A stretch of 64,000 nucleotides of DNA from a virus. Positions 1-64,000 of this stretch are shown here, in pieces. The position numbers were made by a program, and so were the translations under genes. The notes under the pieces were generated by a model. It did no database searches. It was given only the letters and a program-made list of their open reading frames with translations, and had not been told where the DNA came from. How positions within the stretch are numbered: the first letter of the stretch is position 1; every line of letters begins with the position of its first letter. The stretch lies in IMG/VR virus record IMGVR_UViG_3300042691_022081, positions 6,872 through 70,871 of that record; one strand, given 5' to 3'.

Positions 1-1398
<1,398 letters not shown>

Positions 1399-1403
1399 TT
1401 ATA

Positions 1404-1727
1404 TTATACTCCGAAACTTGATCCGCAACCGCAAGTTGTAGTTGCGTTTGGATTTTTAATTGTAAATTGTGAGCCCATTAGCTCTTCTGTATAGTCTATT
1501 TCTGCACCTTGTAGATATTGCATACTCATGCTGTCTACAAGTAGTTTAAATTCGTCTAAGGGAATTTCAAAATCGTCTTCGTTAACTTCTTCGTCAAATG
1601 TAAAACCATAGCTGAAACCACTACAGCCTCCTCCTTGTACAAATGTACGTAATGCTAGTTTAGGATTACCTTCTTCGTAGAGTAAATCCTTAATTTTTGT
1701 CTTTGCTGAGTCGGAAATGGTTATCAT
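1404..1727 (-). CDS. erpA: A-type Fe-S cluster carrier (ErpA/IscA/HesB)
   Basis: GGGCSGFSY and [14 protein letters not shown] motifs; likely start MITISDSAK at 1727. Confidence 0.93.
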
Positions 1728-1785
1728 GATTGCCCTCGATACGTTATTTATCAAATGATTTTTATAATCTTAATGTAAATACATC

Positions 1786-2073
1786 ATGTACTTAGGACAA
1801 GAATATGCCCAGCAATGCCACTATCGTAAGAGCAAATACGGTACAATGCATGCCTATATGCGTAAAAAAACGGTATTAATTTTTCAATGCGATTGTTGCG
1901 GGGGTATGTTTAAGCGTGATCGAGGAAACATGGATCCTAAGAGATTAAACAATAATGTCTATCATGTTTGCGGAGATTGCGATGCTAAGAAGTTTGCTCA
2001 AAGCAAAGGTGTTGAAGCACGTAAAGTTTGGGATATGCCCGTAAGCAGTCTTAAGACGATAGACCAACTCTAG
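1786..2073 (+). CDS. Hypothetical Zn-ribbon protein
   Basis: CDCC...CGDC cysteine pairs; TAAATA 4 nt upstream of the ATG. Confidence 0.6.
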   Translation: MYLGQEYAQQCHYRKSKYGTMHAYMRKKTVLIFQCDCCGGMFKRDRGNMDPKRLNNNVYHVCGDCDAKKFAQSKGVEARKVWDMPVSSLKTIDQL

Positions 2074-2614
2074 AACTAATAACGTTCCAGTTGATAATTT
2101 TCCACTGATTTTCTAAGTAACGTTTTTTATCAGCTTGATAATCTAATGCCCAAGCATGTTCCCACCAGTCAATTATCAGTACAATGTCCATTTTAATTTC
2201 GTGATTTTTAATAGTTTTAATTTTACCATCACGAGCTAGATATGCCCATCCACTGCCTTGTATAGCCATCGCTTCTTTAGCAAATGCATCTTTAAACTTG
2301 TCAAATGTTTTAAAATGTTTAGTAATAAATTCACCAGCTGAGCCATCTGGCGCATTAGAACTAGTCGTTGGTGCTTGATATTGTGTAAACAACAAGTCAT
2401 GTAAAAACGCACCTGCTTCGTTAAAATCGGCATCGCCTTCACCATCATTAAAACGATCAACATAAGCCTTGTATAACTTACCATAGTGATAACGAATAGT
2501 ATCTTCGCTGATTGCCGGATCCAAATCATCCTTAGCATAAGGAAGTTTAGTTTGTACTAGAGTTTTTGGTGTTTTACCTTCGTTGAGGGTAATATGCTTG
2601 ATAAAGTTGTACAT
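2051..2614 (-). CDS. sod: Fe/Mn superoxide dismutase
   Basis: LPYAKDDLDPAISEDTIRYHY, AFLH, QGSGW and DWWEHAW carry the His/His/Asp/His metal ligands. Confidence 0.92.
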   Translation of the reverse strand: MYNFIKHITLNEGKTPKTLVQTKLPYAKDDLDPAISEDTIRYHYGKLYKAYVDRFNDGEGDADFNEAGAFLHDLLFTQYQAPTTSSNAPDGSAGEFITKHFKTFDKFKDAFAKEAMAIQGSGWAYLARDGKIKTIKNHEIKMDIVLIIDWWEHAWALDYQADKKRYLENQWKIINWNVISSRVGLSS

Positions 2615-2625
2615 AGTGTATTTAC

Positions 2626-3546
2626 CTAGAATTTTAGGTCTATGTACTCTTTACGATAGCTATCAAAATTAGGTGTTAAATTATAATCTTTTAGCTTAAT
2701 ACACAGCTGATTATATTGATCTGCGGTCATGTTTCCCCATGCACGATGATTAATACTAGCCCACCGATGCGGGTCATGCACACCTAAGAAATTAATAAAT
2801 GCAGTAAATTCTTCAGCAGTATTACAATCTCTAAGATATGGAGATGCGTAGTCGTCAATTTGTTGATGACATTTTTCTAATGCATTATTTTTAATCACCC
2901 ACAACGCATATAGAATAAATTCGCTCTTTATGTTAGTTGCAAATTTAAACCATTTAGAAAATGCCCTCAATCCGCCTTTTAGATCTATCAATCCTTTTAC
3001 CAAGTCCGTGTGCAAAAACATAGGAGTAGTTATAGATATGCCATATCTGTTTGGTGGCCGAGGCCTAAAATCTAACCATTTAGCATATTGATTCCATATT
3101 TCTATGGGCATACTAAAAACACTGGACTTCCGATAAGGAACTTTATACTCGTCAAGGTCAAAATTATTGTGCGACCAAGATTTTATTAAAAAATTTTGAC
3201 TGTCAAGAACTAAGTAACCAACTGAAGATATTTTTGTAGCAATCGCTAGTTTTAAAATTTGTTGAGTTTCCCATCCTATTGCCCAAGGATTAATTGCATT
3301 AGGAGTCCAGTGAAACCATTCTCCGTCAAAGTCGTGTAGTGTTAGTATAGAAAGATTATGATTATTGTAGTAATCTTTAATGTGTTTGTTAAAATAATCA
3401 AACCAAGGAGCAGTGTTTTCTTCGTTAACTATAATCCATACAGGGCAATTTTTATCTAAATACAGATTAATGCTTTGAGCTTGTAACTCTAATAAAGGCA
3501 AATCTCTAGTACATGTTACAGTTATAATAGGTATGTTCTTGTGCAT
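2626..3546 (-). CDS. Putative GT-A-fold glycosyltransferase-like protein (DUF6492-like)
   Basis: N-terminal IITVTCTRD, GWETQQILKL and YLVLDSQNF (DxD-like) motifs. Confidence 0.55.
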   Translation of the reverse strand: MHKNIPIITVTCTRDLPLLELQAQSINLYLDKNCPVWIIVNEENTAPWFDYFNKHIKDYYNNHNLSILTLHDFDGEWFHWTPNAINPWAIGWETQQILKLAIATKISSVGYLVLDSQNFLIKSWSHNNFDLDEYKVPYRKSSVFSMPIEIWNQYAKWLDFRPRPPNRYGISITTPMFLHTDLVKGLIDLKGGLRAFSKWFKFATNIKSEFILYALWVIKNNALEKCHQQIDDYASPYLRDCNTAEEFTAFINFLGVHDPHRWASINHRAWGNMTADQYNQLCIKLKDYNLTPNFDSYRKEYIDLKF

Positions 3547-3597
3547 AATATATATAGTAGCATATTTAACGCTAAATAGTCAACAAGGAGATTAACT

Positions 3598-3828
3598 ATG
3601 TTAAACGCACTAAAAAAACTTTTTGGCATAAAGGCTGCAGAAAAGCAAGAACCGCAGATTGAAGTACCTTATAAAATTGAAACACCTGCTCCGGTAGTTC
3701 AAGAACCAGTTGCTGAAACAGCTACTCAAGCAATGGTTGAATCTGTAGCACCTGCTAAGAAAAAGCCAGCGGCTAAAAAGCCAGCGGCTAAAAAGCCACG
3801 CAAGCCAAAAGCACCAAAACAATCTTAA
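3598..3828 (+). CDS. Small protein with a basic Lys/Ala/Pro-rich (histone-H1-like) tail
   Basis: AAGGAG RBS and upstream TAAATA; KKPAAKKPAAKKPRKPK tail. Confidence 0.7.
   Translation: MLNALKKLFGIKAAEKQEPQIEVPYKIETPAPVVQEPVAETATQAMVESVAPAKKKPAAKKPAAKKPRKPKAPKQS
3760..3798 (+). repeat. 15-bp tandem repeat AAAAAGCCAGCGGCT (about 2.6 copies) encoding KKPAA
   Basis: Read directly from the sequence. Confidence 0.85.
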
Positions 3829-4094
3829 TCAAATTTTTTAAGTTTTTCAAGATACAGTTTGAAATCAGACTGTATCTTTTCTTTCCTTTTTTCCGTATCG
3901 GTTGAATCTGGTAATTGATTCAATTCTTCAAGTTGTTCTCGAAGAGTTTCAATACGGTGTATTAGTTGTTCTCTAGATAAGTTTGAGCTTGATTGTATAG
4001 TTCCATGCTGGCGAGGTTTTTGCCCTTGCTTTCGCACATTATGTCGAACTGGTTTAGAAAAGTTATTGCCCATTCGTTTGTTTTTTGATTCCAA
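3825..4094 (-). CDS. Possible small coiled-coil protein (start uncertain, overlaps the uvsE 3' end)
   Basis: The C-terminal half fills the gap 3825-3960 and looks helical; no clear start codon. Confidence 0.3.
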   Translation of the reverse strand: MESKNKRMGNNFSKPVRHNVRKQGQKPRQHGTIQSSSNLSREQLIHRIETLREQLEELNQLPDSTDTEKRKEKIQSDFKLYLEKLKKFD

Positions 4095-4990
4095 TAAAAA
4101 TCTGAGTGTGCTCTAAGTTTTTGTTTTTTGTAGCCTTGTTCGAGCAACAAAGCATGATTAGGTAATGTATTAACGCAGTGGTCGACTAGAACATCTTCAC
4201 GACTGACTGAATAATGACAAGTAGGGCGCACACCACGCCAACTGTCCAAGACACGCTTAACACGATGATCGTCCGCGCTGATATATTCGGACTCACGTAT
4301 CCAATGATGGTGAATATCAAGCACAATAGGAACGATATCGCTAATAGTAAGGCAGTCATCTAAACCCCATGCATTCTCTTCGTTTTCAATAGTAATACAG
4401 TTACGTGCCTCGGGAGATAACCGCTTGTAAGCACTTCTAATACCATCCGGACCTTGTTTACCTGAAATATGAACATTGATTTTAAAGTCTTGAAATTTCT
4501 TACCATAGCCCATGTATCGAACCATGTCTGTATGATATTCAAATTCTTCTAAAGATCGTTGAACAATACCTTCGTTAACACTAGCAAGAACAACAAACTG
4601 ACCAGGATGCATAGAAACACGGGTACCGCTTGCACGAGCACTATCACCAATAAGGCTAAAATTGCGCTCAAGATAGCTGACAACGTCAGGCTTGCGCCAA
4701 AAATAACTCCAACTAGGCTCGGTATAAGCAGGAAGAATGTCGCTACTAAGGCGAACCATCCTAAGATTTTCATTGAGTCCTCCCACACGGTCTACAAGTT
4801 TTTGTGTAGCCGAAATGTTTTGCACCATCAGATCCCAGAGTCTTTGCTCTGCTACATCCTTTGACTGTCTATTTAACCAAGTTATGGTAGTTGTACCAGT
4901 ATTATACTGTTTGGCATCATCGTCTTTCTTGATACCATCTACTTGATCGGCGCGGTCGATCCATTTACACGCAAAGCCTATTTTACCCAT
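3962..4990 (-). CDS. uvsE: UV damage endonuclease UvsE/UVDE
   Basis: IGFAC, RLSSDILP, RVSMHPGQFVVL, TIENEE, LDIHHH and AHSD motifs; likely start MGKIGFAC at 4990. Confidence 0.92.
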   Translation of the reverse strand: MGKIGFACKWIDRADQVDGIKKDDDAKQYNTGTTTITWLNRQSKDVAEQRLWDLMVQNISATQKLVDRVGGLNENLRMVRLSSDILPAYTEPSWSYFWRKPDVVSYLERNFSLIGDSARASGTRVSMHPGQFVVLASVNEGIVQRSLEEFEYHTDMVRYMGYGKKFQDFKINVHISGKQGPDGIRSAYKRLSPEARNCITIENEENAWGLDDCLTISDIVPIVLDIHHHWIRESEYISADDHRVKRVLDSWRGVRPTCHYSVSREDVLVDHCVNTLPNHALLLEQGYKKQKLRAHSDFYWNQKTNEWAITFLNQFDIMCESKGKNLASMELYNQAQTYLENN

Positions 4991-5187
4991 TACCAATGCC
5001 TTATAACGCCTGCAATTATGAAAAAGTTTGTGATAATGTATATTAACACAATTAGCGTACGAATGCAAGCAATTCGGTCCGCTTCCACGTCCGAACTGCC
5101 TGATTTTTCTCCTAATGCTTTAGCCCAAATGCGCCAAAGTTTAGCCTTCGTAGATTGCTGAATTGGCTCCATGCTCAAACACTTCAA
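4990..5187 (-). CDS. Small conserved phage membrane protein
   Basis: LWRIWAKALGEK...DRIACIRT...AGVIRHW resembles a small ORF common in T4-like aquatic phages; one TM helix; start uncertain. Confidence 0.6.
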   Translation of the reverse strand: MKCLSMEPIQQSTKAKLWRIWAKALGEKSGSSDVEADRIACIRTLIVLIYIITNFFIIAGVIRHW

Positions 5188-5623
5188 CTGATTTAACTCT
5201 TACTGTTGGGTTAACTGGGTAACGCATATTACCTGATGCTAATAAGTCAGCCATTTTATCGTAGGCCATTTTAGCAAACATTTCGCATCCTACCGCAGGC
5301 ACAATACGCAAGTCACAAACTCCGCCTTGATCCTGAAGTCCAAGTTCTGCCATTTGTTTGAACATGTCTAGTTTTGGGTCATCTTCAGCAACTACCAAGG
5401 TGTGATCAAACATATAGTCTGCCCACTCCTTAAATGCTTTGAGTCCACCAAAGTCCATACACCAATTTTTATCATCTAGTGTATCACATTCAAATACTAG
5501 TTTGATACCAATCGAGTATCCGTGTAGTAATGAGCAATGACTATGAGTTGAGCGCCATTGTCTAAAACAGCATGATAAGCCGCGGTCGTTGCCGTATGTT
5601 TTTGTCGAGTAAAATTTTGCCAT
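5141..5623 (-). CDS. queD: 6-carboxy-5,6,7,8-tetrahydropterin synthase (QueD/PTPS family)
   Basis: HCSLLHGYS, MDFGGLK, FDHTL and EVFEHGANSA motifs; AAGGAG RBS. Confidence 0.88.
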   Translation of the reverse strand: MAKFYSTKTYGNDRGLSCCFRQWRSTHSHCSLLHGYSIGIKLVFECDTLDDKNWCMDFGGLKAFKEWADYMFDHTLVVAEDDPKLDMFKQMAELGLQDQGGVCDLRIVPAVGCEMFAKMAYDKMADLLASGNMRYPVNPTVRVKSVEVFEHGANSAIYEG

Positions 5624-5688
5624 TGTTATCTCCTTAGATTAGCAATGGCGGCAGAATTTATATTGCGGGATGACGCCTAAGGCCGCAT
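5619..5688 (-). promoter_or_regulatory. Putative preQ1-I-like riboswitch or structured 5' leader of queD
   Basis: The minus strand reads UGCGG-CCUUAGGCGUCAUC-CCGCA-AUAUAAAUUCUGC-CGCC. P1 is UGCGG/CCGCA and loop GGCG can pair with the downstream CGCC. A competing hairpin GCCAUUG...CAAUGGC buries AAGGAG and the AUG. Confidence 0.6.
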
Positions 5689-5694
5689 AATGTA

Positions 5695-5722
5695 ATTATA
5701 CAGGTTTATATGTTAGAGTCAA
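5695..5722 (-). promoter_or_regulatory. sigma70-like promoter for queD-uvsE
   Basis: TTGACT-N16-TATAAT; the predicted start site falls at the 5' end of the structured leader. Confidence 0.7.
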
Positions 5723-5724
5723 CT

Positions 5725-7173
5725 TTATTGGCGACTAATTGCACCAAAAGGTAACCATTGACCAGGAGCACCACTGTCCATGCATATCCAGCCAACATAG
5801 TTGTCTACAGTTGGATTTGAATTCCAGCAGATGTCGCCTTTATTGAACGAGCCAACTGTTGGTGCGCTAGATCCTGTAATAAATTTTTTATTTGAAAACT
5901 GAATGTTCCCACTAACTGCCAAATCAACATCATCTGGAGGAGTGTTAATTCCCACAGTTAATTGTCCAAACACTTTAACTGGAACTTTTGTATTTTGTTT
6001 ATCACCAATTGTAATTTCATTTCGATCTGCATAAAACTTTTCTTGTCCTACAACGTCCATTACAATTTTTTGATTTGAGGAAAGTTTTCCGTTAGTTATA
6101 GTGAACTCATTGCCATCGTTAAACAAAATAGTTTTTGCATTAATCACTGCACGACTGGCGTTGATCCTGTCCATAAAGGTAGCTTCGCCCTGAACATTCA
6201 ATTCATCGAGAGTTCCTAGTTTAGAAATATTTGATTGAGTAACATTTGGCCCAAGCCCTTTGCTAGAAATAACAGAAACTCCGTTTATCATATAACTTTG
6301 ATCTTCTGCTAAATCAATAGATTCTGTGGACCATAGTCTATCTGGGCCAGCCATCATAACAAACTGTCTCATGCTACCAGTACCGGTCCAAACTAATCCT
6401 TGTCCGTAAATTGCACGTTCTCTGCTTGTTTTAAATTCTAAAGGTTGGTATCTGTCGATACGGTTGTCAGCTACTACAGTATCAACAGTTAACGTACCAT
6501 AAATTCTTACATCAGCATTTTTAGTCGATTCGTTTCCAAAAACAACTTGTCCATTATTTTTTATAGCAATTCTAGGCAAATTGTCTGTTATGATTTCTAA
6601 ATCATGACTAGTATATGTTCCTATCTGTGCTAGATTATCTCTTGGTGAGCTAATGATTACTTCTACATTATTATCAACTACACTTAGTACGCCGTTTGGA
6701 TTATCTGTGTTTAATCCTAATCTTCCAAATGCACTATTAAAATGTGCAAAATCTGCAATCGAAGCTTCGCCAGAAACTACAAGTTTTCTTAAAGTTCCAA
6801 GTTCTTTTAAATTACTTCTTGTAATAGTCCCGCCAAGACCATCTTTACTAAGCACAGGCGTATTTTCAATCATGTAAGATTTGTTTGCAGCAAGATCTAT
6901 GTCTGCGTCAGTCCACAGTCTAGCACCAGAACGATATGCTAACTGTATAGACCCTGTTGGCCAAGTCCAATGTAACCCTTTGGAAAATAATTCAGTCTCG
7001 TCTTCTACAGTCCAACTGCCAATGTCAGCGAGTGCGGTTTTTGGCTCTTCATCTAGCACTTTTAGTGAATTTACAGTAAGTGTGCCGTCAAGAGTCACAT
7101 CTCCTTGTATATCATTTACAGTGAGTTTTTTAATGACAACTTTGTCGTCTTGAATGGAAAAAATTTGGCTCAT
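5725..7173 (-). CDS. Putative virion structural / tail-fibre-associated protein with an internal duplication
   Basis: Two repeats of GL.WT...RLW....IDLA...SYMI....V.S..GLG.....SN...LGTL..L.V.GEA; C-terminal APTVGSFNKGDICWN...GWIC...GQW; upstream TAAATA at 7193-7198. Confidence 0.6.
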   Translation of the reverse strand: MSQIFSIQDDKVVIKKLTVNDIQGDVTLDGTLTVNSLKVLDEEPKTALADIGSWTVEDETELFSKGLHWTWPTGSIQLAYRSGARLWTDADIDLAANKSYMIENTPVLSKDGLGGTITRSNLKELGTLRKLVVSGEASIADFAHFNSAFGRLGLNTDNPNGVLSVVDNNVEVIISSPRDNLAQIGTYTSHDLEIITDNLPRIAIKNNGQVVFGNESTKNADVRIYGTLTVDTVVADNRIDRYQPLEFKTSRERAIYGQGLVWTGTGSMRQFVMMAGPDRLWSTESIDLAEDQSYMINGVSVISSKGLGPNVTQSNISKLGTLDELNVQGEATFMDRINASRAVINAKTILFNDGNEFTITNGKLSSNQKIVMDVVGQEKFYADRNEITIGDKQNTKVPVKVFGQLTVGINTPPDDVDLAVSGNIQFSNKKFITGSSAPTVGSFNKGDICWNSNPTVDNYVGWICMDSGAPGQWLPFGAISRQ

Positions 7174-7224
7174 AATAACGTCTCTTGTCCAGTATTTATC
7201 TTAGACTAAGAGTAACACATCGCC

Positions 7225-7251
7225 AAAAAAAAGCCCAGGATTAACTGGGCT
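7225..7251 (-). terminator. Rho-independent terminator
   Basis: Hairpin AGCCCAG/CTGGGCT followed by a T run on the minus strand, just after the stop at 7259. Confidence 0.8.
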
Positions 7252-7258
7252 GTTTAAA

Positions 7259-8452
7259 TTACGCTATTTTAAGTAGAATGGTCTCTTCGTTAATTCGGCC
7301 ATTCATTTTAGTATCTGTAGCATTGATATCCTCTAAGAACTTACGCAACTGTACCTTACCCGCAGCTTTAAACTCTTTGAGCTTTTCTTCGGGTTTACGG
7401 ATAGTTTTTTGAACACTTGTATGTTCGTTAAACCCAGTAATTGTAGTACCTTTAACACCAAGATCCATATACTCATTGGCAACATATTTGCCAAGTTTGC
7501 GAGTCTTAGTATTAAACACCCACAATTCCTTGCTACCAATAATGTCAGCAGGATTAATAGACACAAGTTTCAAAGGCTCATCTGTTTTCTTGAACTTGAG
7601 TTTAGCAACAATCTTGTCCTTAGGAACAACTTTGGCCTTGCGGGGCTTACGATTAACTTTGGCTTCTTGTCCAAGCATATCGCAAGCACTCATAATTTCT
7701 TGATAGAACGCAATTAAGTTTTTAATCTGCTTACGGCTACGATGACTGTAGCCTTCACGCAACTGTTCATCTGCATTACCGCTAGCAAGTTCTTCGAGTT
7801 CAGCTAGATCGCGAGCATAAAACTGTTTAATAATACGTGCATGGGCAGCTTTGGCTTCTTTACCTTTGAGCAAGTTAAGAATTTTAAATGCTTTTGGATC
7901 AAAATTTTCTGGATCAGTTTGAAAATTTTCAATAGCATCTTCAATTTCCTCAGTCATTTTGTACGCAGCTTCACGCACACGATCCTGGATTGAAGGAGTA
8001 AATACCGCAGGTTTTTCAACTTTGGCTTCTGCTTCTTCGTCGATGTCATCCTTACCTTCGCGAATAACTTCATTAATGCGTTCACGCAACCAAGCTGAAG
8101 TATCACGACCGTTGTTAAAGTCTGCACGAACAGCAGGCATACCGCGGAGCAAACATGATGCGATAGCACCCATAGTACCACCACATCGGTTATCTTTGGT
8201 TTTCTTAAATGCTTGAATGTCTTCTTTGGTACAACCAATTGAGGTCATCCATTTAATAACAGCAGGCTTTAAATCTTTACCGTTAAATTCCAATCGGTAG
8301 TAGTCCATGGCATTACGAAACTTTTTACTAAATTCGTCAGCAGTCAAAGTATCAACATCATCCCAAGTAGGGCTGTGATCCTTAGGCGTTTTGCTACGAT
8401 GTGCAATCACTTGCTTTTTAGTTACACGAGTTTTGGTTGCTGCTTTAGCCAA
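7259..8452 (-). CDS. Hypothetical phage protein (Lys/Glu-rich)
   Basis: Long ORF; likely TTG start at 8452 with AGGAG RBS; has its own promoter and terminator. Confidence 0.75.
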   Translation of the reverse strand: MAKAATKTRVTKKQVIAHRSKTPKDHSPTWDDVDTLTADEFSKKFRNAMDYYRLEFNGKDLKPAVIKWMTSIGCTKEDIQAFKKTKDNRCGGTMGAIASCLLRGMPAVRADFNNGRDTSAWLRERINEVIREGKDDIDEEAEAKVEKPAVFTPSIQDRVREAAYKMTEEIEDAIENFQTDPENFDPKAFKILNLLKGKEAKAAHARIIKQFYARDLAELEELASGNADEQLREGYSHRSRKQIKNLIAFYQEIMSACDMLGQEAKVNRKPRKAKVVPKDKIVAKLKFKKTDEPLKLVSINPADIIGSKELWVFNTKTRKLGKYVANEYMDLGVKGTTITGFNEHTSVQKTIRKPEEKLKEFKAAGKVQLRKFLEDINATDTKMNGRINEETILLKIA

Positions 8453-8483
8453 TTTATGCTCCTGGTTAATTAACAATACAAGT

Positions 8484-8512
8484 ATTATAGCACCGAAAAG
8501 TACTTATGTCAA
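8484..8512 (-). promoter_or_regulatory. Consensus sigma70 promoter
   Basis: TTGACA-N17-TATAAT, exact. Confidence 0.85.
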
Positions 8513-9880
8513 GCTCTTGCATTCAGCGTATAACTTAGCCAATTCGGGAAATGTATCCAAAAAATTGGTATTTCTGCGCTTGTCGTGCTCATCAAAAAAC
8601 AAAGCAAAGTCTTTCAAATGGACTTGTTCTCGTTCTTCATCGAACAAGTATTGTATTCTTTCTAATTTGGCTACTTCCCAATTTTGGAAACCTTTGCCGT
8701 TACAGTGATTATCCTGCATGAATTTAACTTGTTTGATAATTTGATTTTTATATTCACTTGGTAAAATTCTAACACTCATCCATTTTGGATTGTCTAGATA
8801 AGGTATGTCTACATTAATTGAACGATCTTCGTCAAAATATTTTAACTTCATTAACAATACATCTTTTAAGAATTCTATATATGAAGTAACTGATAATGCG
8901 TTGTAAGTAGACATTATACTAAAATTAGCTTTAGGAACTTCGCTTAAAAATTTATAACAGTTTTCCAACCAGATATCATAGTCCATTCCGTTTCTAATGT
9001 ATTCTGCTTTTGCTCCGTAGGCTTCTGCACTTGTGAATAAGGTAAATCGTTTAACCGCTTTGTTTTCTTGAATAATTTTAATCTTTTCAATAAATTTGTC
9101 AAATAATTTATCAGGCAACACACAATTACTGTTGATTGCCAATTCTAAATTAGGATTAGGATTTTCAATAATATAGTCAAGGACTTTAAAAGTATCCTTG
9201 CTCATTAACGGTTCACCGCCAGTAATTCGAAAGGTATGTAATGTTGGATATACATCTGGCCACCATTTCCAAAATGCTTCTACATAAGGATTATGTTCCT
9301 TAATTGGAATAGGAATTTTGTTTTGATGCTTTGTATGTTCTAAATCATTATATCGAAGTGTAGTTGGATATCCGCCAAACTTTTCAATTTCTTCCATCCA
9401 CTTAGAACTAATATGTGGACTACAGTAAGCACATTTAAAATTACAAGCATGGCTAAAACTGACTTCTAGATAAGTTGGTTTTATATTTTTTTCATAGCCA
9501 GCTACCATGACATCAAAGTAGCGAGATTGGCCAGCCCAATCATCTGTACTTTTATAAATTCTGTCACTGAATACATCTGCATCTGTTGGTGCATTATCTT
9601 CAACTTGCCAACAAAAATGACATTCTTCTGGACGTTGTCCAGTCATCATTAATTTACGCTGTTGTTTTTTAAATGACGTGTTGTGTAAAGCACTAGGATC
9701 CTCTTGAATTTCTTCAATAGGGATTTTATGTGTGTTAGGATGATGACAACTGTGTGTATGCCCGTTTTGGAGGTGCAAAGTGACTTGTAGCCACTTTGCT
9801 AAACACATTCCGGGACCAGTTCTGTCTAATACTGTTTTTGCTTTTCTTAGCCAGATAATTTTTTCATCTGTCATGTCCAA
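8504..9880 (-). CDS. Radical SAM protein with an N-terminal twitch/SPASM-like Cys cluster
   Basis: CNFKCAYC and ITGGEPL; N-terminal CLAKW...SCHH...ECHFCW. Confidence 0.88.
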   Translation of the reverse strand: MDMTDEKIIWLRKAKTVLDRTGPGMCLAKWLQVTLHLQNGHTHSCHHPNTHKIPIEEIQEDPSALHNTSFKKQQRKLMMTGQRPEECHFCWQVEDNAPTDADVFSDRIYKSTDDWAGQSRYFDVMVAGYEKNIKPTYLEVSFSHACNFKCAYCSPHISSKWMEEIEKFGGYPTTLRYNDLEHTKHQNKIPIPIKEHNPYVEAFWKWWPDVYPTLHTFRITGGEPLMSKDTFKVLDYIIENPNPNLELAINSNCVLPDKLFDKFIEKIKIIQENKAVKRFTLFTSAEAYGAKAEYIRNGMDYDIWLENCYKFLSEVPKANFSIMSTYNALSVTSYIEFLKDVLLMKLKYFDEDRSINVDIPYLDNPKWMSVRILPSEYKNQIIKQVKFMQDNHCNGKGFQNWEVAKLERIQYLFDEEREQVHLKDFALFFDEHDKRRNTNFLDTFPELAKLYAECKSLT

Positions 9881-10701
9881 AGACTCTCGCGAATCTTAAT
9901 AAGACGAATCATCATTGCTTCTTCTTCCTTAGCATAGTCTATTTCGATCTTACGCAAGGCCTTAAGAGCTTTGTCGCCTATCTTACGAAGTTTAGGGTTT
10001 TTATCAGCACGTAGGCTTCCCCAAAGACTGCCACCGTTTTCTTTTCGGCAATTTTCGCAGTAATCTGTCCAACCGCTAACATCATAAGGGTCAGGACGAT
10101 TACGATAAGTTACAGTCCACCAAGTATATAACTCAATAATTTCCTTGGCGGCTTTTGCTTGATATGTGGGTTCGACTTTGTGCTTTTCACCTTCTTCCAA
10201 AAACTCTTCGTTAGTTAGTGTTGCAGCCCAACGCAGGTATTCTAATCCAGCTTCTGGACAACGCCAAGTTCTCCAACCAATTTTACGATACCAAGGAACA
10301 TTGTATTTGGTCTTCATATCGTCACTCCAGATGCAGTGATGCCATGCTTGTTCTATTTCAACAAAATCCACAAGCTCGTTGAATAGACAAGGAAGAAAGC
10401 GATTACCAACATCGCACCAGTTACCAGGTTGTATGTCGCGAGGATGGGCCGTAAGACGATGGCTGTGACTAACCCAGCGATTATTAATATAATAGCGAAT
10501 GTCATTTAATTTATCTGGTATATAGTAAACAAATTTTTGTAGATAATCAAGGCCTTCCTCGGCTATCCACCAACGAACAGGATGCGCAGACTTGGCTTGA
10601 TTTTCCCAGTCATGCCATTCGTCGCTAGTACCCACTTTGAGTTTTGGTGTACCGCGAATCCAATCTGCAAATTTACTAATTGTCCAATAATGACTACGCA
10701 T
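9871..10701 (-). CDS. Hypothetical Trp-rich phage protein
   Basis: 276-aa ORF in the minus-strand operon; GGA-containing RBS. Confidence 0.7.
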   Translation of the reverse strand: MRSHYWTISKFADWIRGTPKLKVGTSDEWHDWENQAKSAHPVRWWIAEEGLDYLQKFVYYIPDKLNDIRYYINNRWVSHSHRLTAHPRDIQPGNWCDVGNRFLPCLFNELVDFVEIEQAWHHCIWSDDMKTKYNVPWYRKIGWRTWRCPEAGLEYLRWAATLTNEEFLEEGEKHKVEPTYQAKAAKEIIELYTWWTVTYRNRPDPYDVSGWTDYCENCRKENGGSLWGSLRADKNPKLRKIGDKALKALRKIEIDYAKEEEAMMIRLIKIRESLWT

Positions 10702-10714
10702 TGTTTTTCCTTAA

Positions 10715-11410
10715 TTACTTTCTATCGCCAAATAACTGTAACAAGTTGAGGAACAAGTTGATAAAATCCATGTACAATGTTAGTGCTCCACGCACTTCAG
10801 CGGCTGGTGCAGTATCTACACTTAGTTCTTCTCGAATCTTTTGTGTGTCATATGCTGTTAATCCTAAAAAGATAATAATTGCCAATGCTGAAATGACCAT
10901 CTGCATTACTGTACTACCAATAAAGATATTAACAATACTGGCAATGATAATGGCAATCAGACCAACAAACATAAACTTACCCATGCTGTCTAGGCTACGT
11001 TTAGTAAAATAACCATAACCACTCATAACACCAAATAAAATTGCTGCACCCATAAAGGCACTGACAATTGAACCCATAGTAAATACAGCAAAGATCATTG
11101 CAAAGCTCAAGCCCATTAATGCCGCAAAGCCGTGCAAACACAACTGAGCAATTTCTTTACTAGGATTATTTCCTAGTACCATAGCAATACCAAAAATTGC
11201 TACTAGCGGTGCAAAAATAACAATCCACTTTAGTACACCTGTAAAAAAGAACGCCAACAACTCTGGGCTAGTTCCTACAAAGTAACTAACAAGCATAGAT
11301 ACAACTACTGCTAGGCTCATGTGTCCATAAACACGACCCATAGCACTATTAATTTCTTCTGCTGAGCGATAACTTAAAACACCATCACTCATATAATTAG
11401 AACCGAACAT
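10715..11410 (-). CDS. Bax inhibitor-1/YccA family membrane protein
   Basis: About 7 TM segments; GLTAYDTQKI and ALTLYMDFINLFLNLL signature. Confidence 0.92.
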   Translation of the reverse strand: MFGSNYMSDGVLSYRSAEEINSAMGRVYGHMSLAVVVSMLVSYFVGTSPELLAFFFTGVLKWIVIFAPLVAIFGIAMVLGNNPSKEIAQLCLHGFAALMGLSFAMIFAVFTMGSIVSAFMGAAILFGVMSGYGYFTKRSLDSMGKFMFVGLIAIIIASIVNIFIGSTVMQMVISALAIIIFLGLTAYDTQKIREELSVDTAPAAEVRGALTLYMDFINLFLNLLQLFGDRK

Positions 11411-11421
11411 TTCATTCTCCT

Positions 11422-11787
11422 TTAAACAAACGGTTTAAGATCGGGCGGTACCCAGCCCACGGGTTTTAAAACTTTACCATCTTCACGCTTACGAACTTTG
11501 CCCGTATCTTTATCGATCTTAGCAAAGTTAGTTTGCATCACTTCTTTCCAAGCACCTTCTGCATCACTGCCCATACTGTGTATAGCACCAATAGTGACAA
11601 CAAGTATGTCAATTAGAGCATCTAGTGTTTCCAACTGATCATGATTATTTACAGCAACTTGAAGTTCGTTGTACTCTTCTTGGATCAATCTAAGATACAT
11701 TTTAAATTGATCTTGATCAAAATCACCGCCTGTGGTTTGATCACAGGCTTTCATAAACTTTTCTTGATCTCTAAATGGATTCGTCAT
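11422..11787 (-). CDS. MazG/PRA-PH-like nucleotide pyrophosphohydrolase
   Basis: LIQEEYNEL, ETLDALIDILVV and REDGKVLKP motifs. Confidence 0.85.
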   Translation of the reverse strand: MTNPFRDQEKFMKACDQTTGGDFDQDQFKMYLRLIQEEYNELQVAVNNHDQLETLDALIDILVVTIGAIHSMGSDAEGAWKEVMQTNFAKIDKDTGKVRKREDGKVLKPVGWVPPDLKPFV

Positions 11788-11795
11788 ATTTTTCC

Positions 11796-12038
11796 TTAAA
11801 TTGTATTATTAGTTTCTGGTTCTATTCCCTCTGTACAAGGAATTGGTCTTCCATAAAAATCTAACATTAAAGTTCCCCAAACTCTGTCGCTATCTTCAAA
11901 TTCAACAAAAATTCTTCCGTATGCACAGAAAGTTCTAGTTTCAGTCATTGATCTTGGATTTTTTATTAAAACAGCAAACCCAACCAATAAGGTTATGCAA
12001 ATAGTCCAAGCTATAACTACCCAACGAAATATTTTCAC
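11796..12038 (-). CDS. Hypothetical protein with an N-terminal TM helix
   Basis: Fills the gap between the ligase and the MazG-like gene. Confidence 0.55.
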   Translation of the reverse strand: MKIFRWVVIAWTICITLLVGFAVLIKNPRSMTETRTFCAYGRIFVEFEDSDRVWGTLMLDFYGRPIPCTEGIEPETNNTI

Positions 12039-12053
12039 AGCATATTACTCAAT

Positions 12054-13382
12054 TTAGATTTTTTCACCTTTTACAAGTCCACGGAATCGCATGAATCGTG
12101 GAAAACGCAAACTATAAGTTCCGTCTTGGTTTTGTGTAATAGCATCTGCACGTACTTCTGCTACCATACCAACACAATCATCTTTGAAGGACCAGAAGCC
12201 AACCCGTTGCTCGTCAGTAAGTCCGCTACCAACATTAACTCGGATATCCTTGCCATCGTCAACACCTTCGCATACAAGCGCACCAAGTCGTCCTACATTC
12301 TTACCCGTGCCTTCTTCTGTAGCAACTACAGTGAGGCTAACTTCGATAAATGGTTTCAACTTTAGCCATGCCACACTACGTTTGCATTCGTAGCCAGCTT
12401 CTGGGTCTTTGATCATGATTCCTTCATACCCTCCATCGATGGCTTGTTGGTTAATATCTTTAAAACGTTTTGCGCCTGCCGTAGTATCTAAGTCAACAAG
12501 TTCGTGACCAACAACTGCTACATTAGGCAGTTCGTCTTTGTAAGTTTTGTGCCAATAGTATAACATGTCGCTTCGTTCTTTTTGGCTTTTATCCCATTCG
12601 CCTTGTTCAAAATTTTCAAGCGGAAGAAAATCAAACAAGTGTAGCACAGCATCGTTGGCTTGCACATTGTCTTTACGGTGTACCTGTTTCATTAGGTCCT
12701 GGAAACTGCTAGACATAACTTCGCCGTCGAGAACAAAATCTAAATTTTTACTAGTACCGTGTTTTTTTACAACCTTGCTAATTTGTTCCGTTATGTGAGG
12801 GAAGTTAACAAGCTCTTTACCATTACGACTAAACATATCGACACGACCGTCACTGCGTACAATAGTGATAACCCTAACACCATCCAATTTAACTTCGATA
12901 AGTTTTTGCCCTGTAACTTTTGATTCATGATTACTGCTATCGTGAGCAAGCTGACAACCAAAAACAGGAACAGCAAAATCAGCATATTTCTTCTCCACCA
13001 TTTTGTTAATTGTTTTTTCGCTTACACCACAACGTAAATCTTTAATAAGGATGCGTCGATACCAACCGTTCCATTGTGCCTTGGTAGCCGATTTCATCAT
13101 TGCTTGTATCATATCCCTCGCTGTATTACCGGTGACGTTGCGAGTAACGAAACCAGTAAGAGCGAGAGTAAAACTATCCCAAGATAAACCAGGACCATCT
13201 TCATCTTTTTTCTCCGGTATTTGTTTGAGTCCAAAAGTAATCATTGGATCTAGTGCAAGACGACAACCTTCAAAAAATTCTTTGTTGCCTGCTTCTGCTT
13301 GGGCAAGAATAATTGCTTCTTTGTTTAGACGGCTTGGATGATCTTCCAAAGTAGAAATTACATACTGGCAAGGATCGCTCAT
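12054..13382 (-). CDS. lig: ATP-dependent DNA ligase
   Basis: Motif I EVKLDGVR, LDGEV, GYEGIMIK, WLKLKP, VGSG and SLRFPRF. Confidence 0.95.
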   Translation of the reverse strand: MSDPCQYVISTLEDHPSRLNKEAIILAQAEAGNKEFFEGCRLALDPMITFGLKQIPEKKDEDGPGLSWDSFTLALTGFVTRNVTGNTARDMIQAMMKSATKAQWNGWYRRILIKDLRCGVSEKTINKMVEKKYADFAVPVFGCQLAHDSSNHESKVTGQKLIEVKLDGVRVITIVRSDGRVDMFSRNGKELVNFPHITEQISKVVKKHGTSKNLDFVLDGEVMSSSFQDLMKQVHRKDNVQANDAVLHLFDFLPLENFEQGEWDKSQKERSDMLYYWHKTYKDELPNVAVVGHELVDLDTTAGAKRFKDINQQAIDGGYEGIMIKDPEAGYECKRSVAWLKLKPFIEVSLTVVATEEGTGKNVGRLGALVCEGVDDGKDIRVNVGSGLTDEQRVGFWSFKDDCVGMVAEVRADAITQNQDGTYSLRFPRFMRFRGLVKGEKI

Positions 13383-13416
13383 GAATAGACCTTTCGAATA
13401 ACTAGTTAATGTAGCT

Positions 13417-13445
13417 ATTATACAGTCAGACTATTAGTATGTCAA
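13417..13445 (-). promoter_or_regulatory. Consensus sigma70 promoter for the ligase operon
   Basis: TTGACA-N17-TATAAT, exact. Confidence 0.85.
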
Positions 13446-14162
13446 GTGATTTGTTGTCTTAAATGGTTTGCCTTCGTAAGCATATTCTAATTGATTCATT
13501 ATCTTACGCTTCATTTGGCGAACTTTTGGATGGTCATGATTGTACTCAAAAGCCTTCATAAAACGCCCCCATGAGTTTGGACGAACACGTTTTGGAACTT
13601 TGGCATCTAAGTAGTTTTTGATTGAACGGGTGTCCCACCCAAATTTATCAATCATATCTTGAGCAAGATTAAAAGCGTGGGCTCCCATTTCATCTCTGTC
13701 GCCATAGTACTCTTGCTCTTTACGAGTTCGAGCATAATAAGCAGTACTTTGATATCCTGGTATAGCTTTGAAATTTCTAGCACGAAATTGTCTAGTATGG
13801 ATAACTTCGTGTAGAACTGTATCAGCAAATAGTTGGCAAACACGTTCCCAACGATAGGTGCTCATACGCATAGTAGCTGTTTTGGGAGGATAAGCCAGTT
13901 CAATTTCAATAAAACGCTTTCTACCTTTTTTGTCTAAGTCGCTGTAGTAAGCACCACCTACCCAAATTTCGCCTTTTTTAACAGGATTGAATCTACTGCT
14001 TTTTACTTTGATAGGCAAGTGTGCTTTAACATGTTGGCTTATAATACTGGTAATTTCGCCTATAGGTAACCGCTTATCAACTAATTCAGACTTTAGCTGA
14101 TAAAGCATTGAGTACAAGGTATTGCGGTCCAATAAGGACCAATTAAAAGCCTGGCGGGCCAT
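13434..14162 (-). CDS. Hypothetical HExxH (zincin-like) protein
   Basis: DTVLHEVIHTRQ...EYYGDRDEMGA; TATAAATA at 14183-14190; paralogous to 22616-23281. Confidence 0.6.
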   Translation of the reverse strand: MARQAFNWSLLDRNTLYSMLYQLKSELVDKRLPIGEITSIISQHVKAHLPIKVKSSRFNPVKKGEIWVGGAYYSDLDKKGRKRFIEIELAYPPKTATMRMSTYRWERVCQLFADTVLHEVIHTRQFRARNFKAIPGYQSTAYYARTRKEQEYYGDRDEMGAHAFNLAQDMIDKFGWDTRSIKNYLDAKVPKRVRPNSWGRFMKAFEYNHDHPKVRQMKRKIMNQLEYAYEGKPFKTTNHLTY

Positions 14163-14221
14163 AGTACACTCCTAGACATTACTATTTATAGTATACTAGG
14201 GCTAACCATTATATACGCACT

Positions 14222-14265
14222 TTATGGGCGTTTTGTAATGGGCTCGTCTACCAAACCAAAATTTA
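14222..14265 (-). repeat. Degenerate copy of the clpP 3' end (direct repeat with 15361-15404)
   Basis: 38/44 nt identical by manual alignment; translates LNFGLVDEPITKRP* versus [14 protein letters not shown] in ClpP. Confidence 0.85.
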
Positions 14266-14337
14266 GCACATGATTTTAAATAATTCAAAGAATCCTGGTA
14301 TTAGATACTAAATATTATATCAAAAATTTGAATAATC

Positions 14338-15348
14338 ATGAGTGATTTAAGAAAATTAATCGAACATATCGATCATGTTGAAAGGGGTGGAGAATTTGCT
14401 CGACTACTAGACCCTGCAACAGGTCGCATTGTCAGCGTTCCTATAAATGAAAATCTAGGAAAGCTGTTAGGTGCAGCGGCAGCTGGCGGTGCGCTCGGAT
14501 ATGGTGCAAGTTGGTTAAAAGATAAGTTTTTTTCTGATAAACCAAACGCAGATAGTTCGGGATCATCTGGATCCTCCAATTCGACGGGATCGTCAGGATC
14601 GTCAGGAACTGCTTATTTTGTGCCCGATGACCAAGTAAACCCAGAATGGAAGAATTACAAACAAAGAATGAATCCTAATGGGAATCAAGGACACCAAGGT
14701 TCAGGTATTGATCCAAATGATGATCCAAATGATCCTAAAACATGGCCGCCTGGTGTGAAAAAAGCTCCAGACTTTGGTTTTCTAGATCCTAACGGTCTGT
14801 GGATTCCTACACCGTTTGATGTAAGAACTGGTGGCCGAGATAGTAAATGGACTATACCTCAGACAAGTCCAGCAAATATTATAGGAATTCCTGCGAGTAA
14901 ATTGACACCTTTTCAACAAAAAACTCAAGAGCTTGGCCATAAAAACTGTTGTACTTCGGCTTCACATCTTGAGCAAACTAAGGTTGTACAGTTACCCAAT
15001 GGTGCTCCCCAAATACCAGGTTATAAACAAGTGGATGCAAAACGATTCGCTACAGATATGAAACAATCTTGGGGCCCTAATGATTTCAATTGGCAGTATG
15101 CTTATAAGAACGGTAACAAGTTTGTTTTAATTGTGCCCTGGCTATGGTACAATACAAAGATTAGTATTGGCAGATACTATTCCGGTTGGAACACAAATCT
15201 ACGTTATGACCAGAATAAAGTTAACACACCAAATGGTGTAGTGTATGTTGCAGCCAAAAAGTGGGTTGTAAATGATATGTTCTTAGATGTTATTATTCAC
15301 TCCACAGACAATATTGGTGATAAAATTTTAGCAAATATAAAAATATAA
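14338..15348 (+). CDS. Hypothetical, possibly virion-packaged protein with a Ser/Gly linker
   Basis: Opposite strand to its neighbours; TAAATA at 14309; N-terminal MSDLRKLIE...INE, a GAAAAGGALG segment and an SSGSSGSS linker. Confidence 0.6.
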   Translation: MSDLRKLIEHIDHVERGGEFARLLDPATGRIVSVPINENLGKLLGAAAAGGALGYGASWLKDKFFSDKPNADSSGSSGSSNSTGSSGSSGTAYFVPDDQVNPEWKNYKQRMNPNGNQGHQGSGIDPNDDPNDPKTWPPGVKKAPDFGFLDPNGLWIPTPFDVRTGGRDSKWTIPQTSPANIIGIPASKLTPFQQKTQELGHKNCCTSASHLEQTKVVQLPNGAPQIPGYKQVDAKRFATDMKQSWGPNDFNWQYAYKNGNKFVLIVPWLWYNTKISIGRYYSGWNTNLRYDQNKVNTPNGVVYVAAKKWVVNDMFLDVIIHSTDNIGDKILANIKI

Positions 15349-15360
15349 GTATTACCAAGT

Positions 15361-15951
15361 CTACGGACGTTTTGTAATGATCTCGTCTACCAAACCAAAA
15401 TCTACAGCTTCTTGAGCACTCATAAAGTTATCCCGTTCCATAGCTGCATAAAACTCCTCAAAAGTCTTGCCCTTGCTGTTATGGTTAACATAAATTTGGG
15501 TAAGATTTTGTTTCATTTTTAAGATTTCTTTTACTTGAATTTCCATGTCAGTAGCCTGCCCACCCGCACCACCACTTGGTTGATGAATCATATGGCGAGC
15601 ATTTGGAAGCATTTTACGCTTGCCTTTAGCACCTGCTTGGGCTAAAAGTGAACCCATGCTACACGCTTGTCCCATGACAATAGTTGAAACATCTGGACGG
15701 ATGAATTGCATGGTATCATAAATTGCCATGCCAGCAGTAACCACACCGCCAGGGCTATTGATAAAAAATGAGATGTCTTCATTTCCTTGGCTCTCCAAAA
15801 ATAAGAGCTGTGCTACTATCAAACTAGCACTATGCTCATTAACATCTGTGTCTAGCATAACGATTCGATCCTTGAGCAGTCGACTATAAATGTCATAACT
15901 ACGTTCTCCGCGAGCTTCTTGCTCGATAACCATTGGTACCAAATGTGGCAT
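15361..15951 (-). CDS. clpP: ATP-dependent Clp protease proteolytic subunit
   Basis: [22 protein letters not shown] (catalytic Ser), MIHQP (His) and ERDNF (Asp). Confidence 0.96.
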
Positions 15952-16181
15952 TATTCTTCTCCAAAAATGTAAGCGGACATTTTCCGCTCGGTTGTTTCTT
16001 TATCTTTCATAGCGCATTCAAAACAGATATTTTCATCGTTTGGACCGTAAGGTCTGCACTCATCTACTGTACCGCACATCTCGCAAACTTCAGGCGGTTG
16101 TTCGGCAATTATTCCTCGTCCTGACATTCGTATTTCTCCAGACAGTAATACCAAAGTGAATAATGACAGCAAAGATAGCAA
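15951..16181 (-). CDS. Small Zn-finger hypothetical protein (true start probably at MSGRG)
   Basis: CEMC...CRPYG...ICFEC. Confidence 0.6.
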
Positions 16182-16199
16182 ATACTAACCAAAGTCTAA

Positions 16200-16358
16200 T
16201 CATTGTGATTCTTTCTTAATTTCTGGTTTAGGTTGTTCTTTTTTCTCTTCAACTTTCTTTTCTTTGAAGACGGGTTCAGGCAAGTAGGGTGTAATAACAT
16301 AATAGTTAGCACCCCACCAACCTAGTGCCGATAAGAAACCAATAACGATATATTCCAT
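16200..16358 (-). CDS. Small membrane-anchored protein (52 aa)
   Basis: Manual translation MEYIVIGFLSALGWWGANYYVITPYLPEPVFKEKK...; start overlaps the stop of the upstream gene. Confidence 0.55.
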   Translation of the reverse strand: MEYIVIGFLSALGWWGANYYVITPYLPEPVFKEKKVEEKKEQPKPEIKKESQ

Positions 16359-16912
16359 TATCGCTCCAGCTCTTTAAATGCCTCCGGAGCACGTTGTTGA
16401 GCCATTTCTTGGAGTCGATGTTGCTCTTTGGCACGTCTTAGAATATTAGCATCACCCGTAGGTAATGCTACCAATACATAAGTACGGAACCATTTGCCTT
16501 CAGGCACACGCTTAATTTCTTTAAGCTCGACGCCTGTCAAATCAACTTTGTCGCATGAACTCTTGCTGACTAATTCGTTAACAGCCGTAGCTGAATTTTC
16601 ACCTTCGGTACGGTAAACTTTATTACGCATACTCATTGTACCACCTGCGGTCATACAAATTTTTCGGTATGCGTCATCTTTTGCCAGCATGTCTGCATAG
16701 CTAAAGTCTGTGCTTTTACCAGTACCTGCTTCATACACAGCACTAGTGCTAGTAGGAACTTCAAACATCCATTTAGGAGCCTTATCAATAGCACGTTCAA
16801 CATAGCGTTCTTGTCGTTCACGTTCCATATCGGCTCTTTTACCATAAGGATCTGTTGTACCACAAGCGGTCAAAACAGCAACAATTGGCAACAGAGTAAG
16901 TATCTTTTTCAT
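16358..16912 (-). CDS. Lipoprotein (LPP20-like)
   Basis: Lipobox LTAC after the signal peptide; APKW motif. Confidence 0.7.
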   Translation of the reverse strand: MKKILTLLPIVAVLTACGTTDPYGKRADMERERQERYVERAIDKAPKWMFEVPTSTSAVYEAGTGKSTDFSYADMLAKDDAYRKICMTAGGTMSMRNKVYRTEGENSATAVNELVSKSSCDKVDLTGVELKEIKRVPEGKWFRTYVLVALPTGDANILRRAKEQHRLQEMAQQRAPEAFKELER

Positions 16913-17034
16913 TATTTTCCACCTATTTTTTCTTTAGTCCATTCTGCACTAGACGTAAGGTCCTTACCAACTCCTGCTACAGTAGAACAAGCGGTAAGAG
17001 CTAGTGTTACTACAAATGCGAATACTACTTTCAT
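16912..17034 (-). CDS. Entericidin EcnA/B-like small lipoprotein
   Basis: Manual translation MKVVFAFVVTLALTACSTVAGVGKDLTSSAEWTKEKIGGK matches the 'LtaCnTv.GvG.D' signature. Confidence 0.7.
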   Translation of the reverse strand: MKVVFAFVVTLALTACSTVAGVGKDLTSSAEWTKEKIGGK

Positions 17035-17159
17035 TTTGCCATCTCCTGTGACTGTGTTTTAACTGTTTCTACACCTTTATCAAGCATACGAGCAATACCG
17101 CTAAATCCAACGGTAGCCAGTACCAATCCAAAGATAGTGCCTGCAATAAATGCCTTCAT
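17031..17159 (-). CDS. Small membrane protein (42 aa)
   Basis: Manual translation MKAFIAGTIFGLVLATVGFSGIARMLDKGVETVKTQSQEMAK; ATGA overlap with the next gene. Confidence 0.6.
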   Translation of the reverse strand: MKAFIAGTIFGLVLATVGFSGIARMLDKGVETVKTQSQEMAK

Positions 17160-17194
17160 AAAATGTGCCTCAATATGTTGTTGAACATGACTAT

Positions 17195-17223
17195 ATTATA
17201 TGATAGATGTTGCCAAATGTCAA
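17195..17223 (-). promoter_or_regulatory. Consensus sigma70 promoter
   Basis: TTGACA-N17-TATAAT, exact. Confidence 0.85.
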
Positions 17224-17861
17224 TGGACATTTTTACCAATTGCATACATCTTTTTTAAGAATTCGGTACTAAACTTCCAGCACGGGTAATTATAGTAGCC
17301 GTCTCCTTTATAACTTAACTGTAAATAGCGGGTGCTTGGATTTTGAGAGGAACTACAACTTAATCGATTATAGCTGTACTTGGTCATAGCTTGTACACAT
17401 GCCCAATAATCATTTTCTAAAATACGTTTAGTTGAATCGTCCAAATTTGACATGTCAAAATGAACCCAGCTATCAACATTATATTTGGCATCGTCGTAAT
17501 AGCCGCCTTTTTTTCTGTAAAACACATAAAGGGTTTTTGACATTTTTTTGAAAGGGTCGCTATTAAAAAAAGAAACATGTGGAAAGGTTGACACTAATCG
17601 ATTATATTCTTGTAACGGAATAGTACCAATAGAAATTGGTTTTACTGTGAACGTATTTTTAATATTAACCGATTTAAATTCTGCATACTCTGTATCTGCA
17701 TTTCTGTCACTATTTGGTAAAATATTAAATTGACGTTCAATAAAGAATCCAAATCGTCCTGTGTTTGTAGATCTAGTTTGACTAGTTCCATCAAAAGGAA
17801 TTATAAAAGGATCCTTCAACGGTGTTAATACTTGCTCAACAACGTTATGTGTTAGTGTCAT
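17220..17861 (-). CDS. MutH/Sau3AI-family PD-(D/E)xK endonuclease
   Basis: NTGRFGFFIERQFNILPNSDRNAD...AEFKS resembles the MutH/Sau3AI 'G..G..iE..lg...ns...pD....ElK' core; later ILENDY...STRYLQL. Confidence 0.65.
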   Translation of the reverse strand: MTLTHNVVEQVLTPLKDPFIIPFDGTSQTRSTNTGRFGFFIERQFNILPNSDRNADTEYAEFKSVNIKNTFTVKPISIGTIPLQEYNRLVSTFPHVSFFNSDPFKKMSKTLYVFYRKKGGYYDDAKYNVDSWVHFDMSNLDDSTKRILENDYWACVQAMTKYSYNRLSCSSSQNPSTRYLQLSYKGDGYYNYPCWKFSTEFLKKMYAIGKNVH

Positions 17862-17892
17862 ATAGTTCTTTCATTTGGTTAAACATGAATCA

Positions 17893-17921
17893 ATTGTATT
17901 GCGAACATTACCACTTGTCAA
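17893..17921 (-). promoter_or_regulatory. sigma70-like promoter of the MutH-like gene
   Basis: TTGACA-N17-TACAAT. Confidence 0.7.
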
Positions 17922-18441
17922 CTACAGACCAAAGTTGGTCGTTTTGACATATGACACCTTTGGAGAACTGTAAACGTCCGTTATTATAGCGTTCACTAAA
18001 GTAACGACAGTTGGCTCCTTTAAATTTGAAATACTTTTTATTGGCAACCATGCCAAATTCGTTTTCCAAACCTTCGTCACCAATTTTCCAAGGACGATTT
18101 TGTGCTGTACCTTTCCCGCAAACCAACATAGATTCGCTTTGGTACTTACCACCCAAGCGCATATTCAATTCGCTCATACCATACTCGATAGCTTTTTGGC
18201 AACTGATTTCCGGATCACCGTAATCTTCGTGTGTCCAATTTACATTGTGTTTTTCACCATCGATTACAATGCTAAATTTGACTTGGCATTTTTGATGACT
18301 TTTAATTTTAACCAAATCATCAATATTGCCCATTTGTCGTTCGGCTGTGACTTTACTAGCCTGCCGCACTTGACAATCGTCTGCCAAAACAGTTTGGCTT
18401 ACTAAAGCTAAGAGTAATAGTAATTTTTTCATTGTTCGCAA
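17908..18441 (-). CDS. Secreted hypothetical protein (signal peptide, several Cys)
   Basis: MKKLLLLLALVSQTVLA signal peptide. Confidence 0.65.
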   Translation of the reverse strand: MRTMKKLLLLLALVSQTVLADDCQVRQASKVTAERQMGNIDDLVKIKSHQKCQVKFSIVIDGEKHNVNWTHEDYGDPEISCQKAIEYGMSELNMRLGGKYQSESMLVCGKGTAQNRPWKIGDEGLENEFGMVANKKYFKFKGANCRYFSERYNNGRLQFSKGVICQNDQLWSVVDKW

Positions 18442-18683
18442 TTATAAACAAACCACCAAAGATGTTCTCTTAAAACTGAATTGTATTGTCTGTCTTGAGG
18501 AGACAAGTTATCTGGATTTTCTGAAAAGTTTTTTCTTTTTTGGATATCTGCTAAATGCCGATACTGCTCATTCTTTTTCTTACATGACAGCGGATAGTTT
18601 ATCAGCTCTTCAATCGTAGGTAAAGGAGCACTGTTACTGCATCCTGCAACTAACACAATTACAAATGCAATTAGAAATTTCAT
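18429..18683 (-). CDS. Small lipoprotein
   Basis: VAGC lipobox. Confidence 0.6.
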   Translation of the reverse strand: MKFLIAFVIVLVAGCSNSAPLPTIEELINYPLSCKKKNEQYRHLADIQKRKNFSENPDNLSPQDRQYNSVLREHLWWFVYNCEQ

Positions 18684-19126
18684 TGGTATTTGTCATCAAG
18701 TTCTACGTTAGTTAAACCCGCAATAGTTTGGAACTTGTCCCAAGCAGTCTTTGCGGCTGGATTCTTTTCTAGCTCTGAGCTAGGTAGCACAGCTTCTAGC
18801 CAAATTTCAGGACGGCGCTTTGGATGAGCACCAAACTTACGTGGCTGATGAAACAGGCCACGTTCCCACAGCTCAATACTTACACTACGAAAGCGGTCTT
18901 CGTCTTCATCTTTATAACCGTACCACTCTGGGTTGCTACCACTGAATAGTCCACGCATTGAGTTTGCGTCATCACCACCGCCGTAACCTTCCCAAATGCC
19001 TTGCCATTGGTCATCGTTATGGGGATCGAAGTCTGTTCGAGCAATGATAACTAGCACATCGTCAATGTCTACTACACCGTCGACAATATCTCGAACGCAT
19101 CGGCTGTAACTTAGTCCAATTTTCAT
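18680..19126 (-). CDS. Hypothetical phage protein
   Basis: ATGA-coupled ORF in the operon. Confidence 0.7.
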   Translation of the reverse strand: MKIGLSYSRCVRDIVDGVVDIDDVLVIIARTDFDPHNDDQWQGIWEGYGGGDDANSMRGLFSGSNPEWYGYKDEDEDRFRSVSIELWERGLFHQPRKFGAHPKRRPEIWLEAVLPSSELEKNPAAKTAWDKFQTIAGLTNVELDDKYQ

Positions 19127-19443
19127 AGTTTGATTTTAATTTGTTTAACTGAATCCCAACGGAAACTTTTCCAATGATTTGATTCTAAATCATAAACGGG
19201 ACAAACGTCTTCATTTACTTTTCTTTCTTTCTTTGGTTTAGGAAAGTCTATTGGATTATCAGTGTTAGTATAGTGTATTTCTTCAGTTAAGTCAACTGGA
19301 ACGAGTGATGGACTGGTTGTACACTCCATCACCCTTTCGGTTCCGTCTTTTTTGGTAAAGACAACAGTTACCGGACCAAAAGCCAAATGTCCTTTAAGCC
19401 ATTTTTTGAATAGCTTAAATTCTTTTTCACTTAAAGTCGTCAT
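19123..19443 (-). CDS. WYL-like / SH3 beta-barrel protein of T4-like phages
   Basis: VTVVFTKKDGTERVMECT...VYDLE...WKSFRWD. Confidence 0.75.
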   Translation of the reverse strand: MTTLSEKEFKLFKKWLKGHLAFGPVTVVFTKKDGTERVMECTTSPSLVPVDLTEEIHYTNTDNPIDFPKPKKERKVNEDVCPVYDLESNHWKSFRWDSVKQIKIKL

Positions 19444-19597
19444 TTGCCATTTCCATTTCTTGGACACGCTCGCGCAAACGAATAATTTCTTTCTCAAGAT
19501 TTTCAATATGAGCTGCTACTTTATCCATGAATTCAGCAGTATTGTTGCCAGTAGTTCTTAGCATATCAACAACTGTTGGTCGTTTTTCTTCTGTCAT
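19427..19597 (-). CDS. Small coiled-coil protein (56 aa)
   Basis: Manual translation MTEEKRPTVVDMLRTTGNNTAEFMDKVAAHIENLEKEIIRLRERVQEMEMANDDFK; GGAG RBS. Confidence 0.55.
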   Translation of the reverse strand: MTEEKRPTVVDMLRTTGNNTAEFMDKVAAHIENLEKEIIRLRERVQEMEMANDDFK

Positions 19598-20449
19598 TTA
19601 AATCTCCAATAAAATGTTAGGGTTCCAGCCAGTGTCCTCGCTGTAGCCATCGTTTTCGTATCCACGTGGGTTGCACACAATTCTTGTCTCACCAATCATA
19701 TAATCAAATGGATGATGAGTATGTCCATGTGTCCAAAGTTTGATTTGCGGATGATCCAAAATGAACTCACTGAGATCACTGTGGTATCCACCGTTCATCA
19801 ATGTGTCGTTACCATACATTGGATGACAGCTTTGGAAACTAGGACTGTGATGTCCAACGACAACGCACTTTTTGTCCTTGTGTTCTTCAACTATAACCTT
19901 AATGTACCCAAGAGTTCTGTCATGACGTATTGCTACATCTAACGCACTCATAGCGGCATAGTTTCTATGGTCATTTCGAATGATTCGAAAGTCGTTCATC
20001 ATTCCTTCAATGGCATGCATTGTAAGCGGATCACGCTTGTTCATGTTAGTCCAAAGTGTTCCACCAACAAACACAACATCATCGATAATCTTCATATCTT
20101 GTTCCAACATATAAATGTTGGGATACTTGGCACATTCTTCACGCATATAATCAATAGCTGCGTAAAACTTGCCATGATAGAATTCGTGATTGCCCATGAT
20201 GTAAATTACATGAGGAAATTGAAAACTACAACGTTTGAAGAAGTCACGGAACCGTTGAACACGCTGTTGTTTACGGCCAAGGTCCGGAATAACTCCATAC
20301 ATATTATAGCTAGGCAACTCCATATGGTCGTGGAGATCCTGGGCGATCATGATATCGCCACCGAGAATCAAAACGTCATAGTTATTATCGTTTTGAATGT
20401 TGATGTCACTGAACTCTAAATGAAGATCACTGACCAATTTAATACGCAT
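19598..20449 (-). CDS. Calcineurin-like metallophosphoesterase
   Basis: SDLHLE, GGDI, GNHE, HHSP, HGHTH and NPRGY motifs. Confidence 0.92.
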   Translation of the reverse strand: MRIKLVSDLHLEFSDINIQNDNNYDVLILGGDIMIAQDLHDHMELPSYNMYGVIPDLGRKQQRVQRFRDFFKRCSFQFPHVIYIMGNHEFYHGKFYAAIDYMREECAKYPNIYMLEQDMKIIDDVVFVGGTLWTNMNKRDPLTMHAIEGMMNDFRIIRNDHRNYAAMSALDVAIRHDRTLGYIKVIVEEHKDKKCVVVGHHSPSFQSCHPMYGNDTLMNGGYHSDLSEFILDHPQIKLWTHGHTHHPFDYMIGETRIVCNPRGYENDGYSEDTGWNPNILLEI

Positions 20450-21013
20450 TTAGTCCTCGTTTTCTATAAACTTCTGTGCATCTTCCTTAGTAAGACGCCC
20501 TGCTTTAATTTCTTCAAGTGCATGACGCAGTGCATCTTCAACGAACTCGTTGAAAGTCATATCACGGTCATGCGCCATTTTCATGTATTTTAACAGTTCT
20601 TCGTCCGAAAAGTCAACCGGAACTTGCACCCGTGTGTCATAGTCCTCTCCTGCCTTAATGGCAAGACATTTTTGGATAAAGTCATCAACAACATCCAAAT
20701 TTGTATACTCAACATCATCCCAAGCTTCGTTCAAATTAACATCACGCATCTCCGCTTCTTTGCGATGCTTTTCGTGAAACTTAGGATTAATCATTCGATA
20801 AGCACGGTCATTAGTATAATCGCAAACGTCTACTTCGTAGACTTTTTGGCTCTTAGTACTAAAAACAATATTAAAACTGTATCCGCCCTTGCCATGAATA
20901 CCGTTCCAACTACTTAGTTGATAACTATTAGGGCCGTAACAACCCCAACCATATTCGGCACCTTCGGTGATTTTATAGTCAACTAGTTCCATCCATTCTT
21001 TCATTGTAATCAT
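20450..21013 (-). CDS. Hypothetical protein, possible C-terminal ribbon-helix-helix
   Basis: C-terminal MKMAHDRDMTFNEFVEDAL. Confidence 0.65.
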   Translation of the reverse strand: MITMKEWMELVDYKITEGAEYGWGCYGPNSYQLSSWNGIHGKGGYSFNIVFSTKSQKVYEVDVCDYTNDRAYRMINPKFHEKHRKEAEMRDVNLNEAWDDVEYTNLDVVDDFIQKCLAIKAGEDYDTRVQVPVDFSDEELLKYMKMAHDRDMTFNEFVEDALRHALEEIKAGRLTKEDAQKFIENED

Positions 21014-21519
21014 TGCTCGTTTCCTTCTTTGAGTAATCTGCGTTCTTCTTCATATTCTGCCAAACGCCTGGCATGTTCTTCTTCACGCTTTTGTTCACAT
21101 GGCTTGCATTCTGTACGAACCCATCCACCGATACCGCCATTTTCGGCCTTTGGCCAATATGTTTCAGCTTGGGCACCACAGCCTTCACAGGTAACGCCTG
21201 ACATTGATTCAGCCATTGTGACCATGCCACGGATGTATTCGTCACCGCCACTATAATAAAAACGTAGTGTACCAAATTTTTCTTTAACTTGATCCAGCGT
21301 TACTTGCGGGCATCCGTCACCGCGATCAAACTTTTCTTTTTGTTGATTCTTCCAATCAATATGATGTTGGATATTACCCATAAGTCTGTCAAGGATATTG
21401 AACCAGCCATCGCCACACTCAAAGCCCCAACACATACAAGTTTCTGTCATGGGCCTGTTGCGATTGACCATCATCTTTGGATACTTTTCACACAACAACT
21501 TATCTAGTTCTTCTCTCAT
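21010..21519 (-). CDS. Conserved phage hypothetical protein with a Zn ribbon
   Basis: ECGDGW...QVKEKFGTLRFY...CEGCG...TECKPC. Confidence 0.7.
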   Translation of the reverse strand: MREELDKLLCEKYPKMMVNRNRPMTETCMCWGFECGDGWFNILDRLMGNIQHHIDWKNQQKEKFDRGDGCPQVTLDQVKEKFGTLRFYYSGGDEYIRGMVTMAESMSGVTCEGCGAQAETYWPKAENGGIGGWVRTECKPCEQKREEEHARRLAEYEEERRLLKEGNEQ

Positions 21520-21770
21520 TTTATCTCATCCGATGTTTCGACAAAGTCGTTAATAATTAAATTTAATGCTTCTATTCTACGAATATTTCCTGTGACATCT
21601 TCTGGATGCAACCAATAACCATCAGGGTTATCATCTGTCTTAGGATTCTTCTTCCATTCCGCCAACTCTTTTTTCAAATAGGAACGATAGTCCTTTAAGT
21701 TAAGACTAGTGATACGATCCGCTGTTTCACCATCAATCCACTGATAAGGTTTATGTTTTGACTTGCTCAT
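21516..21770 (-). CDS. Hypothetical protein
   Basis: Likely start MSKSKHK; ATGA overlap with the downstream gene. Confidence 0.6.
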   Translation of the reverse strand: MSKSKHKPYQWIDGETADRITSLNLKDYRSYLKKELAEWKKNPKTDDNPDGYWLHPEDVTGNIRRIEALNLIINDFVETSDEIK

Positions 21771-21772
21771 AG

Positions 21773-21898
21773 TTAACCCCAAATACTTTGAATAACACCG
21801 TAGATAAAAACACCAACTGCCGTACAAAAAATCAGTGGTTGAATAACGAAGAATATTAAAAATCCTTCAACAAATTTTGGGTCTAAAAAACGTTTCAT
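21773..21898 (-). CDS. Small membrane protein (41 aa)
   Basis: Manual translation MKRFLDPKFVEGFLIFFVIQPLIFCTAVGVFIYGVIQSIWG; ATGA overlap. Confidence 0.5.
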   Translation of the reverse strand: MKRFLDPKFVEGFLIFFVIQPLIFCTAVGVFIYGVIQSIWG

Positions 21899-22581
21899 TG
21901 TGCCGCCTTTACATAATGCAGTCTGGTAACATCATTGCCATGTTTCCAATGTTTGTTACAATCTTTAACTTTGGCTTTAACTATGACAGCAGGCCCAAGT
22001 TCAAGATTTGTTTTGTTCATCCAAGACACCATCTTGTTGTTTATTATAGCATCAATATTGAAACCTTCAAAGTTTTTTGACTTAATTGATGAAATTATTT
22101 CTGCGTCCAAATCTCTAAGTTGGGTTCCAATTTCTGCTAACGATCCTTCTTCAACAGCCCGTGAGGCTTTTTTAACTTTGGATTGTGCAATATCACGAAC
22201 ATATACACTGGGCAAACATGCCACATAACCAAATTGATTTTGTTTAACAGTATCTCCTGTCAGGATTGTGTTAATACTAGTTTGAAAATCGTTTTCGCCT
22301 TCAATGGCGCTAAACATAAATTTACGAAAATGCTTTTTAATTTCTTCGGCCAGTACAGTATCTTCAGGTAATATCTTAAGAGGCATTGGTGCATCTTTTG
22401 GATCGGCTGTCCAAATAGCAGGGTCCAGTGTGCAAAGCATCAACATCTTGTTGGTTTTTTTGGTAAACAAGAATACACCATCGTCTGCATAGATGTTTTC
22501 GCTTTCTTTGAGATAGGTTCCATTGATACGCTGAGCCGCACAAGCCAGCTCTAGCACTTGTTGGGTTGGAAACTCTTTCAT
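21895..22581 (-). CDS. Hypothetical protein, possible C-terminal OB fold
   Basis: Likely start MKEFPT; C-terminal VKAKVKD...TRLHYVK. Confidence 0.65.
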   Translation of the reverse strand: MKEFPTQQVLELACAAQRINGTYLKESENIYADDGVFLFTKKTNKMLMLCTLDPAIWTADPKDAPMPLKILPEDTVLAEEIKKHFRKFMFSAIEGENDFQTSINTILTGDTVKQNQFGYVACLPSVYVRDIAQSKVKKASRAVEEGSLAEIGTQLRDLDAEIISSIKSKNFEGFNIDAIINNKMVSWMNKTNLELGPAVIVKAKVKDCNKHWKHGNDVTRLHYVKAAQ

Positions 22582-22612
22582 GTCGCTCTCTGTGTGAGTT
22601 AATATACTGTGT

Positions 22613-22641
22613 ATTTTACATGAAAATGAAGTCTGTGTCAA
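22613..22641 (-). promoter_or_regulatory. sigma70-like promoter
   Basis: TTGACA-N17-TAAAAT. Confidence 0.75.
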
Positions 22642-23281
22642 TCTTTTTCAAACGGACATAGACTTTTTTGGTTAGTTGTTGCATAATTGGATCGTTTTGG
22701 TTTGGAAATTCGCCTTTATACATGCTCAAACATGGGCTTACAAAATGGTTGTTTACTTTGAATCTGCTCAAAGTTTCAACATTATGAAGATATCTTAGTG
22801 CTCTAGTTTTGCCTAAACTTCTACAAAGTTCAGTAGCAATTGAAATCGAGTATGCATCTATTTCGTCTGGGTCGGCTAGATATTCTTTATGCTCAGGTCC
22901 TCGGTCAGCACCCATTTTGAATTTACGTTTTCGGTATTGGCGCTGATGTCGTAACTCATGTACTACTGTATCAAACACCTGAATAAGTAGTTCGGTTGAA
23001 TGTTTTGGAAACCAAATGTGATCTTTAGGAAAGTTATGAGTAATAACTAGTTCGATACACTTATCACCCTCTTCATCGTCCATTGGGTCGTAGTATCCAT
23101 TAGCATAAAAAACTTCCGATGCTAGTGTTTTATCTCTATGGGTTTTTATTTTAAGTTCCATCCCGTTAAGACGAAACTCCCTACGAACTTGACTGAGCAG
23201 CTTTTGAAAACTTAAACCCGATTTTGTGCTAGATCTGATTGTGTTGCATATAGCACAAATAGTTTCCATCACGCTGTTCAT
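22616..23281 (-). CDS. Hypothetical HExxH (zincin-like) protein
   Basis: DTVVHELRHQRQ...EYLADPDEIDAY. Confidence 0.65.
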   Translation of the reverse strand: MNSVMETICAICNTIRSSTKSGLSFQKLLSQVRREFRLNGMELKIKTHRDKTLASEVFYANGYYDPMDDEEGDKCIELVITHNFPKDHIWFPKHSTELLIQVFDTVVHELRHQRQYRKRKFKMGADRGPEHKEYLADPDEIDAYSISIATELCRSLGKTRALRYLHNVETLSRFKVNNHFVSPCLSMYKGEFPNQNDPIMQQLTKKVYVRLKKIDTDFIFM

Positions 23282-23283
23282 AG

Positions 23284-23502
23284 TTACAACCTATAAGTTA
23301 CCCTACCTTTTGATAAATCATATGGACTAACTTCTATTTTGACAGAGTCACCCAAAATGATTCTAATCTTGTGTTGCTTTAATTTTCCACCCATGTAACA
23401 AAGTAAAGTATTAGGCATATTTTCCACCTTAACTCTAAACATGTTTCCTGGTAGCACTTCTTCAACAGACCCAACTAACTCAATAATGTCGTCTTTTGCC
23501 AT
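23284..23502 (-). CDS. infA: Translation initiation factor IF-1
   Basis: 72 aa; MAKDDIIE...LPGNMFRV...IRIILGDSV..EVSPYDLSKGRVTYR. Confidence 0.96.
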   Translation of the reverse strand: MAKDDIIELVGSVEEVLPGNMFRVKVENMPNTLLCYMGGKLKQHKIRIILGDSVKIEVSPYDLSKGRVTYRL

Positions 23503-23684
23503 TATGATTTTGTGACGATAATTTTACCGTCTTCTACTTTAATATCCAATATGTCTCCTTCTTTCCAGCCAGTAAGTGCTAACACTTCATCTGGAAACTT
23601 CATCATAACATTTTCAGAATCTCCAGGGATATCCTGAAAAATCTCTTCAGCTGTAAAAATAAATTTTTCTTTGTCTTCCATCAT
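23502..23684 (-). CDS. AbrB/MazE-like small DNA-binding protein
   Basis: FPDEVLALTGWKEGDILDIKVEDGKIIV swapped-hairpin pattern. Confidence 0.7.
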   Translation of the reverse strand: MMEDKEKFIFTAEEIFQDIPGDSENVMMKFPDEVLALTGWKEGDILDIKVEDGKIIVTKS

Positions 23685-23700
23685 ATATTTACTTTAAAAC

Positions 23701-24096
23701 TTAATCATCTTCCCATGGTACAGGAAACCAACCTAGCCTGTCAAGATCTGTGGCAATCTCGTCTGTAATAGTTCCTTCTGGAACAAACTTCATTTGGGCC
23801 ATGTACTCATCACCTTCTTTCAAATCGTAACTTGCAAGACCGCCCATACCACTACAGTAATAGTCCATATAGTCTTCACCGTTATTACGAAACCGTGCTA
23901 CAATTCCGCCTGCGCCACGCCAACTAGCTGACCATAAATCCTTGCTTGGATCTTGTCTAATAGCAGGCCAAAGATCTTTTGGGCACCAGCGCATATTACA
24001 CCATGCCGCATATAGGTTTTGAGCATAGTCATCACGTGTGCGGATTTTGTTTAGAATCTCCGCATCTTTGTAAATGTCCTCAACTAAGTCCCTCAA
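23701..24096 (-). CDS. Hypothetical phage protein
   Basis: YAQNLYAAWCN...SWRGAGGIVA...YMDYYCSG. Confidence 0.7.
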   Translation of the reverse strand: MRDLVEDIYKDAEILNKIRTRDDYAQNLYAAWCNMRWCPKDLWPAIRQDPSKDLWSASWRGAGGIVARFRNNGEDYMDYYCSGMGGLASYDLKEGDEYMAQMKFVPEGTITDEIATDLDRLGWFPVPWEDD

Positions 24097-24458
24097 TGGA
24101 AATCACCTCTAAAACAATGCAAAGTCTCATGTCCTAGGTTATGAATACTAGCCATTTTTGGAGTCATAATAATACATTCTTTGCCTTGCCAAAACGAACA
24201 AGCCTGAACTGCAAAGTTAAACACTTTGCCTCCACGCTTTTTTTGTTCTGCGTTACAAGCGGCATCGATATCTTTAACAACGACCCAACGCAATTTTACA
24301 TCCATTACTTCGTTTTTACTAGCGTCAAATTTTGTCTCAGGATTTTCCCAACCCTTAAACGTCATAACTCCAGTAGATACGGGAGGTTTAGTATTAAAAC
24401 TCATAGTTACAATTACTGTTACAAGTAGTAAGCAACCAATCAAAAATGCCTTTTTCAT
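24093..24458 (-). CDS. Secreted or membrane-anchored protein with a C-terminal HExxH
   Basis: Signal-like N-terminus; LGHETLHCFRG. Confidence 0.65.
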   Translation of the reverse strand: MKKAFLIGCLLLVTVIVTMSFNTKPPVSTGVMTFKGWENPETKFDASKNEVMDVKLRWVVVKDIDAACNAEQKKRGGKVFNFAVQACSFWQGKECIIMTPKMASIHNLGHETLHCFRGDFH

Positions 24459-24483
24459 TCCAGCCTCTGTGTGTAGTTAATAA

Positions 24484-24600
24484 TGGTGTAGACGGTAGGA
24501 TTCGAACCTACAAAGCCGCCATATTGGCTTGGCCTGTTCCTCCCAATGGCAGTTTGTTACATACCACCGGGAGAGGTCTACCAGTTCCACTCACGTCTAC
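24484..24600 (-). tRNA. Atypical tRNA-like RNA (Leu-like frame, enlarged anticodon arm, no assignable anticodon)
   Basis: Acceptor stem GTAGACG/CGTCTAC + A + CCA; D-loop GGAACTGGTAGAC; T arm GTAGG-TTCGAAT-CCTAC. CTCCC/GGGAG encloses 24 nt instead of 7; long variable arm; 117 nt in total. Confidence 0.75.
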
Positions 24601-24606
24601 ATGCAT

Positions 24607-24635
24607 AGTATATATTCGATATTGGATAAAGTCAA
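24607..24635 (-). promoter_or_regulatory. sigma70-like promoter of the tRNA-like gene
   Basis: TTGACT-N17-TATACT ending 6 nt upstream of the mature 5' end. Confidence 0.75.
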
Positions 24636-24676
24636 GTTATTTTGGTACCCTAGTTGCTATACGTTAAATACATCTA

Positions 24677-25645
24677 ATGAACTTTAACCAAATACCATTC
24701 GAACAAATTGTAAGTTTTGGACAACGTACCATGTTAGATCGTCCGTTGTTTTCTGTAAGTTGGATTCTTGGACGATTTTGTAATTATAATTGTAGCTACT
24801 GTTGGCCATATGCCCGTAGCGACAAATTGGATCACCAACCACTTGAAGTTTACAAATCCACAGTAGACGAGATTAAAAGACAAGCACGGGCCAATGGGTT
24901 TAACCAATTCCATTGGAGTTTTAGTGGTGGCGAACCAACTGCCTATAAACATCTTTTGGATTTAATCAAACACCTAGACGAAAAAGAAAGCAGTTACCAA
25001 AGTGTGCATATGACTACTAATTTGTCGCCAGGAAGTAAATGGTGGAAAAGTTGGTGTGATGCAACTGCTTTGTTACAACGAAGAAGTATTACAGCCAGCT
25101 TCCATGATGAATTTGCAGGAGAACAAGAGTTCGGTGACAAGTGTTTACAATTACAATATGAACTAGTACATGTTACTGTTAATCAAGTTATGGTTCCTGA
25201 AAAGTTTTATGAATTATATGAGCGTATGGCAAGATTTCATAAACGTGGAATCAATGTAACTCTTAAACCACAAAGTGATCTTACTGCTAGTCGTGTAGTT
25301 GATGGCTACACTGATGATATGATTAAACTAATGCAAGAAGGGTTTCCACAAAAATCACAAGGAGAAGACGTTTATCAGATTCGTCTCAACGATGGGGTTA
25401 AAGATTATTACTTTGATCAGGCTGAAAGATTTAATGCTTTTGGATTTAATAAATTTAAAGATTGGACTTGCAATAGCGGTTATCAAAGTGTTATAATAAG
25501 AAGCAACGAAGTTAAAAGAAGTTATAGTTGTCATGATGAACCTCTAGGAACTCTTGAACACTTTGAATTATTTAAGGAACCTAAACGCTGTATTACTCCC
25601 ACATGTGTAAGTTCAGCAGATAGTAAGATACCAAAATGCAAATAG
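24677..25645 (+). CDS. Radical SAM protein with a C-terminal twitch-like region
   Basis: CNYNCSYC, FSGGEPT and C-terminal CNSG...SC...C...C. Confidence 0.88.
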   Translation: MNFNQIPFEQIVSFGQRTMLDRPLFSVSWILGRFCNYNCSYCWPYARSDKLDHQPLEVYKSTVDEIKRQARANGFNQFHWSFSGGEPTAYKHLLDLIKHLDEKESSYQSVHMTTNLSPGSKWWKSWCDATALLQRRSITASFHDEFAGEQEFGDKCLQLQYELVHVTVNQVMVPEKFYELYERMARFHKRGINVTLKPQSDLTASRVVDGYTDDMIKLMQEGFPQKSQGEDVYQIRLNDGVKDYYFDQAERFNAFGFNKFKDWTCNSGYQSVIIRSNEVKRSYSCHDEPLGTLEHFELFKEPKRCITPTCVSSADSKIPKCK

Positions 25646-26229
25646 ATACAGAACATCTACATCATTGGATGCAGGCTATCCGACAAAGTTCAGACCCTAT
25701 ACGGACTATGGATGCATTTTGGTCAGGTCAACTTAAAAGCAAAGAGTGGTTAATTAAAAATTTACGACCACATGTAAAAAAATTTGTGTCAATAGACATA
25801 CACGGAGGTTGGGTTGGAGTATTGGCCAGTATGTTATTCCAAAGCGATGTTCCTGTATCTAATATCCGAAGTATTGATATTGATCCTACTTGTGAACCAA
25901 TTGCCACTAACATGAACAAAATAGAAGAGATGGTTGGAAAGTTTCGAGCTGTAACAGCAGACATGTGTACAGTTCGTAGCGATGCAGATGTTATCATCAA
26001 TACTAGTTGCGAACATATTACACAGGATCAATATGACTTGTGGTTAAGCGGGCATCCTCATAATAGTTTACTAGTTTTACAAAGTAATAATTACAATATC
26101 CCAGAACATGTTCGGATTGCCAAAGACTTGGAAGAATTTAAACAGCAGTGTCACATTAAAGTGCTATGGGCTGGAGAGTTAGAGCTTCCGTTGTATAAAA
26201 GATTTATGGTTATTGGTAAAACGCTATAA
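25636..26229 (+). CDS. Class I SAM-dependent methyltransferase-like protein
   Basis: IHGGWVGV, SIDIDP, TADM and DVIINTSCEH motifs. Confidence 0.7.
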   Translation: MQIDTEHLHHWMQAIRQSSDPIRTMDAFWSGQLKSKEWLIKNLRPHVKKFVSIDIHGGWVGVLASMLFQSDVPVSNIRSIDIDPTCEPIATNMNKIEEMVGKFRAVTADMCTVRSDADVIINTSCEHITQDQYDLWLSGHPHNSLLVLQSNNYNIPEHVRIAKDLEEFKQQCHIKVLWAGELELPLYKRFMVIGKTL

Positions 26230-26896
26230 CTTCTTTAGAGTATTTCTGCATACTTTTTTTAATTAATTCTTGATGTTTTAATTTATCTAAAGATCCAGAC
26301 ATGAATAACATGATTTTATCCTGACCAACAAAATTTGCACCGTGATAATGTTCGTCATTTGAAAAAGCAAAACAGGCTCTATGTTTTGGAATTTCAGGAT
26401 ATATTGGATTACTATCTTGAGTATTGCAAACATAAAAACTTTTATAGTCGTGCTTGGTAAGTAAAATATTATAACGTTTTGGCTCTAGATACAATGCTTT
26501 TGTATCGTCATTTTCTACTAAAGTAGAATCGTAAAGTTCTTCTTTTCCTCGGTCCATATGCGGATTAACTTCAGAGGTTTGCCTAAAAAGTACTGCGTAT
26601 GCTAGTTCTTTAAAAGGCAATTGATCTATAATTGCTGCGATTTCTGGAAATTCTTTATCAAAATTATTTAAATATTTGCCTTTTATGCCAGTATAAACAG
26701 TTTTTGTCCGTATTAATTCTAGCAGTGTAGGAATATCGTGTAATTGATCTTCATTAAGTCGCGCATAAACTGGAACAGTATCCCAGCAATTAGAAATGCT
26801 TTTGTCTAAAAAACTCTGGCGATTACAGTAGTCAATAATCTTTTGTTCATCAGGCAATGCTGTTTCTATATCTATAGGTAAAAAAGCTATTCCCAT
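26210..26896 (-). CDS. 2OG-Fe(II)/AspH-like oxygenase
   Basis: PHMD (HxD) ... HYHGA; similar to 60901-61539. Confidence 0.6.
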   Translation of the reverse strand: MGIAFLPIDIETALPDEQKIIDYCNRQSFLDKSISNCWDTVPVYARLNEDQLHDIPTLLELIRTKTVYTGIKGKYLNNFDKEFPEIAAIIDQLPFKELAYAVLFRQTSEVNPHMDRGKEELYDSTLVENDDTKALYLEPKRYNILLTKHDYKSFYVCNTQDSNPIYPEIPKHRACFAFSNDEHYHGANFVGQDKIMLFMSGSLDKLKHQELIKKSMQKYSKEVIAFYQ

Positions 26897-28062
26897 TATA
26901 GGTCTATATTAAGTAAATCTAGTTTTGTTTTAACAGGGTTTCTATTAAACAAATATCTATTAGGTGGACTGTCTGGCAATACAAGTTTCTGATTTTTCCA
27001 AATATCTCTTCTAATAATTTGATGTAGAAAGTTTGTAATACCGTCAGGCACAAAGTTACACCAAGGTCCACTACGTAACTCTTCCATATCAATGTTAGTT
27101 TCGTCACACCAACTAATCAAACGTACAATCTTATCTTCAATCTTAACCATTACATGATAAATGTTATTGTCTGCTTCGATGATGCGTTCAAAATGTTTGC
27201 CGTTGTCCTTACACCATTGCTCTGCACGTTTGTATAAGTTACTAACAAATGGTTGTTCAGTACTAGCATTACGACCTATCTCTGCACCATTACGGATGCG
27301 GAAGTTTTTAGGAGTCCATGGGTTACTAGTAATCTCGGTTAAGATGTAATCAAGTTCACTAAAGTCCACCATAGTATAACTAATGTAACCTATCTTAACA
27401 TCTTCTCTGTGCATGTTCTCAATAGCACTAACTTGCTTACGTCTTACTGTTTCGTGATCAATGTAACTTGGATGATTAAGACCAATATTAACACCTGCAA
27501 GTCCCGCTTCAACACACTTGTGAGAGAATTCAATATCATTAAAACGTATTCCGTTAGTCATTACACTAACATCTATTGCAGGGTGTAGCCCACGTATTGC
27601 TGTTACCAATTCTGGAAAGTCTTTGCGTAAGGTACTTTCAGCACCAGCGAGGATAATTCTATGTACTCCATCCTCACCCACCGGCATGGCTCGTATTTGA
27701 TCAAGCAATTCTTCTATAGAAGGATCGCGGGTATCGTTTTCTGGTAAATGATAACAATGTGGGCATTCTAAATTACAACGATCACTGCCTTCAATAAGTA
27801 CTCCGCCATTAAAATTAAACTGAGGATTATCCTGAGTATAATACAGGTTAGCGTAAAACTCATAATCAGCTTCAATCATGTGATGACTAACACCGTGTAT
27901 AGGACACGCTTTAGCAATAAACACTTGATTGTCTTTATGATATCGCCACGCAGGAATGTGCCTATGGCACTGATGACAAAGACTTACTGTTTGATCTAAC
28001 AAAGTTCCTTTGATGGATTCTTGTAACCTTTCAATGTTAGATTGATTAAATCCTATAATCAT
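26896..28062 (-). CDS. Radical SAM protein with an N-terminal Zn-ribbon-like region
   Basis: SLCHQC...CPIHG, RCNLECPHCY and MTNG motifs. Confidence 0.85.
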   Translation of the reverse strand: MIIGFNQSNIERLQESIKGTLLDQTVSLCHQCHRHIPAWRYHKDNQVFIAKACPIHGVSHHMIEADYEFYANLYYTQDNPQFNFNGGVLIEGSDRCNLECPHCYHLPENDTRDPSIEELLDQIRAMPVGEDGVHRIILAGAESTLRKDFPELVTAIRGLHPAIDVSVMTNGIRFNDIEFSHKCVEAGLAGVNIGLNHPSYIDHETVRRKQVSAIENMHREDVKIGYISYTMVDFSELDYILTEITSNPWTPKNFRIRNGAEIGRNASTEQPFVSNLYKRAEQWCKDNGKHFERIIEADNNIYHVMVKIEDKIVRLISWCDETNIDMEELRSGPWCNFVPDGITNFLHQIIRRDIWKNQKLVLPDSPPNRYLFNRNPVKTKLDLLNIDL

Positions 28063-29966
28063 AAAGGTCTTCCATCCATCACTGTAGTTGGAGTTGAAAT
28101 GATAGGAATTACAGTTCGTTTGTAAGTTCCTTTAATAAACTTTTCAACATAGGGATTAGTAATGTTAATAATATCAGTTTTTCTTAACCATTTTTCATAC
28201 ATCTGATCCTGTTGATGACTAACGGAAATTCTATCTTTGATTTCGTAAACAACGTGGGCGTTTTCCCATCTATCAATGTCAACACTAGATACTATGCTGT
28301 ACGGGTATTTGTTTTTGTTGTTTTTAATAAATGCTTTTTGCAGCTCTTCAATGCTAGGATCTAAGGCAGATATTTCTCTTCCTATATTGATACCTAAAGA
28401 TATAAAATAATCTGCGTTGTCGTAAATTTCATTGCCACCATAACTTTCTGATAAAGTCAATGCAATTACGTTCCCCCATTTTTCATTACTAGGTATCTCA
28501 CCGTGTGTTAGATAATTTATTAGAATTTCTTCAACATTTTCTAACAAGTGTCTTCCTACAGGATCTGTTTTTAATGCATGATACAATTTATCATAGAATG
28601 TTCTGTAAGACACACCCTTCATATGATATAGATATCTAGATATTAATTGAGTATAACCGCTGTAATGAAATTGACTCATCATCCACGCATAACTTAAACA
28701 GTCAGCTAAATCTTGTCTTGAAGCAGAATCAGTTTCACATACCATGGCTATATCTTCATGACTGTTATCTTCATCGTCCCATTTTCTTTCTTCTAAACTT
28801 CTGTACATATCTCTAGGATAAATTAGTTTAATACCGTATTTGCTTCGATATTCTTCACTGTCCATTTCGCTATTGGGAATAACTGTACATAGATATGTTT
28901 TTATTGAATCGTGTTGACCTAATTCAGTAAGTTTCATTAGACCGTTTATATAAGTTTCTTTTGTTTCTAAAGGTAAGCCAAGGACTAATTCAGTGTAGTA
29001 TCGAATGCCGTATTTTCTGCTTAGTTCATAAACTCTTTCAAGATTGTTTAAGCCCATGTTAATTCTTTTGCTGGCTTCCAGCGTAGGCTCGTGTAGACTT
29101 TGAATAGCTATTTCAAGTCCGTAAGTCCACTCTTGAATAATTTTTTCCATTTCAAAGCAATGTTCATTTAAATTTTTTGCATGATTAAATGTAACACGAC
29201 GTATTTTGCTTCCTGGTGTTTCAACTGCATGTCTAATCATCCACGCTATTTCTACGTCTCGTTCTTTTAAAATTCCGCTATTAGCATCAATAACAAAAAT
29301 CCAATGAATGTTGTGTGTTATAGCCCATTCAATTTCATGTGCTACTCTATCTAAATTAAAAACTTTTAATTTGTTTAGATAATCTGCGCCCCAACCACAA
29401 AAAGTACAATGATAAGGACAACCTCTATTTGTCTCTAACATCATGAACCACATTACATCTGGGTTGTCAGCAATAATTTTATCAAAGAATCCAGTTGTGT
29501 ACGGACTAGGATAATCGGAAATATTTGTTTGACGCGGGTTGTTCCAATAACGATGTATAGGCTCATTATCTACAACCATCTTTAACAATTTAGCCCATGC
29601 TTCTTCGCCTTCACCAAACATAGCAACATCAATAAAATCATGTTTTAACCATGTTTCATTAATGCTAGGCCCACCAAAAACAATTAAACAATTAGGCCAT
29701 CTTTTTTTAATTTTTTTTGCAAGAGATATATTCCAATTATGGTTCCAAACATAAGTGCTAAATCCAACAATATCAGGGTTATCTATTCTGTTTAGTACAT
29801 CTACCTGACGCTCTCGTTTCCAAACAACATCTTTTAAAGTAAAATTGTTTTTTACATATTCAAATTGATTTGCGTATGCCCATATACAGCCCACACTAAA
29901 AGGCAAATAGTGTTCGTTGAGAACACCTGAGGTAATTTCGGGCTGAATCAAGTAGACAGATTTCAT
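28059..29966 (-). CDS. B12-binding-domain (class B) radical SAM protein
   Basis: N-terminal YLPFSVG...GFSTYVWN...VFGGP...GEGE; ETNRGCPYHCTFC; LGLPLET. Confidence 0.88.
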   Translation of the reverse strand: MKSVYLIQPEITSGVLNEHYLPFSVGCIWAYANQFEYVKNNFTLKDVVWKRERQVDVLNRIDNPDIVGFSTYVWNHNWNISLAKKIKKRWPNCLIVFGGPSINETWLKHDFIDVAMFGEGEEAWAKLLKMVVDNEPIHRYWNNPRQTNISDYPSPYTTGFFDKIIADNPDVMWFMMLETNRGCPYHCTFCGWGADYLNKLKVFNLDRVAHEIEWAITHNIHWIFVIDANSGILKERDVEIAWMIRHAVETPGSKIRRVTFNHAKNLNEHCFEMEKIIQEWTYGLEIAIQSLHEPTLEASKRINMGLNNLERVYELSRKYGIRYYTELVLGLPLETKETYINGLMKLTELGQHDSIKTYLCTVIPNSEMDSEEYRSKYGIKLIYPRDMYRSLEERKWDDEDNSHEDIAMVCETDSASRQDLADCLSYAWMMSQFHYSGYTQLISRYLYHMKGVSYRTFYDKLYHALKTDPVGRHLLENVEEILINYLTHGEIPSNEKWGNVIALTLSESYGGNEIYDNADYFISLGINIGREISALDPSIEELQKAFIKNNKNKYPYSIVSSVDIDRWENAHVVYEIKDRISVSHQQDQMYEKWLRKTDIINITNPYVEKFIKGTYKRTVIPIISTPTTVMDGRPL

Positions 29967-30026
29967 ATATAATTTCAGTTCTTTTAAGACTTGATATTTA
30001 TCGGGTTAAATAATCGCAAAGAAAAT

Positions 30027-31196
30027 ATGAAACATCCTAAATTATTATATCCATTCGTTGTAAATTCAAATTGGTCAAAAACCCGTGTGATTGAATCTTA
30101 CAGTCAGTTTAGTTACACAGATAGCGGAAAAGATATTTTAGATCTAAGTCTTGGAAATGCTGGCTGTTTTATGCTAGGATTTAATAGAAAAGACATAATA
30201 GATTACGTCAGTGAACAGATGCTTAAAAACCCGTTTGTAAGCGGGGAGTATATGACTACCAATGAAGCTGTCTTAAATTTATCTGAAAAGCTATTTGATC
30301 TGAGCAATGGCTACAAATCGTTGTTTACCTTATCTGGAAGTGATGCTGTTGAAAGTGCTATTAAATTAGCAACAATGTACAACCCAGACAGGCAAAAAAT
30401 CATAGGCTTCCAAAGTTCTTATCATGGAAGTACTTTTTTAGTTTCAAGTATAGGCTCTATTCCTGAGATGACTCAGCATTGGGGTAAACACATAAATTGT
30501 TGTGTACTTCCTTCTTTTGATATAGAACTTATAAGAAAAGAAATAAGTGATGCAAATTGTATAGTTATAGAATCATGCTCTTGGAATAACGGTTTAGATA
30601 CGTTGTCTGATGAATTTTGGAAAGAACTTAGAGCTTTATGTACAGAAAATAATGTAGTTTTAATTATAGATGATATTGCCATGTGCGGCGGCAAGACAGG
30701 AAAATTCTTTGGGTTTAATCCATATGCTAATCCAGATATTTTTTGTTTAGGTAAATCGTTTTCAGGAGGATATTTTCCTTTAAGTGCCTGCCTTGTAAAT
30801 GATAAAATTTATCAGTCTGTTAAGGATAAATTTTTAGCTCACGGATTTACATATTCTTTTTCTCTAAGCGGTGTATATTGTACCTTAAAATACTTAGAAA
30901 TTTTAGAAAAAGAAAACCATTATGAAAATTTTGAAAGCACTCTTGCTAGAGCAAAATTTGTAATGGATAATTTAGTTAGTAATGGATCTGTGTTAAGTTA
31001 TAAAAATTATGGTTTAGTTTTTAAATTAACAATTAAACCTACGGCAGAAGAAGTTTTTTATAATAATGGTATTAATGTTGGAGTATGGAATAGTAAAAGT
31101 GATACATCAATATTACTGATTGTTCCGTTAAATGCATCCTCTGAATATTTTAATAAATTGCAAACTAGATTACAGAACGCCTGTTCCCTTTCCTAG
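30027..31196 (+). CDS. Class-III PLP-dependent aminotransferase
   Basis: SGSDAVESAIK, SYHGST, LIIDDIA..GGKTG and PDIFCLGKSFSGGYFPLSA (PLP Lys); likely start at 30027. Confidence 0.88.
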   Translation: MKHPKLLYPFVVNSNWSKTRVIESYSQFSYTDSGKDILDLSLGNAGCFMLGFNRKDIIDYVSEQMLKNPFVSGEYMTTNEAVLNLSEKLFDLSNGYKSLFTLSGSDAVESAIKLATMYNPDRQKIIGFQSSYHGSTFLVSSIGSIPEMTQHWGKHINCCVLPSFDIELIRKEISDANCIVIESCSWNNGLDTLSDEFWKELRALCTENNVVLIIDDIAMCGGKTGKFFGFNPYANPDIFCLGKSFSGGYFPLSACLVNDKIYQSVKDKFLAHGFTYSFSLSGVYCTLKYLEILEKENHYENFESTLARAKFVMDNLVSNGSVLSYKNYGLVFKLTIKPTAEEVFYNNGINVGVWNSKSDTSILLIVPLNASSEYFNKLQTRLQNACSLS

Positions 31197-32232
31197 AAAC
31201 ATCTAGCGTAAGGCAATGTATCCCAGCTTCCCAAAACATTCCGTGTCGTTGCTTGACAACATGGCAATTAACATTATGTCTTGCTAGTAGTTCAAAAACT
31301 TTAGGTTGTTCTGTTGAAAAAATTATATTATTAGAATCTACCACAAGAACATTTGTTTCAAAAGCTACATCTTGTGCATAACCCTTCCATTCGAGAAACC
31401 ACTGTTCTAACCACTCAAGTGAACTTTGATCCTTTATGCTATGAGTTTTTTGAATGAAGTTTTGATAATTAAATGGTTCAAACATACCGTCAAGCTCTAT
31501 AATATTTTTGTTACGCAATACCTCAGGGACCCAAGTTTCATTCATGCAAATAACAGTATTATCATCTATCATATAAAACCCATGGTCAATATGACCCCAG
31601 TTATCTACTTTAGTATTATCGTTGTTAATTATAGTTGCATCACAGTTTCTTTTCATCCATTCTAAACCTAGTTGCGTACCAGGTCCAGCATTATTAGTAA
31701 TCAATGCATCTCCACATTTAAACATAGTTGCGGTATGCCACAGAATTTTATCTTTGTACAAATTACTATAAATCGTAGGGCCTTCCACATACCATTTATA
31801 TTTGTCTGTAAAGTTAGTCAATACCGGCGGAGGTTGACTGAGCCAATTATATCCTTGTTTAAATAGATCAGCAAATATTTCATAATAATGTAAACTATCT
31901 ATATATCTGTCTGGCATACTTGTGTAAGTTTGATATAAAGTATTCCCATAGGCAAAATATTGATCTCGAGGAACAACAGGGTTAGTTGCCATTAAAACTT
32001 TAAATGTTGGAAATTCGACTAATGCAGGTAAATTATAAACAACAGGACGGTATACTGTTACACCTAACTTTGTTAGGGTATTTGCAAGATTATCTAAATC
32101 TTCTTTAGTTTCTCGTAAAATTTGATTTAAAAGTTCTCTTGCATCGCCTGTTATTTGCCAAGACTCGGGTACTTGTGTGTAGCAATTGCCTACTATAATT
32201 TTTTCTAAAGGATCCCAGTTGGTGTAAATCAT
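31165..32232 (-). CDS. Amidinotransferase (glycine / inosamine-phosphate amidinotransferase family)
   Basis: WDPLEKIIVG, PRD, GHID, ETNVL and C-terminal GIHCLTLD (catalytic Cys). Confidence 0.85.
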   Translation of the reverse strand: MIYTNWDPLEKIIVGNCYTQVPESWQITGDARELLNQILRETKEDLDNLANTLTKLGVTVYRPVVYNLPALVEFPTFKVLMATNPVVPRDQYFAYGNTLYQTYTSMPDRYIDSLHYYEIFADLFKQGYNWLSQPPPVLTNFTDKYKWYVEGPTIYSNLYKDKILWHTATMFKCGDALITNNAGPGTQLGLEWMKRNCDATIINNDNTKVDNWGHIDHGFYMIDDNTVICMNETWVPEVLRNKNIIELDGMFEPFNYQNFIQKTHSIKDQSSLEWLEQWFLEWKGYAQDVAFETNVLVVDSNNIIFSTEQPKVFELLARHNVNCHVVKQRHGMFWEAGIHCLTLDVSRKGNRRSVI

Positions 32233-32834
32233 ACGTTAACAATAAGTCCAAGGTTAATTAGAAATCTGTTTTTATTAGATTTATTGTAGCCTTCATGCCA
32301 AACATCAAAATCATTTACAAAACAAACTCCTTCACAGAAGTTTGTTTCTATACGATATAAATCTGATCCGTTTTTATCAGTATAAAAAAATGTTGATTGA
32401 CTTGGATCGTCTTGTTCTATAAAATATATTATCAAAGTAATTATTTGTATTCTAGAATCTATATGTTTGTCTATTTGAAATCCTGGTTCGTCACGCAAAT
32501 ATTGTCCGCCCCATAATGTTTTATCAAACATTTTTTCAGGAGACCAGCCGTCCCAATTACTTTGCATATCTTTGTTATTTTGATATAACTGAGTAATTAT
32601 TTGTTTTTTAATTTCGTCCGACGAAAGGAAATGCAATATTTCTTTTAAAATTATACTTGTTGGAGATCCAAGTGTTGATCTACATAAATGAGGATTGCCA
32701 GCTTTCTCTGTATAGTTAGCATGGCTATTCCACTGTTCGTTTTCAAGTTCTTGTGATATCTGTTGATAACTATAAGGAATCTCTAATTTAACTTTTTCTA
32801 AGTTATGGCGTATTTGGTTTAATATTAATTTCAT
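32229..32834 (-). CDS. 2OG-Fe(II) oxygenase
   Basis: KHID...WHEG...NR (HxD...H...R). Confidence 0.75.
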   Translation of the reverse strand: MKLILNQIRHNLEKVKLEIPYSYQQISQELENEQWNSHANYTEKAGNPHLCRSTLGSPTSIILKEILHFLSSDEIKKQIITQLYQNNKDMQSNWDGWSPEKMFDKTLWGGQYLRDEPGFQIDKHIDSRIQIITLIIYFIEQDDPSQSTFFYTDKNGSDLYRIETNFCEGVCFVNDFDVWHEGYNKSNKNRFLINLGLIVNV

Positions 32835-34291
32835 GATGATAATTTTTTGTTTATATATCTCTGTAAAAATAACTCCATCTCGCCATTAGGAGATAGGTCT
32901 TGGTGTTTAGAAAATGTTTGGATCTTGTTTAAATCATTGTCTGTGATTAGGCCAAAATCTCCCCAGTGCCAAATACTTACACCCATTCTTGCTTTGTTTT
33001 TTTCGTATGCTTTATTACAAGCCTCCACGGCCCATTTTAATGTCATATGATCATTTTCCCAGCTTAATAACTCTTCTGCATATTTTTTCGATGCTCGAGA
33101 ATTTTTTGGTTGATCAGATTCAACTTCTCGATAGCCTAATTCTTTCCAGTTCGATGAAATAAATGAAGGTTTAGCATCCATAGGATCTATAGGAATTTCT
33201 AGTGCATAATATCCAACACCTTCGTTCGTTTGTAACCATTCATCCTCAGACCACTTTACCCCAGCTTCCCATGTTTCTTTAGTTTCGTTAGGCAATCCAC
33301 ATATTAAATTCATTACAGCACGGTAAGGACGGATAGCATTAAAATGTTTTTTGACTGCTAGTAACCCTTCCTTTATTTTTTCAGGATCCATGCCCTTGCC
33401 AATTGCAGAACCTGCTTTTTTATAAAGAGTTTCAACTCCATACATATGACCAAAGAAACCTAATCTAATTAACGGATCCCACGTATCTCTATGTGTGACT
33501 AATAGATCTGCCCTAATAAAGCCATGTGTTCTTAATTCAAAAGGAAACCTGTCGGCAATCTTAGCATACTTTTCCAGTAATTCTTTATCTTGGTTAGGGG
33601 TTTCATCTGCAACATAATAATGTTTAATACCAAACCTTTCGTAGGCATCTCTAATTTGATAGTCCCAATCTTCGGCGGTTCTACTGTGATCTTCTTTTAC
33701 TCCTAGTATAGGGTAGTTACAAAATTTACAACTAAATTTACATCCTCTAGAAAATTCAAAAGTTAACCACTCCCAAGATTCTATGTAATCTCTGTCTTCA
33801 TATATTACTCTAAGACTGTTCATTGGAAAACTAGGATATGTTTCGTTGGCTACAACTAGTTTTTTGTTACCAAACCATCTTACATCGAAAGCAATTTTAT
33901 TTCCATTACCAGTGAAGGATCTGGCTAGTTCTAACATAGCCTTTTCGCCATAACCTACAACGTAATAATCGACACCTTTAGAATCAAATCTAGGAAATGT
34001 ATGACTACCATAAATTATGTTAACAGCAGGATAATTCTGTTTAACCCATACACAAAATTCATCTATATGATCATTCCATACACCAAAAAAAGCACCAAAC
34101 CCAAAGAATTTTGTATGGCTTGTTATACGCGATTTAGCTAGTTCTTTAAGTTGATCTAAAGTCCAAAAACTAGCAAAGTCGACAACTTCAACGTCCCAAC
34201 CTTGCTCTCTTAAATAACTGGCTATTCTGTGTGGGCCTACAAATCGATGCGGCATCATAGAATGTAATCCAAATATTACAGCGTGATTCAT
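32831..34291 (-). CDS. B12-binding-type radical SAM protein (paralog A)
   Basis: GPHRIASYLR, GYGEKA, SRGCKFSCKFC, ADET and ICGLP motifs. Confidence 0.85.
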   Translation of the reverse strand: MNHAVIFGLHSMMPHRFVGPHRIASYLREQGWDVEVVDFASFWTLDQLKELAKSRITSHTKFFGFGAFFGVWNDHIDEFCVWVKQNYPAVNIIYGSHTFPRFDSKGVDYYVVGYGEKAMLELARSFTGNGNKIAFDVRWFGNKKLVVANETYPSFPMNSLRVIYEDRDYIESWEWLTFEFSRGCKFSCKFCNYPILGVKEDHSRTAEDWDYQIRDAYERFGIKHYYVADETPNQDKELLEKYAKIADRFPFELRTHGFIRADLLVTHRDTWDPLIRLGFFGHMYGVETLYKKAGSAIGKGMDPEKIKEGLLAVKKHFNAIRPYRAVMNLICGLPNETKETWEAGVKWSEDEWLQTNEGVGYYALEIPIDPMDAKPSFISSNWKELGYREVESDQPKNSRASKKYAEELLSWENDHMTLKWAVEACNKAYEKNKARMGVSIWHWGDFGLITDNDLNKIQTFSKHQDLSPNGEMELFLQRYINKKLSS

Positions 34292-35760
34292 TTTTTCTTC
34301 CAGTCTATTTTTTTAGTAATATATCTAGACAAAAAATCTTCAATTTCATTATTATCTGACACATCATCATTTTTGTGATAGGTACCTATTAATTTTAAAT
34401 CTCCCTTAGCTTTAAGACTAAACGGCCCCCAATGCCACGGCCCTAACATGTTTACTGACTTTGTTCTTGCATAATTTTCTTGACATATATGATATACTTC
34501 TTCCATAGACCAATGGTCTGTTTCCCAATCTAATATAGATTGGCTAAAGACATTCTTAAAATAATAATCAGAAATCTTTCCCTTCAAATCTCTGTGTGCA
34601 GGCCTATATCCGTATTTTTTATAATTTGTTGAAAAAAATGATAGTTTAGAATCTTTTGGGTCTGTTGGAATTTCTAAAACATTAAAATTCATATGTTGTC
34701 CTGCCCAATTTTTATGTAACCATTGAACACCCGCTTCCCAGGTTTCTCTTGTTTCATAAGGCAAACCACAAATTAAACTTATTTGTCCTCTATAGACATC
34801 TCTATCACTAAAATATTTTTTAACTTTAAGAAGGCCTTCTTGTAGTTTAGCTGGATTCATGCCCTTTCCAATAACTGCTCCCGATTTTTTATTAAATGTT
34901 TCAATACCGTAATGATGTCCTTTAACTCCAATTTTTAAAAGTAAGTCCCAAGTATCTTCATTGTTTACTAAAAGATCTGCTCGTATAAACCCGTGCATTC
35001 TTACATTAAAATTAAATTTATCAGATACATTTGCATACCTTCTTAACATTTCTTTATCTTGATTAATTGTTTCATCTGCAACATAGTAATTGCTTACTCC
35101 AAATCTTTCGTAGGCATCTCTAATTTGATAATCAAAGTCTTGGTCCGATCTACTGTGATCTTCTTTTACTCCTAGAATAGGAAAATTGCAAAAAGCGCAA
35201 CTAAATTTACAACCTCGAGATAATTCTGTTGTGAGCCACTCCCAGGACTCTATGTAGTCCCTATCTTCATATTTTACCAATAAAGATGGCATAGGAAAAG
35301 CTGGATAAGTTTCGTTAGCAACAATTAATTTTTTATCACCAAACCACCTTGGATCGAAAGCTATTTTGTTTCCGTTACCAGTAAAAGATCTAGCTAGTTC
35401 TAACATAGCCTTTTCACCGTACCCAATAACGTAATAGTCTATACTTTTACATTGAAATGATGGATAGGTCATACTGCCATATATGAGTTTTACATTAGGC
35501 CATTGCTGTTTAATCCAATCGCAAAATTGAGTAGCAACATCATCCCAATGACCAAACCAACAACTTAAACCTAGAAATTTAGTTTCGCTAGTAATTCTAG
35601 ATTTGGCTAGTTCTTTGAGTTGATCTAAACTCCATTTTAGAGCGAAGTCGATGACCTCAACGTCCCAATCTTGCTCTCGTAGATAACTGGCTATTCTATG
35701 CGGCCCCATGGGTCTATGGGGAATGGCATTGTGAATAGAAAAAATTAAGGCATGATTCAT
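34288..35760 (-). CDS. B12-binding-type radical SAM protein (paralog B)
   Basis: SRGCKFSCAFC; tandem paralog of 32831-34291. Confidence 0.85.
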   Translation of the reverse strand: MNHALIFSIHNAIPHRPMGPHRIASYLREQDWDVEVIDFALKWSLDQLKELAKSRITSETKFLGLSCWFGHWDDVATQFCDWIKQQWPNVKLIYGSMTYPSFQCKSIDYYVIGYGEKAMLELARSFTGNGNKIAFDPRWFGDKKLIVANETYPAFPMPSLLVKYEDRDYIESWEWLTTELSRGCKFSCAFCNFPILGVKEDHSRSDQDFDYQIRDAYERFGVSNYYVADETINQDKEMLRRYANVSDKFNFNVRMHGFIRADLLVNNEDTWDLLLKIGVKGHHYGIETFNKKSGAVIGKGMNPAKLQEGLLKVKKYFSDRDVYRGQISLICGLPYETRETWEAGVQWLHKNWAGQHMNFNVLEIPTDPKDSKLSFFSTNYKKYGYRPAHRDLKGKISDYYFKNVFSQSILDWETDHWSMEEVYHICQENYARTKSVNMLGPWHWGPFSLKAKGDLKLIGTYHKNDDVSDNNEIEDFLSRYITKKIDWKKK

Positions 35761-35818
35761 TTATTTTTTTGGTAGTTTTTTTGTCAATAAATACTTATCT
35801 AAAAGAAAACCAACGTTT

Positions 35819-36421
35819 ATGACTATTGATTTATTTCCATTAAGCATTTATAAAACAGAATATCATGAAAATTTAGAAGACATAAAAGATGTACTTCTGC
35901 CTATGATAAACTCCAATTATAATCACTCCTTGGAAAATAATCAAGGATCAATGAGGGGACAGGGCGTGTGCTCGTATGTGTCCAAAAGAGATTTACACAA
36001 ATTACAAGAATTTAAAAAAGTTGTAGATTTTATCGAAACTCATGCAAAAATATATCATAAAAAATTAAATTTTAGTGATGCTTATGTTCCTAAAGTTTGC
36101 GAAATGTGGTTTAATGTTTACAAAGAAGGATCTTTTATTGATGTACATAATCATGCACCTATTGACATGACTGCAACGTTCTACATTAGTAAGCAACCAA
36201 AAAATGCAAATTTAGTTTTTGAAAATCCATTAACAACAATACTTAAATTCCAGCCTTATCATATAGATAGAGATCAATACCATAATTTATTTGAACACGA
36301 AGTTGACACCAAATCTGGAGATTTAATTATTTTTCCAGGGTGGGTGAATCATAAAACTAGACCTAATCTAAATAGCGAAGACAGAATTATTATCGGAGCC
36401 AATCTTTCATGCAGAGATTAA
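35819..36421 (+). CDS. Putative 2OG-Fe(II) oxygenase (TIGR02466-like)
   Basis: LFP..IY, WFNVY, HNH and GDLIIFPGWVNH...RIII motifs. Confidence 0.82.
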   Translation: MTIDLFPLSIYKTEYHENLEDIKDVLLPMINSNYNHSLENNQGSMRGQGVCSYVSKRDLHKLQEFKKVVDFIETHAKIYHKKLNFSDAYVPKVCEMWFNVYKEGSFIDVHNHAPIDMTATFYISKQPKNANLVFENPLTTILKFQPYHIDRDQYHNLFEHEVDTKSGDLIIFPGWVNHKTRPNLNSEDRIIIGANLSCRD

Positions 36422-37047
36422 ACGAATCTGAATTAATGATAAATCCTGAAAATGTAAAAGCATTTTTAAATGGTGATAAGAGTTATGGTATAACAGGGTT
36501 TCTTGAACTATACGAAAAATATGTGAATATTAACTCTGGTAAAATTATTGATTTAGGATCAGGTACAGCAGAGTACCTTATTGCTTTAGAAAGCAAATAC
36601 CCAAAGCTCAATATTTTGGGATTTGACGGAAGTGAGCAAATGGTAAAAATAGCACAAGATTTAATTGAATATCACAGTAGCGGTGTATGTGTTCGTCATA
36701 AAAATTTTTCTGATGTTGAAGACAAAGCAGACTGTGTAATATCTACAAATACTCTACATCATATTCATGATACTAAAACTTTTTGGAACTGTGTTAAAAA
36801 CATTAGTAATATGTGTTTTATTTTTGATTTCTTACGACCAGAAAATACTGATCAGGCAAAATCTATAGTTGAATATTATGCATCCAACGAATCAAAATTA
36901 TTTCAGCAAGATTATTATAATTCATTACTAGCATCTTTTAGTTTAGAAGAAATTGAAGAGCAAATTAAAGATACTAATTTAAAAATAGAAGTAGTAAAAG
37001 GAAAACACCAGTTTGCAAGGTCAATCGTAATTTACGGAAATATATGA
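36409..37047 (+). CDS. Class I SAM-dependent methyltransferase
   Basis: IIDLGSGTA, GFDGSEQM, NTLHHI and DFLRP motifs. Confidence 0.88.
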   Translation: MQRLNESELMINPENVKAFLNGDKSYGITGFLELYEKYVNINSGKIIDLGSGTAEYLIALESKYPKLNILGFDGSEQMVKIAQDLIEYHSSGVCVRHKNFSDVEDKADCVISTNTLHHIHDTKTFWNCVKNISNMCFIFDFLRPENTDQAKSIVEYYASNESKLFQQDYYNSLLASFSLEEIEEQIKDTNLKIEVVKGKHQFARSIVIYGNI

Positions 37048-38039
37048 ATCTAGAAGAAATTATTATAAAATATAATGGTCATGGTTCTCCTTTGACGGTG
37101 CAAGGTCCTACCACAGGTTTTAAAAAATCACAACCTTCTATTAAAATTGCATCTTGCCGTGGTGATTTTGACAATCCTCAAATAATTCAAAATGGAGATC
37201 AGATTGGTGTATTAAAATTTACTGCATATACAGGAGCAACAGGTGAAGCTTTTGTAAATAGTTCATTTATTAGTGCCGTAGTTAACGATGAAAATATTTT
37301 TCCTGGAAAGGAACAGATAGACTCCACGTTAATGTTAGGATCAATAAAATCTATATATGATGGAAACTATGTAACTATTGATCCTAACGGCGTTTTATCT
37401 GCACCTAAAATTATTATAAATTTTAATAAAAATTCTGTAGCTGAAAGAGACACTACTAAAGACTGGTGGCATGCTGGCGGAACAAATTTTGATTATGAAG
37501 TTCCGTTGACTATTAACACTACTTCAACAGGAATAAAAATTAATCAGCAAGGAAATTTTAAACAGCCTGCCTTAACATTTAATTCTTATGACAACAATGC
37601 CTACAAAGCAGGTTGGACATCCTACAATAGATTTAGAGGCACACAAGAAAATCCGTTACCTTGTAAAAATGGAGATTTTGTTTATGCATTTGATTGGATG
37701 GGCAAATCCTGTGAGGAAGATTCTTGGGAATGGGGAATGGCACAAACAGCTATTTTAGATAAAGATCCTGCCCCAGGGTATTTTCCAGTAAGTATGAATT
37801 GGGTTACCAGGACCACTCCGTTTAGTAAACCTGAAGTCAGGATTAAAATTTCAAGTGATGGGGTTCTAACTGCTTATCAGGGTGTAGTTGTAGAAAATAA
37901 ATTAGATTTAAATTTGCAAGAGATTCCAGAAGATTGTATTGATCAAACGAAAGTAAGATATTTTAAAGTTAATCTAAATGGTGTTGAATGTGCTATTGCT
38001 GTCCATCCTCTAATTCAGGATGAATTCCAACCTCTTTAA
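37044..38039 (+). CDS. Tail-fibre / virion-like beta-rich protein with an internal repeat
   Basis: Two copies of RG...NP....NGD (CRGDFDNPQIIQNGDQIG; FRGTQENPLPCKNGDFVY); C-terminal YFKVNLNGVECAIAV. Confidence 0.5.
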   Translation: MNLEEIIIKYNGHGSPLTVQGPTTGFKKSQPSIKIASCRGDFDNPQIIQNGDQIGVLKFTAYTGATGEAFVNSSFISAVVNDENIFPGKEQIDSTLMLGSIKSIYDGNYVTIDPNGVLSAPKIIINFNKNSVAERDTTKDWWHAGGTNFDYEVPLTINTTSTGIKINQQGNFKQPALTFNSYDNNAYKAGWTSYNRFRGTQENPLPCKNGDFVYAFDWMGKSCEEDSWEWGMAQTAILDKDPAPGYFPVSMNWVTRTTPFSKPEVRIKISSDGVLTAYQGVVVENKLDLNLQEIPEDCIDQTKVRYFKVNLNGVECAIAVHPLIQDEFQPL

Positions 38040-38205
38040 TTTTTATAACTTTATCATTCCAGACCCATGTAGTATAATCATAATGTTTTTCAGAACCGCT
38101 AGACTGTGCTTCAGCAAAAACATATAAATTAGTTTCTAGAGAAATTATTGGAACATCATTTTTATAATGATTTATAATTGATTTACATTCTGCAAACTTA
38201 GACAT
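37993..38205 (-). CDS. Small hypothetical protein
   Basis: GAGG RBS upstream; fills the gap after 38172-38978. Confidence 0.5.
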   Translation of the reverse strand: MSKFAECKSIINHYKNDVPIISLETNLYVFAEAQSSGSEKHYDYTTWVWNDKVIKIKEVGIHPELEDGQQ

Positions 38206-38978
38206 TTATTCCTCGCATAACTTTTTAAAACATTAATTTCTTCAAAAATTTTATTTCTTATCTCTAAATCACTATCAGGCCTGTTGCTGTAAGCATCAAT
38301 TATTCCTTGCGCTCTTTTAAATCCGTCTATAGTATAAAACCATGAATTTGCAATTTCTTCAACACTTATATTTTCTGTATGAAAAAATGTAGAATCTTTA
38401 AAGTACCAAACGTTATCATCGCAGAAATGATTTATAAGTAAATGACTTGGTTTATAAAACGGCAAATTTAATTCTTTACAAGTTTTCCATAAAGAAAAAT
38501 AGTTATCAACTATTGTAGTAATATAAAAATTAAAGTCATCAATAACATTATCACTGTACATCATTATCTTAAACAAATTGTAAGGAGCAGGAAACCCTAC
38601 ATTGTTGTATGAACTTTTAAAATGTGTGAATATGTAATGATCTTTTATTTCAAATTTATTTAACGCTGGTAATACATTACTATCACAAACATTATAAATT
38701 TTTTGATAGTTAATTAATGCGTTCATCTTATCTAAACTATACTGTTGCAGACAATGCATATCGCCATATAAATTGATATGATTGACATATTTGTAACTTA
38801 TTGTATAAATGTTTTCATCATCTTGTTCCCAAATACAATAGTCTGGATAATCTTTATACATTGAAATTTTATTGTTTGAATCTCTAGGTTTATGGCCAAC
38901 AAAATTATCAAAAGAATTTATCCATTGCTCCCAATTAGAGCAAGTGTTGTTTAGAATTTCTGTAAGTTTGTTTACCAT
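38172..38978 (-). CDS. Hypothetical protein
   Basis: 268-aa ORF coupled to the upstream gene. Confidence 0.6.
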   Translation of the reverse strand: MVNKLTEILNNTCSNWEQWINSFDNFVGHKPRDSNNKISMYKDYPDYCIWEQDDENIYTISYKYVNHINLYGDMHCLQQYSLDKMNALINYQKIYNVCDSNVLPALNKFEIKDHYIFTHFKSSYNNVGFPAPYNLFKIMMYSDNVIDDFNFYITTIVDNYFSLWKTCKELNLPFYKPSHLLINHFCDDNVWYFKDSTFFHTENISVEEIANSWFYTIDGFKRAQGIIDAYSNRPDSDLEIRNKIFEEINVLKSYARNKCLSLQNVNQL

Positions 38979-39523
38979 GGTATTTTCTTTTTACTAATCT
39001 GTAAAATAAATCTTGGAGTTAGGCCTAAATTTACACTTCCATGAAGATCGTTGTCATTGTTATACTGCCATAAATCTCCAGCTGTGTAATCTTTTACAAA
39101 TTTTCCTTCGTGTATAAAAATGTGACCTTCAGTATAATCTATCAATGGCATCCAAATTCTAATGTTGTCGTTTTGATTATGCACTGTGTCCCTATGCATG
39201 GGCATGTATTGACCTGGCAATTGTTTTACAATCCACCAATCACCGTCAAGCAAATAATTTAATTCTTGCAAGTTTAACGGAAAAGGCAGATTTTCTTCTG
39301 TAAAAATTTCTGCCATAATTAATTTATTTCCGTAAATTCCGTCTTTAGAAAATAACGAGGCTTCGTCTTTAGTTGTAGCTGTTGTTTGTTCTATTATTAC
39401 ATCGTCTTCAATTTCAGATTCTTTATGATCTTTCCAAGGACTTATAGGAGTGCCTTTAGTTTCAATTAAAAGACTAATCCATTCTTGCTTTATAAGATGT
39501 TTATAATTCCCTAAGTATTTCAT
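38972..39523 (-). CDS. Short 2OG-Fe(II)/AspH-like oxygenase (tandem family)
   Basis: MKYLGNY start; PGQYMPMHRD...HGSVNLGLTPR. Confidence 0.75.
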   Translation of the reverse strand: MKYLGNYKHLIKQEWISLLIETKGTPISPWKDHKESEIEDDVIIEQTTATTKDEASLFSKDGIYGNKLIMAEIFTEENLPFPLNLQELNYLLDGDWWIVKQLPGQYMPMHRDTVHNQNDNIRIWMPLIDYTEGHIFIHEGKFVKDYTAGDLWQYNNDNDLHGSVNLGLTPRFILQISKKKIPW

Positions 39524-40310
39524 ATAAATGGTCAGCATATTTGTTGTGTGCTGTGATGTCAGGATGTCCCCATGCATGTCTTATAGTTGAAAAATCGTCT
39601 AAATGTTTGTTAGTAAGGAATCCTTTACTACAATCTTCATAAATTTCTTTTAACAATTCAATGTTTGTTTTTACATCATAAGACATAGCAGGAACTAAAT
39701 GCAAATTAAAAAATTGTTTTACATTCTTAAATGCCTGTAGATTTTTTATACCGTCCCATAAAATCCTATCGTCAGTAAACCAATCAATTAACGCCTCATC
39801 CGTTCTTGCATTAATTACAGGTTTATAATCTCCCGTATCTGCTACGCCAATTAGACTTTTTGTTGGCCACATTAGAGAAGGAAGTTGGAAGGCTTCTATT
39901 GTTTTGTTTATGTAGGCATTTCTAGTAAGCTGAGTCAAACTTATAATAATAGTATCTTGTTTTGTAATGTTACCTTTATAAATTTCTTCATACAATTGAA
40001 ATAACATCTTGTCTAAGCTATTACCGCTTTCAGCAAGATTTACACATTCATAATTTAATTTGTCAGCTAATTGTTGAGGCCAAGCAATTTTTTTTTGTCT
40101 ATCTCTAATTTGTTCGTATGCTTCTAATAAATTTTCTTCTTTTAATTTATTAAAAAATTTTTTAGGATGAGTTAGTTTATGTTTTTGACTTTTTTGATCA
40201 ACGTGTAAATCCTGCAAACATCGGTAGACGTCTACAGCACCTAATTCATGCATTAATAATTCTTCCCCTGTTGCATAACTGCAACCAAAAACAAATAACT
40301 TAGTGGTCAT
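39501..40310 (-). CDS. SGNH/GDSL-like protein
   Basis: FVFGCSY block I, WP...NLAESGNS and C-terminal GHP. Confidence 0.65.
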   Translation of the reverse strand: MTTKLFVFGCSYATGEELLMHELGAVDVYRCLQDLHVDQKSQKHKLTHPKKFFNKLKEENLLEAYEQIRDRQKKIAWPQQLADKLNYECVNLAESGNSLDKMLFQLYEEIYKGNITKQDTIIISLTQLTRNAYINKTIEAFQLPSLMWPTKSLIGVADTGDYKPVINARTDEALIDWFTDDRILWDGIKNLQAFKNVKQFFNLHLVPAMSYDVKTNIELLKEIYEDCSKGFLTNKHLDDFSTIRHAWGHPDITAHNKYADHLYEILREL

Positions 40311-40854
40311 ATAGTGTAAACTGAAAAGTAATTCTAGTACTGAGTCCAATATTGGCCGCACCATGAGTAGCAAATGGATCTGTAAATTCAAAAACATCTC
40401 CTGCTTTATACGGAGCAATGAGATTATCTTGATAGATTAATATATGGCCTTCTTCGTAATCTTTCCAGCTCATCCAATATCTTTTACAGTTTTTTTCAAA
40501 TTTAGTGGTCTTGTCGCTGTGTATAGGAAGTACGTGCCCTGGGTGATATTTAAACAGATTAAAATAAGTTCCTGTCGTTGATTTGTCGTAATTAGTTACC
40601 CAAGGTGGGATTCCTATATCAAAAGGAAAATTACTAGCGTCAAAAATATAATACATTAGAGAATTTAAATCATACCCTGCTTCAACATATTTTTTTTGAT
40701 ACTCACAAAATTCTGCACGTTCACCTTTTTCTATTGCATCAAGAATATTGTTTTGATCAAACTCATATTTAGGCTGTGGTAGTCCCTCGTTATTGAGTAC
40801 GTGTTGGATCCATTCGTCTTGAATCCAATTTCTATAATTGCCTATAAATTTCAT
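40300..40854 (-). CDS. Short 2OG-Fe(II)/AspH-like oxygenase (tandem family)
   Basis: MKFIGNY; PGHVLPIHSD...HGAANIGLSTR. Confidence 0.75.
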   Translation of the reverse strand: MKFIGNYRNWIQDEWIQHVLNNEGLPQPKYEFDQNNILDAIEKGERAEFCEYQKKYVEAGYDLNSLMYYIFDASNFPFDIGIPPWVTNYDKSTTGTYFNLFKYHPGHVLPIHSDKTTKFEKNCKRYWMSWKDYEEGHILIYQDNLIAPYKAGDVFEFTDPFATHGAANIGLSTRITFQFTLYDH

Positions 40855-41378
40855 TATTCTTCCTCATACAATGTTACTTGTAAAATAATTCTTGGAACTA
40901 AACCAATATTTGCAGCACCGTGCAGAGCTTGGGCATTTTCATAAACATATATGTCGCCTTTTTTATAATTTGTAATTATAGTATCTTCATATTTAAAGAT
41001 ATGTCCGATGACCCAATCTTGTAAAGGAATCCAAAAACGTTGTGCATTCTTCTGTACTGTTGTATGGGGATCAATATGCATTGGCATAAAATCTCCTGGC
41101 ATCATCTTTGTTGCCCACCAGTGTCTAGCTCTGCCGCATTTATGAAATGTAGGAATTTCTATAGGTGAATTAGTTTCATCAAACATTTGAAAGTAGCAGC
41201 CATTAGGATCATAACCTGCATCAATGGCTTTCTGCCATTCAGATTCGCCCTCAGGTCCTTTAGGTTTACCTCCATCGCGTGGACGATACATACCTTCGGC
41301 ATTTAAAAAAGCATCATACCACGAGTCGATGTCTTTTTCTGTGATACCCATATCTGTTACATTTAAAAGATACTTCAT
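40854..41378 (-). CDS. Short 2OG-Fe(II)/AspH-like oxygenase (tandem family)
   Basis: PGDFMPMHID...HGAANIGLVPR. Confidence 0.75.
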   Translation of the reverse strand: MKYLLNVTDMGITEKDIDSWYDAFLNAEGMYRPRDGGKPKGPEGESEWQKAIDAGYDPNGCYFQMFDETNSPIEIPTFHKCGRARHWWATKMMPGDFMPMHIDPHTTVQKNAQRFWIPLQDWVIGHIFKYEDTIITNYKKGDIYVYENAQALHGAANIGLVPRIILQVTLYEEE

Positions 41379-41926
41379 TATCTATTCCTATATTTGGTAT
41401 GATATGTACTAACCTGTAAAATAATTCTAGGTGTGCTTCCTAAATTTATTGCTCCGTGCCAAGCCTGTGCTTCGTCATACAGATACAAATCTCCTTTTTT
41501 ATACTTAGTCACTATAGTATCCTCGTATAAAAAGATATGTCCAGGATCATAATCTGATAATGGTATCCAATATCTTTTAGTGTTGATGTCCCCGCCTCTA
41601 AGATTATCCTTATGAACTGGAATATATTGTCCTGGATACATTTTAGTAACCCACCATTCAAACAACTCGTCTGTTATCCAAGGAGGATCGATATCAAAAC
41701 TTAAAAGACCGTCTTCTAGTAATTGAAAATGAATTCCATCAGTTCCGTAAGTTTCGTATATTGCACGTTCAGTTGGGTGCATCTGATCACGTTCGCCTTT
41801 ATCAATTTCACTTAACATTTGATTGTTTACGAAAAGATCTCTGGGAACGCTCATACCTGGTGTGGAAAGAATTTCTTCAATCCATTCGTCTTTAATCCAG
41901 TCTGCTACATTATCAATCACACGCAT
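41378..41926 (-). CDS. Short 2OG-Fe(II)/AspH-like oxygenase (tandem family)
   Basis: PGQYIPVHKD...WHGAINLGSTPR. Confidence 0.75.
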   Translation of the reverse strand: MRVIDNVADWIKDEWIEEILSTPGMSVPRDLFVNNQMLSEIDKGERDQMHPTERAIYETYGTDGIHFQLLEDGLLSFDIDPPWITDELFEWWVTKMYPGQYIPVHKDNLRGGDINTKRYWIPLSDYDPGHIFLYEDTIVTKYKKGDLYLYDEAQAWHGAINLGSTPRIILQVSTYHTKYRNR

Positions 41927-42617
41927 TAATATTTCTCGATGGTTTGTAATCTGTTATTTGTAATATACATCTCGGTGTTTTTCCAATATTAAATGCACCG
42001 TGCCATGATCCTGCATAATCAAATTCATAAACATCGCCTACCTTATAATTTGATATTTCAGTGTCACCAATTACAAATACATGTCCTGGTTCGTAAGGAG
42101 TCCAAGGCATCCAATATTTGTGTATTTCCTTTTGTGGCTGAGCCCTGTCTATGTGCATAGGCATAATATTTCCAGGTTTCATTTTACTAAACCACCAGGT
42201 TATATGTTTATCTTTATAATCTAAAAATGGAGGAGGGTTTTGCAATATATCAAAACTAACATCAAATTTTTCTAATAGACTAAAATGTGTTCCAAAAACA
42301 TCATACCCTGCTCTAGTATACATTTTGTATTCTTCGTCTAAATCTAAATCTGGATCTAGATAACTAACATACATTCTAGCATGTCTTACATTTATATCAT
42401 TAGAGTCCATGCGTTTTAATTCGTCTACAATTTCTAAGTACTCTAATTTGCTATGTACTTTTGTGACATCGCCGTCTAGATATTTGTATAATATAGGATT
42501 AAAACGTGCTTCATTCCTTAAACTGTGCTTCGGCATATCAAACCCTGGTTTGTTTAGCACTTCATCTAACCACTCTGGTTTTATCCAATCACGAAAGTTA
42601 CCTATATATTTTATCAT
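41913..42617 (-). CDS. Short 2OG-Fe(II)/AspH-like oxygenase (tandem family)
   Basis: MIKYIGNF; PGNIMPMHID...WHGAFNIGKTPR. Confidence 0.75.
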   Translation of the reverse strand: MIKYIGNFRDWIKPEWLDEVLNKPGFDMPKHSLRNEARFNPILYKYLDGDVTKVHSKLEYLEIVDELKRMDSNDINVRHARMYVSYLDPDLDLDEEYKMYTRAGYDVFGTHFSLLEKFDVSFDILQNPPPFLDYKDKHITWWFSKMKPGNIMPMHIDRAQPQKEIHKYWMPWTPYEPGHVFVIGDTEISNYKVGDVYEFDYAGSWHGAFNIGKTPRCILQITDYKPSRNINACD

Positions 42618-43345
42618 AATATCCAAGCCCTTTGCCAGGAAGTTTCTCCAACAGGCGGATAATTTTTATATATTTTACATTCTAATTTGTTAAAATCTAC
42701 ATTTTCTCTATTAACTAATCCTTTGTAGAGAAGGTCTTCGATAATGTAATGATTTATAGTGCTAAAATGATTGTGTCTAGGATCACCAGCGTTTTCTAAC
42801 ATCCAATTTATACTTTCATCATATGTACCAGGAAATTCAGCCATACTTAAATCTAATAATGCTCCTTTAGATTGTATCCAGCCTTCTGGAAGATCAAAAG
42901 AACCTATATCCCATGCGTTTACAATAATAGGTTTATGTTTAAGATGTTTTGTGAAATTAGACATACCCCACATCCACATTATAAATTGTTGGAGTAATAC
43001 TTGCTCATCATGAATGTAATCCATATGGAATTGATAGCCTTCTTTCTGTTTTTTTGTTAAAGCTATCCAGTCTGGACAATCTTTCCAATACTCTGCTAAA
43101 CCTGGTTTAGTTTTGTCAAGTAAAGCTCTTCCTAATGTTGTTGTTTGAAATATAACATAATCATCTGCTCCAAAAAAATCTTTTTTTAGTGAAGATTCAT
43201 ACATCATCCAAGCTAAAGAACTTCCTCCTTTAGCAGTTATTTCTAAGGTAGCTTCTAGCCGTTGTGCTAATAAGTTGGTCCAAGAGACAACGTTACTGTC
43301 TCTGCCCGTTGAAAAGGAGTCGCCAAATATCCATAATTTTTTCAT
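42614..43345 (-). CDS. SGNH/GDSL-like protein
   Basis: WIFGDSFS, AKGGSS and DPRHNH motifs. Confidence 0.7.
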   Translation of the reverse strand: MKKLWIFGDSFSTGRDSNVVSWTNLLAQRLEATLEITAKGGSSLAWMMYESSLKKDFFGADDYVIFQTTTLGRALLDKTKPGLAEYWKDCPDWIALTKKQKEGYQFHMDYIHDEQVLLQQFIMWMWGMSNFTKHLKHKPIIVNAWDIGSFDLPEGWIQSKGALLDLSMAEFPGTYDESINWMLENAGDPRHNHFSTINHYIIEDLLYKGLVNRENVDFNKLECKIYKNYPPVGETSWQRAWIL

Positions 43346-43926
43346 TTTATTCCTATATCAGGAGTAAATCTTACAGCCAATACTACTCTTGTTTTATTGC
43401 TGTAGTTTTTAACCTGATGCGGGATATTTATCTGTACTATAGTTGGTTCTAAGATATTTGCGGAACTTTTAAGTTTACGTTCGCCTAACCATTCAGGTCT
43501 AAGATGTTGCATTTCATCTGCAACAAATTGAGAATCTGTATTTGGCTTGTCTTGTCTTTCTTTTGGAATGTAGTTTCCTTCATACCACTCCATAACAAAA
43601 TTTTCATAATTTTTAATAGGGATGTTAAGAGAATAACAACAGGCATCTGGTCTTGGAGGATTAAACCCGTCTATATGTTCTTTAAGTAAATTACCACTAC
43701 ACAGTCCGCCTAAGACAGCAACTTTAATCTTATGATTTAAGCCTGTAAAACGATTTACATCTGTGATAATTTGTTCTTCAATCCATTTAACTTCGTCACT
43801 GTTATTTTCAAAGACAATAAGTTCTTGTCCAACTATATTATCATCTATATAATCAGCGTATCGGTTTTTAAGTTGATTCCAATTTGTTAAATTAAATTTA
43901 CTGTGAGTAAGATCAATTGTACTCAA
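43342..43926 (-). CDS. 2OG-Fe(II)/cupin-like oxygenase
   Basis: EHIDG...SLNIPI...IPHQV.N...R; likely TTG start at 43926. Confidence 0.65.
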   Translation of the reverse strand: MSTIDLTHSKFNLTNWNQLKNRYADYIDDNIVGQELIVFENNSDEVKWIEEQIITDVNRFTGLNHKIKVAVLGGLCSGNLLKEHIDGFNPPRPDACCYSLNIPIKNYENFVMEWYEGNYIPKERQDKPNTDSQFVADEMQHLRPEWLGERKLKSSANILEPTIVQINIPHQVKNYSNKTRVVLAVRFTPDIGIK

Positions 43927-44590
43927 CGATTGGAACTTCTTGTCTAGGATTGGTTGGATAAATGATGTCGTGTTCAAGCTGGTGAACTCTTCTTGACATG
44001 TTAGGTGCTTTAATACCAATGCCCATAATTAGCAAAGGATCGCCTTCCATGTTTAAGGCCTCTTTTAATTTATCGTGTTGTATACTGATACAACAGCCTG
44101 TTTCGTAACCTAACAGCCCAGCTGTTAAATTTAAGTAACCTGATGAAATACCTAAAGCAACTTGAGAATCAAACTCACGTGCTGTGTCATTTATTCTTTT
44201 TTCTTTAAAATATTCTTCTGGGTGATAATATTTTTCAAAAACAACTACAATGTTAGCAAGAGCTTGTGACTGTGTAGCATCGCCCATGTCGTATAGGTGA
44301 TCATCTTCTCTTGGGTTTGGATCTACAACTTTTTTACCATTTTCTATACGGTAAGGAGCGCCATGAGTGCAAGCATGAACTTTTTCAATAGTTTCTCTAT
44401 CCTGGATCCAATGTATTTTGTAAAAAGCAACATTCTGTAAACTAGGTGCTTGTGTTGTTGCAAACTTCATAAGATCAATATGTTCTTGTGGGATTTCTTT
44501 TTCTAAATCCCAATTTCTAAAACAATGCTGGCTTTTAAGGATTGCTTTTTCAATTTCTTTAAAACTAACGTTAATTGTGTCGTCAATCAT
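43913..44590 (-). CDS. Nitroreductase-family flavoprotein
   Basis: HCFRNWD...APSLQN...GISSGYLNLTAGLLGYETGC...IMGIG. Confidence 0.8.
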   Translation of the reverse strand: MIDDTINVSFKEIEKAILKSQHCFRNWDLEKEIPQEHIDLMKFATTQAPSLQNVAFYKIHWIQDRETIEKVHACTHGAPYRIENGKKVVDPNPREDDHLYDMGDATQSQALANIVVVFEKYYHPEEYFKEKRINDTAREFDSQVALGISSGYLNLTAGLLGYETGCCISIQHDKLKEALNMEGDPLLIMGIGIKAPNMSRRVHQLEHDIIYPTNPRQEVPIVEYN

Positions 44591-44614
44591 GGTTTTCTCC
44601 GATACTATGTATAT

Positions 44615-45049
44615 TTAGCTACTTAAAATTTCATTTAAGTATTTTGAATCCCAAAATGAGTAATAATTGGTGTTTTTTAAACGCATACGGGCTTTTTCTA
44701 AATTATCCCTATACTGGCATAAAATTAGATTAAATTTTCCATTGTTTGTATTAACTCCGTTGATAAAAGTTTCTCGATTTTTAGGATCTGGTAAAAACAC
44801 CATAGTTGGGTATATTTTACTATATTCTGTTGCAATACTAATAACTTCAAAATCAGAATATTCATCAGGAAGTTTGTAAATTATAAGTTCAAAGTCCCAG
44901 GGCGGCGGGTCTATATCACTCCCGTCAGTTTCTACTATTTCGTATTCTATTCCCTTTGCATACGGACAAACACTTAATCCTCCTAGTTCTGGTCTAGGAA
45001 TAGTTAAACTATCAATCCAATATTTTAAATCTATACTCATATAGTCCAA
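44615..45049 (-). CDS. Hypothetical protein (DUF1415-like)
   Basis: LGGLSVCPYA motif; C-terminal LEKARMRLKNTNYYSFW. Confidence 0.55.
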   Translation of the reverse strand: MDYMSIDLKYWIDSLTIPRPELGGLSVCPYAKGIEYEIVETDGSDIDPPPWDFELIIYKLPDEYSDFEVISIATEYSKIYPTMVFLPDPKNRETFINGVNTNNGKFNLILCQYRDNLEKARMRLKNTNYYSFWDSKYLNEILSS

Positions 45050-46248
45050 TCCTGATTAATATGCCAAGTTGGTTTTTGTAGTTGTGTAATCGAAGTTCTT
45101 TGTAAATTTTTTCCAAAATGGATTGTATTGTAAAACCCTTTACAACTACGACTATTAAAAAGGACATAGAAGTCATCAGGTGTGTTAGCTAACATTTCAT
45201 TTTCTTTTGCCATTCTATACTGTAAACTTAAAAAAGCACTTGTGCCTTCGTAACAAAAAATATTGCTGAGATTTATTATTGTTTTTCCTCTATTTTTTAG
45301 AATAATATCAGAATAATTACAAATACCTAATAGATCAATTTTAACAAAATGATAGCTAACATTATCTATTTTTGGAGCATGGATTTTCCAGTAGTCTAAG
45401 GCTTTTACATTGTAATCATAATAAATCACTGTTACAGGTTTTTGTTTATCTATGTAATTAACAAACCAATTACCGCTAGCAGGAGTAATAACACATTCAA
45501 AATCATTTTCTAATATTTCAATATGTTCAGTATGGGAAGTGTGAACATGTTCCTCCATGCAATATTTTTCTCTTGCATACACCCACGAAACATGTTTTAA
45601 AAACTCAGATTGATTGTCAGGGTAATAATACTTTTTATTATGCCTAAATTCATCTTGAAAAACTTGTACTGGCAAATCTTTTTCAAAAGCTAATGATAAT
45701 ATATTCCATCCATGTAATTTATGATGAAAGGTTTTATAGTCATCTCCGCCGCTTATCCATAAAGGAGTATAGTCGTCATGGATGTTTTCAAAACTTCTCT
45801 GTGGAATACATTGTCTATGATAGGCACCCAATTCTTGCTGTCCAATTTCTGGTTGTCCTAGGTCATTATAAGTCAACAAATTTATGATGTAACATTGATG
45901 ATGCAATTCATAGTATGCTTCCTTTCTGTCAAGAATATGCCCTGTAATAAAGAAGTCTGAATGACATAATACTTCTACAGCCTTAAAAAAATTGTCACCG
46001 TTGATAAAATCAGTACCAGTGCTTAGTACAACTGCAATTGAATATTTTTTATCAACAGCAAATTTAAGCAAAGAATCTTCATCCAATCCAACTAAAACGC
46101 TGTAACCTTTAGACCAAATATTGCTTATGTTAAAATCGGAAATGTTTTTTATTATCTCTCTAGTCCAATTATTTTGGTAAGTACCTGTTTTGTCTACAAT
46201 AATGTAAACTATTTGACTATTGGTAGATTGATAATAAATCGTATTCAT
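45037..46248 (-). CDS. Hypothetical protein
   Basis: 403-aa ORF; GHILDR...YYELHHQCY. Confidence 0.65.
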   Translation of the reverse strand: MNTIYYQSTNSQIVYIIVDKTGTYQNNWTREIIKNISDFNISNIWSKGYSVLVGLDEDSLLKFAVDKKYSIAVVLSTGTDFINGDNFFKAVEVLCHSDFFITGHILDRKEAYYELHHQCYIINLLTYNDLGQPEIGQQELGAYHRQCIPQRSFENIHDDYTPLWISGGDDYKTFHHKLHGWNILSLAFEKDLPVQVFQDEFRHNKKYYYPDNQSEFLKHVSWVYAREKYCMEEHVHTSHTEHIEILENDFECVITPASGNWFVNYIDKQKPVTVIYYDYNVKALDYWKIHAPKIDNVSYHFVKIDLLGICNYSDIILKNRGKTIINLSNIFCYEGTSAFLSLQYRMAKENEMLANTPDDFYVLFNSRSCKGFYNTIHFGKNLQRTSITQLQKPTWHINQDWTI

Positions 46249-46322
46249 GAATTTCTAACTGACATCAGGGTGCCTATAAATATAGATGATATTTATGCAC
46301 CTTTCTTTCTAGATAGAAAATT

Positions 46323-47639
46323 TTGAAAAACTTTTGTTTGTTTCCATTTACATCTTTGTACAGTATGAACAACGGCGATTACAGAGCCTGTTGTCATAGT
46401 GAACCAGGTATACCATCTGATAAAAACTTGGCAGTACCTGTCAATTTTATCAAGGATCCTGTGAAAGAAGTTTGGAACAACAATTATTATAGACAATTAA
46501 GATTAGACTTAATTAACGGTGTTCAAAATCCAACTTGCTCAAAATGTTGGCAGATGGAGTCAAACGGAGAATTTTCATTTAGACAAAAAAGTATATCTAA
46601 TATAAGTGAGGAAAGGTACAATAGTTTTGTAGATGATGCTGTTAAAAACAACGGTGCTTTATCAACAATGCCAGATAAGTTATTGCAAATTAAAATTGGT
46701 AATTTGTGTAATTTAAAATGTATAATGTGTAACCAAGCTTCTAGCAGTCTTATACAAAAAGAAGTAGATGATTGGAAAAAGCATGGAGAAAAATTACCTA
46801 CATGGTTACAATGGATTGATGATTGGGAGATAGACTGGACTGGGTTTGACGAAAGTACTGACTTAGAAAATTTATATCAAAATTTAAAGGATGCCTTGTT
46901 AAACGTAGAAGAATTGCAATTTGTTGGCGGCGAACCTTTAGTTAATCCAATGGTTCCAATATTGCTAGAAAATTTAATTAATGAGAATGCGGCCGACCGT
47001 ATTAAGATTTATTTTATAACTAACTTAACCAAGTTGACAGACAAAATGGTTAATAGTCTGTTACAATTTAAGACAGTTACTATTAGCACAAGTTGGGATC
47101 ATGTAAATCCTGAAAAATTTAGATTTATAAGATATCCTGCTAGTTATGAACAATTTAGAAATAATATTGATAAGTTGTTAGCCAATGAAAAAATAAATCC
47201 AGTGGTTTCTTTTACTGTGAATATTTTTAACATTTTTGATATTGAACAAATAATTGATGAATTTGAAAAAATAAGTCAAACTAGAAATCGGTATATCATT
47301 AATATGCAATATGTTGAAAACCCAACTTACTTTTCAATAAGATATCTAGAGCCAGAACAAAAGAAACAAGTTATAGATTTAATTGAAAAGTATTTAGAAA
47401 AAACAAAAAATTACAAAGTATGGTTGGATAACCCTTCTTTTTATGAAATGATAAAATCTATTAAACAGATGTTAGAAACTCCTAATGTAGTAGACTTTAG
47501 GGGAAAATATATTTTAAATGATAATAATACATCATTTGATTTTGTTGTTAAGGAAAGAACTAGGGTGTTACAAATGTATGATAAAATTAGAGGAACGAAT
47601 TATAAAACTCTGTTTCCATTTATAAAAGATTATGAATAA
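46323..47639 (+). CDS. Twitch-domain radical SAM protein
   Basis: FCLFPF...ACC...CSKCW; GNLCNLKCIMC; VGGEPL. Confidence 0.88.
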   Translation: MKNFCLFPFTSLYSMNNGDYRACCHSEPGIPSDKNLAVPVNFIKDPVKEVWNNNYYRQLRLDLINGVQNPTCSKCWQMESNGEFSFRQKSISNISEERYNSFVDDAVKNNGALSTMPDKLLQIKIGNLCNLKCIMCNQASSSLIQKEVDDWKKHGEKLPTWLQWIDDWEIDWTGFDESTDLENLYQNLKDALLNVEELQFVGGEPLVNPMVPILLENLINENAADRIKIYFITNLTKLTDKMVNSLLQFKTVTISTSWDHVNPEKFRFIRYPASYEQFRNNIDKLLANEKINPVVSFTVNIFNIFDIEQIIDEFEKISQTRNRYIINMQYVENPTYFSIRYLEPEQKKQVIDLIEKYLEKTKNYKVWLDNPSFYEMIKSIKQMLETPNVVDFRGKYILNDNNTSFDFVVKERTRVLQMYDKIRGTNYKTLFPFIKDYE

Positions 47640-48700
47640 TGTTTAAATTTGAAGATATAAAACAAGTTCATTTAGAAATAACAAATAACTGTCAAGCAAG
47701 TTGCCCTATGTGTAACAGGAATATAGACGGCGGTTTGCCAAATCCTCATATTAAAATAAATGAATGGTCACTACAAGATTTTAAAGAAATAATGACTACT
47801 GAATTGTTAAATCAAATTCACAGTTACTATTACTGCGGAACGTTTGGTGATCCTATATTGAATAACAATTTAATTGACATGTGTGATTATTCTACAAAAG
47901 TTGCTCCTCATGTCAATGTTGCTATACATACTAACGGTGGAGCTCGTAGTAAATCATGGTGGACAAAATTAGCTCATGCACTACCAAAAGAACATAGAGT
48001 AGTTTTTGCATTAGACGGTTTAGAAGATACGCATCACTTATATAGAGTAGGAACAAAATTTGAAGATGTAATTGAAAATGCAAGAGCTTTTATTTTAGCG
48101 GGCGGAATAGCTGAATGGGTTTTTATAAAATTTAAACACAACGAGCATCAAGTTGATAAAGCTAGACAAATGTCAGTTGATCTAGGATTTAAATATTTTA
48201 CTTTGAAAAACAGCTCGCGTTTTATAATTGAACCAAAGCAACGAGTAGTTGATCGAGCAGGTAATGTTACTCATTATTTGGAACCAGCTACAGATACTCC
48301 TTTAGTTTTTATTGACAAGAAGGCTATCCAACAGTATAAAGAAATAGTCAATAGTTCGTCTATCTCTTGTAAAGCACAAGCAGATAGGGAAGTTTATATT
48401 GATGCCTATAAAGATTTTTATCCTTGTTGCTGGATGGCAAATACTCCTTACACATACATCCAGGATAACGAAGCTGCATCAATTAAGTATGAAATAAAAC
48501 GTCAGCATGATGAAATGATGTTTAGATTAGGCGAATCTAATCTTCTTAAACGATCTATAAAAGATATTGTAAATTCAAATGCATTTCAAACAATGTGGCA
48601 TGAGTATTGGAATGAAAACAAATTAATTGTATGTGCTAGAAGTTGTGGACGCAGTAATATAAACAATTATTCAAAATGCACAGACCAAGAGGTTAAATGA
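47639..48700 (+). CDS. Radical SAM / SPASM protein
   Basis: NCQASCPMC, GTFGDP and TNGG; C-terminal C...PCC...CARSC. Confidence 0.88.
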   Translation: MFKFEDIKQVHLEITNNCQASCPMCNRNIDGGLPNPHIKINEWSLQDFKEIMTTELLNQIHSYYYCGTFGDPILNNNLIDMCDYSTKVAPHVNVAIHTNGGARSKSWWTKLAHALPKEHRVVFALDGLEDTHHLYRVGTKFEDVIENARAFILAGGIAEWVFIKFKHNEHQVDKARQMSVDLGFKYFTLKNSSRFIIEPKQRVVDRAGNVTHYLEPATDTPLVFIDKKAIQQYKEIVNSSSISCKAQADREVYIDAYKDFYPCCWMANTPYTYIQDNEAASIKYEIKRQHDEMMFRLGESNLLKRSIKDIVNSNAFQTMWHEYWNENKLIVCARSCGRSNINNYSKCTDQEVK

Positions 48701-50094
48701 AAATATTTTGGTTACAGCCAGCTGATACCCGTATTGGGCAAGCACAGCGACAAATACATGACCTAACAGGGTCTTATAGTTTTTGTGTTCTTCCTTGGAT
48801 TCATGTTGCTACTCGCCCTAATGGAGATGCTCGTCTTTGTTGTGGCGCTAACGCTAGTGGAGCATCAACAGGGGATCACATTGTAGGACTAGTAAAAAAT
48901 GAAGACGGTGCTCCTGCTAACTTTGGCAAACAATTACCATTAGATGCATGGAATAATGACTATATGCGTTCAGTACGCAAAACAATGATGGAAGGAAAGA
49001 TTCCTGCCAGTTGTACAAAATGTTTCGAAGAAGAGTCAAATGGTGTTGTTAGTAAACGTATGTGGGAATCATACGAATGGCAACGAGAAGGTTTAGATTT
49101 CAAAGAGCTTATTGATAGCACTGACGATGGATCTGTTCCTCCTGTAATACGTTATTTTGATCTGCGGTTGGGTCACACTTGTAATTTAAAATGTGTTATG
49201 TGTAGTCCACACGACAGCAGTCGATGGGTAGAGGACTATAAAAAAATTGCTCCTTTAATTAAAAGTAAAACTGTGTTAAAGCAAATAGAATGGTCTGCGG
49301 ATACATTTGACAACTACTGGTACGAAAAACCAGAATTGTGGAATCAAATATTTGAACAAATTCCAAATATTACTCAGTTGTATTTTGCAGGTGGCGAACC
49401 TTTGATGATAAAAGAGCATAGAAAGTTTCTAGATGAAATTATTAAAAGAGGCTATGCTAAGAATATCAGCTTAAGATATAACAGTAATGGTATATTTGTC
49501 AATGAAGATATTATAAATGTTTGGAGTCAATTTAAACAAGTTCGCTATGCGTTTAGTATTGATGCATTTGGCGACCGTAATTCGTACATTAGATTTCCAG
49601 CAAACTGGGAAGACATTGAACGTAATTTATGGCTCATGGATAATACACCAGATAACATTCATTGTGCGATTGCGTGTGCAGTACAAGTTTTAAACATTAA
49701 GCATATAATAGATTTTGCCAAGTGGAAATTAAATCAAGGATTTAAAAAAATTAATAAATTTACTATTGATGATTACCAAGCAGGTGGTGGTATAATTAAT
49801 TTGCATTTGTTATACATACCAACGTTTTTATCTGCTAGAGTATTACCAAAAGAAGATAAAGATCAATTGGTAAAAGACTTTGCAGATTTTAAACAATGGC
49901 TTTGGGATAATTATACTCAAGATGATAATTTTTGGCAACACAACCCGTATGGTTGGAAACGTTGGGAAGCAATATTAAAATTTGTATTAGCAGAAGACCA
50001 TTCTCAGTTATTGCCTGATTTTAAAGAATATATTTTTAATTTAGATAATGTAAGAGGTACAGAGTTTAATAAAACATTTCCAGAATTAAAATGA
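48697..50094 (+). CDS. Twitch-domain radical SAM protein
   Basis: FCVLPW...LCC...CTKC; HTCNLKCVMC; FAGGEPL. Confidence 0.88.
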   Translation: MKIFWLQPADTRIGQAQRQIHDLTGSYSFCVLPWIHVATRPNGDARLCCGANASGASTGDHIVGLVKNEDGAPANFGKQLPLDAWNNDYMRSVRKTMMEGKIPASCTKCFEEESNGVVSKRMWESYEWQREGLDFKELIDSTDDGSVPPVIRYFDLRLGHTCNLKCVMCSPHDSSRWVEDYKKIAPLIKSKTVLKQIEWSADTFDNYWYEKPELWNQIFEQIPNITQLYFAGGEPLMIKEHRKFLDEIIKRGYAKNISLRYNSNGIFVNEDIINVWSQFKQVRYAFSIDAFGDRNSYIRFPANWEDIERNLWLMDNTPDNIHCAIACAVQVLNIKHIIDFAKWKLNQGFKKINKFTIDDYQAGGGIINLHLLYIPTFLSARVLPKEDKDQLVKDFADFKQWLWDNYTQDDNFWQHNPYGWKRWEAILKFVLAEDHSQLLPDFKEYIFNLDNVRGTEFNKTFPELK

Positions 50095-51062
50095 AAAAAA
50101 CTCCAATTAAAATAGTATCAACTCAAGGATCAGAAGTTTTGCAAATACGCTTCTGGCCTACTGATATTTGCAATTTTAATTGCTCATATTGTTTTCCTGG
50201 AGCACATGATAATAAGTTTCGTTACCCAGAGGATACTAATCTAGTGTTGTCTTCTTTTAGAAAACTATTTGACTTTTATAAAACACAAAACAAGACAAAA
50301 TTTCATTTGACAATCTCTGGAGGCGGTGAGCCTACTCTATGGCCTGAGTTACAAGTGTTCTGTAACGAGATACGTAAGACTCATGACGTATATATTACAT
50401 TAGTTAGCAACGGTTCGCGTACTGTACGCTGGTGGGAAGAAAATACACAAGTGTTTGATGATGTTGTGCTAAGTTGTCACAACGAATACGTAGACATAGA
50501 TCATTATATAAAAGTTGCTGATCTGTTATTTGAAGCAGGTGTTAAAGTAACAGCGTTAATGCTTATGGATGCAAAAAACTGGGATAAGTGTACGGGATAT
50601 ATTGATCGTATGAAAACAAGTAAGCATCCTTGGTTTATTGAAGCCAAGCCAATCGTTGATGCAACCGGTCACGGGATAGACTGTTATACTTCTGATCAAC
50701 TAGCATACATCAATATGAAACGTATCCCCAGCAGTGATTGGATATTCAAACGATTAGACGATATCAAACTTCATGAAAGTATTACTCTATTTGATGATGG
50801 TAGTGCTACAGCGAATCGTCCGCATGAAATTATTACAAACAAATGGAATATGTTTTACAATTGGCAATGTAGTGTTGGAAAAGAATCAATATCAATCACT
50901 GCTAGCGGAGATGTATTAGGATCATGCCAAGTACCTGTGTTTAGTTGTTCTGTAAACATCTTCAAACAAATACCAGTTCTAACACTTAACAGTATAACTT
51001 GTCCAAAGTTAGATTGTTCATGCCAACCAGATACTCATATTACTAAATCTAAAGTCGATTGA
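50091..51062 (+). CDS. Radical SAM protein with a C-terminal twitch-like region
   Basis: CNFNCSYC and GGGEPT; C-terminal CSVG...SC...CP..DCSC. Confidence 0.88.
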   Translation: MKKTPIKIVSTQGSEVLQIRFWPTDICNFNCSYCFPGAHDNKFRYPEDTNLVLSSFRKLFDFYKTQNKTKFHLTISGGGEPTLWPELQVFCNEIRKTHDVYITLVSNGSRTVRWWEENTQVFDDVVLSCHNEYVDIDHYIKVADLLFEAGVKVTALMLMDAKNWDKCTGYIDRMKTSKHPWFIEAKPIVDATGHGIDCYTSDQLAYINMKRIPSSDWIFKRLDDIKLHESITLFDDGSATANRPHEIITNKWNMFYNWQCSVGKESISITASGDVLGSCQVPVFSCSVNIFKQIPVLTLNSITCPKLDCSCQPDTHITKSKVD

Positions 51063-51858
51063 CCGGCTCAGTATTAACTGTCCACTGATTTGCGTATGTT
51101 TGTGCTGTGTTACTCAACAAGTTATCAGGCCATACACTATTTAAAAATGCCAACGCTTCGGCAGGTGAAGGATGCTGATCGTTATTAGGAAGTTTTCTAG
51201 ATTTTGTATATTCGTAACTCCATCTGCCTTCAACTGTTTTGTTTATGTTTAAAAATAGGTCTTTGTAAACTTTAATAACATCTAAATTTTCTAGCAACGG
51301 ATTTATATTAGTACCATTACATAAACTATCAAATGATTCAACCCAATAAGGCCTTCCTTCTGACTCTGGAATTAAATTATTATATATACCTGTAGACTCA
51401 ACTTTATCCTTGTCTATATTTGTAATTGGACTAGTCCAAAATTGTTCCCAGTTAGCTTTTTGTATAGTTGATTGTGCGGCTGTTGCCAACGCTAAATCTC
51501 TTATTAAAAAGGATCTACGATCCAACGCATATTTTTTAAACCAATCTCCGCCATATGTTTGTTCTAAGGATTGGATTGTATCACATTGCCACGTACTGTT
51601 GTAGTACCTGTCTTCTCTATGTAAGAATGTCCACATAACTATAACTAAATCTTCTTTGTTAAAGTTATATCTAGCATCTGCTTCAATTATGCTGTTAAAA
51701 ATATAATGATTGCCGGCACCTATTTTACCCCAGTTTTGATAAACAGGAATGTCCTGTCCTATAATATCAGCCCACGTTGGCCAATTGTAATTTGTAAAAC
51801 TACAACCAAAGGCAAAAAATCTTTTATACTTAGAAGGGTTAAGGGTTGTTAGACGCAT
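51049..51858 (-). CDS. SGNH/GDSL-like protein
   Basis: FAFGCSFT..WPTW, GAGN and DQHPS motifs. Confidence 0.7.
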   Translation of the reverse strand: MRLTTLNPSKYKRFFAFGCSFTNYNWPTWADIIGQDIPVYQNWGKIGAGNHYIFNSIIEADARYNFNKEDLVIVMWTFLHREDRYYNSTWQCDTIQSLEQTYGGDWFKKYALDRRSFLIRDLALATAAQSTIQKANWEQFWTSPITNIDKDKVESTGIYNNLIPESEGRPYWVESFDSLCNGTNINPLLENLDVIKVYKDLFLNINKTVEGRWSYEYTKSRKLPNNDQHPSPAEALAFLNSVWPDNLLSNTAQTYANQWTVNTEPVNRL

Positions 51859-52750
51859 ATTTTGTAAGGGGAATGTCTGCCGCGCAGGTACAGAAATTAC
51901 GGTCACAAGTTACGGGTTCGCTAGGTGCAACGAAGTTGCCTTCATATATGTTGCCTAGACTACCACCGACTCTACAAGTCGCTCTGTGTACATCTCCGTC
52001 CCAATTTATCATTAGGCTTTCTATACCTGCGTTGCAAGTCCAACCTTTAAATTTATTTTGATGATTCTTAATCATGTCGTTAGCATGGTAATGTAACTGT
52101 GCGTATTTGTCATCTAACCATACTACTGTATTTTTTTCTACTGTTGCTTCTTGTTCTTTAATCCAATGTAAATCATCTGGATGATACCGCATGTCGTCAA
52201 ACAAATCATGATCTCCTTGTGTCCAACGTATGCGTCTTAGTGTTGCTGGTATGTGCATTGATAAGCATCTAGCAAAAATAGTACGAGCCGCAAGCATGTG
52301 ATCGTGATGACACATGATTTGTGCTATAATTTTTATCTTAGTATAGTCAACAACTTTACTCATAGTATTATAAACACGTTGCCAATCGTATTCTAAATGT
52401 AGACTAAACACAAGTTGATCAACAGAAAGACTATCGTAAAATTCATGAGGCAATGTTCCGTTAGTAGTTACACTAATCCAACTAACACCTTTGTGTTTAC
52501 AATATTTGATTAGTTCTGGAAACTTAGGATGTACTGTAGGTTCTCCTCCGGTAAAACTTAGCCGTATTGGTTTGCCTAACGTTACTAGTTTATCTACTGC
52601 ACGTTTAAGTATTTCTATATCCGTGTGTGGACTTTTGTTGTCGTGTATTTCACTAGGGCAATAGCTACAATCATAATTACATCTTTTGCCAAGATTCCAT
52701 TCTACCTTAATGCTATTTTGATGCGGCCAACGACTAGTTACTTTAATCAT
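51839..52750 (-). CDS. Radical SAM protein with a C-terminal twitch-like region
   Basis: RCNYDCSYC and FTGGEPT; CNAG...TC...CDRNFCTC. Confidence 0.88.
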   Translation of the reverse strand: MIKVTSRWPHQNSIKVEWNLGKRCNYDCSYCPSEIHDNKSPHTDIEILKRAVDKLVTLGKPIRLSFTGGEPTVHPKFPELIKYCKHKGVSWISVTTNGTLPHEFYDSLSVDQLVFSLHLEYDWQRVYNTMSKVVDYTKIKIIAQIMCHHDHMLAARTIFARCLSMHIPATLRRIRWTQGDHDLFDDMRYHPDDLHWIKEQEATVEKNTVVWLDDKYAQLHYHANDMIKNHQNKFKGWTCNAGIESLMINWDGDVHRATCRVGGSLGNIYEGNFVAPSEPVTCDRNFCTCAADIPLTKYASNNP

Positions 52751-54018
52751 TAGAGATACCTTTTGAACTCGGGTGTCACAGTTTCGAAGGATTGATTTCG
52801 AGATGCATCTAACTTTTTATTAAATTCAATACACTCTTCCCACTTGTCGCTTTGATCTACAGCCTTTATATAATTGATTACTCCTTCAATTTGACCTAAA
52901 GTAAGATTTAATAAAATTGGATTTTGTTTAACATATCTAAATTCTGGTACACGTTCTTTTACAAACTCTAAACGTTGTATGGCCAACAGTTTTAGATACT
53001 TAGGTAATACTTGAATAGATAGTTGACTAGGATACTTGACCATATTTGTATAAAATACAATGTCAAGCTCATCTAAAAAACACTCTATCATTTTATCTAA
53101 AGTTAATACGTTGCTTACTTGTACAGCAACCGCACCAACTATTCTGCTGACATTGGGAATTTTCTTGAATTCTTGTATGTTTTGTACAACTTCATCCCAA
53201 TTGCCGTTGCCGCGTATGTAGTCGTAAACAGTGCCAATCCCATCAATAGAGATATTAACGGCAACTGATCTAAAATAAGGCCAATATTCATGTACATTCC
53301 TTCCTCCTTTTATTCCAAATGTTGTTCCATTAGTAGCATATTTGATTTCAATGTCTTTGCCGTAAGGCTTTAACATATCTAAAATTCTATAATGTTGTGG
53401 ATCCATTAACGGTTCGCCGCCTGCAAACTCTACACGTCTAAAGTAAGGCAACAGTTTTTCAAATGAATCCCACCAATTAGGGTTGTCTTCAAACTTATCT
53501 AAGTAGGGTTTTTTAATCAAATTAAGTTTACGTACATTCTCTGAAATAAAGTTATTTTCTTTATCGTAAAATTCTTCAACTTCCTGCCAATCATTCCAAC
53601 TAGTGCTGTCGGTTGGATTACACATGCGACATTTTAAATTACACAAATTGTTTAATTTAATTTCCATAGTAGGAATTTCAAATGGCATTGTATAATCGTC
53701 ATTCATTTTATTGACAGCCATAGGGTACAATTTAATACGTGCTTCAGGTATAGTTCCGTTAACATGACGCAGTCTAAGACTTTCAACACCTTGATCTTCT
53801 AGACTAAAACAGGGTTCGCATTCTGGAGGACGATATCCTGTAAGAACTTGTTTACGAATACGTTTCATATTGTCGCCATTCCAGATTTCTTCCAAAGATT
53901 GATCTTGAATAAATCCAATAGGGTGGCTTCGGCAACAGACTTTAACAGCACCGTCTTCTCTAGTTGCTAACCCTGTAAACGGATGCATACAAAACGTAGG
54001 AGGATTAATGTTGTTCAA
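52750..54018 (-). CDS. Twitch-domain radical SAM protein
   Basis: FCMHPF...VCC...CEPC; LCNLKCRMC; FAGGEPL; start approximate. Confidence 0.88.
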   Translation of the reverse strand: MNNINPPTFCMHPFTGLATREDGAVKVCCRSHPIGFIQDQSLEEIWNGDNMKRIRKQVLTGYRPPECEPCFSLEDQGVESLRLRHVNGTIPEARIKLYPMAVNKMNDDYTMPFEIPTMEIKLNNLCNLKCRMCNPTDSTSWNDWQEVEEFYDKENNFISENVRKLNLIKKPYLDKFEDNPNWWDSFEKLLPYFRRVEFAGGEPLMDPQHYRILDMLKPYGKDIEIKYATNGTTFGIKGGRNVHEYWPYFRSVAVNISIDGIGTVYDYIRGNGNWDEVVQNIQEFKKIPNVSRIVGAVAVQVSNVLTLDKMIECFLDELDIVFYTNMVKYPSQLSIQVLPKYLKLLAIQRLEFVKERVPEFRYVKQNPILLNLTLGQIEGVINYIKAVDQSDKWEECIEFNKKLDASRNQSFETVTPEFKRYL

Positions 54019-54727
54019 TTGCCCACTCTCTTTCTTTACACCAAAAACATTCTCCGCACACAGGAACATACTGTCTAGGTTTATATGTTTCGTAGGTTAT
54101 ATTTTTAAATTCGCCTTCACAGCTTCTTGTTATATTAAACAAGTCCATGATATCCAACCTTTTATACTGTTTTAATATCCAAGATTTATCTACAAATCTA
54201 AATGGATGGCTAGCAACTCTATTCATATGTATCATGAATTCAAGGTGTTTGTTGTCTTGATTTTTTTCTATGTCTCTTTCTGCCATACCATTAAATTTTG
54301 CTAATCTTGGGTTTCTAGTAACTGCATTGTAGTAAGCATCTAAATTGTACTTGTGACAGATGAATTCAGAAAAGGCACGTTGTTGTATATTGTCGCCACT
54401 AACTTTTTTACCATACTCGTCTGTTAAGTTTGGACCCATATTGCCGTATTCTAATTCTGGTGCAATAAAATTTTTATGAAATACATAAGTTAGTTTTGGA
54501 AATGCATTTAACAAGTATTCATAAACTCCAAGAGCATCGTATTGTTGCCAAGGTCTTGTTTTCCACATTCTTGTATGATTAATAATATGAATAGTTTGAT
54601 GCTCGTTGGCCAATGAACTAAGCAGATACGCTAACAAAGCAGAATCGGCACCTCCACTTAGGCTAATAGCAAAATCCCAATCTTTGTCAAAAGGCAACTG
54701 TACGCCGTCAATATTAAATTCAAGCAT
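54005..54727 (-). CDS. PP-loop ATP pyrophosphatase (QueC-like / adenine nucleotide alpha hydrolase)
   Basis: ISLSGGADS PP-loop; TRSCE...CGECFWCKER Zn site. Confidence 0.75.
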   Translation of the reverse strand: MLEFNIDGVQLPFDKDWDFAISLSGGADSALLAYLLSSLANEHQTIHIINHTRMWKTRPWQQYDALGVYEYLLNAFPKLTYVFHKNFIAPELEYGNMGPNLTDEYGKKVSGDNIQQRAFSEFICHKYNLDAYYNAVTRNPRLAKFNGMAERDIEKNQDNKHLEFMIHMNRVASHPFRFVDKSWILKQYKRLDIMDLFNITRSCEGEFKNITYETYKPRQYVPVCGECFWCKEREWAIEQH

Positions 54728-55373
54728 GATGTTTATTATAACTTCTTACAACTAATTCTGCAAATTCTTTTTTCTTGTTGCCAATAATACAATGTGCTAT
54801 CATATGCATTCTGGGCTGATTGCTGTTATTAATTGCAGAATGTACATTTGTAATATTAACAATAAATGCTCGGCCGGCACGGAATGGAACACGGCCATAT
54901 CCTTCTAATTGCATTTGACAATTGTCAGGATGTGTAATTGCTAGGTTAATTGGAATCATATGATCCATCATATCAAACTCTGTATTTTTAACACCGCTTG
55001 GCGAATCATCATGCGGAGCAATAAAGCCATTTGGTTCTAGTTCCATAAATCTTAATCTGGCAAATCGTTCTGTAGGGAATGATTTCCAAAAATTAGTTAT
55101 TTTAGGAGTTAATTTAGATAAGTCTGTCCATTTATATGTAATGTCTTCTTCTGTAGCAGAATACTGTGCCCAGTGTCCTGTCTTATCAGTATCTATGCCG
55201 TGTATACAACAACTACGCCATCCTTTATGGCCGCCATTTTCTCTATGTGTAACTAAAAATTGTTCAGCAATTTTTGATTCTTCAACCCAATCCGTGAGAT
55301 TGAAATTGATATCTAGTTCAATCCACCCAATAGGTTTTCTAAGTATTTTGGTAGCTTCTTGAATAATGTCCAT
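54720..55373 (-). CDS. Aspartyl/asparaginyl beta-hydroxylase-like oxygenase
   Basis: RLRFMELEPNGFIAPHDD...HSAINNS..PRMH; likely start MDIIQ at 55373. Confidence 0.8.
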   Translation of the reverse strand: MDIIQEATKILRKPIGWIELDINFNLTDWVEESKIAEQFLVTHRENGGHKGWRSCCIHGIDTDKTGHWAQYSATEEDITYKWTDLSKLTPKITNFWKSFPTERFARLRFMELEPNGFIAPHDDSPSGVKNTEFDMMDHMIPINLAITHPDNCQMQLEGYGRVPFRAGRAFIVNITNVHSAINNSNQPRMHMIAHCIIGNKKKEFAELVVRSYNKHHA

Positions 55374-55415
55374 GAAATATTTAACCTTATAATAGTAGCA
55401 TATAAATATTTCATG
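55371..55415. promoter_or_regulatory. Divergent late-promoter pair forming a perfect 13-bp inverted repeat that includes both start codons
   Basis: CATGAAATATTTA (55371-55383) and TAAATATTTCATG (55403-55415). Confidence 0.7.
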
Positions 55416-56078
55416 CTGACTAAAATGCCAATATGCCTGTCCTCGGAACTTATACAAGAAGCCTTGTATGCTATATTTCACGAAGGATTTGATTTTACCC
55501 TTAATGAACAAACTGGTAACTTTTTCTACGATCCTTGGATACTCAAAGAAAAATATAAAGGAACAGTTTGGCAAACTATTATGGATACATTGCCAGGTGT
55601 AGTTGGTGAAGCAAAAGTAAGACGACTTAACGCAGGGGAGTCATATATAGGACATTCTGATATAGATGATAGATTTCATTTAAACATCTCAGGAGAAAAA
55701 TGTTACATTATAAATATTGAGACAGAAACAATGTACCCTACTGTAGCTGATGGGTATTGGTATAGTATGGACGCAAGTCCTAAACATACCGCTGTAAATT
55801 TTGGTAATAGAGTAAGGTTCCAATTAGTTGTTAGAAAATTACTACGGTTATCAAAGTTAGTTGATCCTGTATCTGTTATAATAAAATCTGTCATAGATGA
55901 CAAAGCTGAGGCACGATATATATTTGATGATCGAGTCAGCTCTTGGCTAAACTCTGCTAACAAGAATGGAATTGTTAATGATTTTAATTATAGCAATGAT
56001 GTAATTAAATTTAATATTGAAAGACAGCACTTGTCAGAATTTAAAAATATATTACCACAGGAATTTGAAATAGTATGA
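55413..56078 (+). CDS. AspH-like oxygenase
   Basis: YIGHSDIDDRFHLNI...HTAVNFG..R; likely start MLTK at 55413. Confidence 0.7.
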   Translation: MLTKMPICLSSELIQEALYAIFHEGFDFTLNEQTGNFFYDPWILKEKYKGTVWQTIMDTLPGVVGEAKVRRLNAGESYIGHSDIDDRFHLNISGEKCYIINIETETMYPTVADGYWYSMDASPKHTAVNFGNRVRFQLVVRKLLRLSKLVDPVSVIIKSVIDDKAEARYIFDDRVSSWLNSANKNGIVNDFNYSNDVIKFNIERQHLSEFKNILPQEFEIV

Positions 56079-56623
56079 AATTATATGTGGGTAATTGCAA
56101 TTCTCATTTTAGCTGTAATGATTTAATATCTGAAATAAATCAGCACACAGTTGAACCAAATCATGGCCATTTAGAATTAGAACCAAATAATCCATTTTAT
56201 GAAGAAAGTGTATATCAAACTAACTTATTAAAATCAGTTGGCTATGATGAAAATGTTGTGGAGTATAGACACTATCAGTCAGGAATACACTTTAGTTTAA
56301 ATTATTCTACAATGTTAGGAGAAATAACAAATTGCACTCCTATTATGTGTTGGGTGAGTGAAATAAGGCCAGGCAAGTGTACGCCATGGCACTGGGATAT
56401 AAATCCGTGGGAACACGAACATAAAAAGTTAGGCACACTAATAAGATATTTTATGTTTGTAACACCACCCGCTCCTGGGCATTTGTTTGTAACAGAAGAC
56501 GATGCCTACTACAATGAACCGCAAGGATCGATATATCAGTATGCAGACATACACTCTTGGCATGCAGGATCTAATGTTGGACTTTTGCCTAAAATGTTAT
56601 TAACTCTTACAGGATATAAATAA
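56075..56623 (+). CDS. Short 2OG-Fe(II)/AspH-like oxygenase
   Basis: PGKCTPWHWD...WHAGSNVG. Confidence 0.72.
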   Translation: MKLYVGNCNSHFSCNDLISEINQHTVEPNHGHLELEPNNPFYEESVYQTNLLKSVGYDENVVEYRHYQSGIHFSLNYSTMLGEITNCTPIMCWVSEIRPGKCTPWHWDINPWEHEHKKLGTLIRYFMFVTPPAPGHLFVTEDDAYYNEPQGSIYQYADIHSWHAGSNVGLLPKMLLTLTGYK

Positions 56624-56637
56624 ATTTAGGATATATT

Positions 56638-57192
56638 ATGAAAAACTTTATTGGAAATTGCTCATCTGTTATTGATTGTGAAGCACTAATAGCTGCGTGT
56701 GAGTTGGTTGAAGGAAATACTATACTAGCTCCACTTGAAATTAATAAAGACGATGTATTTTATAAAGAAGAGTCTAAAGAAACTTTTGATTTATTAGAAA
56801 CTGTTTATAAAAATGTTACTTCAGTTAAGTTTAAACATTATTATCCAGGTCAACATTTTGATCAAAAAATAGTAGACGAGTTAGGAAAATTTTGTGGAGT
56901 TGAACCACTTGGTAGTTTTGTTAGTAAGGTTGAACCAGGCTTTTGTGTACCATTACATAAAGACATTATGAATAATTATAAAGACTTATACTTAAAAAAT
57001 AAGTTGCAAAGATTTGTAATTTTTTTATCTAAGCCGTCTTTTGGTGCAGGATTCATTTTAGAGGATGAAATATTCTATTTAGAAGAGCAGGGAAATACTT
57101 ATAAGTTTCCTGATCCACATTCATGGCATGCTGGTTTCAATGTGGGAACTAAATCTAAACACCTCATTACTTTCACAGGCTTTTTGCCTTAA
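56638..57192 (+). CDS. Short 2OG-Fe(II)/AspH-like oxygenase
   Basis: PGFCVPLHKD...WHAGFNVG. Confidence 0.72.
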   Translation: MKNFIGNCSSVIDCEALIAACELVEGNTILAPLEINKDDVFYKEESKETFDLLETVYKNVTSVKFKHYYPGQHFDQKIVDELGKFCGVEPLGSFVSKVEPGFCVPLHKDIMNNYKDLYLKNKLQRFVIFLSKPSFGAGFILEDEIFYLEEQGNTYKFPDPHSWHAGFNVGTKSKHLITFTGFLP

Positions 57193-58752
57193 AAATTCTA
57201 ATAGAGGAATAAAATAAGTTTCCTCTATTTGTTGTTTCATTAATTCTTTAATATTATCGCTTCCAAAATGTTGATATAAATCTTCTTTTTTAGTAAAAGA
57301 CATTAGAGTATTAAAATCATATTTTGGTAAATTAATACAACTAATATAAAAAAAGTTTCTATAAAACTGAATATGGCTATCTAATTTTTGTTGCCACTTC
57401 ACGGCTATTTCAGTTGCTTTTTCAAACGTATCTATATCAGTCCCGTCCTTTTTAATCCATCGCCAAGGAACATCTGGATAAGGAAATTCATATCCATACT
57501 TTTCAGCTTCAATTTCAAAAGCAGCATTAAATCTATATTTTGTAAAATCTGTATGTTTTATTATACGTAACGGAGTTGTGTTTATGTGACCTACTGGGCG
57601 ATCTGGCCTGTCAAAGTAGGCACAGCTTTTTTCAAAATCTGCAATATTGTCTTTAGGAAGGCCGCATATTAATCCGGTCATTATCCAAACATCGTGTCCC
57701 CATACCTCAGCACATTTTTCTAAAGTATCTGTAATACGTTTAGGATCCATGCCTTTACCTATAACTTTGCCAGCTTCTCGATTTAATGTTTCTATACCAA
57801 AGTAAACTTCTCTAATTCCTATATCTTTGGCAAGTTGTATATGTTCTGGATTATTAACTATTATGTCTAATCTCATATAACACCAAAACGCAGGTTTAAA
57901 AGGAAGTCTTGCTACTACACGTTTGACCATTTCTAGTTTTTCTGTACTATCATTAAATGTATCGTCTACTATAGTGTATTTCCATGTTCCCCAACGATTC
58001 CAATTGTCTAAAAGTTCGTTATAAAGACACTCTTCAAATTTAATATAGTCTTTAACATTTTTTTGACCTATAAGCGGGAATGAACAAAACTTACAATTAA
58101 ATCTACAACCTCTTCCTACTTCTAATAAAAGTGTTTCGCTAGGCAATATAAAAGATTCTGGCTCATAGGAAATGTTAGATCTTCTAAAATCCCAAGAGGG
58201 TGACTGTGCTTTTTTATCGTGATCAATAATTCTGTTCCACAATCTTCTTGGACCTTTTTTAAGACTTTGTAGATATTCTACAATCATAGTTTCTGCATGT
58301 CCTATAAACACATTATCAACGCCTAATGTATTAATGTACATAAAGGCTTTCGCGCCGCCTAAAATAATTTTTGTTCTTGGATTTACAGATTTAATTTTAT
58401 CAGTATAAAATTGGACATTGGGCCCTCCAAATTCCATACTTAAACTGTTTAATGAATTTTCTGTGTTTGGATTAAATCGCATGGCTGGTTTGCTTGGTTC
58501 TCTATGACTAACAGTTCCGTCTGGCAAAATAAAAGGAAACCATGTAGTTGAAAAACCAACAGCTAGAGTGTTTTCTCCCACTGATAGTTCAATTATTTCA
58601 CTATATCTTTTAAAATTAATATAGTTTGCAAAATCAACAACTAAAACAGAGTACCCATGCTCTCTCAATTCAGTTGCTATACGATGAGAGCCGCTTGCTC
58701 TTGAATAAGTTTCAAGATCTGGCATATCTCCAAATAGTATTACATCGTACAT
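57121..58752 (-). CDS. B12-binding-type radical SAM protein
   Basis: GSHRIATELR, GRGCRFNCKFC, VDDTFND and ICGLP; related to the 32831/34288 pair. Confidence 0.85.
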   Translation of the reverse strand: MYDVILFGDMPDLETYSRASGSHRIATELREHGYSVLVVDFANYINFKRYSEIIELSVGENTLAVGFSTTWFPFILPDGTVSHREPSKPAMRFNPNTENSLNSLSMEFGGPNVQFYTDKIKSVNPRTKIILGGAKAFMYINTLGVDNVFIGHAETMIVEYLQSLKKGPRRLWNRIIDHDKKAQSPSWDFRRSNISYEPESFILPSETLLLEVGRGCRFNCKFCSFPLIGQKNVKDYIKFEECLYNELLDNWNRWGTWKYTIVDDTFNDSTEKLEMVKRVVARLPFKPAFWCYMRLDIIVNNPEHIQLAKDIGIREVYFGIETLNREAGKVIGKGMDPKRITDTLEKCAEVWGHDVWIMTGLICGLPKDNIADFEKSCAYFDRPDRPVGHINTTPLRIIKHTDFTKYRFNAAFEIEAEKYGYEFPYPDVPWRWIKKDGTDIDTFEKATEIAVKWQQKLDSHIQFYRNFFYISCINLPKYDFNTLMSFTKKEDLYQHFGSDNIKELMKQQIEETYFIPLLEFLRQKACESNEVFRFSSHIETSMP

Positions 58753-59555
58753 TAATAAGATTCCAAATGTTCTATACCTAAGCGTTTACGAAAATCTTCT
58801 GTAAATTTTCCGTCAATACGTAAACTATAACTTTGTTCCATGATACGTTCGCCGCCGTGCCAATCTACATCGTTCCACCAAGCAGCTCTAGTGTTAAGAT
58901 ATGTTTTATCTTTGGTCTCTGGATCCCAAAGGTACATAGCCTTCTTTGTGTTAGGACGAACATGTATAAATTCATTACGATGGGGTGTAACAACATCGAT
59001 GCCGTTCTTAGCATCTAAGTCGCGATGTTCAAACGGAATACCGTCTGCTTCACAGTGAAAAAATATAACACGGCCAATCTCTTGGAATATAGTTCCTACC
59101 ATAGATTCTACCCATTTAACTACATTAGGAAAGTATTCAGCTTCTGGAGTTAGTTTACGTGGTGCTGTTCTATCATCCCAGCTACCTTCTTCCCACAAGT
59201 AATAGTAAATGTATGGATCATATGCACCCATTGCCATCTTTAGATAACGAGTAAATTTATTACGTTGTTGAAAGTTTTTAAAATCTGTAGGCATTAACTT
59301 TATGCCAGCTTGATATAAAGGATCGTCTTTAGGCAGTTCCATGAACTCATCCATAGACTGATAGATAGGTTTCCAACTAAGTTTGTAACTCATGTTTTCA
59401 AATGAAAAGCCAGGCTTCATCCATGTGCCTTCTTTAGCATATTCACGTGCTAGGGCAAAACCTGTTAGTATCTCAGGTTGCAATTTTTGAAATTGATCCA
59501 TATCAATATATGTTTCCATATCAAAATAGGATTTACCATTTATTCCTTTAATCAT
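58752..59555 (-). CDS. 2OG-Fe(II)-type oxygenase-like protein
   Basis: FEHRD...DWHGG...SLRIDG. Confidence 0.6.
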   Translation of the reverse strand: MIKGINGKSYFDMETYIDMDQFQKLQPEILTGFALAREYAKEGTWMKPGFSFENMSYKLSWKPIYQSMDEFMELPKDDPLYQAGIKLMPTDFKNFQQRNKFTRYLKMAMGAYDPYIYYYLWEEGSWDDRTAPRKLTPEAEYFPNVVKWVESMVGTIFQEIGRVIFFHCEADGIPFEHRDLDAKNGIDVVTPHRNEFIHVRPNTKKAMYLWDPETKDKTYLNTRAAWWNDVDWHGGERIMEQSYSLRIDGKFTEDFRKRLGIEHLESY

Positions 59556-60237
59556 ATATCCTCTTAGCTTTTTCTATAAAATCATCATTGTAGTTAGATC
59601 GAAAACTTTCAAAACATAACATCTGTAATTTATCTAAAGGTTCTTTACCTTCCCAACTAATACCCATTTGTTCAATCTGTTCACGCATTATATCCTGTCT
59701 AGTGCTGTATATATGACTAGCATGATCTGCAATGCTGATTGGGCCTTCGTTACTGCTATAAGTGAAAAAGTAATTTATACTTTTTAATTGGCCGTCTACT
59801 ACAAAATAACTGCTAGGATGCATACTGTATTTGTACCAACCTCTTTCTTTATGAGCCTGTATAATTTTTAACATCTGCTCTTGCCAGTCTGGGACTATAT
59901 TATCATAGTTTGATGTATCACAACCGGCTCTGTTCCAAAAATCACTACCGTCTATTCTTAAATATATTTTCCTTTCAGGAATGTTTACTTCTAAAATTTC
60001 AGGTACCATTGATGGATTATGGTAAGCCATGTTACTTAAAAAATGTAATTCTCTTTGAAATTTTTCAGCCATCAAGTTTGAGTCAACTATTTCGTTGTGT
60101 CCTTTATGATACTCTGTATCATTATAGTACCATTGTACAAACGTTTTTTTGTCTTCGCTAATAAGGCTAGTATAAATTAAATTATTTCTACATAGCCCTA
60201 CACCTGGCACATCGTTATAGTAATAATTATATTTCAT
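59548..60237 (-). CDS. Protein-kinase/APH-like fold protein (degenerate motifs)
   Basis: FQRELHFL...VPEILEV...IYL...SMHPSSYFVVDGQLKSINYF resembles a kinase C-lobe but lacks canonical HxD/DFG. Confidence 0.45.
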   Translation of the reverse strand: MKYNYYYNDVPGVGLCRNNLIYTSLISEDKKTFVQWYYNDTEYHKGHNEIVDSNLMAEKFQRELHFLSNMAYHNPSMVPEILEVNIPERKIYLRIDGSDFWNRAGCDTSNYDNIVPDWQEQMLKIIQAHKERGWYKYSMHPSSYFVVDGQLKSINYFFTYSSNEGPISIADHASHIYSTRQDIMREQIEQMGISWEGKEPLDKLQMLCFESFRSNYNDDFIEKAKRIYD

Positions 60238-60901
60238 TTAGTTTGTTCCAAATGTACTCAGCTATTATTTTTTGTGTTAATTTGCCTGGATGCTGATCGT
60301 CCCTTGCATAATCTATAAACGGATAACACGGCAAATTAAGTGATATATGCTCATCCGGCATATATTGGAATTCTATAGTTTTTTTATTTTTAGTTATCTG
60401 TTTAACATTGTAATATGATTTTAAATTTACATCTTTAATAGTGTTATTTAACAGCATAGTTTTATATTTCTCATAACTTTCTGGCCAAAGTTTTTTAGAT
60501 CCAAAATGGTTATTATGGCTTTGTGAATCTTCAAGACAAAACGGCATCCATAGTACAGCACCAGGAAAGTTTATTTCATAACTTTGCCATCTATCAAAAT
60601 TTGGCCAGGCTATAACAATAGCTAAAGGTTCATATTTTTTAAGTAACTTAGTTAGTGTTTGTTCAACCATCATAGGACCAGAACCTGGATGGCCTAAATT
60701 TATAACTTTCTTGTTTGATAAACTAGATAGTTGATAAGGTGCTGTTTCATAATGTTCTAATCCTGTACCAAACACATGACTACAACCTAAAAACCATATA
60801 CTGTTATTATAATCTTTAAAAACAGATTTTGTTTCTTTGTATTGACGATCAAACATACCTACAGTATGTTTAAATTGTGCCTTTAATCTTTTAAAATACA
60901 T
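60227..60901 (-). CDS. SGNH/GDSL-like protein
   Basis: FLGCSHVFG, NLGHPGSG and ARDDQHPG motifs. Confidence 0.7.
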   Translation of the reverse strand: MYFKRLKAQFKHTVGMFDRQYKETKSVFKDYNNSIWFLGCSHVFGTGLEHYETAPYQLSSLSNKKVINLGHPGSGPMMVEQTLTKLLKKYEPLAIVIAWPNFDRWQSYEINFPGAVLWMPFCLEDSQSHNNHFGSKKLWPESYEKYKTMLLNNTIKDVNLKSYYNVKQITKNKKTIEFQYMPDEHISLNLPCYPFIDYARDDQHPGKLTQKIIAEYIWNKLNEI

Positions 60902-61539
60902 TATATTATAATAACTTTATCTGCAAATTTTTTCAAGCTGCGTTCCAATAAAGCTTCGTGTTTTTGTTTGTTCATTATACCTACTGTACTTAAAAGTATT
61001 TTAGTCCTATCAGTTGGATCTGCCGCATGTTGAATATTACTGTTGTTAAAAGCAAAACATCGATACTTGTTATCAATTTTTGGCCATATCTTTTTACCGT
61101 TATGTACAAAATGAAAAGTATTGTAAGCTGGGTCAGTGATATAGATAATATATCGTCTTGGCTCTGTCATATTATAGTCTGCATCCTGGTGAGGAGGTAT
61201 AGTTCCTATCTGCATAATAAAGCCGCTGGTTCCTATTTGATCAAATGGTAATTCTCTTATACACTTTGCTAAACCTGGAAATTTTCCCTCAAATCCTGGA
61301 TGAAAGAAAAGTCCAGCATTTTCTATTGGCTCGCGTTCCTTTGACCATTTTAACCATGCATCATATGTTCGCCAATCACTTGGTTGTTCTCTCAAGGCTA
61401 CATAACACCATTCGTGTCGACCTTCTGCATACTCCCAATAATCTGTGTCTGTAATTTTATGAGAATGAAACCAGTCAATAAGTTCTTGCTCGTCTGGCAT
61501 GTCAAATTCTATATCGATTGGAGTATATATTATAGTCAT
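60901..61539 (-). CDS. 2OG-Fe(II)/AspH-like oxygenase
   Basis: PPHQD...FAFNN..IQHAAD; paralog of 26210-26896. Confidence 0.65.
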   Translation of the reverse strand: MTIIYTPIDIEFDMPDEQELIDWFHSHKITDTDYWEYAEGRHEWCYVALREQPSDWRTYDAWLKWSKEREPIENAGLFFHPGFEGKFPGLAKCIRELPFDQIGTSGFIMQIGTIPPHQDADYNMTEPRRYIIYITDPAYNTFHFVHNGKKIWPKIDNKYRCFAFNNSNIQHAADPTDRTKILLSTVGIMNKQKHEALLERSLKKFADKVIII

Positions 61540-62168
61540 GATATTTCACCAGTAAGTTGCATTAATGTTGGTAAATCAGACCTTTTAAATCTAAACACTA
61601 ACCCTACTCTATCACTGTTACTAAAATTTTCAGTTTCGTGTTCTATTATAGTATCAACAAGATAAACACTGCCATCTGCTGGTATCCCAAAATCTTTACG
61701 ATTGCCTAAAGTATCCCAAAATTTAAATGTGGCACCTGGAGAATCATATATTGGTATATGGGCTGTGTATTCATCGCCTTGGTCAACGTGTCTACTTACT
61801 TTACCAGTTGGCGGCTGAACAACTAGACTCCATCGATAGGCATAAGGAATAAGTTCTTGTAATTTAGTAACTAAACCAAATGCTAGTTCAGTGTTTCGAT
61901 AATATGTTCTTTCATGTGTGCTTATGTTGTATGGAGGGCATGGTATAGTCAAGTCTACTAAATTACTTTGTATTGCCCAACCGTAAGGAAGTATACAACC
62001 TGGACCATTTGATATAATACGATTGTACCACTCTTCTGTAATTTCGTGACCGTACCTATCCCACTTCCAACACAAGTGATCGTATTTGGTTGTCAATGTA
62101 TGATAATACTCTTTTAAACTATCTAGTTTTATAGTAAAATTAAGTTTTGTAATCGCAGCATCTAGCAT
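61536..62168 (-). CDS. AspH-like oxygenase
   Basis: SRHVD...HIPI...PADGSVYLVDT..EHETEN....R. Confidence 0.72.
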   Translation of the reverse strand: MLDAAITKLNFTIKLDSLKEYYHTLTTKYDHLCWKWDRYGHEITEEWYNRIISNGPGCILPYGWAIQSNLVDLTIPCPPYNISTHERTYYRNTELAFGLVTKLQELIPYAYRWSLVVQPPTGKVSRHVDQGDEYTAHIPIYDSPGATFKFWDTLGNRKDFGIPADGSVYLVDTIIEHETENFSNSDRVGLVFRFKRSDLPTLMQLTGEIS

Positions 62169-62207
62169 TATTTTTTATCTCTCAACTATTTAATTAAATA
62201 CAATTCC

Positions 62208-62822
62208 ATGCAAAACAGATATGATTTAACTGATACACATATAATTGTTTACTACCAATCAAATTTAGAATTTGAAAAGGTACGAGAACTATGCTTGGAA
62301 GAAGATAATTGGTTGCGTTATAATTATACCAAAGAAAATTTAGTAGTTGAGCAACATACAGGGTACGGAGTAGTTTACCAAACTAGCACTGGTAAACCTA
62401 TGGTAATGGGCGGCGTATTTAATGATGGGCGTTATCCAAAGAACGTGGCTAAAATGATTAATAGGTTATACACATTTCCAGACTTTCGAATGAAGCATAC
62501 GGATATGACAGACGGATTTCGTGTAACGTGTAGTTTAATAGACAAATTAATTTCTATAAACAATTACGATTTGTATCTTATTACAATGCAAAATCGTAAC
62601 AGAGGTGGAAAGCGTTGGTGGGACACATGGGTTAAACATATGGACATCGCCAGCAAAGGTAAATGGACATTAGGTTATGGGTACTTACAAACTTGTCCGT
62701 GGCCCGTACAAAAATGTTGGCAAAACTTTGTGTACTTAGAAACAACACCAGGAAGTTTTCAGAAATGGAATCCAAATACAATAACTGACCAGGAATGGTC
62801 ACAACTAGAGGAAGGAACATGA
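62208..62822 (+). CDS. Hypothetical protein, possible GNAT-like fold
   Basis: MVMGGV...INRLYTFPDFR resembles GNAT motif A. Confidence 0.45.
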   Translation: MQNRYDLTDTHIIVYYQSNLEFEKVRELCLEEDNWLRYNYTKENLVVEQHTGYGVVYQTSTGKPMVMGGVFNDGRYPKNVAKMINRLYTFPDFRMKHTDMTDGFRVTCSLIDKLISINNYDLYLITMQNRNRGGKRWWDTWVKHMDIASKGKWTLGYGYLQTCPWPVQKCWQNFVYLETTPGSFQKWNPNTITDQEWSQLEEGT

Positions 62823-63589
62823 GTTATAATCTTAAAGTAAGATTAATACAGTTAGTTAATTTTATTGCCAGCATTATTGGTGTCTGGTACGCAATCTCTT
62901 TAGGGCAATACTCTTGGTTCTTTGTTGCGCTAGCATCTTGGTTTGTTATAGGACATATTAGCGCAATTATTACATTACACAGAATGTTAACTCATCGTAG
63001 TTTTAAAACATGGCCGTGGCTTGAAAATGTACTAAGTTTTATCAGTATCTATTCTACTATTGGTCCTAGCATTGCTTGGGTAGGATTACATAGGATGCAC
63101 CATGCCAAGTCTGATGGTTCCGGAGATCCGCACTCGTCCTATGTTGATGGAAAATTTTCTTACTGGGCTGCATTTAAGGTATGGGTTGGTTATGATTGGC
63201 ACGTTGAAGCTATTTCGATGGCTTATGTAAAAGATCTAATTCGTAAGCCATTGCATAAATGGATTTTTAATAATTATTTTAAAGTTATTTTTATTACATC
63301 TGCTATTTTAATTTTAATTGATCCTATGTTGTGGGTATTTTTATATGCGTTGCCTGCAACCTTAACAGTACACGTAATTGGCTTAGTTAATGTATTGGGT
63401 CATAGACACGGGTATAGAAATTATGAAACTAAAGACTATAGTACTAACAGTTGGATTGCAGCCGTTATTGCATTAGGAGAAGGTTGGCATAATAATCACC
63501 ATGGTAATCCTGGTGCATGGTACGCAGGAAAAAAGTGGTGGGAGCTAGACCCAATGGGATGGATCATTAAACTAATTAAAATTGACTAA
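62819..63589 (+). CDS. Membrane fatty-acid (delta-9-like) desaturase
   Basis: His boxes HRMLTH, HRMHH and GEGWHNNHH; DPHS; TM segments; WWELDP. Confidence 0.92.
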   Translation: MSYNLKVRLIQLVNFIASIIGVWYAISLGQYSWFFVALASWFVIGHISAIITLHRMLTHRSFKTWPWLENVLSFISIYSTIGPSIAWVGLHRMHHAKSDGSGDPHSSYVDGKFSYWAAFKVWVGYDWHVEAISMAYVKDLIRKPLHKWIFNNYFKVIFITSAILILIDPMLWVFLYALPATLTVHVIGLVNVLGHRHGYRNYETKDYSTNSWIAAVIALGEGWHNNHHGNPGAWYAGKKWWELDPMGWIIKLIKID

Positions 63590-64000
63590 TGGGTACCTTT
63601 TATATACAACGACCTGAACTAGCATACATTCACGTGCCTCGTACAGGAATGGCTATGAAGAAAATTATTTCAGATTGGCTTAAAGTTAACTTTGAAGTAA
63701 ATGATACAGATCCTTGGATGATTGATCATCCGCATTTAGGAACGGTCAAGGATCATTATCCTTCTGCTAAAACTATGACCGTTGTGCGTAATCCTTGGCA
63801 ACGTGTGTATAGTTTATATCGAAAAGTAAGTAAGGAAGGATATTGGCTAGATTGGAATAACATGACTTTGTTGGACCTTAAGCCTATTAATGAATGGGTA
63901 GCTGATTACTGTAACCCAGATATTCCGTTTGAGTTTCCTCGATGGTTTAATCGTTTTACAAATCAAATTGATTTTATTCACGTAAATGATGAATGGGTTG
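63589..64000 (+). CDS. Sulfotransferase (family 2-like), truncated by the window end
   Basis: Not in the ORF track. ATG at 63589 reads MGTFYIQRPELAYIHVPRTGM...VVRNPWQRVYSLY, matching the 5'-PSB and 3'-PB PAPS-binding motifs. Confidence 0.75.
   Translation, partial: MGTFYIQRPELAYIHVPRTGMAMKKIISDWLKVNFEVNDTDPWMIDHPHLGTVKDHYPSAKTMTVVRNPWQRVYSLYRKVSKEGYWLDWNNMTLLDLKPINEWVADYCNPDIPFEFPRWFNRFTNQIDFIHVNDEWV

Follow-up and report, generated by a model that had tools for sequence, protein, structure and literature searches.

The leader of a queD-like gene carried by an uncultured lake phage contains a conserved H-type pseudoknot, of which the 3′ pairing strand is at the same time the 5′ strand of a helix sequestering the Shine-Dalgarno sequence (SD) and the start codon. 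The DNA analysed, referred to below as the window, is a stretch of 64,000 nt corresponding to positions 6,872-70,871 of IMG/VR record IMGVR_UViG_3300042691_022081. Promoter, pseudoknot and SD/AUG hairpin lie upstream of the queD-like gene at positions 5619-5722, on the minus strand. With moderate confidence, we read this leader as a cis-acting translational switch based on the pseudoknot, a candidate for stabilisation by a ligand, that would turn on synthesis of the QueD-like protein. By default, the downstream hairpin would bury the SD and the AUG, and translation would be off. The knot would be stabilised by a small molecule, most likely a heterocycle resembling guanine that belongs to, or lies close to, the GTP, pterin and 7-deazaguanine pathway; the stabilised P2 helix would then take the 5′ strand of the hairpin, the start site would open and QueD would be translated.

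All leader elements described here are on the minus strand of the window. Helix P1 comprises 5 bp between UGCGG (5687-5683) and CCGCA (5668-5664). The loop that it closes consists of L1, CCUUA (5682-5678), in which C5681 and U5680 form the CU invariant in the family, the 5′ strand of P2, GGCG (5677-5674), and L2, UCAUC (5673-5669), whose last residue, C5669, stands directly 5′ of the P1 3′ strand. The tail is formed by the A/U-rich L3, AUAUAAAU (5663-5656), a UCUGC segment invariant in the family (5655-5651), and the P2 3′ strand, CGCC (5650-5647), complementary to GGCG. The resulting H-type pseudoknot spans ~41 nt (5687-5647). Residues G5649, C5648 and C5647 are common to P2 and to the SD/AUG-sequestering hairpin (5649-5619), predicted by minimum free energy (MFE) folding at -11.6 kcal/mol. 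The outer stem of this hairpin pairs GCCAUUG (5649-5643) with CAAUGGC (5625-5619) and contains the start codon (5623-5621), while its inner stem pairs AUCU (5639-5636) with AGAU (5631-5628); the SD, AAGGAG (5635-5630), falls within the hairpin loop and the inner stem. The promoter, P1, GGCG/CGCC knot and SD/AUG hairpin proposed in a preliminary description of this region all proved correct in every sequence detail.

The promoter, of the sigma-70-like type, is made of a -35 hexamer, TTGACT (5722-5717), a 16-nt spacer and a -10 hexamer, TATAAT (5700-5695), which ends 7 nt 5′ of P1. This 11/12 match is the best of seven promoter-like sites in positions 5000-7500, a number showing no excess over chance (6.9 expected). 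The promoter is kept in all 37 distinct upstream regions of the TGCGG class and in 49 of 164 overall (shuffles: mean 3.5, maximum 7); 35 of these 49 regions have the same 7-nt distance between the -10 hexamer and P1 as the window. Since the -10 hexamer ends 6-11 nt 5′ of P1, the predicted RNA begins with the aptamer: the transcript would start at or just before it. The window stretch is present in DNA runs of 13 studies, described as freshwater, lake water or “fungus metagenome”; the sole RNA run covers 4% of sampled words with contigs off the leader, and has no bearing either way. Two nucleotides separate the -35 hexamer from the end of an ORF of 482 amino acids without Pfam match (5725-7173, minus strand). 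Many related loci have the C-terminal residues of this ORF (..W.PFG.I....) in front of the motif as well, and this gene order is therefore common within the clade of the window.

Taken alone, the leader of the window is unremarkable, with an MFE of -17.2 kcal/mol (z = -0.63) and 47 of 200 shuffles folding at least as well; the 31-nt hairpin has one occurrence in the window and none in 100 shuffles. It is the relatives of the leader, rather than its own fold, that make it more than chance. They were collected by two routes yielding sets with few contigs in common. A protein-similarity search of IMG/VR with the QueD-like protein returned 347 relatives, of which 80 loci were kept; the leader motif is found in 77 of them (the exceptions being loci L037, L058 and L066), and UCUGC is likewise present in 77/80. 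A DNA pattern built from L2, the P1 3′ strand, L3 and UCUGC retrieved at least 120 viral loci. Among the matches listed, the 5-bp complement of P1 is present upstream in 119/120 loci and the next ORF belongs to a single PTPS/QueD-like BLAST cluster in 116/120, the remaining four comprising a cupin-like protein, an unassigned protein and two truncated loci. The motif is near-exclusively linked to queD-like genes. Pooling both retrievals gives at least 120 distinct aptamers and at least 154 distinct leaders.

Both helices of the pseudoknot covary. P1 was counted on a MAFFT alignment of the protein-retrieved aptamers (A1, 49 distinct rows). Its five pairs are formed in 96-100% of sequences and three of the five display compensatory changes (A-U/U-A, C-G/A-U/U-A and G-C/C-G). 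The covariation score of P1 is 0.323, compared to 0.084 in shuffles; none of 500 shuffles reaches it, and slid controls stay at or below 0.101. Because alignment A1 misregisters P2, whose length varies between 4 and 5 bp among members, this helix was counted on a gapless alignment of 37 columns (A2, 98 distinct rows) from the pattern-selected loci, in which the selection biases the loop columns but leaves the P2 columns free of pattern constraint. There, 70.3% of P2 cells are paired against 47.4% in shuffles, and the covariation score is 0.607 against 0.226, again reached by none of 500 shuffles (slid controls ≤ 0.209). The five inner pairs are formed in 81-90% of rows with up to six pair types, as illustrated by the variants GGCG/CGCC, GGCAU/AUGCC or AUGUC, GACGC/GUGUC, GACUU/AAGUC and GACAA/UUGUC. 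The two outer positions (columns 1 and 2) are paired in only ~30% of rows; P2 of the window has 4 bp. It follows from the covariation of P1 and P2 that the pseudoknot is real and conserved. The preliminary description had named a lack of conservation and covariation of P1 and of the GGCG/CGCC pairing among the results that would refute its proposal; the opposite was found.

A covariance model of the aptamer (R1) was used to follow the distribution of the motif; it was calibrated briefly and its E-values are therefore rough. In the window, R1 detects one strong copy (58 bits, E 2.7e-18), the next match scoring 11.4 bits. Five complete jumbo-phage records of 316-382 kb (G001-G005, reached via loci L010, L109, L105, L160 and L043) contain exactly one copy each, at 44.5-61.8 bits, with the next match at 18.5 bits or less. 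The motif is thus present as a single copy per genome. By contrast with these uncultured phages, blastn of a 701-nt region against the cultured phages of GenBank gave no match, and three aptamers of 53 nt gave partial chance matches inside coding genes (E ≥ 0.3). On three cultured phages with a homologous QueD (Iggy, PhiXhv-15 and RHEph04), R1 reaches at best 11.7 bits and finds no motif. A scan of prokaryotes (one genome per species, 185,579 species, 596 Gb) yielded 41 pattern matches. Only five of them display the full motif, all five followed by the start of a queD-like gene and all on MAG contigs of 4.1-8.1 kb, which are probably phage fragments. The one point in favour of a chance similarity devoid of function is the ordinary fold energy of the single leader. 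Against it stand the position of these five full motifs, each before a queD-like start in 596 Gb of cellular genomes, and the conservation and covariation across about 120 distinct aptamers; the P1/P2 covariation refutes it, and its probability is negligible.

The unpaired residues of the knot are also strongly constrained. The first three nucleotides after P1 are N-C-U in 120/120 distinct aptamers, N being A in 43, U in 41 and C in 36. In all 51 protein-retrieved aptamers, the C ending L2, three A residues of L3 and the UCUGC segment are invariant; L2 reads UCAUC in 109/120 distinct aptamers, a count biased by the search pattern. No pairing partner for UCUGC was found by eye. One candidate partner, GCGGA, possible in the class of the window, was rejected as P1 covaries while UCUGC does not. 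Given that no partner was found, we presume that UCUGC makes tertiary contacts or belongs to the pocket. By analogy with known aptamers, whose likeness is considered below, the invariant unpaired nucleotides next to the P1/P2 junction would fit a ligand pocket. The conserved cytosine 5′ of the P1 3′ strand suggests a putative ligand with a guanine-like edge, and deazaguanines, pterins and guanine would all fit. Both the binding of a ligand and its kind are what we infer from these features.

The second half of the proposed mechanism concerns the competition between P2 and the sequestering helix, which the preliminary description had put forward for the window and which extends to the family. 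When the platforms are folded by MFE, two or more of the five P2 3′ nucleotides are engaged with the SD-AUG region in 152 of the 154 distinct leaders; shuffled platforms reach the same pairing in a mean of 50/154 and a maximum of 62. When the five P2 3′ nucleotides are blocked, the mean platform energy rises from -8.8 to -3.9 kcal/mol. The topology in which P2 and the sequestering helix share a strand is therefore a property of the family, and it is recurrent in design rather than in sequence. At least three platform designs occur: class a, GCCAUUG...CAAUGGC, to which the window belongs; class b, GUCAUC...GAUGGC; and class c, CCUAUG...CAUAGG. They account for 19, 54 and 41 of 120 distinct aptamers, respectively, with six others. 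In class a, none of the seven stem pairs shows a double change, the 3′ strand being the fixed AUG-GC, so that support for the hairpin comes from the recurrence of the design and not from covariation.

As the P2 3′ strand is the 5′ strand of the sequestering helix, knot and helix are mutually exclusive, and formation of the knot should therefore open the start site. The ON direction is what this modelled competition predicts, and it agrees with the direction of the preliminary description. The calculated energies for the window are near balance. Giving GCC to P2 leaves -1.6 kcal/mol of the hairpin, and the alternative fold, P2 (-5.0 kcal/mol) plus this remnant, amounts to -6.6 kcal/mol. Compared to the -11.6 kcal/mol of the intact hairpin, this difference is such that a modest stabilisation of the knot would tip the equilibrium. 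To note, biosynthetic genes are not usually controlled by ON switches, which counts against the ON reading.

A structured leader working with no ligand is rather unlikely in our estimate, but deserves to be weighed at this point. It might be an operator for a phage or host protein, for example QueD itself or a translational repressor, or a fixed or temperature-sensitive tuner of queD. A hairpin that is off by default would by itself lower translation, and pseudoknots act as protein operators in phage mRNAs. Yet the motif accompanies queD-like genes that belong to several subfamilies and lie in differing neighbourhoods, so that no common protein partner is apparent apart from QueD. The many invariant unpaired nucleotides by the P1/P2 junction and the likeness of the fold to a known aptamer would also fit a pocket. 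The ligand-stabilised ON switch is retained as the preferred reading.

The gene under this leader (5141-5623, minus strand) encodes a protein of 160 amino acids with a PTPS fold, as identified with Pfam and PHROG profiles. It matches Pfam PTPS (PF01242) at 55.8 bits (E 5.7e-15) and phrog_2389, “QueD-like”, at 127.8 bits, but remains below the cut-off of NCBIfam QueD TIGR03367 (35.7 vs 89.25 bits), as do the other motif-linked QueD-like subfamilies (29-80 bits). A PDB sequence search with this protein returned 0 matches. With the QueD of Pseudomonas phage Iggy and that of Rhizobium phage RHEph04 it shares 53-54% identity; both of these are encoded inside annotated queE-queC-queD-folE-dpdA clusters and have no leader of their own. 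The motif-linked QueD-like proteins form several subfamilies, most of them with a C-x3-H-G-Y motif (CSLLHGY in the window); locus L150 has C-x3-H-G-H, which is the canonical QueD/PTPS motif. Because of this substitution, their metal site may differ.

An ORF of 65 amino acids (4990-5187, minus strand) overlaps the end of queD. It matches phrog_1679, of unknown function, at 87.5 bits, and its C-terminal half is hydrophobic by eye. A homologous small ORF starts -4 to +3 nt from the queD stop in 11 of 73 related loci with the next ORF called; in a twelfth locus it begins 86 nt downstream of that stop. In view of this overlap and of the homologues at the queD stop, the 65-amino-acid ORF may be translationally coupled to queD and come under the same switch. 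Further away, positions 8504-58752 of the window, on both strands, are dense in radical SAM proteins: 12 ORFs match PF04055, several of them with B12-binding, SPASM or twitch domains. The same region encodes an aminotransferase, 2OG-Fe(II) oxygenases, a fatty-acid desaturase, an Fe/Mn superoxide dismutase, ClpP, an IF-1-like protein and a Bax1-inhibitor-like protein.

The pathway context was examined in the five motif-bearing complete jumbo genomes. All five encode FolE (PF01227, 130-138 bits) and a QueE-like radical SAM protein (phrog_2076, 160-178 bits, compared to 182-199 bits in Iggy and RHEph04). At one related locus, L072, a QueE-like gene starts 2 nt after queD; elsewhere the neighbours of queD vary. 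DpdA (phrog_887) is detected in none of the five, while the controls Iggy and RHEph04 score 272-292 bits, and a single-sequence search with the Iggy DpdA found none in these genomes either. The Pfam TGT profile PF01702 was discarded as a DpdA probe: it finds nothing in the five genomes, but it also misses the annotated DpdA of Iggy and RHEph04, which phrog_887 finds at more than 270 bits, so that its negative result is no evidence of DpdA absence. The QueC-like profile phrog_1550 gives partial matches of at most 30 bits in the five genomes, against 170-234 bits in the same controls. Of all weak QueC-like matches obtained, one is a NadE and the others, at 30 bits or less, cover part of a PP-loop or a zinc motif; none was accepted as QueC. 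Judged from these profiles, the motif-bearing jumbo phages seem able to make 7-carboxy-7-deazaguanine, but the steps that normally lead on to preQ0 and into DNA cannot be recognised in the five genomes. Since FolE, QueD and QueE are encoded but neither QueC nor DpdA is recognisable, it is doubtful that the pathway serves DNA modification, and preQ1 may not be the ligand.

A more specific proposal is one that we put forward tentatively and hold to be possible rather than probable. The leaders would form a candidate class confined to phages, in which a preQ1-I fold has been re-tooled to sense a metabolite other than preQ1 and, as an ON switch, gates the flow of the FolE product into 7-deazapurine synthesis. 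This metabolite may be, for example, CDG, CPH4, dihydroneopterin triphosphate or a folate-type pterin. We know of few riboswitch classes, if any, that are restricted to phages, and to our knowledge every described preQ1 class switches genes off. If the proposal is true, it provides an aptamer of ~41 nt with strong covariation, a changed pocket and a reversed logic, hence a small ON switch of natural origin in which to study how a minimal aptamer fold changes specificity. The motif also draws attention to a puzzling pathway in lake jumbo phages, which encode FolE, QueD and QueE but neither QueC nor DpdA in recognisable form.

The relation to preQ1-I was addressed with Rfam. With Rfam 15, the whole window yields no match at gathering score, and the FolE/QueD neighbourhoods of the five jumbo genomes yield 0 matches. 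A ToxI match at 5439-5468 (17.7 bits, E 1.3) was dismissed as chance. The preQ1-family models find nothing at E ≤ 10 in positions 5400-5900 or in 19 related loci. The gathering threshold of RF00522 is 39 bits, and a Bacillus leader (L264) used as positive control was found at 46.8 bits. The suggestion made at the outset, that the leader is a variant and not an ordinary preQ1-I, to be verified by an Infernal search against Rfam, is borne out by this result. In the reverse direction, R1 applied with filters off to the 3-kb Bacillus locus places its best match exactly on the genuine preQ1-I (10.4 bits, rough E 0.0056), with an alignment limited to P1, L3 and the first part of L1; this match is a hint of kinship or convergence, not of membership. 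Full-text literature searches confined to the body of articles, including passages of PMC5737381, returned no description of the motif.

The review PMC11625349 describes several conserved features of preQ1-I: a strictly conserved C directly 5′ of the P1 3′ strand, which is the specificity base and is preceded by U in type I and by A in types II and III; a conserved U immediately 3′ of the first P1 strand, doubled to UU in types I and III, which contacts the ligand; and an L3 rich in A that leads without interruption into the P2 3′ strand, the latter overlapping the SD or favouring a terminator (OFF). The phage RNA shares with this description the H-type pseudoknot with its two covarying helices, the C 5′ of the P1 3′ strand (51/51) and the G-C closing pair of P1, the floor of the pocket (47/49 distinct sequences). 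In other respects it departs from it. The ligand-contacting U is replaced by the variable N of N-C-U; L3 is A-rich but leads into the invariant UCUGC; and the P2 3′ strand does not carry the SD but pairs with the SD-AUG region. The phage RNA also stays short of the gathering score of RF00522. The replacement of the U and the position of the SD outside P2 both add to the variant reading.

An ordinary but diverged preQ1-I, binding preQ1 and repressing queD, for instance through steric hindrance by a knot just upstream of the SD, would account for the common fold, the U before the specificity C, the G-C floor pair, the A-rich L3, the queD gene downstream and the weak recognition of a genuine preQ1-I by R1. 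According to the abstract of PMC10018353, a preQ1-I separated from the ribosome-binding site still regulates translation, which would make such a repression conceivable. Nevertheless, the failure of RF00522 to match the window region and the 19 loci even at E ≤ 10, when the control is readily found, the lack of conservation of the preQ1-contacting uridine of L1, the additional UCUGC and the location of the SD argue against it; moreover, the sharing of a strand between P2 and the anti-SD/anti-AUG helix would be purposeless in an OFF design. We consider this explanation improbable, and the ligand-stabilised ON switch remains the one we favour.

Three known systems bracket the phage RNA. Type I preQ1-I (RF00522, for example in Carnobacterium antarcticum), as presented in PMC11625349, resembles it in the H-type knot, the 5-bp P1 with G-C closing pair, the UC that directly precedes the second strand of P1, the A-rich L3, the cytosines in the tail and the position before a gene of the queuosine pathway. 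In contrast to type I, the phage RNA has N-C-U in place of UU, a longer P2 (4-7 bp) and the extra UCUGC, its SD lies outside P2, its predicted logic is reversed (ON), it does not score with RF00522, and it is found in uncultured phages only. The type II representative, the Bacillus queC leader L264, is close in sequence: its P1, AGAGG/CCUCU, and the start of its L3, AUAAAAA, are identical to those of some phage members, such as L005. This leader has AC before the P1 3′ strand, a P2 of 3-4 bp formed via the tail CUA, and a terminator platform; the corresponding features of the phage RNA are UC, the UCUGC segment and a platform acting on translation. The closest parallel in mechanism is the add adenine riboswitch, whose aptamer fold, a three-way junction, is unrelated and whose ligand is known, but which is likewise a translational ON switch: there, a ligand-stabilised pairing of the aptamer takes up the strand that sequesters the SD and the start codon.

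Follow-up and report, generated by a model that had tools for sequence, protein, structure and literature searches.

What use would a phage have for a tRNA that has kept almost all of its parts except the one that reads the message? The question is raised by a locus in the window, the stretch of 64,000 nucleotides of viral DNA analysed here, in which an RNA with the body of a leucine tRNA carries a simple hairpin at the place of the anticodon stem-loop. The RNA is interpreted here as a trans-acting, non-decoding phage mimic of tRNA-Leu that is probably recognised by LeuRS, a reading drawn from sequence comparison to which we assign a probability of about 45%. Known tRNA mimics include the tRNA-like domain of tmRNA, the Y RNAs, viral tRNA-like structures and the unexplained RNAC of phage T4. 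The present family is distinct from these in that the whole tRNA-Leu body is retained, including the elements read by the synthetase, in that about a hundred variants have lost only what the ribosome and anticodon nucleases read, and in that transcription apparently begins at the first nucleotide. This pattern of selection implies that the phage needs a tRNA that is handled as a tRNA yet never decodes. Full-text searches of the literature found no description of an anticodon-less phage tRNA-like RNA; the IMG/VR catalogue of 8,495 candidate structured RNAs (PMC10690425) may contain the motif unnamed. Knowing the partner would bring to light a new use of aminoacyl-RNA outside translation or, alternatively, a new form of counter-defence based on RNA, and the family is a natural test of which tRNA parts are needed by bacterial LeuRS, EF-Tu and the enzymes that act on the acceptor end.

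Structural features of the RNA

The whole RNA spans 117 nt on the minus strand (24484..24600), with G1 at 24600 and the A of the CCA at 24484. The 5′ strand of the acceptor stem, GUAGACG (24594..24600; GTAGACG in the DNA), forms seven standard pairs out of seven with the 3′ strand CGTCTAC (24488-24494), which is followed by the discriminator A73 (24487) and the encoded CCA (24484-24486). U8, G9 and the D arm occupy 24574..24593, where the stem consists of A10-U25 and G11-C24 with a conserved U12/C23 mismatch and closes a Leu-type D loop, GGAACTGGTAGA (RNA form GGAACUGGUAGA; 24577-24588), bearing G18, G19 and A20a. The anticodon stem-loop is replaced by a 12-bp rod, CUCCC GGUGGUA / UGCCAUU GGGAG (24540..24573): CTCCC and GGGAG enclose 24 nt, in which GGTGGTA and TGCCATT continue the helix, G-U pairs included, up to a cap formed by a 10-nt loop, TGTAACAAAC (RNA form UGUAACAAAC). 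The long variable arm is predicted to fold as GGCC-AA-GCCA AUA UGGC-GGCU (24514..24534), and the canonical T arm is GUAGG-UUCGAAU-CCUAC (24495..24511; GTAGG-TTCGAAT-CCTAC in the DNA), all on the minus strand. These elements had been listed in a sequence-only reading of the locus that preceded the present analysis, and every one of them was verified in the sequence.

The cloverleaf is the minimum-free-energy fold of the 117-nt RNA (-46 kcal/mol), and its fold z-score of -3.63 was equalled by none of 200 shuffles. On the family covariance model R1, the RNA scores 96.8 bits and is the sole match within the window. ARAGORN, a check proposed in the sequence-only reading, called no tRNA or tmRNA in the window, and an Rfam search of the window, tRNA model included, gave no match at the gathering score. 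The best sub-threshold Rfam match was tRNA-Sec (RF01852), and this identity was rejected at 19.8 bits against a gathering threshold of 47 (E = 0.24).

A conserved family in giant phages

Homologues were found by blastn, nhmmer and R1, one in each of 174 of the 316 sequences searched. The 174 sequences reduce to 126 distinct loci (the RNA with 150 nt on each side) and to 98 distinct RNAs of 96-119 nt, all of them from contigs of related phages in IMG/VR. On R1 the members score 74-115 bits, and the ordinary tRNAs of the same loci reach at most 45.7 bits. The copy number was one per genome record in all five records searched, two of which are 94% and 100% complete. Judged from these records, the RNA occurs once per genome in a widespread clade of freshwater giant phages that are uncultured and have genomes of about 280-365 kb. 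The family has been encountered in viral contigs only: a scan of 185,579 bacterial species genomes, which covered the D-arm motif alone, yielded three stretches, none of which was confirmed by R1 at E <= 0.001. Among GenBank phages, blastn with the locus and tblastn with the neighbouring radical-SAM protein returned zero matches, and three small lake metatranscriptomes from the same study, which share next to no sequence words with the locus, placed no contigs on 24300-24800 at 80% likeness.

Taken by itself, the window copy resembles a tRNA-Leu whose anticodon arm is 24 nucleotides too long, and could be viewed as a decaying tRNA pseudogene with a one-off insertion or as a tRNA precursor with a short intron of 24 nt. 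The homologues argue otherwise. In an alignment of 35 sequences, 93.8% of cells are paired compared with 84.2% in shuffles, a level that none of 500 shuffles reaches, and both sides have changed in 11 of 24 pairs; with 77 distinct sequences this rises to 14 of 24 pairs, and the covariation score is 0.306 versus 0.130 when shuffled and at most 0.066 when the partners are slid. Among the 77 distinct relatives, the acceptor stem is paired in 99.6% of cells with two-sided changes in six of its seven pairs, the five basal pairs of the variable arm are 98.1% paired with two-sided changes in three, and the T arm is 100% paired with such changes in three of five. The D stem contains two Watson-Crick pairs only, together with the U/C mismatch, which is invariant (77/77). 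The argument made from the window copy, that intact pairing speaks against decay, is thereby borne out, since compensatory changes maintain all four tRNA helices across the 98 distinct homologues.

Regarding single positions, all 98 distinct family sequences have A as the discriminator, at a site left unconstrained by the search patterns. CCA is genome-encoded in the same 98 of 98, where it was demanded by the end-finding pattern. U8, A14, A15, G18, G19, A20a, A21, U48, U54, U55, C56, A58 and A73 are invariant or nearly so; part of this invariance is built in, because 120 loci were retrieved by a D-arm pattern and 120 by a T-arm pattern, and a set anchored on the neighbouring protein alone has the same features in 32 distinct sequences. 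The RNA almost certainly represents a real functional family. As judged from the alignments, its acceptor stem, A73-CCA, D loop, variable arm and T arm are under purifying selection with compensatory changes.

A hairpin in place of the decoding loop

The middle arm behaves differently from the rest of the molecule. The alignment of 95 members contains 47 different versions of it, 12-34 nt long, whose terminal loops are predicted to span 3-10 nt and are in many cases UUCG, CUUG or GNRA tetraloops. A normal 7-nt anticodon loop, which would make the window copy a one-off insertion pseudogene, was found in none of the 47 arms. The shortest arms, CCAG-CUUG-CUGG with a 4-bp stem and CCUCCC-UUCG-GGGAGG, are plain stems with a tetraloop, of 12 and 16 nt. 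Comparison of the aligned arms indicates that this hairpin is free to vary in length, sequence and cap, and the RNA is very likely non-decoding.

The intron-bearing precursor that had been suggested for the locus is contradicted by these arms, as an anticodon loop cannot be fitted into a 4-bp stem capped by CUUG, the shortest arms are unable to contain the exons of such a loop, and no excision of a block from the 24 nt of the window copy yields a loop with U33. With arm lengths ranging from 12 to 34 nt across relatives and a 7-nt loop never on offer, the comparative data refute the pseudogene and short-intron readings, which have become hardly credible. The proposal that the RNA is a decoy for anticodon nucleases fails as well, because it has no anticodon loop for cleavage. 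[quoted passage not shown]

Gene-finding programs treat the family, which has no Rfam model, inconsistently. The Rfam tRNA model calls none of six tested members, in contrast to tRNA-Leu. ARAGORN calls four of 16, namely the shortest four tested (96-101 nt), and misnames them as Ser, Arg, Pro or undetermined tRNAs, the four identities (Ser-GCU, Arg-UCG, Pro-GGG and a 4-base anticodon) disagreeing with one another. An RNA without an anticodon is unable to decode and would therefore act in trans, off the ribosome. The ordinary tRNAs of these phages number 26-28 in three related genomes and lie in a separate cluster that includes two to three tRNA-Leu each; the RNA is thus not a spare decoder.

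Promoter and transcription unit

On the minus strand upstream of the RNA, a -35 hexamer, TTGACT (24630..24635), is separated by a 17-nt spacer from a -10 hexamer, TATACT (24607..24612), which ends 6 nt before G1. The promoter match in the window alone is not above chance, with 8 sites in 2 kb against 6.2 expected, and its meaning derives from conservation and fixed spacing in relatives: of the 104 distinct 60-mers upstream of family members, 103 contain the motif TTGnnn-N16-18-TAnnnT, and the spacing from -10 to G1 is 6 nt in 91 of the 103 relatives that have it. The claim that the RNA has a promoter of its own has therefore held up, and on this comparison it is a sigma-70-type promoter at a fixed distance. 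Since the -10 element ends 6 nt before G1, sigma-70 geometry predicts G1 as the transcription start, which is probably correct. Host RNA polymerase would then begin at G1 and leave a 5′-triphosphate end, making RNase P unneeded, and the 3′ end would be trimmed to the encoded CCA from a transcript that continues into the next gene.

The next gene in the window is an ORF of 121 aa (24093..24458, minus strand) with a signal-peptide-like N terminus and an HExxH motif, for which Pfam and NCBIfam gave no match. It starts 25 nt past the CCA, and since no terminator intervenes, it is probably co-transcribed with the RNA. Each of the 117 assessable loci has an ORF of 40 aa or more that begins on the same strand 6-43 nt past the CCA; this ORF encodes a small HExxH secreted protein in 55, an Hc1 histone-like protein in 54 and other products in 8. 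This arrangement would suit a cis-acting 5′ module, whereby the fold is not a free RNA and instead forms the first 96-119 nt of an mRNA, protecting its 5′ end from decay or setting a processing site for the benefit of the downstream gene. Such a module would be in keeping with the close ORF at every assessable locus, with the search around the window copy, in which no terminator-like site was found, and with a promoter that puts the structure at the first transcribed base. Tight packing of genes without terminators is, however, the rule in large phages, and in one locus (L313) ordinary tRNA genes surround the RNA, with a long AT-rich spacer downstream of it. Moreover, the downstream gene comes from eight unrelated families despite the tight constraint on the RNA, and a stabiliser would have no need of an invariant A73-CCA, a Leu-type D loop, G18G19, the T loop or the variable arm. 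A cis-acting role is accordingly regarded as improbable, and the lack of conservation of the downstream gene favours action in trans.

A leucine-type body

The RNA shares with bacterial and phage tRNA-Leu a 7-bp acceptor stem, A73, an encoded CCA and a long variable arm; a D loop GGAAYUGGUAKA with G18, G19 and A20a; U8, A14, and A15 with U48; and a T arm of 5 bp with the 7-nt loop UUCGAAU, containing U54, U55, C56 and A58. The D-loop motif is the same as in the tRNA-Leu of related phages and of T4, and the best T4 tRNA on R1 is T4 tRNA-Leu (37.7 bits). Unlike tRNA-Leu, no member has an anticodon loop, the D-stem U/C mismatch is invariant, and the variable arm is longer, also in comparison with the phages' own tRNA-Leu. 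A further difference is that the RNA has its own promoter and a predicted start at position 1, with no processing from a cluster.

[quoted passage not shown] The E. coli leucine identity elements listed there are invariant in the family. Together with the absent anticodon loop, this fits the earlier suggestion that the RNA may be chargeable yet unusable on the ribosome. It would take the L-shape of a tRNA and be bound, and probably leucylated, by the host LeuRS; for charging itself, the conserved identity elements suggest a chance slightly below even. Class Ia synthetase (PF00133) and CCA-adding enzyme (PF01743) were each found in none of four phage records (G000-G003). The rules for LeuRS were established in E. 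coli and a small number of other species and may differ in the phage host.

Most of the conserved tertiary nucleotides are universal elements of the tRNA core, which recognition of the L-shape by whatever partner would preserve, and no discriminator is commoner than A73. The conserved L-shape elements would serve equally well in a structural mimic that is never aminoacylated and acts by shape, titrating LeuRS, EF-Tu, a tRNA-modifying or processing enzyme, or a host tRNA sensor. The weak D stem and a variable arm unusually long for tRNA-Leu agree with such a mimic, and there is a precedent in viral tRNA look-alikes that are not charged, reportedly the tRNA-like genes of murid herpesvirus 4. The invariant discriminator and the encoded CCA, in 98 of 98 distinct sequences with the CCA demanded by the search pattern, are nevertheless best suited to use of the 3′ end, and no candidate target is known for an uncharged mimic, which we consider unlikely.

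Neighbouring genes and possible roles

The divergent neighbour of the RNA in the window is a radical-SAM gene encoding 322 aa (24677..25645, plus strand; Pfam Radical_SAM, E = 8.4e-13), the first gene of an enzyme island that extends from 24.7 to >63.6 kb. Within this island 12 ORFs match Pfam radical-SAM, two of them at or below the Pfam cut-off, and oxygenases, an aminotransferase, a methyltransferase and a desaturase are also encoded. At 93 of 121 assessable loci, this radical-SAM gene lies next to the RNA on its upstream side. In another genome (G001) the RNA borders a different enzyme block, adjoining an AdoMet decarboxylase, a DctP binding protein, a PP-loop-like protein and a desaturase-like protein. 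The radical-SAM neighbour was examined as a possible tRNA enzyme and discarded, NCBIfam giving only generic sub-threshold matches (viperin-like, MoaA-like). The RNA as an attachment site of the island was likewise rejected: its 3′ 28 nt do not recur in the window, in whole or in part, when up to three mismatches are allowed, and the R1 match is single.

The RNA borders an enzyme island in most genomes, which raises the prospect of an aminoacyl carrier: probably charged with leucine by the host LeuRS, the RNA would hand the amino acid to, or scaffold for, a phage enzyme of the island. The missing anticodon would reserve the charged pool by keeping it away from the ribosome, and an enzyme from the radical-SAM-rich, amide-forming islands would take the amino acid or may build on it while it is RNA-bound, so that a peptide or small molecule would be made or modified. 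If true, this would be the first anticodon-less carrier RNA for non-ribosomal use and the first in a virus. The conserved determinants of charging accord with this, as do the composition of the window island and the other enzyme block beside the RNA in G001, and the many island ORFs without a family assignment leave room for a new transferase. The radical-SAM gene is nonetheless separable from the RNA: in the complete genome G003 the two lie 37 kb apart, a search of the 94%-complete, RNA-bearing G001 gave no homologue of the gene at E <= 1e-20, and among 80 loci anchored on it there are 19 in which the RNA is not adjacent. Furthermore, L/F-transferase (PF03588), Fem-type transferases (PF13480 and PF02388), cyclodipeptide synthase (PF16715) and LanB/PEARL (PF04738) were each found in none of four records, in searches whose controls matched in 1 to 10 of 14 reference genomes (for LanB a single genome, with a score below the family cut-off). 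tRNA genes are often located at plastic genome regions, and adjacency is weak evidence for that reason. The proposal that the RNA donates aminoacyl groups to the adjacent island is consequently weakened by the separable neighbour and the five absent transferase families, while the island-edge position still speaks for it; a dedicated amino-acid carrier, the runner-up to a decoy, appears doubtful.

The use preferred here for the tRNA-Leu mimic is that of a sink or decoy, which would occupy a host factor that reads the body or the acceptor end of type-II or charged tRNAs; a defence directed at these parts could be such a target. This role is put forward tentatively, as a possibility. Recent work has demonstrated that tRNAs of phages counteract defences that cleave tRNA (PMC13728456). 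A T4 Rnl1-type RNA ligase and an AAA_33 kinase are encoded 2.5-4 kb from the RNA in G003, which suggests that tRNA conflict matters to this phage clade. None of the findings indicates a specific decoy target.

Comparison with known tRNA-like RNAs

The phage RNAs closest in kind are RNAC (species 1 RNA) and RNAD of T4, the roles of which are called unknown in the sources consulted (PMC3014915, PMC9697503). They are likewise small phage RNAs beside or derived from tRNA genes, and in T4 rnaC a tRNA-type T arm, GGGUUCGAAUCCC, precedes an acceptor-like 3′ strand, alongside long extra hairpins. T4 rnaC differs in that its annotation is not CCA-ended, in its location inside a tRNA cluster and in that no Leu-type D loop was seen; it is classed as a late RNA (PMC9697503). 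Neither is accepted as a homologue: RNAC reaches 20.5 bits on R1, with the 3′ part of rnaC only, against at least 74 for the family, and no R1 match is listed for RNAD, whose fold is no better than shuffles (z = -0.83).

The tRNA-like domain of tmRNA is an anticodon-free mimic that is charged by a synthetase ignoring the anticodon and that binds EF-Tu (PMC3985003). In contrast to this domain, the present RNA has a full D arm and a rod as its anticodon arm. The G3-U70 alanine identity of tmRNA is absent, pair 3-70 being G-C in 38, A-U in 37 and G-U in one of 76 distinct sequences, and at 96-119 nt only, the RNAs have no message-like reading frame and no pseudoknots. The permuted-tmRNA Rfam model gave 11.7 bits on the locus against a cut-off of 47, and a gene for SmpB was found in none of four phage records.

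The Y RNA YrlA is described as non-coding, with a tRNA-like module, and as occurring together with Ro in some giant phages (PMC7824862). Rfam models of Y RNA gave no match up to E = 10 in 24300-24800, and a TROVE/Ro gene was found in none of four phage records. The termini of YrlA form the Ro-binding stem, unlike those of the present RNA, which form an acceptor stem ending in CCA.

With respect to transcription, the nearest parallel is offered by the leaderless tRNAs of Nanoarchaeum equitans, which start at the first nucleotide, make RNase P unnecessary and carry a 5′ triphosphate (PMC10100707, PMC3491384). As in those genes, the promoter of the RNA is placed for a start at the first nucleotide. 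The tRNAs of Nanoarchaeum equitans are decoding tRNAs in an organism without RNase P, whereas in the phages only this RNA is so arranged, the ordinary tRNAs being clustered, unlike the promoter-bearing tRNA-like RNA.

Structure of the tRNA-like RNA

The tRNA-like RNA of 117 nt is encoded on the minus strand, from 24600 (G1) to 24484 (the A of CCA). On this strand, a perfect acceptor stem (GUAGACG/CGUCUAC, 24600-24594/24494-24488) is followed by a discriminator A (24487) and CCA (24486-24484). The T arm is GUAGG-UUCGAAU-CCUAC (24511-24495), the D loop is GGAACUGGUAGA (24588-24577), and the variable arm forms a two-part helix (24534-24514). The middle arm, which occupies the anticodon position, is a 12-bp rod with the loop UGUAACAAAC (24573-24540). 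A TTGACT-N17-TATACT promoter (24635-24607, minus strand) has its last base 6 nt before G1. The stems, loops, CCA, rod-like arm and promoter described in the sequence-only reading were all located, and its observation is borne out in every detail. The cloverleaf is the minimum-free-energy fold of the RNA (-46 kcal/mol, z = -3.63), and 0 of 200 shuffles folded as well. ARAGORN reported no tRNA across the 64-kb window, Rfam gave no match in the window at the gathering score, and no repeats of RNA fragments were found elsewhere in the window. The best weak Rfam match of the RNA was tRNA-Sec, at 19.8 bits versus a cut-off of 47.

Distribution and structural selection

Comparative sequence data indicate that the RNA is a family, not an accident. 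The anchor used to find homologues was blind to the RNA: it was the divergently transcribed radical-SAM protein (24677-25645, plus strand), of whose 342 viral-contig relatives the best 80 were used. A complete RNA homologue was present at the same place beside the radical-SAM gene in 53 of these 80 loci, the 5′ part of the RNA lay at the contig end in four, and the upstream sequence was too short to tell in another four. The RNA was absent beside the gene in the other 19 despite at least 260 nt of upstream sequence; one of these is G003, a large related phage genome (363,943 bases, 100% complete) in which the RNA is found 37 kb away. Two motif scans of viral contigs, with at least 120 stretches each, added further loci. 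A profile search of 316 sequences revealed one copy in each of 174, representing 126 distinct loci (RNA plus 150 nt on each side) and 98 distinct RNAs of 96-119 nt, counts that are lower bounds biased by the motifs used to fetch the loci. R1, a covariance model built from 35 members, gave members 74-115 bits versus at most 45.7 bits for ordinary tRNAs in the same loci, and exactly one member occurred in each of five genome records searched. Among GenBank phages, neither the RNA locus nor the neighbouring radical-SAM protein found a match.

Standard pairs occupied 93.8% of the paired cells in the alignment of 35 sequences, versus 84.2% in shuffles, and 93.3% in that of 77 distinct sequences; the observed pairing was matched by 0 of 500 shuffles in both alignments. 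Both sides had changed in 11 of 24 pairs (35 sequences) and 14 of 24 (77 distinct sequences), and compensatory pairs were found alike in the acceptor, variable and T helices. The covariation score was 0.278 for the 35 sequences and 0.306 for the 77, the latter versus 0.130 in shuffles and no more than 0.066 when partners were slid. Unusually, the D stem consists of A10-U25 and G11-C24 followed by a U/C mismatch that all 77 distinct sequences share. The invariance of the D arm is partly built into this alignment, which was fitted to the model and for which a D-arm motif had been used to fetch the loci. The same D arm was found in the protein-anchored set, with the exception of one lineage. Simple decay, against which the intact pairing had already been held to argue, is excluded by structural selection across the family.

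Leucine-type body and middle arm

The D loop agrees with that of tRNA-Leu from related phages and from T4, and the T4 tRNA scoring best on R1 is tRNA-Leu. A73, U8, A10, G11, U48, G53, U54, U55, C56, A58 and C61 are invariant in the 98 distinct RNAs, as are the D-loop residues read as G18, G19, A20a and A21, and A14 and A15 are almost invariant; no search pattern used constrained position 73 or U48. According to a review (PMC9976931), leucine identity in E. coli depends on A73, the A15-U48 pair, G18G19, A20a and D/T-loop contacts, the anticodon and variable arm are irrelevant to it, and charging persists in variants that lack both the anticodon arm and the variable arm; the anticodon arm does matter for editing. 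Because the conserved residues match this identity set, the RNA carries what a bacterial LeuRS is known to read, and it may be leucylated. Serine-type marks given in the review are lacking, with G73 found in none of the 98 distinct RNAs. Pair 2-71 is U-A or C-G, never the G-C associated with serine identity.

The 95 aligned members contain 47 distinct middle arms of 12-34 nt, with predicted terminal loops of 3, 4, 5, 6, 9 or 10 nt. The lack of a 7-nt anticodon loop claimed for the window RNA thus holds in its relatives, since none of the 47 arms has one, and these comparative data rule out a one-off insertion. A precursor with a short intron, another suggestion of the sequence-only reading, is excluded because the short arms could not accommodate an anticodon loop. 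Many arms are plain rods under stable tetraloops, such as CCAG-CUUG-CUGG and CCUCCC-UUCG-GGGAGG; other caps are GUGA, GAGA, GCAA, GCGA and GGGA. Of 16 members given to ARAGORN, just the four shortest were called, each with a different identity (Ser-GCU, Arg-UCG, Pro-GGG and a four-base anticodon), and the Rfam tRNA model called none of six. In the aligned members, the anticodon arm is the sole free part of the RNA. The window RNA falls in the longest middle-arm class, and a few relatives have the same decaloop motif, UGUAACRAAC. This decaloop (24551-24560, minus strand; contigs L002, L010, L019, L223, L249 and L278) is conserved, and its stem co-varies. Another class has a conserved UAGUA/GAAC internal loop, which may resemble a bulged-G (sarcin-ricin-type) motif.

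Transcription and genomic context

The motif TTGnnn-N16-18-TAnnnT was present in 103 of 104 distinct upstream 60-mers, and its -10 element ends exactly 6 nt before G1 in 91 of the 103. By the usual sigma-70 geometry, this spacing places the start at G1, so that the mature 5′ end would be a triphosphate and RNase P would not be needed. A known parallel to such a start is provided by the leaderless tRNAs of Nanoarchaeum equitans, described as transcribed without leaders (PMC10100707, PMC3491384). The trailer past CCA is U/A-rich, and no terminator-like site was found near the window copy. An ORF starts 6-43 nt after the RNA in 117 of 117 assessable loci, so the 3′ end must come from processing. 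This ORF encodes a small signal-peptide HExxH protein in 55 loci, an Hc1 histone-like protein (Pfam Hc1) in 54, and members of six other families in the remaining eight; a purely cis role of the RNA is improbable. The HExxH protein, the commonest gene product just downstream (24093-24458, minus strand, and 54 relatives), has about 105-120 aa, a signal peptide and conserved cysteines, and its family has no match in Pfam or NCBIfam.

Other neighbours vary as well. G001, a related genome (345 kb, 94% complete), has no homologue of the radical-SAM neighbour at E ≤ 1e-20, and its RNA adjoins genes for an AdoMet decarboxylase, a DctP binding protein, a PP-loop-like protein and a desaturase-like protein. 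The RNA of G003 comes after AhpD- and AhpC-like genes, 2.5-4 kb from a T4 Rnl1-type RNA ligase (PF09511) and an AAA_33 kinase, and in contig L313 it is located among ordinary tRNA genes. Three large genomes have 26-28 ordinary tRNAs each in a separate cluster, including 2-3 tRNA-Leu. The RNA is thus a fixed feature of this clade, placed at a junction that is plastic, and is neither the accessory of one island nor the leader of one gene. The ligase and kinase genes of G003 lie side by side (L203:8392-9740, minus strand) and look like a tRNA-repair pair.

The IMG/VR source record has 70,871 bases (19% complete by CheckV), of which the window is bases 6872-70871, and tail-fibre and baseplate-type proteins, DNA ligase and ClpP mark it, by gene content, as a large tailed phage. 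A dense enzyme island extends from 24.7 kb to past 63.6 kb (24677-63589), with Pfam radical-SAM matches in 12 ORFs starting at 24677, 26896, 28059, 32831, 34288, 46323, 47639, 48697, 50091, 51839, 52750 and 57121, of which those at 28059 and 47639 do not exceed Pfam's own cut-off. Outside the island there is a thirteenth (8504-9880), and several of the window's radical-SAM ORFs have B12-binding or SPASM domains. The island also encodes 2OG oxygenases, two Asp/Asn hydroxylase-like proteins, an aminotransferase, a methyltransferase, a nitroreductase and a fatty-acid desaturase.

Possible function

The pattern of constraint suggests that the phage needs an RNA that enzymes handle as tRNA-Leu but without decoding. 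All that a synthetase, EF-Tu and acceptor-end enzymes touch is kept, and only the contacts of the ribosome and anticodon nucleases are freed. The favoured reading is a trans-acting tRNA-Leu mimic, made early by the host polymerase and probably leucylated. A role as sink or decoy, directed at a host factor that works on either the body or the 3′ end of type-II or charged tRNAs, would fit, because the clade shows investment in both tRNAs and RNA repair and because phage tRNAs are known to counter tRNA-directed defences (PMC13728456).

A bolder proposal is that the RNA serves as a dedicated amino-acid carrier for enzyme islands, the sequence-only reading having suggested an aminoacyl donor for the adjacent one. 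The divergent upstream gene is indeed the radical-SAM gene in 93 of 121 assessable loci, but the RNA is separable from this gene and the transferases sought are missing from the phage records G000-G003, so that the proposal is weakened. Nine Pfam families were searched in these four records: L/F-transferase (PF03588), Fem-type (PF13480, PF02388), class Ia synthetase (PF00133), CCA-adding enzyme (PF01743), cyclodipeptide synthase (PF16715), SmpB (PF01668), LanB/PEARL (PF04738) and Ro/TROVE (PF05731). Each was found in 0 of 4, and the same searches gave matches in control genomes.

Unusual RNAs of other phages

The species 1 RNA of phage T4 (rnaC, L202:4909-5047, minus strand), whose role is called unknown in two reviews (PMC3014915, PMC9697503), has a tRNA-type T arm, as in the present family. 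This canonical T arm, GGGUUCGAAUCCC, adjoins an acceptor-like 3′ strand, and rnaC also has long hairpins and a fold z-score of -4.57. R1 rejected it as a homologue. In the tRNA cluster of G003, ARAGORN called a tRNA-Asn with anticodon ATT (L206:4111-4182, minus strand) beside a normal tRNA-Asn (GTT). The clusters of two related giant phages gave calls of tRNA-Ile (anticodon TAT; L207:10787-10878 and L208:5709-5800, minus strand) of 92 nt, an unusual length for tRNA-Ile. Other phage contigs have, within their tRNA clusters, a pair of related RNAs of about 130 nt (L130:7080-7209, minus strand; L115:3269-3397, plus strand). These combine an acceptor stem of the GGGGAUG/CAUCCCC type, ACCA and a D arm with long inserts that separate the D arm from a weak T arm, and could represent either a further long tRNA-like RNA or a tRNA with an intron.

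Follow-up and report, generated by a model that had tools for sequence, protein, structure and literature searches.

A possible sugar-tailoring island of radical SAM enzymes and oxygenases beside tail-fibre genes in an uncultured jumbo phage

Here, we analysed a 64,000-nt stretch of phage DNA (the window) and found, between positions 24677 and 63999, 46 ORFs (80 aa or longer, none nested) in ~39 kb, arranged in 11 transcription units on alternating strands. We give about even credence to the reading that this region is an island for sugar tailoring, hypervariable, expressed late and of the host-recognition-cluster type. On this reading, its tailoring enzymes would be soluble and form a hypervariable block adjoining tail-fibre and baseplate genes. 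The core would combine three radical SAM families (the N-twitch family NF033640, the w47639 type and the type shared by w24677 and w51839) with cupin hydroxylases and with GT-A-fold, PP-loop and kinase-like proteins. Swappable cassettes would surround this core, namely B12-type radical SAM enzymes, aminotransferase, amidinotransferase, methyltransferases, SGNH-like proteins, desaturase and sulfotransferase.

Setting, extent and expression of the island

The source is an uncultured freshwater phage of ~370 kb, and the contig represents ~19% of the genome by CheckV (completeness 19–24% across contigs of 71–89 kb). Phage origin and jumbo size, both claimed in the preliminary description, were borne out by PHROG matches in the contig (prohead protease, ligase and a tail-fibre-like protein), by 25 related loci in IMG/VR and by the CheckV completeness. 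The structural flank (1..7173, minus strand) carries a giant ORF, an endonuclease, a QueD-like protein (5141–5623; PHROG E 5.7e-37) and the tail-fibre-like w5725. The giant ORF, whose start lies inside the flank, exceeds 2756 aa and runs to the contig's first bases; it matches 43 records of cyano-, pelagi- and marine phages, in each case only locally, and among the matches listed the annotations are baseplate, tail-fibre, structural or hypothetical. Flank and island are syntenic in the relative G004.

The island had been described as ~45 consecutive genes, nearly all enzymes, and the 46 packed ORFs, nearly all modifying enzymes and with only five gaps of more than 40 bp, agree with this. It had also been said to continue past the window, but the contig itself ends where the window ends, and in the relative G006 no enzyme gene comes after the sulfotransferase-like one; what follows is a tail-fibre-like gene and small ORFs. 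Judging from G006, the island is unlikely to extend beyond w63589. The idea of one fixed 39-kb pathway did not hold either, as the relative L012 has a compact version of ~17 kb without the cassettes at 26210–45049.

The motif ATAAATA is depleted in the contig, and 7 of its 11 copies lie at most 60 bp upstream of starts, those of five island units, of w5725 and of w13434; among composition-matched permutations of the motif, at most ~20% of copies (2/10) lay near starts. The distances were 35 bp for w28059, 32 bp for the w35819 unit, 48 bp for w45037, 22 bp for w56638 and 26 bp for w5725, and the copies near starts in G001–G004 numbered 7/8, 5/8, 9/11 and 10/14. The sequence TATAAATA, which we take to be the T4 late promoter, occurs at 46275–46282 in the 74-bp gap before w46323. 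The T4-late-like ATAAATA motif suggests that the island is probably expressed late.

Enzyme content

All of the 12 reported CX3CX2C radical SAM proteins match PF04055 and contain one CX3CX2C apiece, 10 scoring over the cut-off, w47639 at it (29.5) and w28059 under it (23.6 versus 29.5). Among the listed ORFs of the window, the only other CX3CX2C is that of w8504 (8504–9880; CNFKCAYC), an outlying 13th radical SAM protein with a PHROG radical SAM match, which lies outside the island together with its upstream partner w9871 (8504..10701, minus strand) and is a paralogue of the three island N-twitch proteins (BLAST E 1e-13 to 5e-30). An N-terminal PF02310 match was found in each of the four proteins described as B12-binding, with w28059 (38.7) above the cut-off of 32.1 and w32831, w34288 and w57121 below it (19.7, 31.1 and 17.2). 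The reported twitch/SPASM Cys clusters stood for w46323, w48697 and w52750, except that the Cys domain sits N-terminally there: these proteins score 277.6, 395.6 and 337.4 bits against NF033640 (N-terminal twitch domain; NCBIfam cut-off 170), giving this family three members in the island and four counting w8504. Literature searches found no reaction for NF033640 and we know of none, which counts against a sugar substrate.

The first core unit (24677..26229, plus strand) comprises the radical SAM protein w24677 (322 aa; PF04055 49.3 bits; CNYNCSYC) and w25636 (197 aa), with orthologues at 64–83% identity in 15 of the 25 viral loci and at 51–54% in Bdellovibrionota-labelled loci. The core radical SAM operon (46323..51062, plus) consists of w46323, w47639, w48697 and w50091, the first and third being N-twitch proteins; w47639 has orthologues at 34–69% in 24 of the 25 loci, and w48697 is matched in all 25 (median 66%). 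Further radical SAM genes lie in four minus-strand units: 26210..29966, with w26210 (HxD motif only), the zinc-ribbon radical SAM protein w26896 (PF23545 50.4 bits; PF04055 59.3 bits) and the B12-binding w28059, which is KedN5-like (NF033712 157 bits, far under the cut-off of 700); 31165..35760, with the amidinotransferase/pentein-like w31165, the weak 2OG oxygenase w32229 and the B12-type paralogues w32831 and w34288 (60% identity); 51049..55574, with the SGNH-like w51049, radical SAM w51839, N-twitch w52750, PP-loop/QueC-like w54005 and Asp/Asn-hydroxylase-like w54720; and 57121..62168, with the B12-type w57121 (PF04055 62.2 bits), w58752, w59548, w60227, w60901 and w61536.

About 16 oxygenases had been counted, of which ~12 are supported as cupin/2OG enzymes and 3–4 more are motif-only candidates. 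Pfam matches are clear for w35819 (PF13759 55 bits, 2OG-FeII_Oxy_5; TIGR02466 75.4 bits, above cut-off) and w54720 (PF05118 40.4 bits), and weak for w32229, 41378 and the hydroxylase-like w61536 (PF05118 19.1 bits). Six further oxygenases are BLAST paralogues of 41378, the w55359 family aligns with the cupins (hhalign probability 95%, E 4e-8), and the HxD...H triad is invariant across the 9-member cupin alignment. The motif-only candidates are w58752 (HRD...H; orthologues at 40–89% in 17 loci), w26210, w60901 (HQD) and 43342; hhalign probability against the cupins was 10% for the w58752 family and 5% for the w26210/w60901 family. The long minus-strand unit 38172..46248, which includes w45037, contains five small cupin paralogues in tandem (38972, 40300, 40854, 41378 and 41913; E 1e-19 to 1e-38), SGNH-like and nitroreductase genes, and 38172, 43342 and 44615, to which no family was given. 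The unit 55359..57192 (plus) contains w55359, w56075 and w56638, cupin-type oxygenase-like by hhalign (w55359) and BLAST paralogy.

Family profiles confirmed the class-III (BioA/ArgD-type) aminotransferase (29991..31196, plus; PF00202 151.6 bits), the nitroreductase at 43913 (PF00881 26.6 versus a cut-off of 23.5) and the desaturase w62795 (PF00487, FA desaturase, 68.3 bits); the aminotransferase has no NCBIfam match at family cut-off and is missing from all 25 related loci. Other assignments stood on weaker grounds: the amidinotransferase w31165 through ESM Atlas neighbours, some of them clusters labelled inosamine-phosphate amidinotransferase (score 0.93; 92% of members carry PF02274), and tblastn to gp086 of phage CP220 (98% coverage, E 2e-20); the PP-loop ATPase w54005 through its SGGxDS motif (SGGADS) and a C-terminal CxxCxxC (QueC 19.1 versus a cut-off of 22); and the kinase-like w59548 through a family-profile match to the PDB protein kinase TTK (E 6e-4). 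The proposed GNAT-like assignment is putative. One of two proposed methyltransferases, w36409, was upheld (PF13649 42.8 bits), and the other, w25636, is weak, a motif call with no Pfam or PDB match. The four SGNH-like proteins (39501, 42614, 51049 and 60227) are weak or motif-only (best Pfam E 0.023), and the sulfotransferase w63589, cut by the contig end (orthologue in G006, 205 aa), is weak (PF13469 18 bits versus a cut-off of 27); it lies in the unit 62208..63999 (plus) with w62795 and w62208, which has no family.

The unit 35819..38039 (plus) carries w35819, the SAM methyltransferase w36409 and w37044 (331 aa), which shows 36% identity (E 2.7e-11) to an island-flanking protein of G006 (486 aa). 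w37044 and the island-flanking proteins of G004 and G006 are mutually related; w37044 is a relative of tail-fibre-like proteins and probably not an enzyme.

GT-A-fold proteins, relatives and bacterial loci

A transferase is present in the island, in which the preliminary description saw no DNA-modification transferase: w45037 (45037–46248) has a GT-A sugar-transferase fold. Its AlphaFold model (pLDDT 76) has two domains with a GT-A-like N-terminal half, and residues 9–232 gave VIA-align Z scores of 10.7 to the LH3 GT domain, 10.6 to the capsid glycosyltransferase A64R of PBCV-1 and 10.4 to STIV A197, with 228 of 999 chains at Z ≥ 8; the named BFVD matches are mostly GT2, GT25 and FkbM-methyltransferase proteins. 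In this model, residues 9–232 are a GT-A nucleotide-sugar-transferase fold, one that nucleotidyltransferases such as GlmU share (Z 9.7–9.8, tied within 1). The w45037 alignment showed no invariant DxD motif.

The PP-loop and N-twitch genes of L001, L002 and L012 have the w45037 orthologue directly upstream of them, in the same orientation. In G001–G003, L004, L005, L009 and L022, the gene immediately upstream of the orthologue of w24677 or w8504 encodes a different protein of ~230 aa; its model (pLDDT 88) has 47 Foldseek PDB matches at E ≤ 1e-3, and among the matches listed all are GT-A glycosyltransferases. In G001–G003, the GT-A-like gene and SDR genes flank the w24677/w25636 orthologues, and a PF01370 epimerase/dehydratase (130–140 bits) and a half-size DegT lie inside the island (3 of 26 related records). 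The proposed check of flanks and synteny thus found GT-A, SDR and DegT genes adjoining the same radical SAM genes. Among relatives, such sugar genes are limited to this one close group, which counts against a sugar substrate. In the contig studied here, no glycosyltransferase, NDP-sugar or DegT family has a Pfam match, and in relatives GT2 scored below threshold (14–15 bits, in 3 of 25 records).

The N-twitch family was present in all 80 kept bacterial loci, mostly Bdellovibrionota and some on Mb-size contigs, with at least two copies in 66. Gene maps covered 8 of the bacterial loci (10 clustered). In three of these 8, an N-twitch pair is preceded by two GT2 genes, apparently as one operon, an arrangement of Bdellovibrionales; the other Bdellovibrionales locus type is flanked by Lon, patatin and a class-V aminotransferase rather than sugar genes. 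On a 916-kb Bdellovibrionia contig, 7 of 10 neighbouring genes scanned have no Pfam match and the remaining 3 gave a weak 2OG match, RpoD (a sigma factor) and a protein kinase. The second locus type and this contig speak against a sugar substrate. The Campylobacter phage CP220 has its amidinotransferase homologous to w31165 in a radical SAM module, in which five radical SAM genes are followed by two proteins annotated with nucleotide-diphospho-sugar-transferase domains and a PAP2 phosphatase; a QueD-like gene adjoins the module. The GT-A fold, the relatives, CP220 and Bdellovibrionales lend the interpretation as glycan decoration comparative support, and overall it is partly supported.

Core genes have 46–87% identity among the 25 loci. 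The core of ~10 genes ranges from 13 of 25 loci (w59548) to 24 or 25 (several genes), and the B12-type enzymes, aminotransferase and methyltransferase are missing or substituted in relatives. Island content varies strongly between relatives and may not form a single pathway, which speaks against a sugar-tailoring island. These differences, the compact L012 island of ~17 kb and the 11 alternating units would suit a recombination hotspot without a single product, gathering independent auxiliary enzyme cassettes that act on different host metabolites, in parallel with a proposal for the hypervariable regions of T4-like marine phages. Interchangeable radical SAM modules, described by Timms et al. 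(2010), and radical SAM cassettes added inside a variable host recognition cluster, described by Zaragoza-Solas et al. (2020), point the same way. We nevertheless regard such a hotspot as unlikely: the ~10-gene core is kept together across related viral loci, and parts of it across Bdellovibrionota, the units have a promoter-like motif in common, and tandem paralogue arrays suggest one chemistry elaborated.

Substrate, product and acceptor

The substrate would be a nucleotide-sugar or a sugar that a glycan already carries. Twitch-type radical SAM enzymes would oxidize, epimerize or dehydrate it at C–H positions, the aminotransferase would aminate a keto intermediate, and the amidinotransferase would convert the amine to a guanidino group. 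Methylation by B12-radical SAM and SAM methyltransferases and hydroxylation by cupin/2OG enzymes would follow; SGNH, kinase-like and sulfotransferase proteins may add or remove ester groups, and the GT-A-fold protein may pass the sugar to its acceptor. This logic resembles aminoglycoside and rare-sugar pathways; BtrN, StrB1, GenK and KanJ act in the former.

The same enzymes could instead edit a protein or peptide directly after translation, proteusin/RiPP-like and with no sugar, the target being for example a tail fibre or w37044; radical SAM epimerases or cross-linkers, B12-dependent C-methyltransferases and Asp/Asn beta-hydroxylase-type cupins would act on side chains. The radical SAM proteins have many peptide maturases among their weak NCBIfam neighbours, PF05118-type hydroxylases classically modify proteins, w37044 shares its orientation with a 2OG oxygenase gene and a methyltransferase gene downstream of an ATAAATA, and tail-fibre genes surround the island. 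However, a small precursor gene has no room because only five gaps exceed 40 bp, and no PqqD/RRE-type domain, peptidase or exporter was found by Pfam in the 46 ORFs. The amidinotransferase, class-III aminotransferase, PP-loop and GT-A-fold proteins suit small-molecule or sugar chemistry better, and relatives additionally have SDR, DegT and GT-A genes. We consider direct protein editing improbable, about on a par with the cassette hotspot.

Hypermodification of DNA or nucleotides, with a 7-deazaguanine derivative or hypermodified pyrimidine protecting phage DNA, appears less probable still. The QueD-like gene at 5141–5623, its counterpart beside the CP220 module, the QueC-like C-terminal Cys motif of the PP-loop protein w54005 and the amidinotransferase-like gene would fit it, and Firehammervirus DNA has been reported with 7-deazaguanine; but TGT/DpdA matches were found in none of G000–G004 (0/5, all fragments), QueC (19.1 versus 22) and QueD (TIGR03367, 35.7 versus 89) fall below cut-off, QueE has no match at cut-off, the same core stands behind GT2 genes in Bdellovibrionales chromosomes, and 4–5 genes, not 46, would suffice. 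Equally doubtful is a free aminoglycoside- or aminocyclitol-like inhibitor in the infected cell, with competing phages or host translation as possible targets: the set of enzymes parallels aminoglycoside tailoring (counterparts that we take to be BtrN for the twitch radical SAM, GenB for the class-III aminotransferase, StrB1 for the amidinotransferase and GenK for the B12-radical SAM C-methyltransferases, with a kinase-like protein and 2OG oxygenase also in the set), but the island shows no cyclitol synthase, resistance gene or exporter, no aminoglycoside-enzyme family cut-off was reached (NCBIfam), and the tail-fibre neighbourhood and late-type promoter suit a virion or surface role better.

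For the sugar-tailoring island, all proteins but one look soluble and no flippase-type or export gene was seen among its genes. As acceptor of the tailored sugar, we favour a virion protein such as the tail fibre over the host envelope.

Gene content of the island

In the present analysis, 46 non-nested ORFs were found between window positions 24677 and 63999, arranged in 11 alternating-strand units with only five gaps of more than 40 bp, in agreement with the dense run of enzyme genes seen in the preliminary description. Thirty-three of these ORFs, which are named here by w and their window start coordinate, could be placed in an enzyme superfamily and eight were placed by motifs, while five were left unassigned, including w37044, which does not look like an enzyme. 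A Pfam radical SAM domain was present in exactly the 12 island genes implied by the first reading. The CX3CX2C motif occurs once in each radical SAM protein and in no other ORF of the window. A 13th radical SAM gene (8504–9880), a paralogue with an N-terminal twitch domain (N-twitch), lies 15 kb outside the island together with its upstream partner w9871 (8504–10701 for the two). BLAST grouped these proteins into four mutually related B12-type enzymes (w28059, w32831, w34288, and w57121), four N-twitch proteins (w8504, w46323, w48697, and w52750), four proteins of 303–388 aa (w24677, w26896, w50091, and w51839), and w47639, which stands alone. The four B12-type enzymes proposed earlier are thus all related by BLAST, but only w28059 exceeds the cut-off of the Pfam B12-binding domain (PF02310, 32.1 bits), with 38.7 bits against 31.1 for w34288, 19.7 for w32831, and 17.2 for w57121. 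Assignment of w28059 to the KedN5 family of C-methyltransferases (NF033712) was rejected as a resemblance only, the score being 157.4 bits against a cut-off of 700.

The other enzyme calls held to different degrees. Of about 16 oxygenases counted at first, five match Pfam, six are BLAST paralogues, and one was recovered by profile–profile comparison, while three to four more show the motif only. The small-cupin family has seven BLAST members, six of them lacking a Pfam match of their own, and the HxD...H triad is kept in all nine aligned oxygenase members. The class-III aminotransferase, one methyltransferase, the nitroreductase, and the desaturase are solid calls; the PP-loop, kinase-like, and amidinotransferase assignments are supported at a weaker level; and the four SGNH-like proteins, the sulfotransferase, and the second methyltransferase reach motif-level or sub-threshold matches only. 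Searching ten unassigned ORFs against Pfam at E values up to 10 gave nothing usable. Searches of the PDB gave nothing useful with the single sequences of three radical SAM proteins and nothing significant with family profiles of w58752, w25636, w37044, and the GT-like ORF.

The twitch/SPASM Cys clusters of the preliminary description correspond to a genuine Cys-rich domain, although its position is N-terminal. The three N-twitch proteins that were scored against NF033640 (N_Twi_rSAM, cut-off 170 bits) match over the full model length, w46323 with 277.6, w48697 with 395.6, and w52750 with 337.4 bits, and carry CNLKCxMC at residues 129, 162, and 143, respectively; w8504 joins them by BLAST (E = 1e-13 to 5e-30). 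Their alignment contains four invariant N-terminal Cys columns, the PF13186 (SPASM) matches are also N-terminal, and the N-twitch profile aligns the N-terminal Cys region weakly (E = 0.015) with the twitch region of BtrN. NF033640 is a sequence family of thousands of proteins (3906 at E ≤ 1e-10 for one query) that has no assigned reaction, so that membership names these proteins and explains nothing. Apart from supplementary files, a literature search on N-terminal twitch radical SAM proteins, or on radical SAM proteins in huge phages, KVP40, or Bdellovibrio clusters, found no paper on function.

A scan of prokaryotes (one genome per species) with the N-twitch alignment gave 234 relatives, of which 80 were kept. 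These 80 loci belong mostly to Bdellovibrionota MAGs, several of them on Mb-size contigs, and at least two copies are present in 66. One Bdellovibrionia contig of 916 kb carries at least nine N-twitch paralogues as well as genes resembling w47639, w51839, w54720, w31165, and w45037; the array adjoins rpoD and a Ser/Thr kinase gene, indicating that it is chromosomal. The KVP40-like Vibrio phage K566 has four clustered N-twitch-like paralogues, forming an array like those described here, although the identity of the K566 and Bdellovibrionota arrays to the window is only 20–35%. No paper describing the KVP40-like or Bdellovibrionota arrays was found in the literature. Arrays of up to seven N-twitch copies were also observed on contigs binned as Parcubacteria (L049, 1.27 Mb), Rickettsiales (L050), Crocinitomicaceae (L047/L052), and Neisseriaceae (L051). 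These most resemble the phage genes (42–59% identity) and may be mis-binned phage DNA or real transfers.

Genomic setting, boundaries and predicted timing

The window comprises bases 6872–70871 of a single 70,871-bp virus contig, which has no terminal repeats. CheckV estimated the completeness of this contig at 19% and that of four relatives of 83–89 kb at 21–24%, from which a genome of about 370 kb can be estimated. Contigs of up to 353 kb carry close homologues of one island protein, and the size of such relatives ranges over 262–353 kb. The left end is occupied by a giant ORF on the minus strand, 2756 aa or longer (contig bases 2–8269; window 1–1398 and upstream), that is cut by the contig start. 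This ORF has short local matches only, in 43 records that by organism name comprise Synechococcus (25), Prochlorococcus (10), Marine (4), Cyanophage (3), and Pelagibacter (1), and the matched genes, among those listed, are annotated as baseplate, tail-fibre, structural, or hypothetical. Giant ORFs of 2480 and 4472 aa occupy the same neighbourhood in relatives. According to PHROGs, the left 24 kb also encodes an endonuclease, a tail-fibre-like protein, an ATP-dependent DNA ligase, a ClpP-type prohead protease, a metallophosphoesterase, and a QueD-like protein. Two unannotated proteins of this flank (13434–14162 and 22616–23281) are paralogues of each other (25% identity over 183 aa, BLAST E = 2e-11). 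No close isolate phage exists for this contig: megablast of window 1–24000 against the phage collection gave zero matches, and no record exceeds 35% identity to the ligase. Near-identical DNA for window 44001–54000 (68–99% of sampled words) is present in 20 public runs from 14 studies, labelled as freshwater, lake-water, or 'fungus' metagenomes; the contig itself may come from four of these runs, and no RNA run was among the public runs listed for this segment.

Scanning IMG/VR with one N-twitch protein revealed 25 loci, 24 of them at 62–74% identity. A core comprising w24677, w25636, w47639, w48697, w50091, w51839, w52750, w54005, w55359, w58752, w59548, and the small cupins recurs in most of the 25 loci, and related loci lack the B12-type enzymes, the aminotransferase, w36409, and others or have replacements for them. 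In locus L012, the genes from w24677 to w63589 are contained in about 17 kb that lacks the cassettes at 26210–45049. In the related contig G004, the left-flank genes of the window recur ahead of an island of about 37 kb, beyond which lie small ORFs, and this shared order of flank and island argues against a chimeric assembly. Logan contigs from four runs covered all 30 bins of window 15001–35000, with no listed piece spanning 24459–24585, and loose ends of public contigs from other runs fall at 24464–24526, the left edge of the island. A tRNA-like element was observed on the minus strand at 24487–24600, in the divergent gap at this edge, with an acceptor-like stem, a T-arm of sequence GGTTCGAATCC, and a 3′-terminal ACCA. 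Its identification as a tRNA was rejected, as ARAGORN found none with or without introns and the best Rfam match was tRNA-Sec at 19.8 bits against 47. At the other end, the island had been expected to continue past the window. In the relative G006, however, the sulfotransferase-like gene (205 aa, compared with 137 aa in the window, where it is cut) is the last enzyme gene and is followed by a 486-aa protein and then by small ORFs shared with the right flank of G004. From this gene order, the island probably extends no more than a few hundred bases beyond the contig end.

The T4 late promoter TATAAATA has as its core the heptamer ATAAATA, which is depleted in the window, with 11 copies against 10–80 for permutations of the same letters. 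Sites of the heptamer include 46275–46282, 35787, 56616, 7199, 14189, 30001, and 46296. Of the 11 copies, seven are correctly oriented and no more than 60 bp upstream of an ORF start, and none of the permuted heptamers is placed upstream of starts in more than about 20% of cases. The starts so preceded are those of w28059, w35819, w45037, w46323, and w56638 in island units, of the tail-fibre-like w5725, and of w13434. Similar placement just upstream of starts was seen in the related contigs G001–G004 (7/8, 5/8, 9/11, and 10/14), and large ORFs next to the 4472-aa giant gene of G001 are likewise preceded by the motif. Judged from motif placement, these data support co-expression of the island with structural genes.

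The ORF w37044 (37044–38039), which is probably not an enzyme, is 36% identical to a protein flanking the island of G006. This flanking protein and its G004 counterpart (L130:7725–9185 and L045:13247–14404) contain GNVTG-type repeats. None of the 26 database relatives of w37044 (27 rows, one being the window's own) has a Pfam domain, and a search of the phage collection gave no match. On the basis of this similarity, w37044 is a candidate virion protein or acceptor. The C-terminal 100–190 aa of the tail-fibre-like flanking protein of G006 (L130:7725–9185) has cyanophage matches only, at 42–56% identity, and 12 of the 13 matched records are Synechococcus or Prochlorococcus cyanophages of very different genome sizes. 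This similarity is a hint, rather than a finding, of a lineage infecting picocyanobacteria.

Candidate substrates of the island enzymes

Five observations point to sugars as the substrate. First, the AlphaFold model of w45037 (45037–46248; pLDDT 76) has an N-terminal GT-A nucleotide-sugar-transferase fold at residues 9–232. VIA-align matched it to the LH3 GT domain (Z 10.7, rmsd 3.1, 158 aligned), PBCV-1 A64R (10.6), and STIV A197 (10.4), Foldseek gave nine PDB matches at E ≤ 1e-3, and its named viral matches are mainly GT2, GT25, and FkbM-methyltransferase proteins. In three relatives, its orthologue lies directly before the PP-loop and N-twitch genes. Secondly, a different GT-A-fold protein, which is absent from the window contig, is encoded directly upstream of the w24677 or w8504 orthologue in G001–G003, L004, L005, L009, and L022 and is also present in several bacterial-labelled loci. 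The ORF w9871 was tried as the counterpart of the GT-A-like protein before the w8504 orthologue of G001, and no relationship was found. Thirdly, the islands of G001–G003 contain epimerase/dehydratase and DegT-type genes. Fourthly, in three of eight gene maps of Bdellovibrionales-type loci, the N-twitch pair comes after two GT2 genes, with stop and start codons that overlap. Fifthly, in Campylobacter phage CP220, the radical SAM module is succeeded by genes for a PAP2 phosphatase and for two proteins whose annotation includes a nucleotide-diphospho-sugar-transferase domain.

These observations have limits. The GT-A fold is common to nucleotidyltransferases, and the nucleotidyltransferase GlmU aligns with the w45037 model at Z 9.7–9.8, tied within one Z unit with the top GT matches; w45037 has no Pfam match even at E = 10, and its alignment contains no invariant DxD column. 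The sugar genes of the relatives come from one close group, and many Bdellovibrionota neighbours are uninformative. The families GT2, GT1, and TGT were each found in none of the five contigs G000–G004, which are all fragments, so that these counts are no evidence of absence, and the three GT2 matches in 25 related records are all sub-threshold. The preliminary description had proposed a decorative modification, most plausibly a heavily modified glycan or protein on the virion or a host surface molecule; the sugar-transferase fold and the sugar genes of the relatives lend this partial support, but the window contig has no Pfam-recognizable sugar enzyme. Taking these data together, the chances that a sugar or glycan is the substrate of the island are about even.

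The remaining probability is spread over direct editing of proteins, modification of DNA or nucleotides, a free small molecule, and a collection of unrelated cassettes. A RiPP pathway is made less likely by the lack of intergenic room for a precursor gene; Pfam analysis of all 46 ORFs revealed no precursor, RRE, peptidase, or exporter, although a distant RRE may escape such a search. Modification of DNA bases gains some support from the gene for a QueD-like 6-carboxytetrahydropterin synthase at 5141–5623, which lies beside a tail-fibre-like gene as in CP220. However, this protein scores 35.7 against a cut-off of 89 for QueD (TIGR03367), QueC reaches only 19.1 against 22 and over the C-terminus only, no QueE match attains the cut-off, the contig has no DpdA match at threshold, and TGT was found in none of the five contigs, all fragments. 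A phosphonate pathway, prompted by weak PhpK-like hits and by PMC8942020, was rejected since neither PEP mutase nor a related family appeared in any Pfam scan.

Comparison with known phage islands and implications

Radical SAM-rich islands of this kind are already in print. The phages CP220 and CPt10 have 11–12 radical SAM genes per genome and a putative glycine amidinotransferase, organized as interchangeable modules (Timms et al., 2010; PMC2853527). CP220 and the island share many radical SAM genes and a putative pentein-type amidinotransferase, and each has been described as a set of modules that can be exchanged. The published CP220 module contains five radical SAM genes and an amidinotransferase, gp086, that is annotated as pentein superfamily and is homologous to w31165 (98% coverage, E = 2e-20). 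Although w31165 has no Pfam or NCBIfam match, the entry at rank 24 among its ESM Atlas neighbours has PF02274 in 92% of members (score 0.93), and its structure neighbours have TM values of 0.79–0.81. A QueD-like gene is nearby in both CP220 and the window, and sugar-transferase-fold genes adjoin the CP220 module. In contrast, the CP220 module comprises 10–12 genes and the island 46; the N-twitch protein w52750 has no match in any Campylobacter phage at E ≤ 1e-5, and the w24677 type matches CP21 only (two records, E = 1e-5). The inspected stretch of CP220 has no annotated B12-type radical SAM genes or tandem cupin arrays.

The second comparison is with the host recognition cluster (HRC) of pelagimyophages and cyanomyophages, a 34–45-kb non-syntenic island in the structural region, beside a giant structural gene and tail fibres; glycosyltransferases are part of its content, and some genomes add radical SAM cassettes (Zaragoza-Solas et al., 2020; PMC7029224). 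The HRC lies between VrlC and gp14 in T4-like phages of about 140–250 kb, an Asp/Asn beta-hydroxylase belongs to the core genes of these phages, and no radical SAM genes were reported for the freshwater group (PMC7029224). The giant structural ORF and tail-fibre-like w5725 at the left, the variable content, the tail-fibre-like flanks in G004 and G006, and the related protein w37044 inside the island are HRC-type features. The likeness is one of content and neighbours, in a contig that covers about 19% of a genome estimated at about 370 kb, and the island differs in its lack of a Pfam-recognizable glycosyltransferase and its much larger number of radical SAM and oxygenase genes. A cyanophage cluster of 2OGFeDO/cupin hydroxylases, carbamoyltransferases, a halogenase, and methyltransferases has been predicted to decorate capsular polysaccharide or to make a secondary metabolite (Iyer et al., 2021; PMC7824862). 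It shares with the island phage-borne hydroxylating and methylating enzymes; the carbamoyltransferase and halogenase were not found in the island, and radical SAM genes, present here, are not mentioned in the description of that cluster. The available portions of these three papers (Timms et al., 2010; Zaragoza-Solas et al., 2020; Iyer et al., 2021) assign no product.

The island is therefore a large new example of a known but uncharacterized kind of phage island: the phenomenon itself is in print, since 2010, with no product, substrate, or phenotype, and NF033640 has no known reaction. With 12 radical SAM genes in 39 kb, it is among the largest of these islands and has a striking enzyme density. 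Our analysis places the same core in giant freshwater phages, KVP40-like Vibrio phages, Campylobacter phages, and Bdellovibrionota, and links it with sugar-transferase-fold proteins beside the core, a tail-fibre position, and a late-type promoter motif. Cultivable carriers exist, which makes the question directly testable.

If sugars are indeed the substrate, phages would build chemically extreme glycans on virions or host surfaces, which would bear on host range, phage–phage competition, and new radical enzyme chemistry. A bolder proposal, which we regard as unlikely, is that giant phages, T4-like phages, and predatory Bdellovibrionota share a radical glycan-editing toolkit, in which N-twitch arrays, B12 methylases, the amidinotransferase, and cupin hydroxylases would rewrite several C–H positions of a sugar, and a GT-A-fold enzyme would place a guanidino-bearing, C-methylated, aminoglycoside-like sugar, late, on the phage's own tail fibres or capsid. 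Were this toolkit real, it would make NF033640 the first family of radical SAM enzymes given over to glycan tailoring in paralogue arrays, and the phages would encode a virion glycome that adjusts host recognition or protects the virion.
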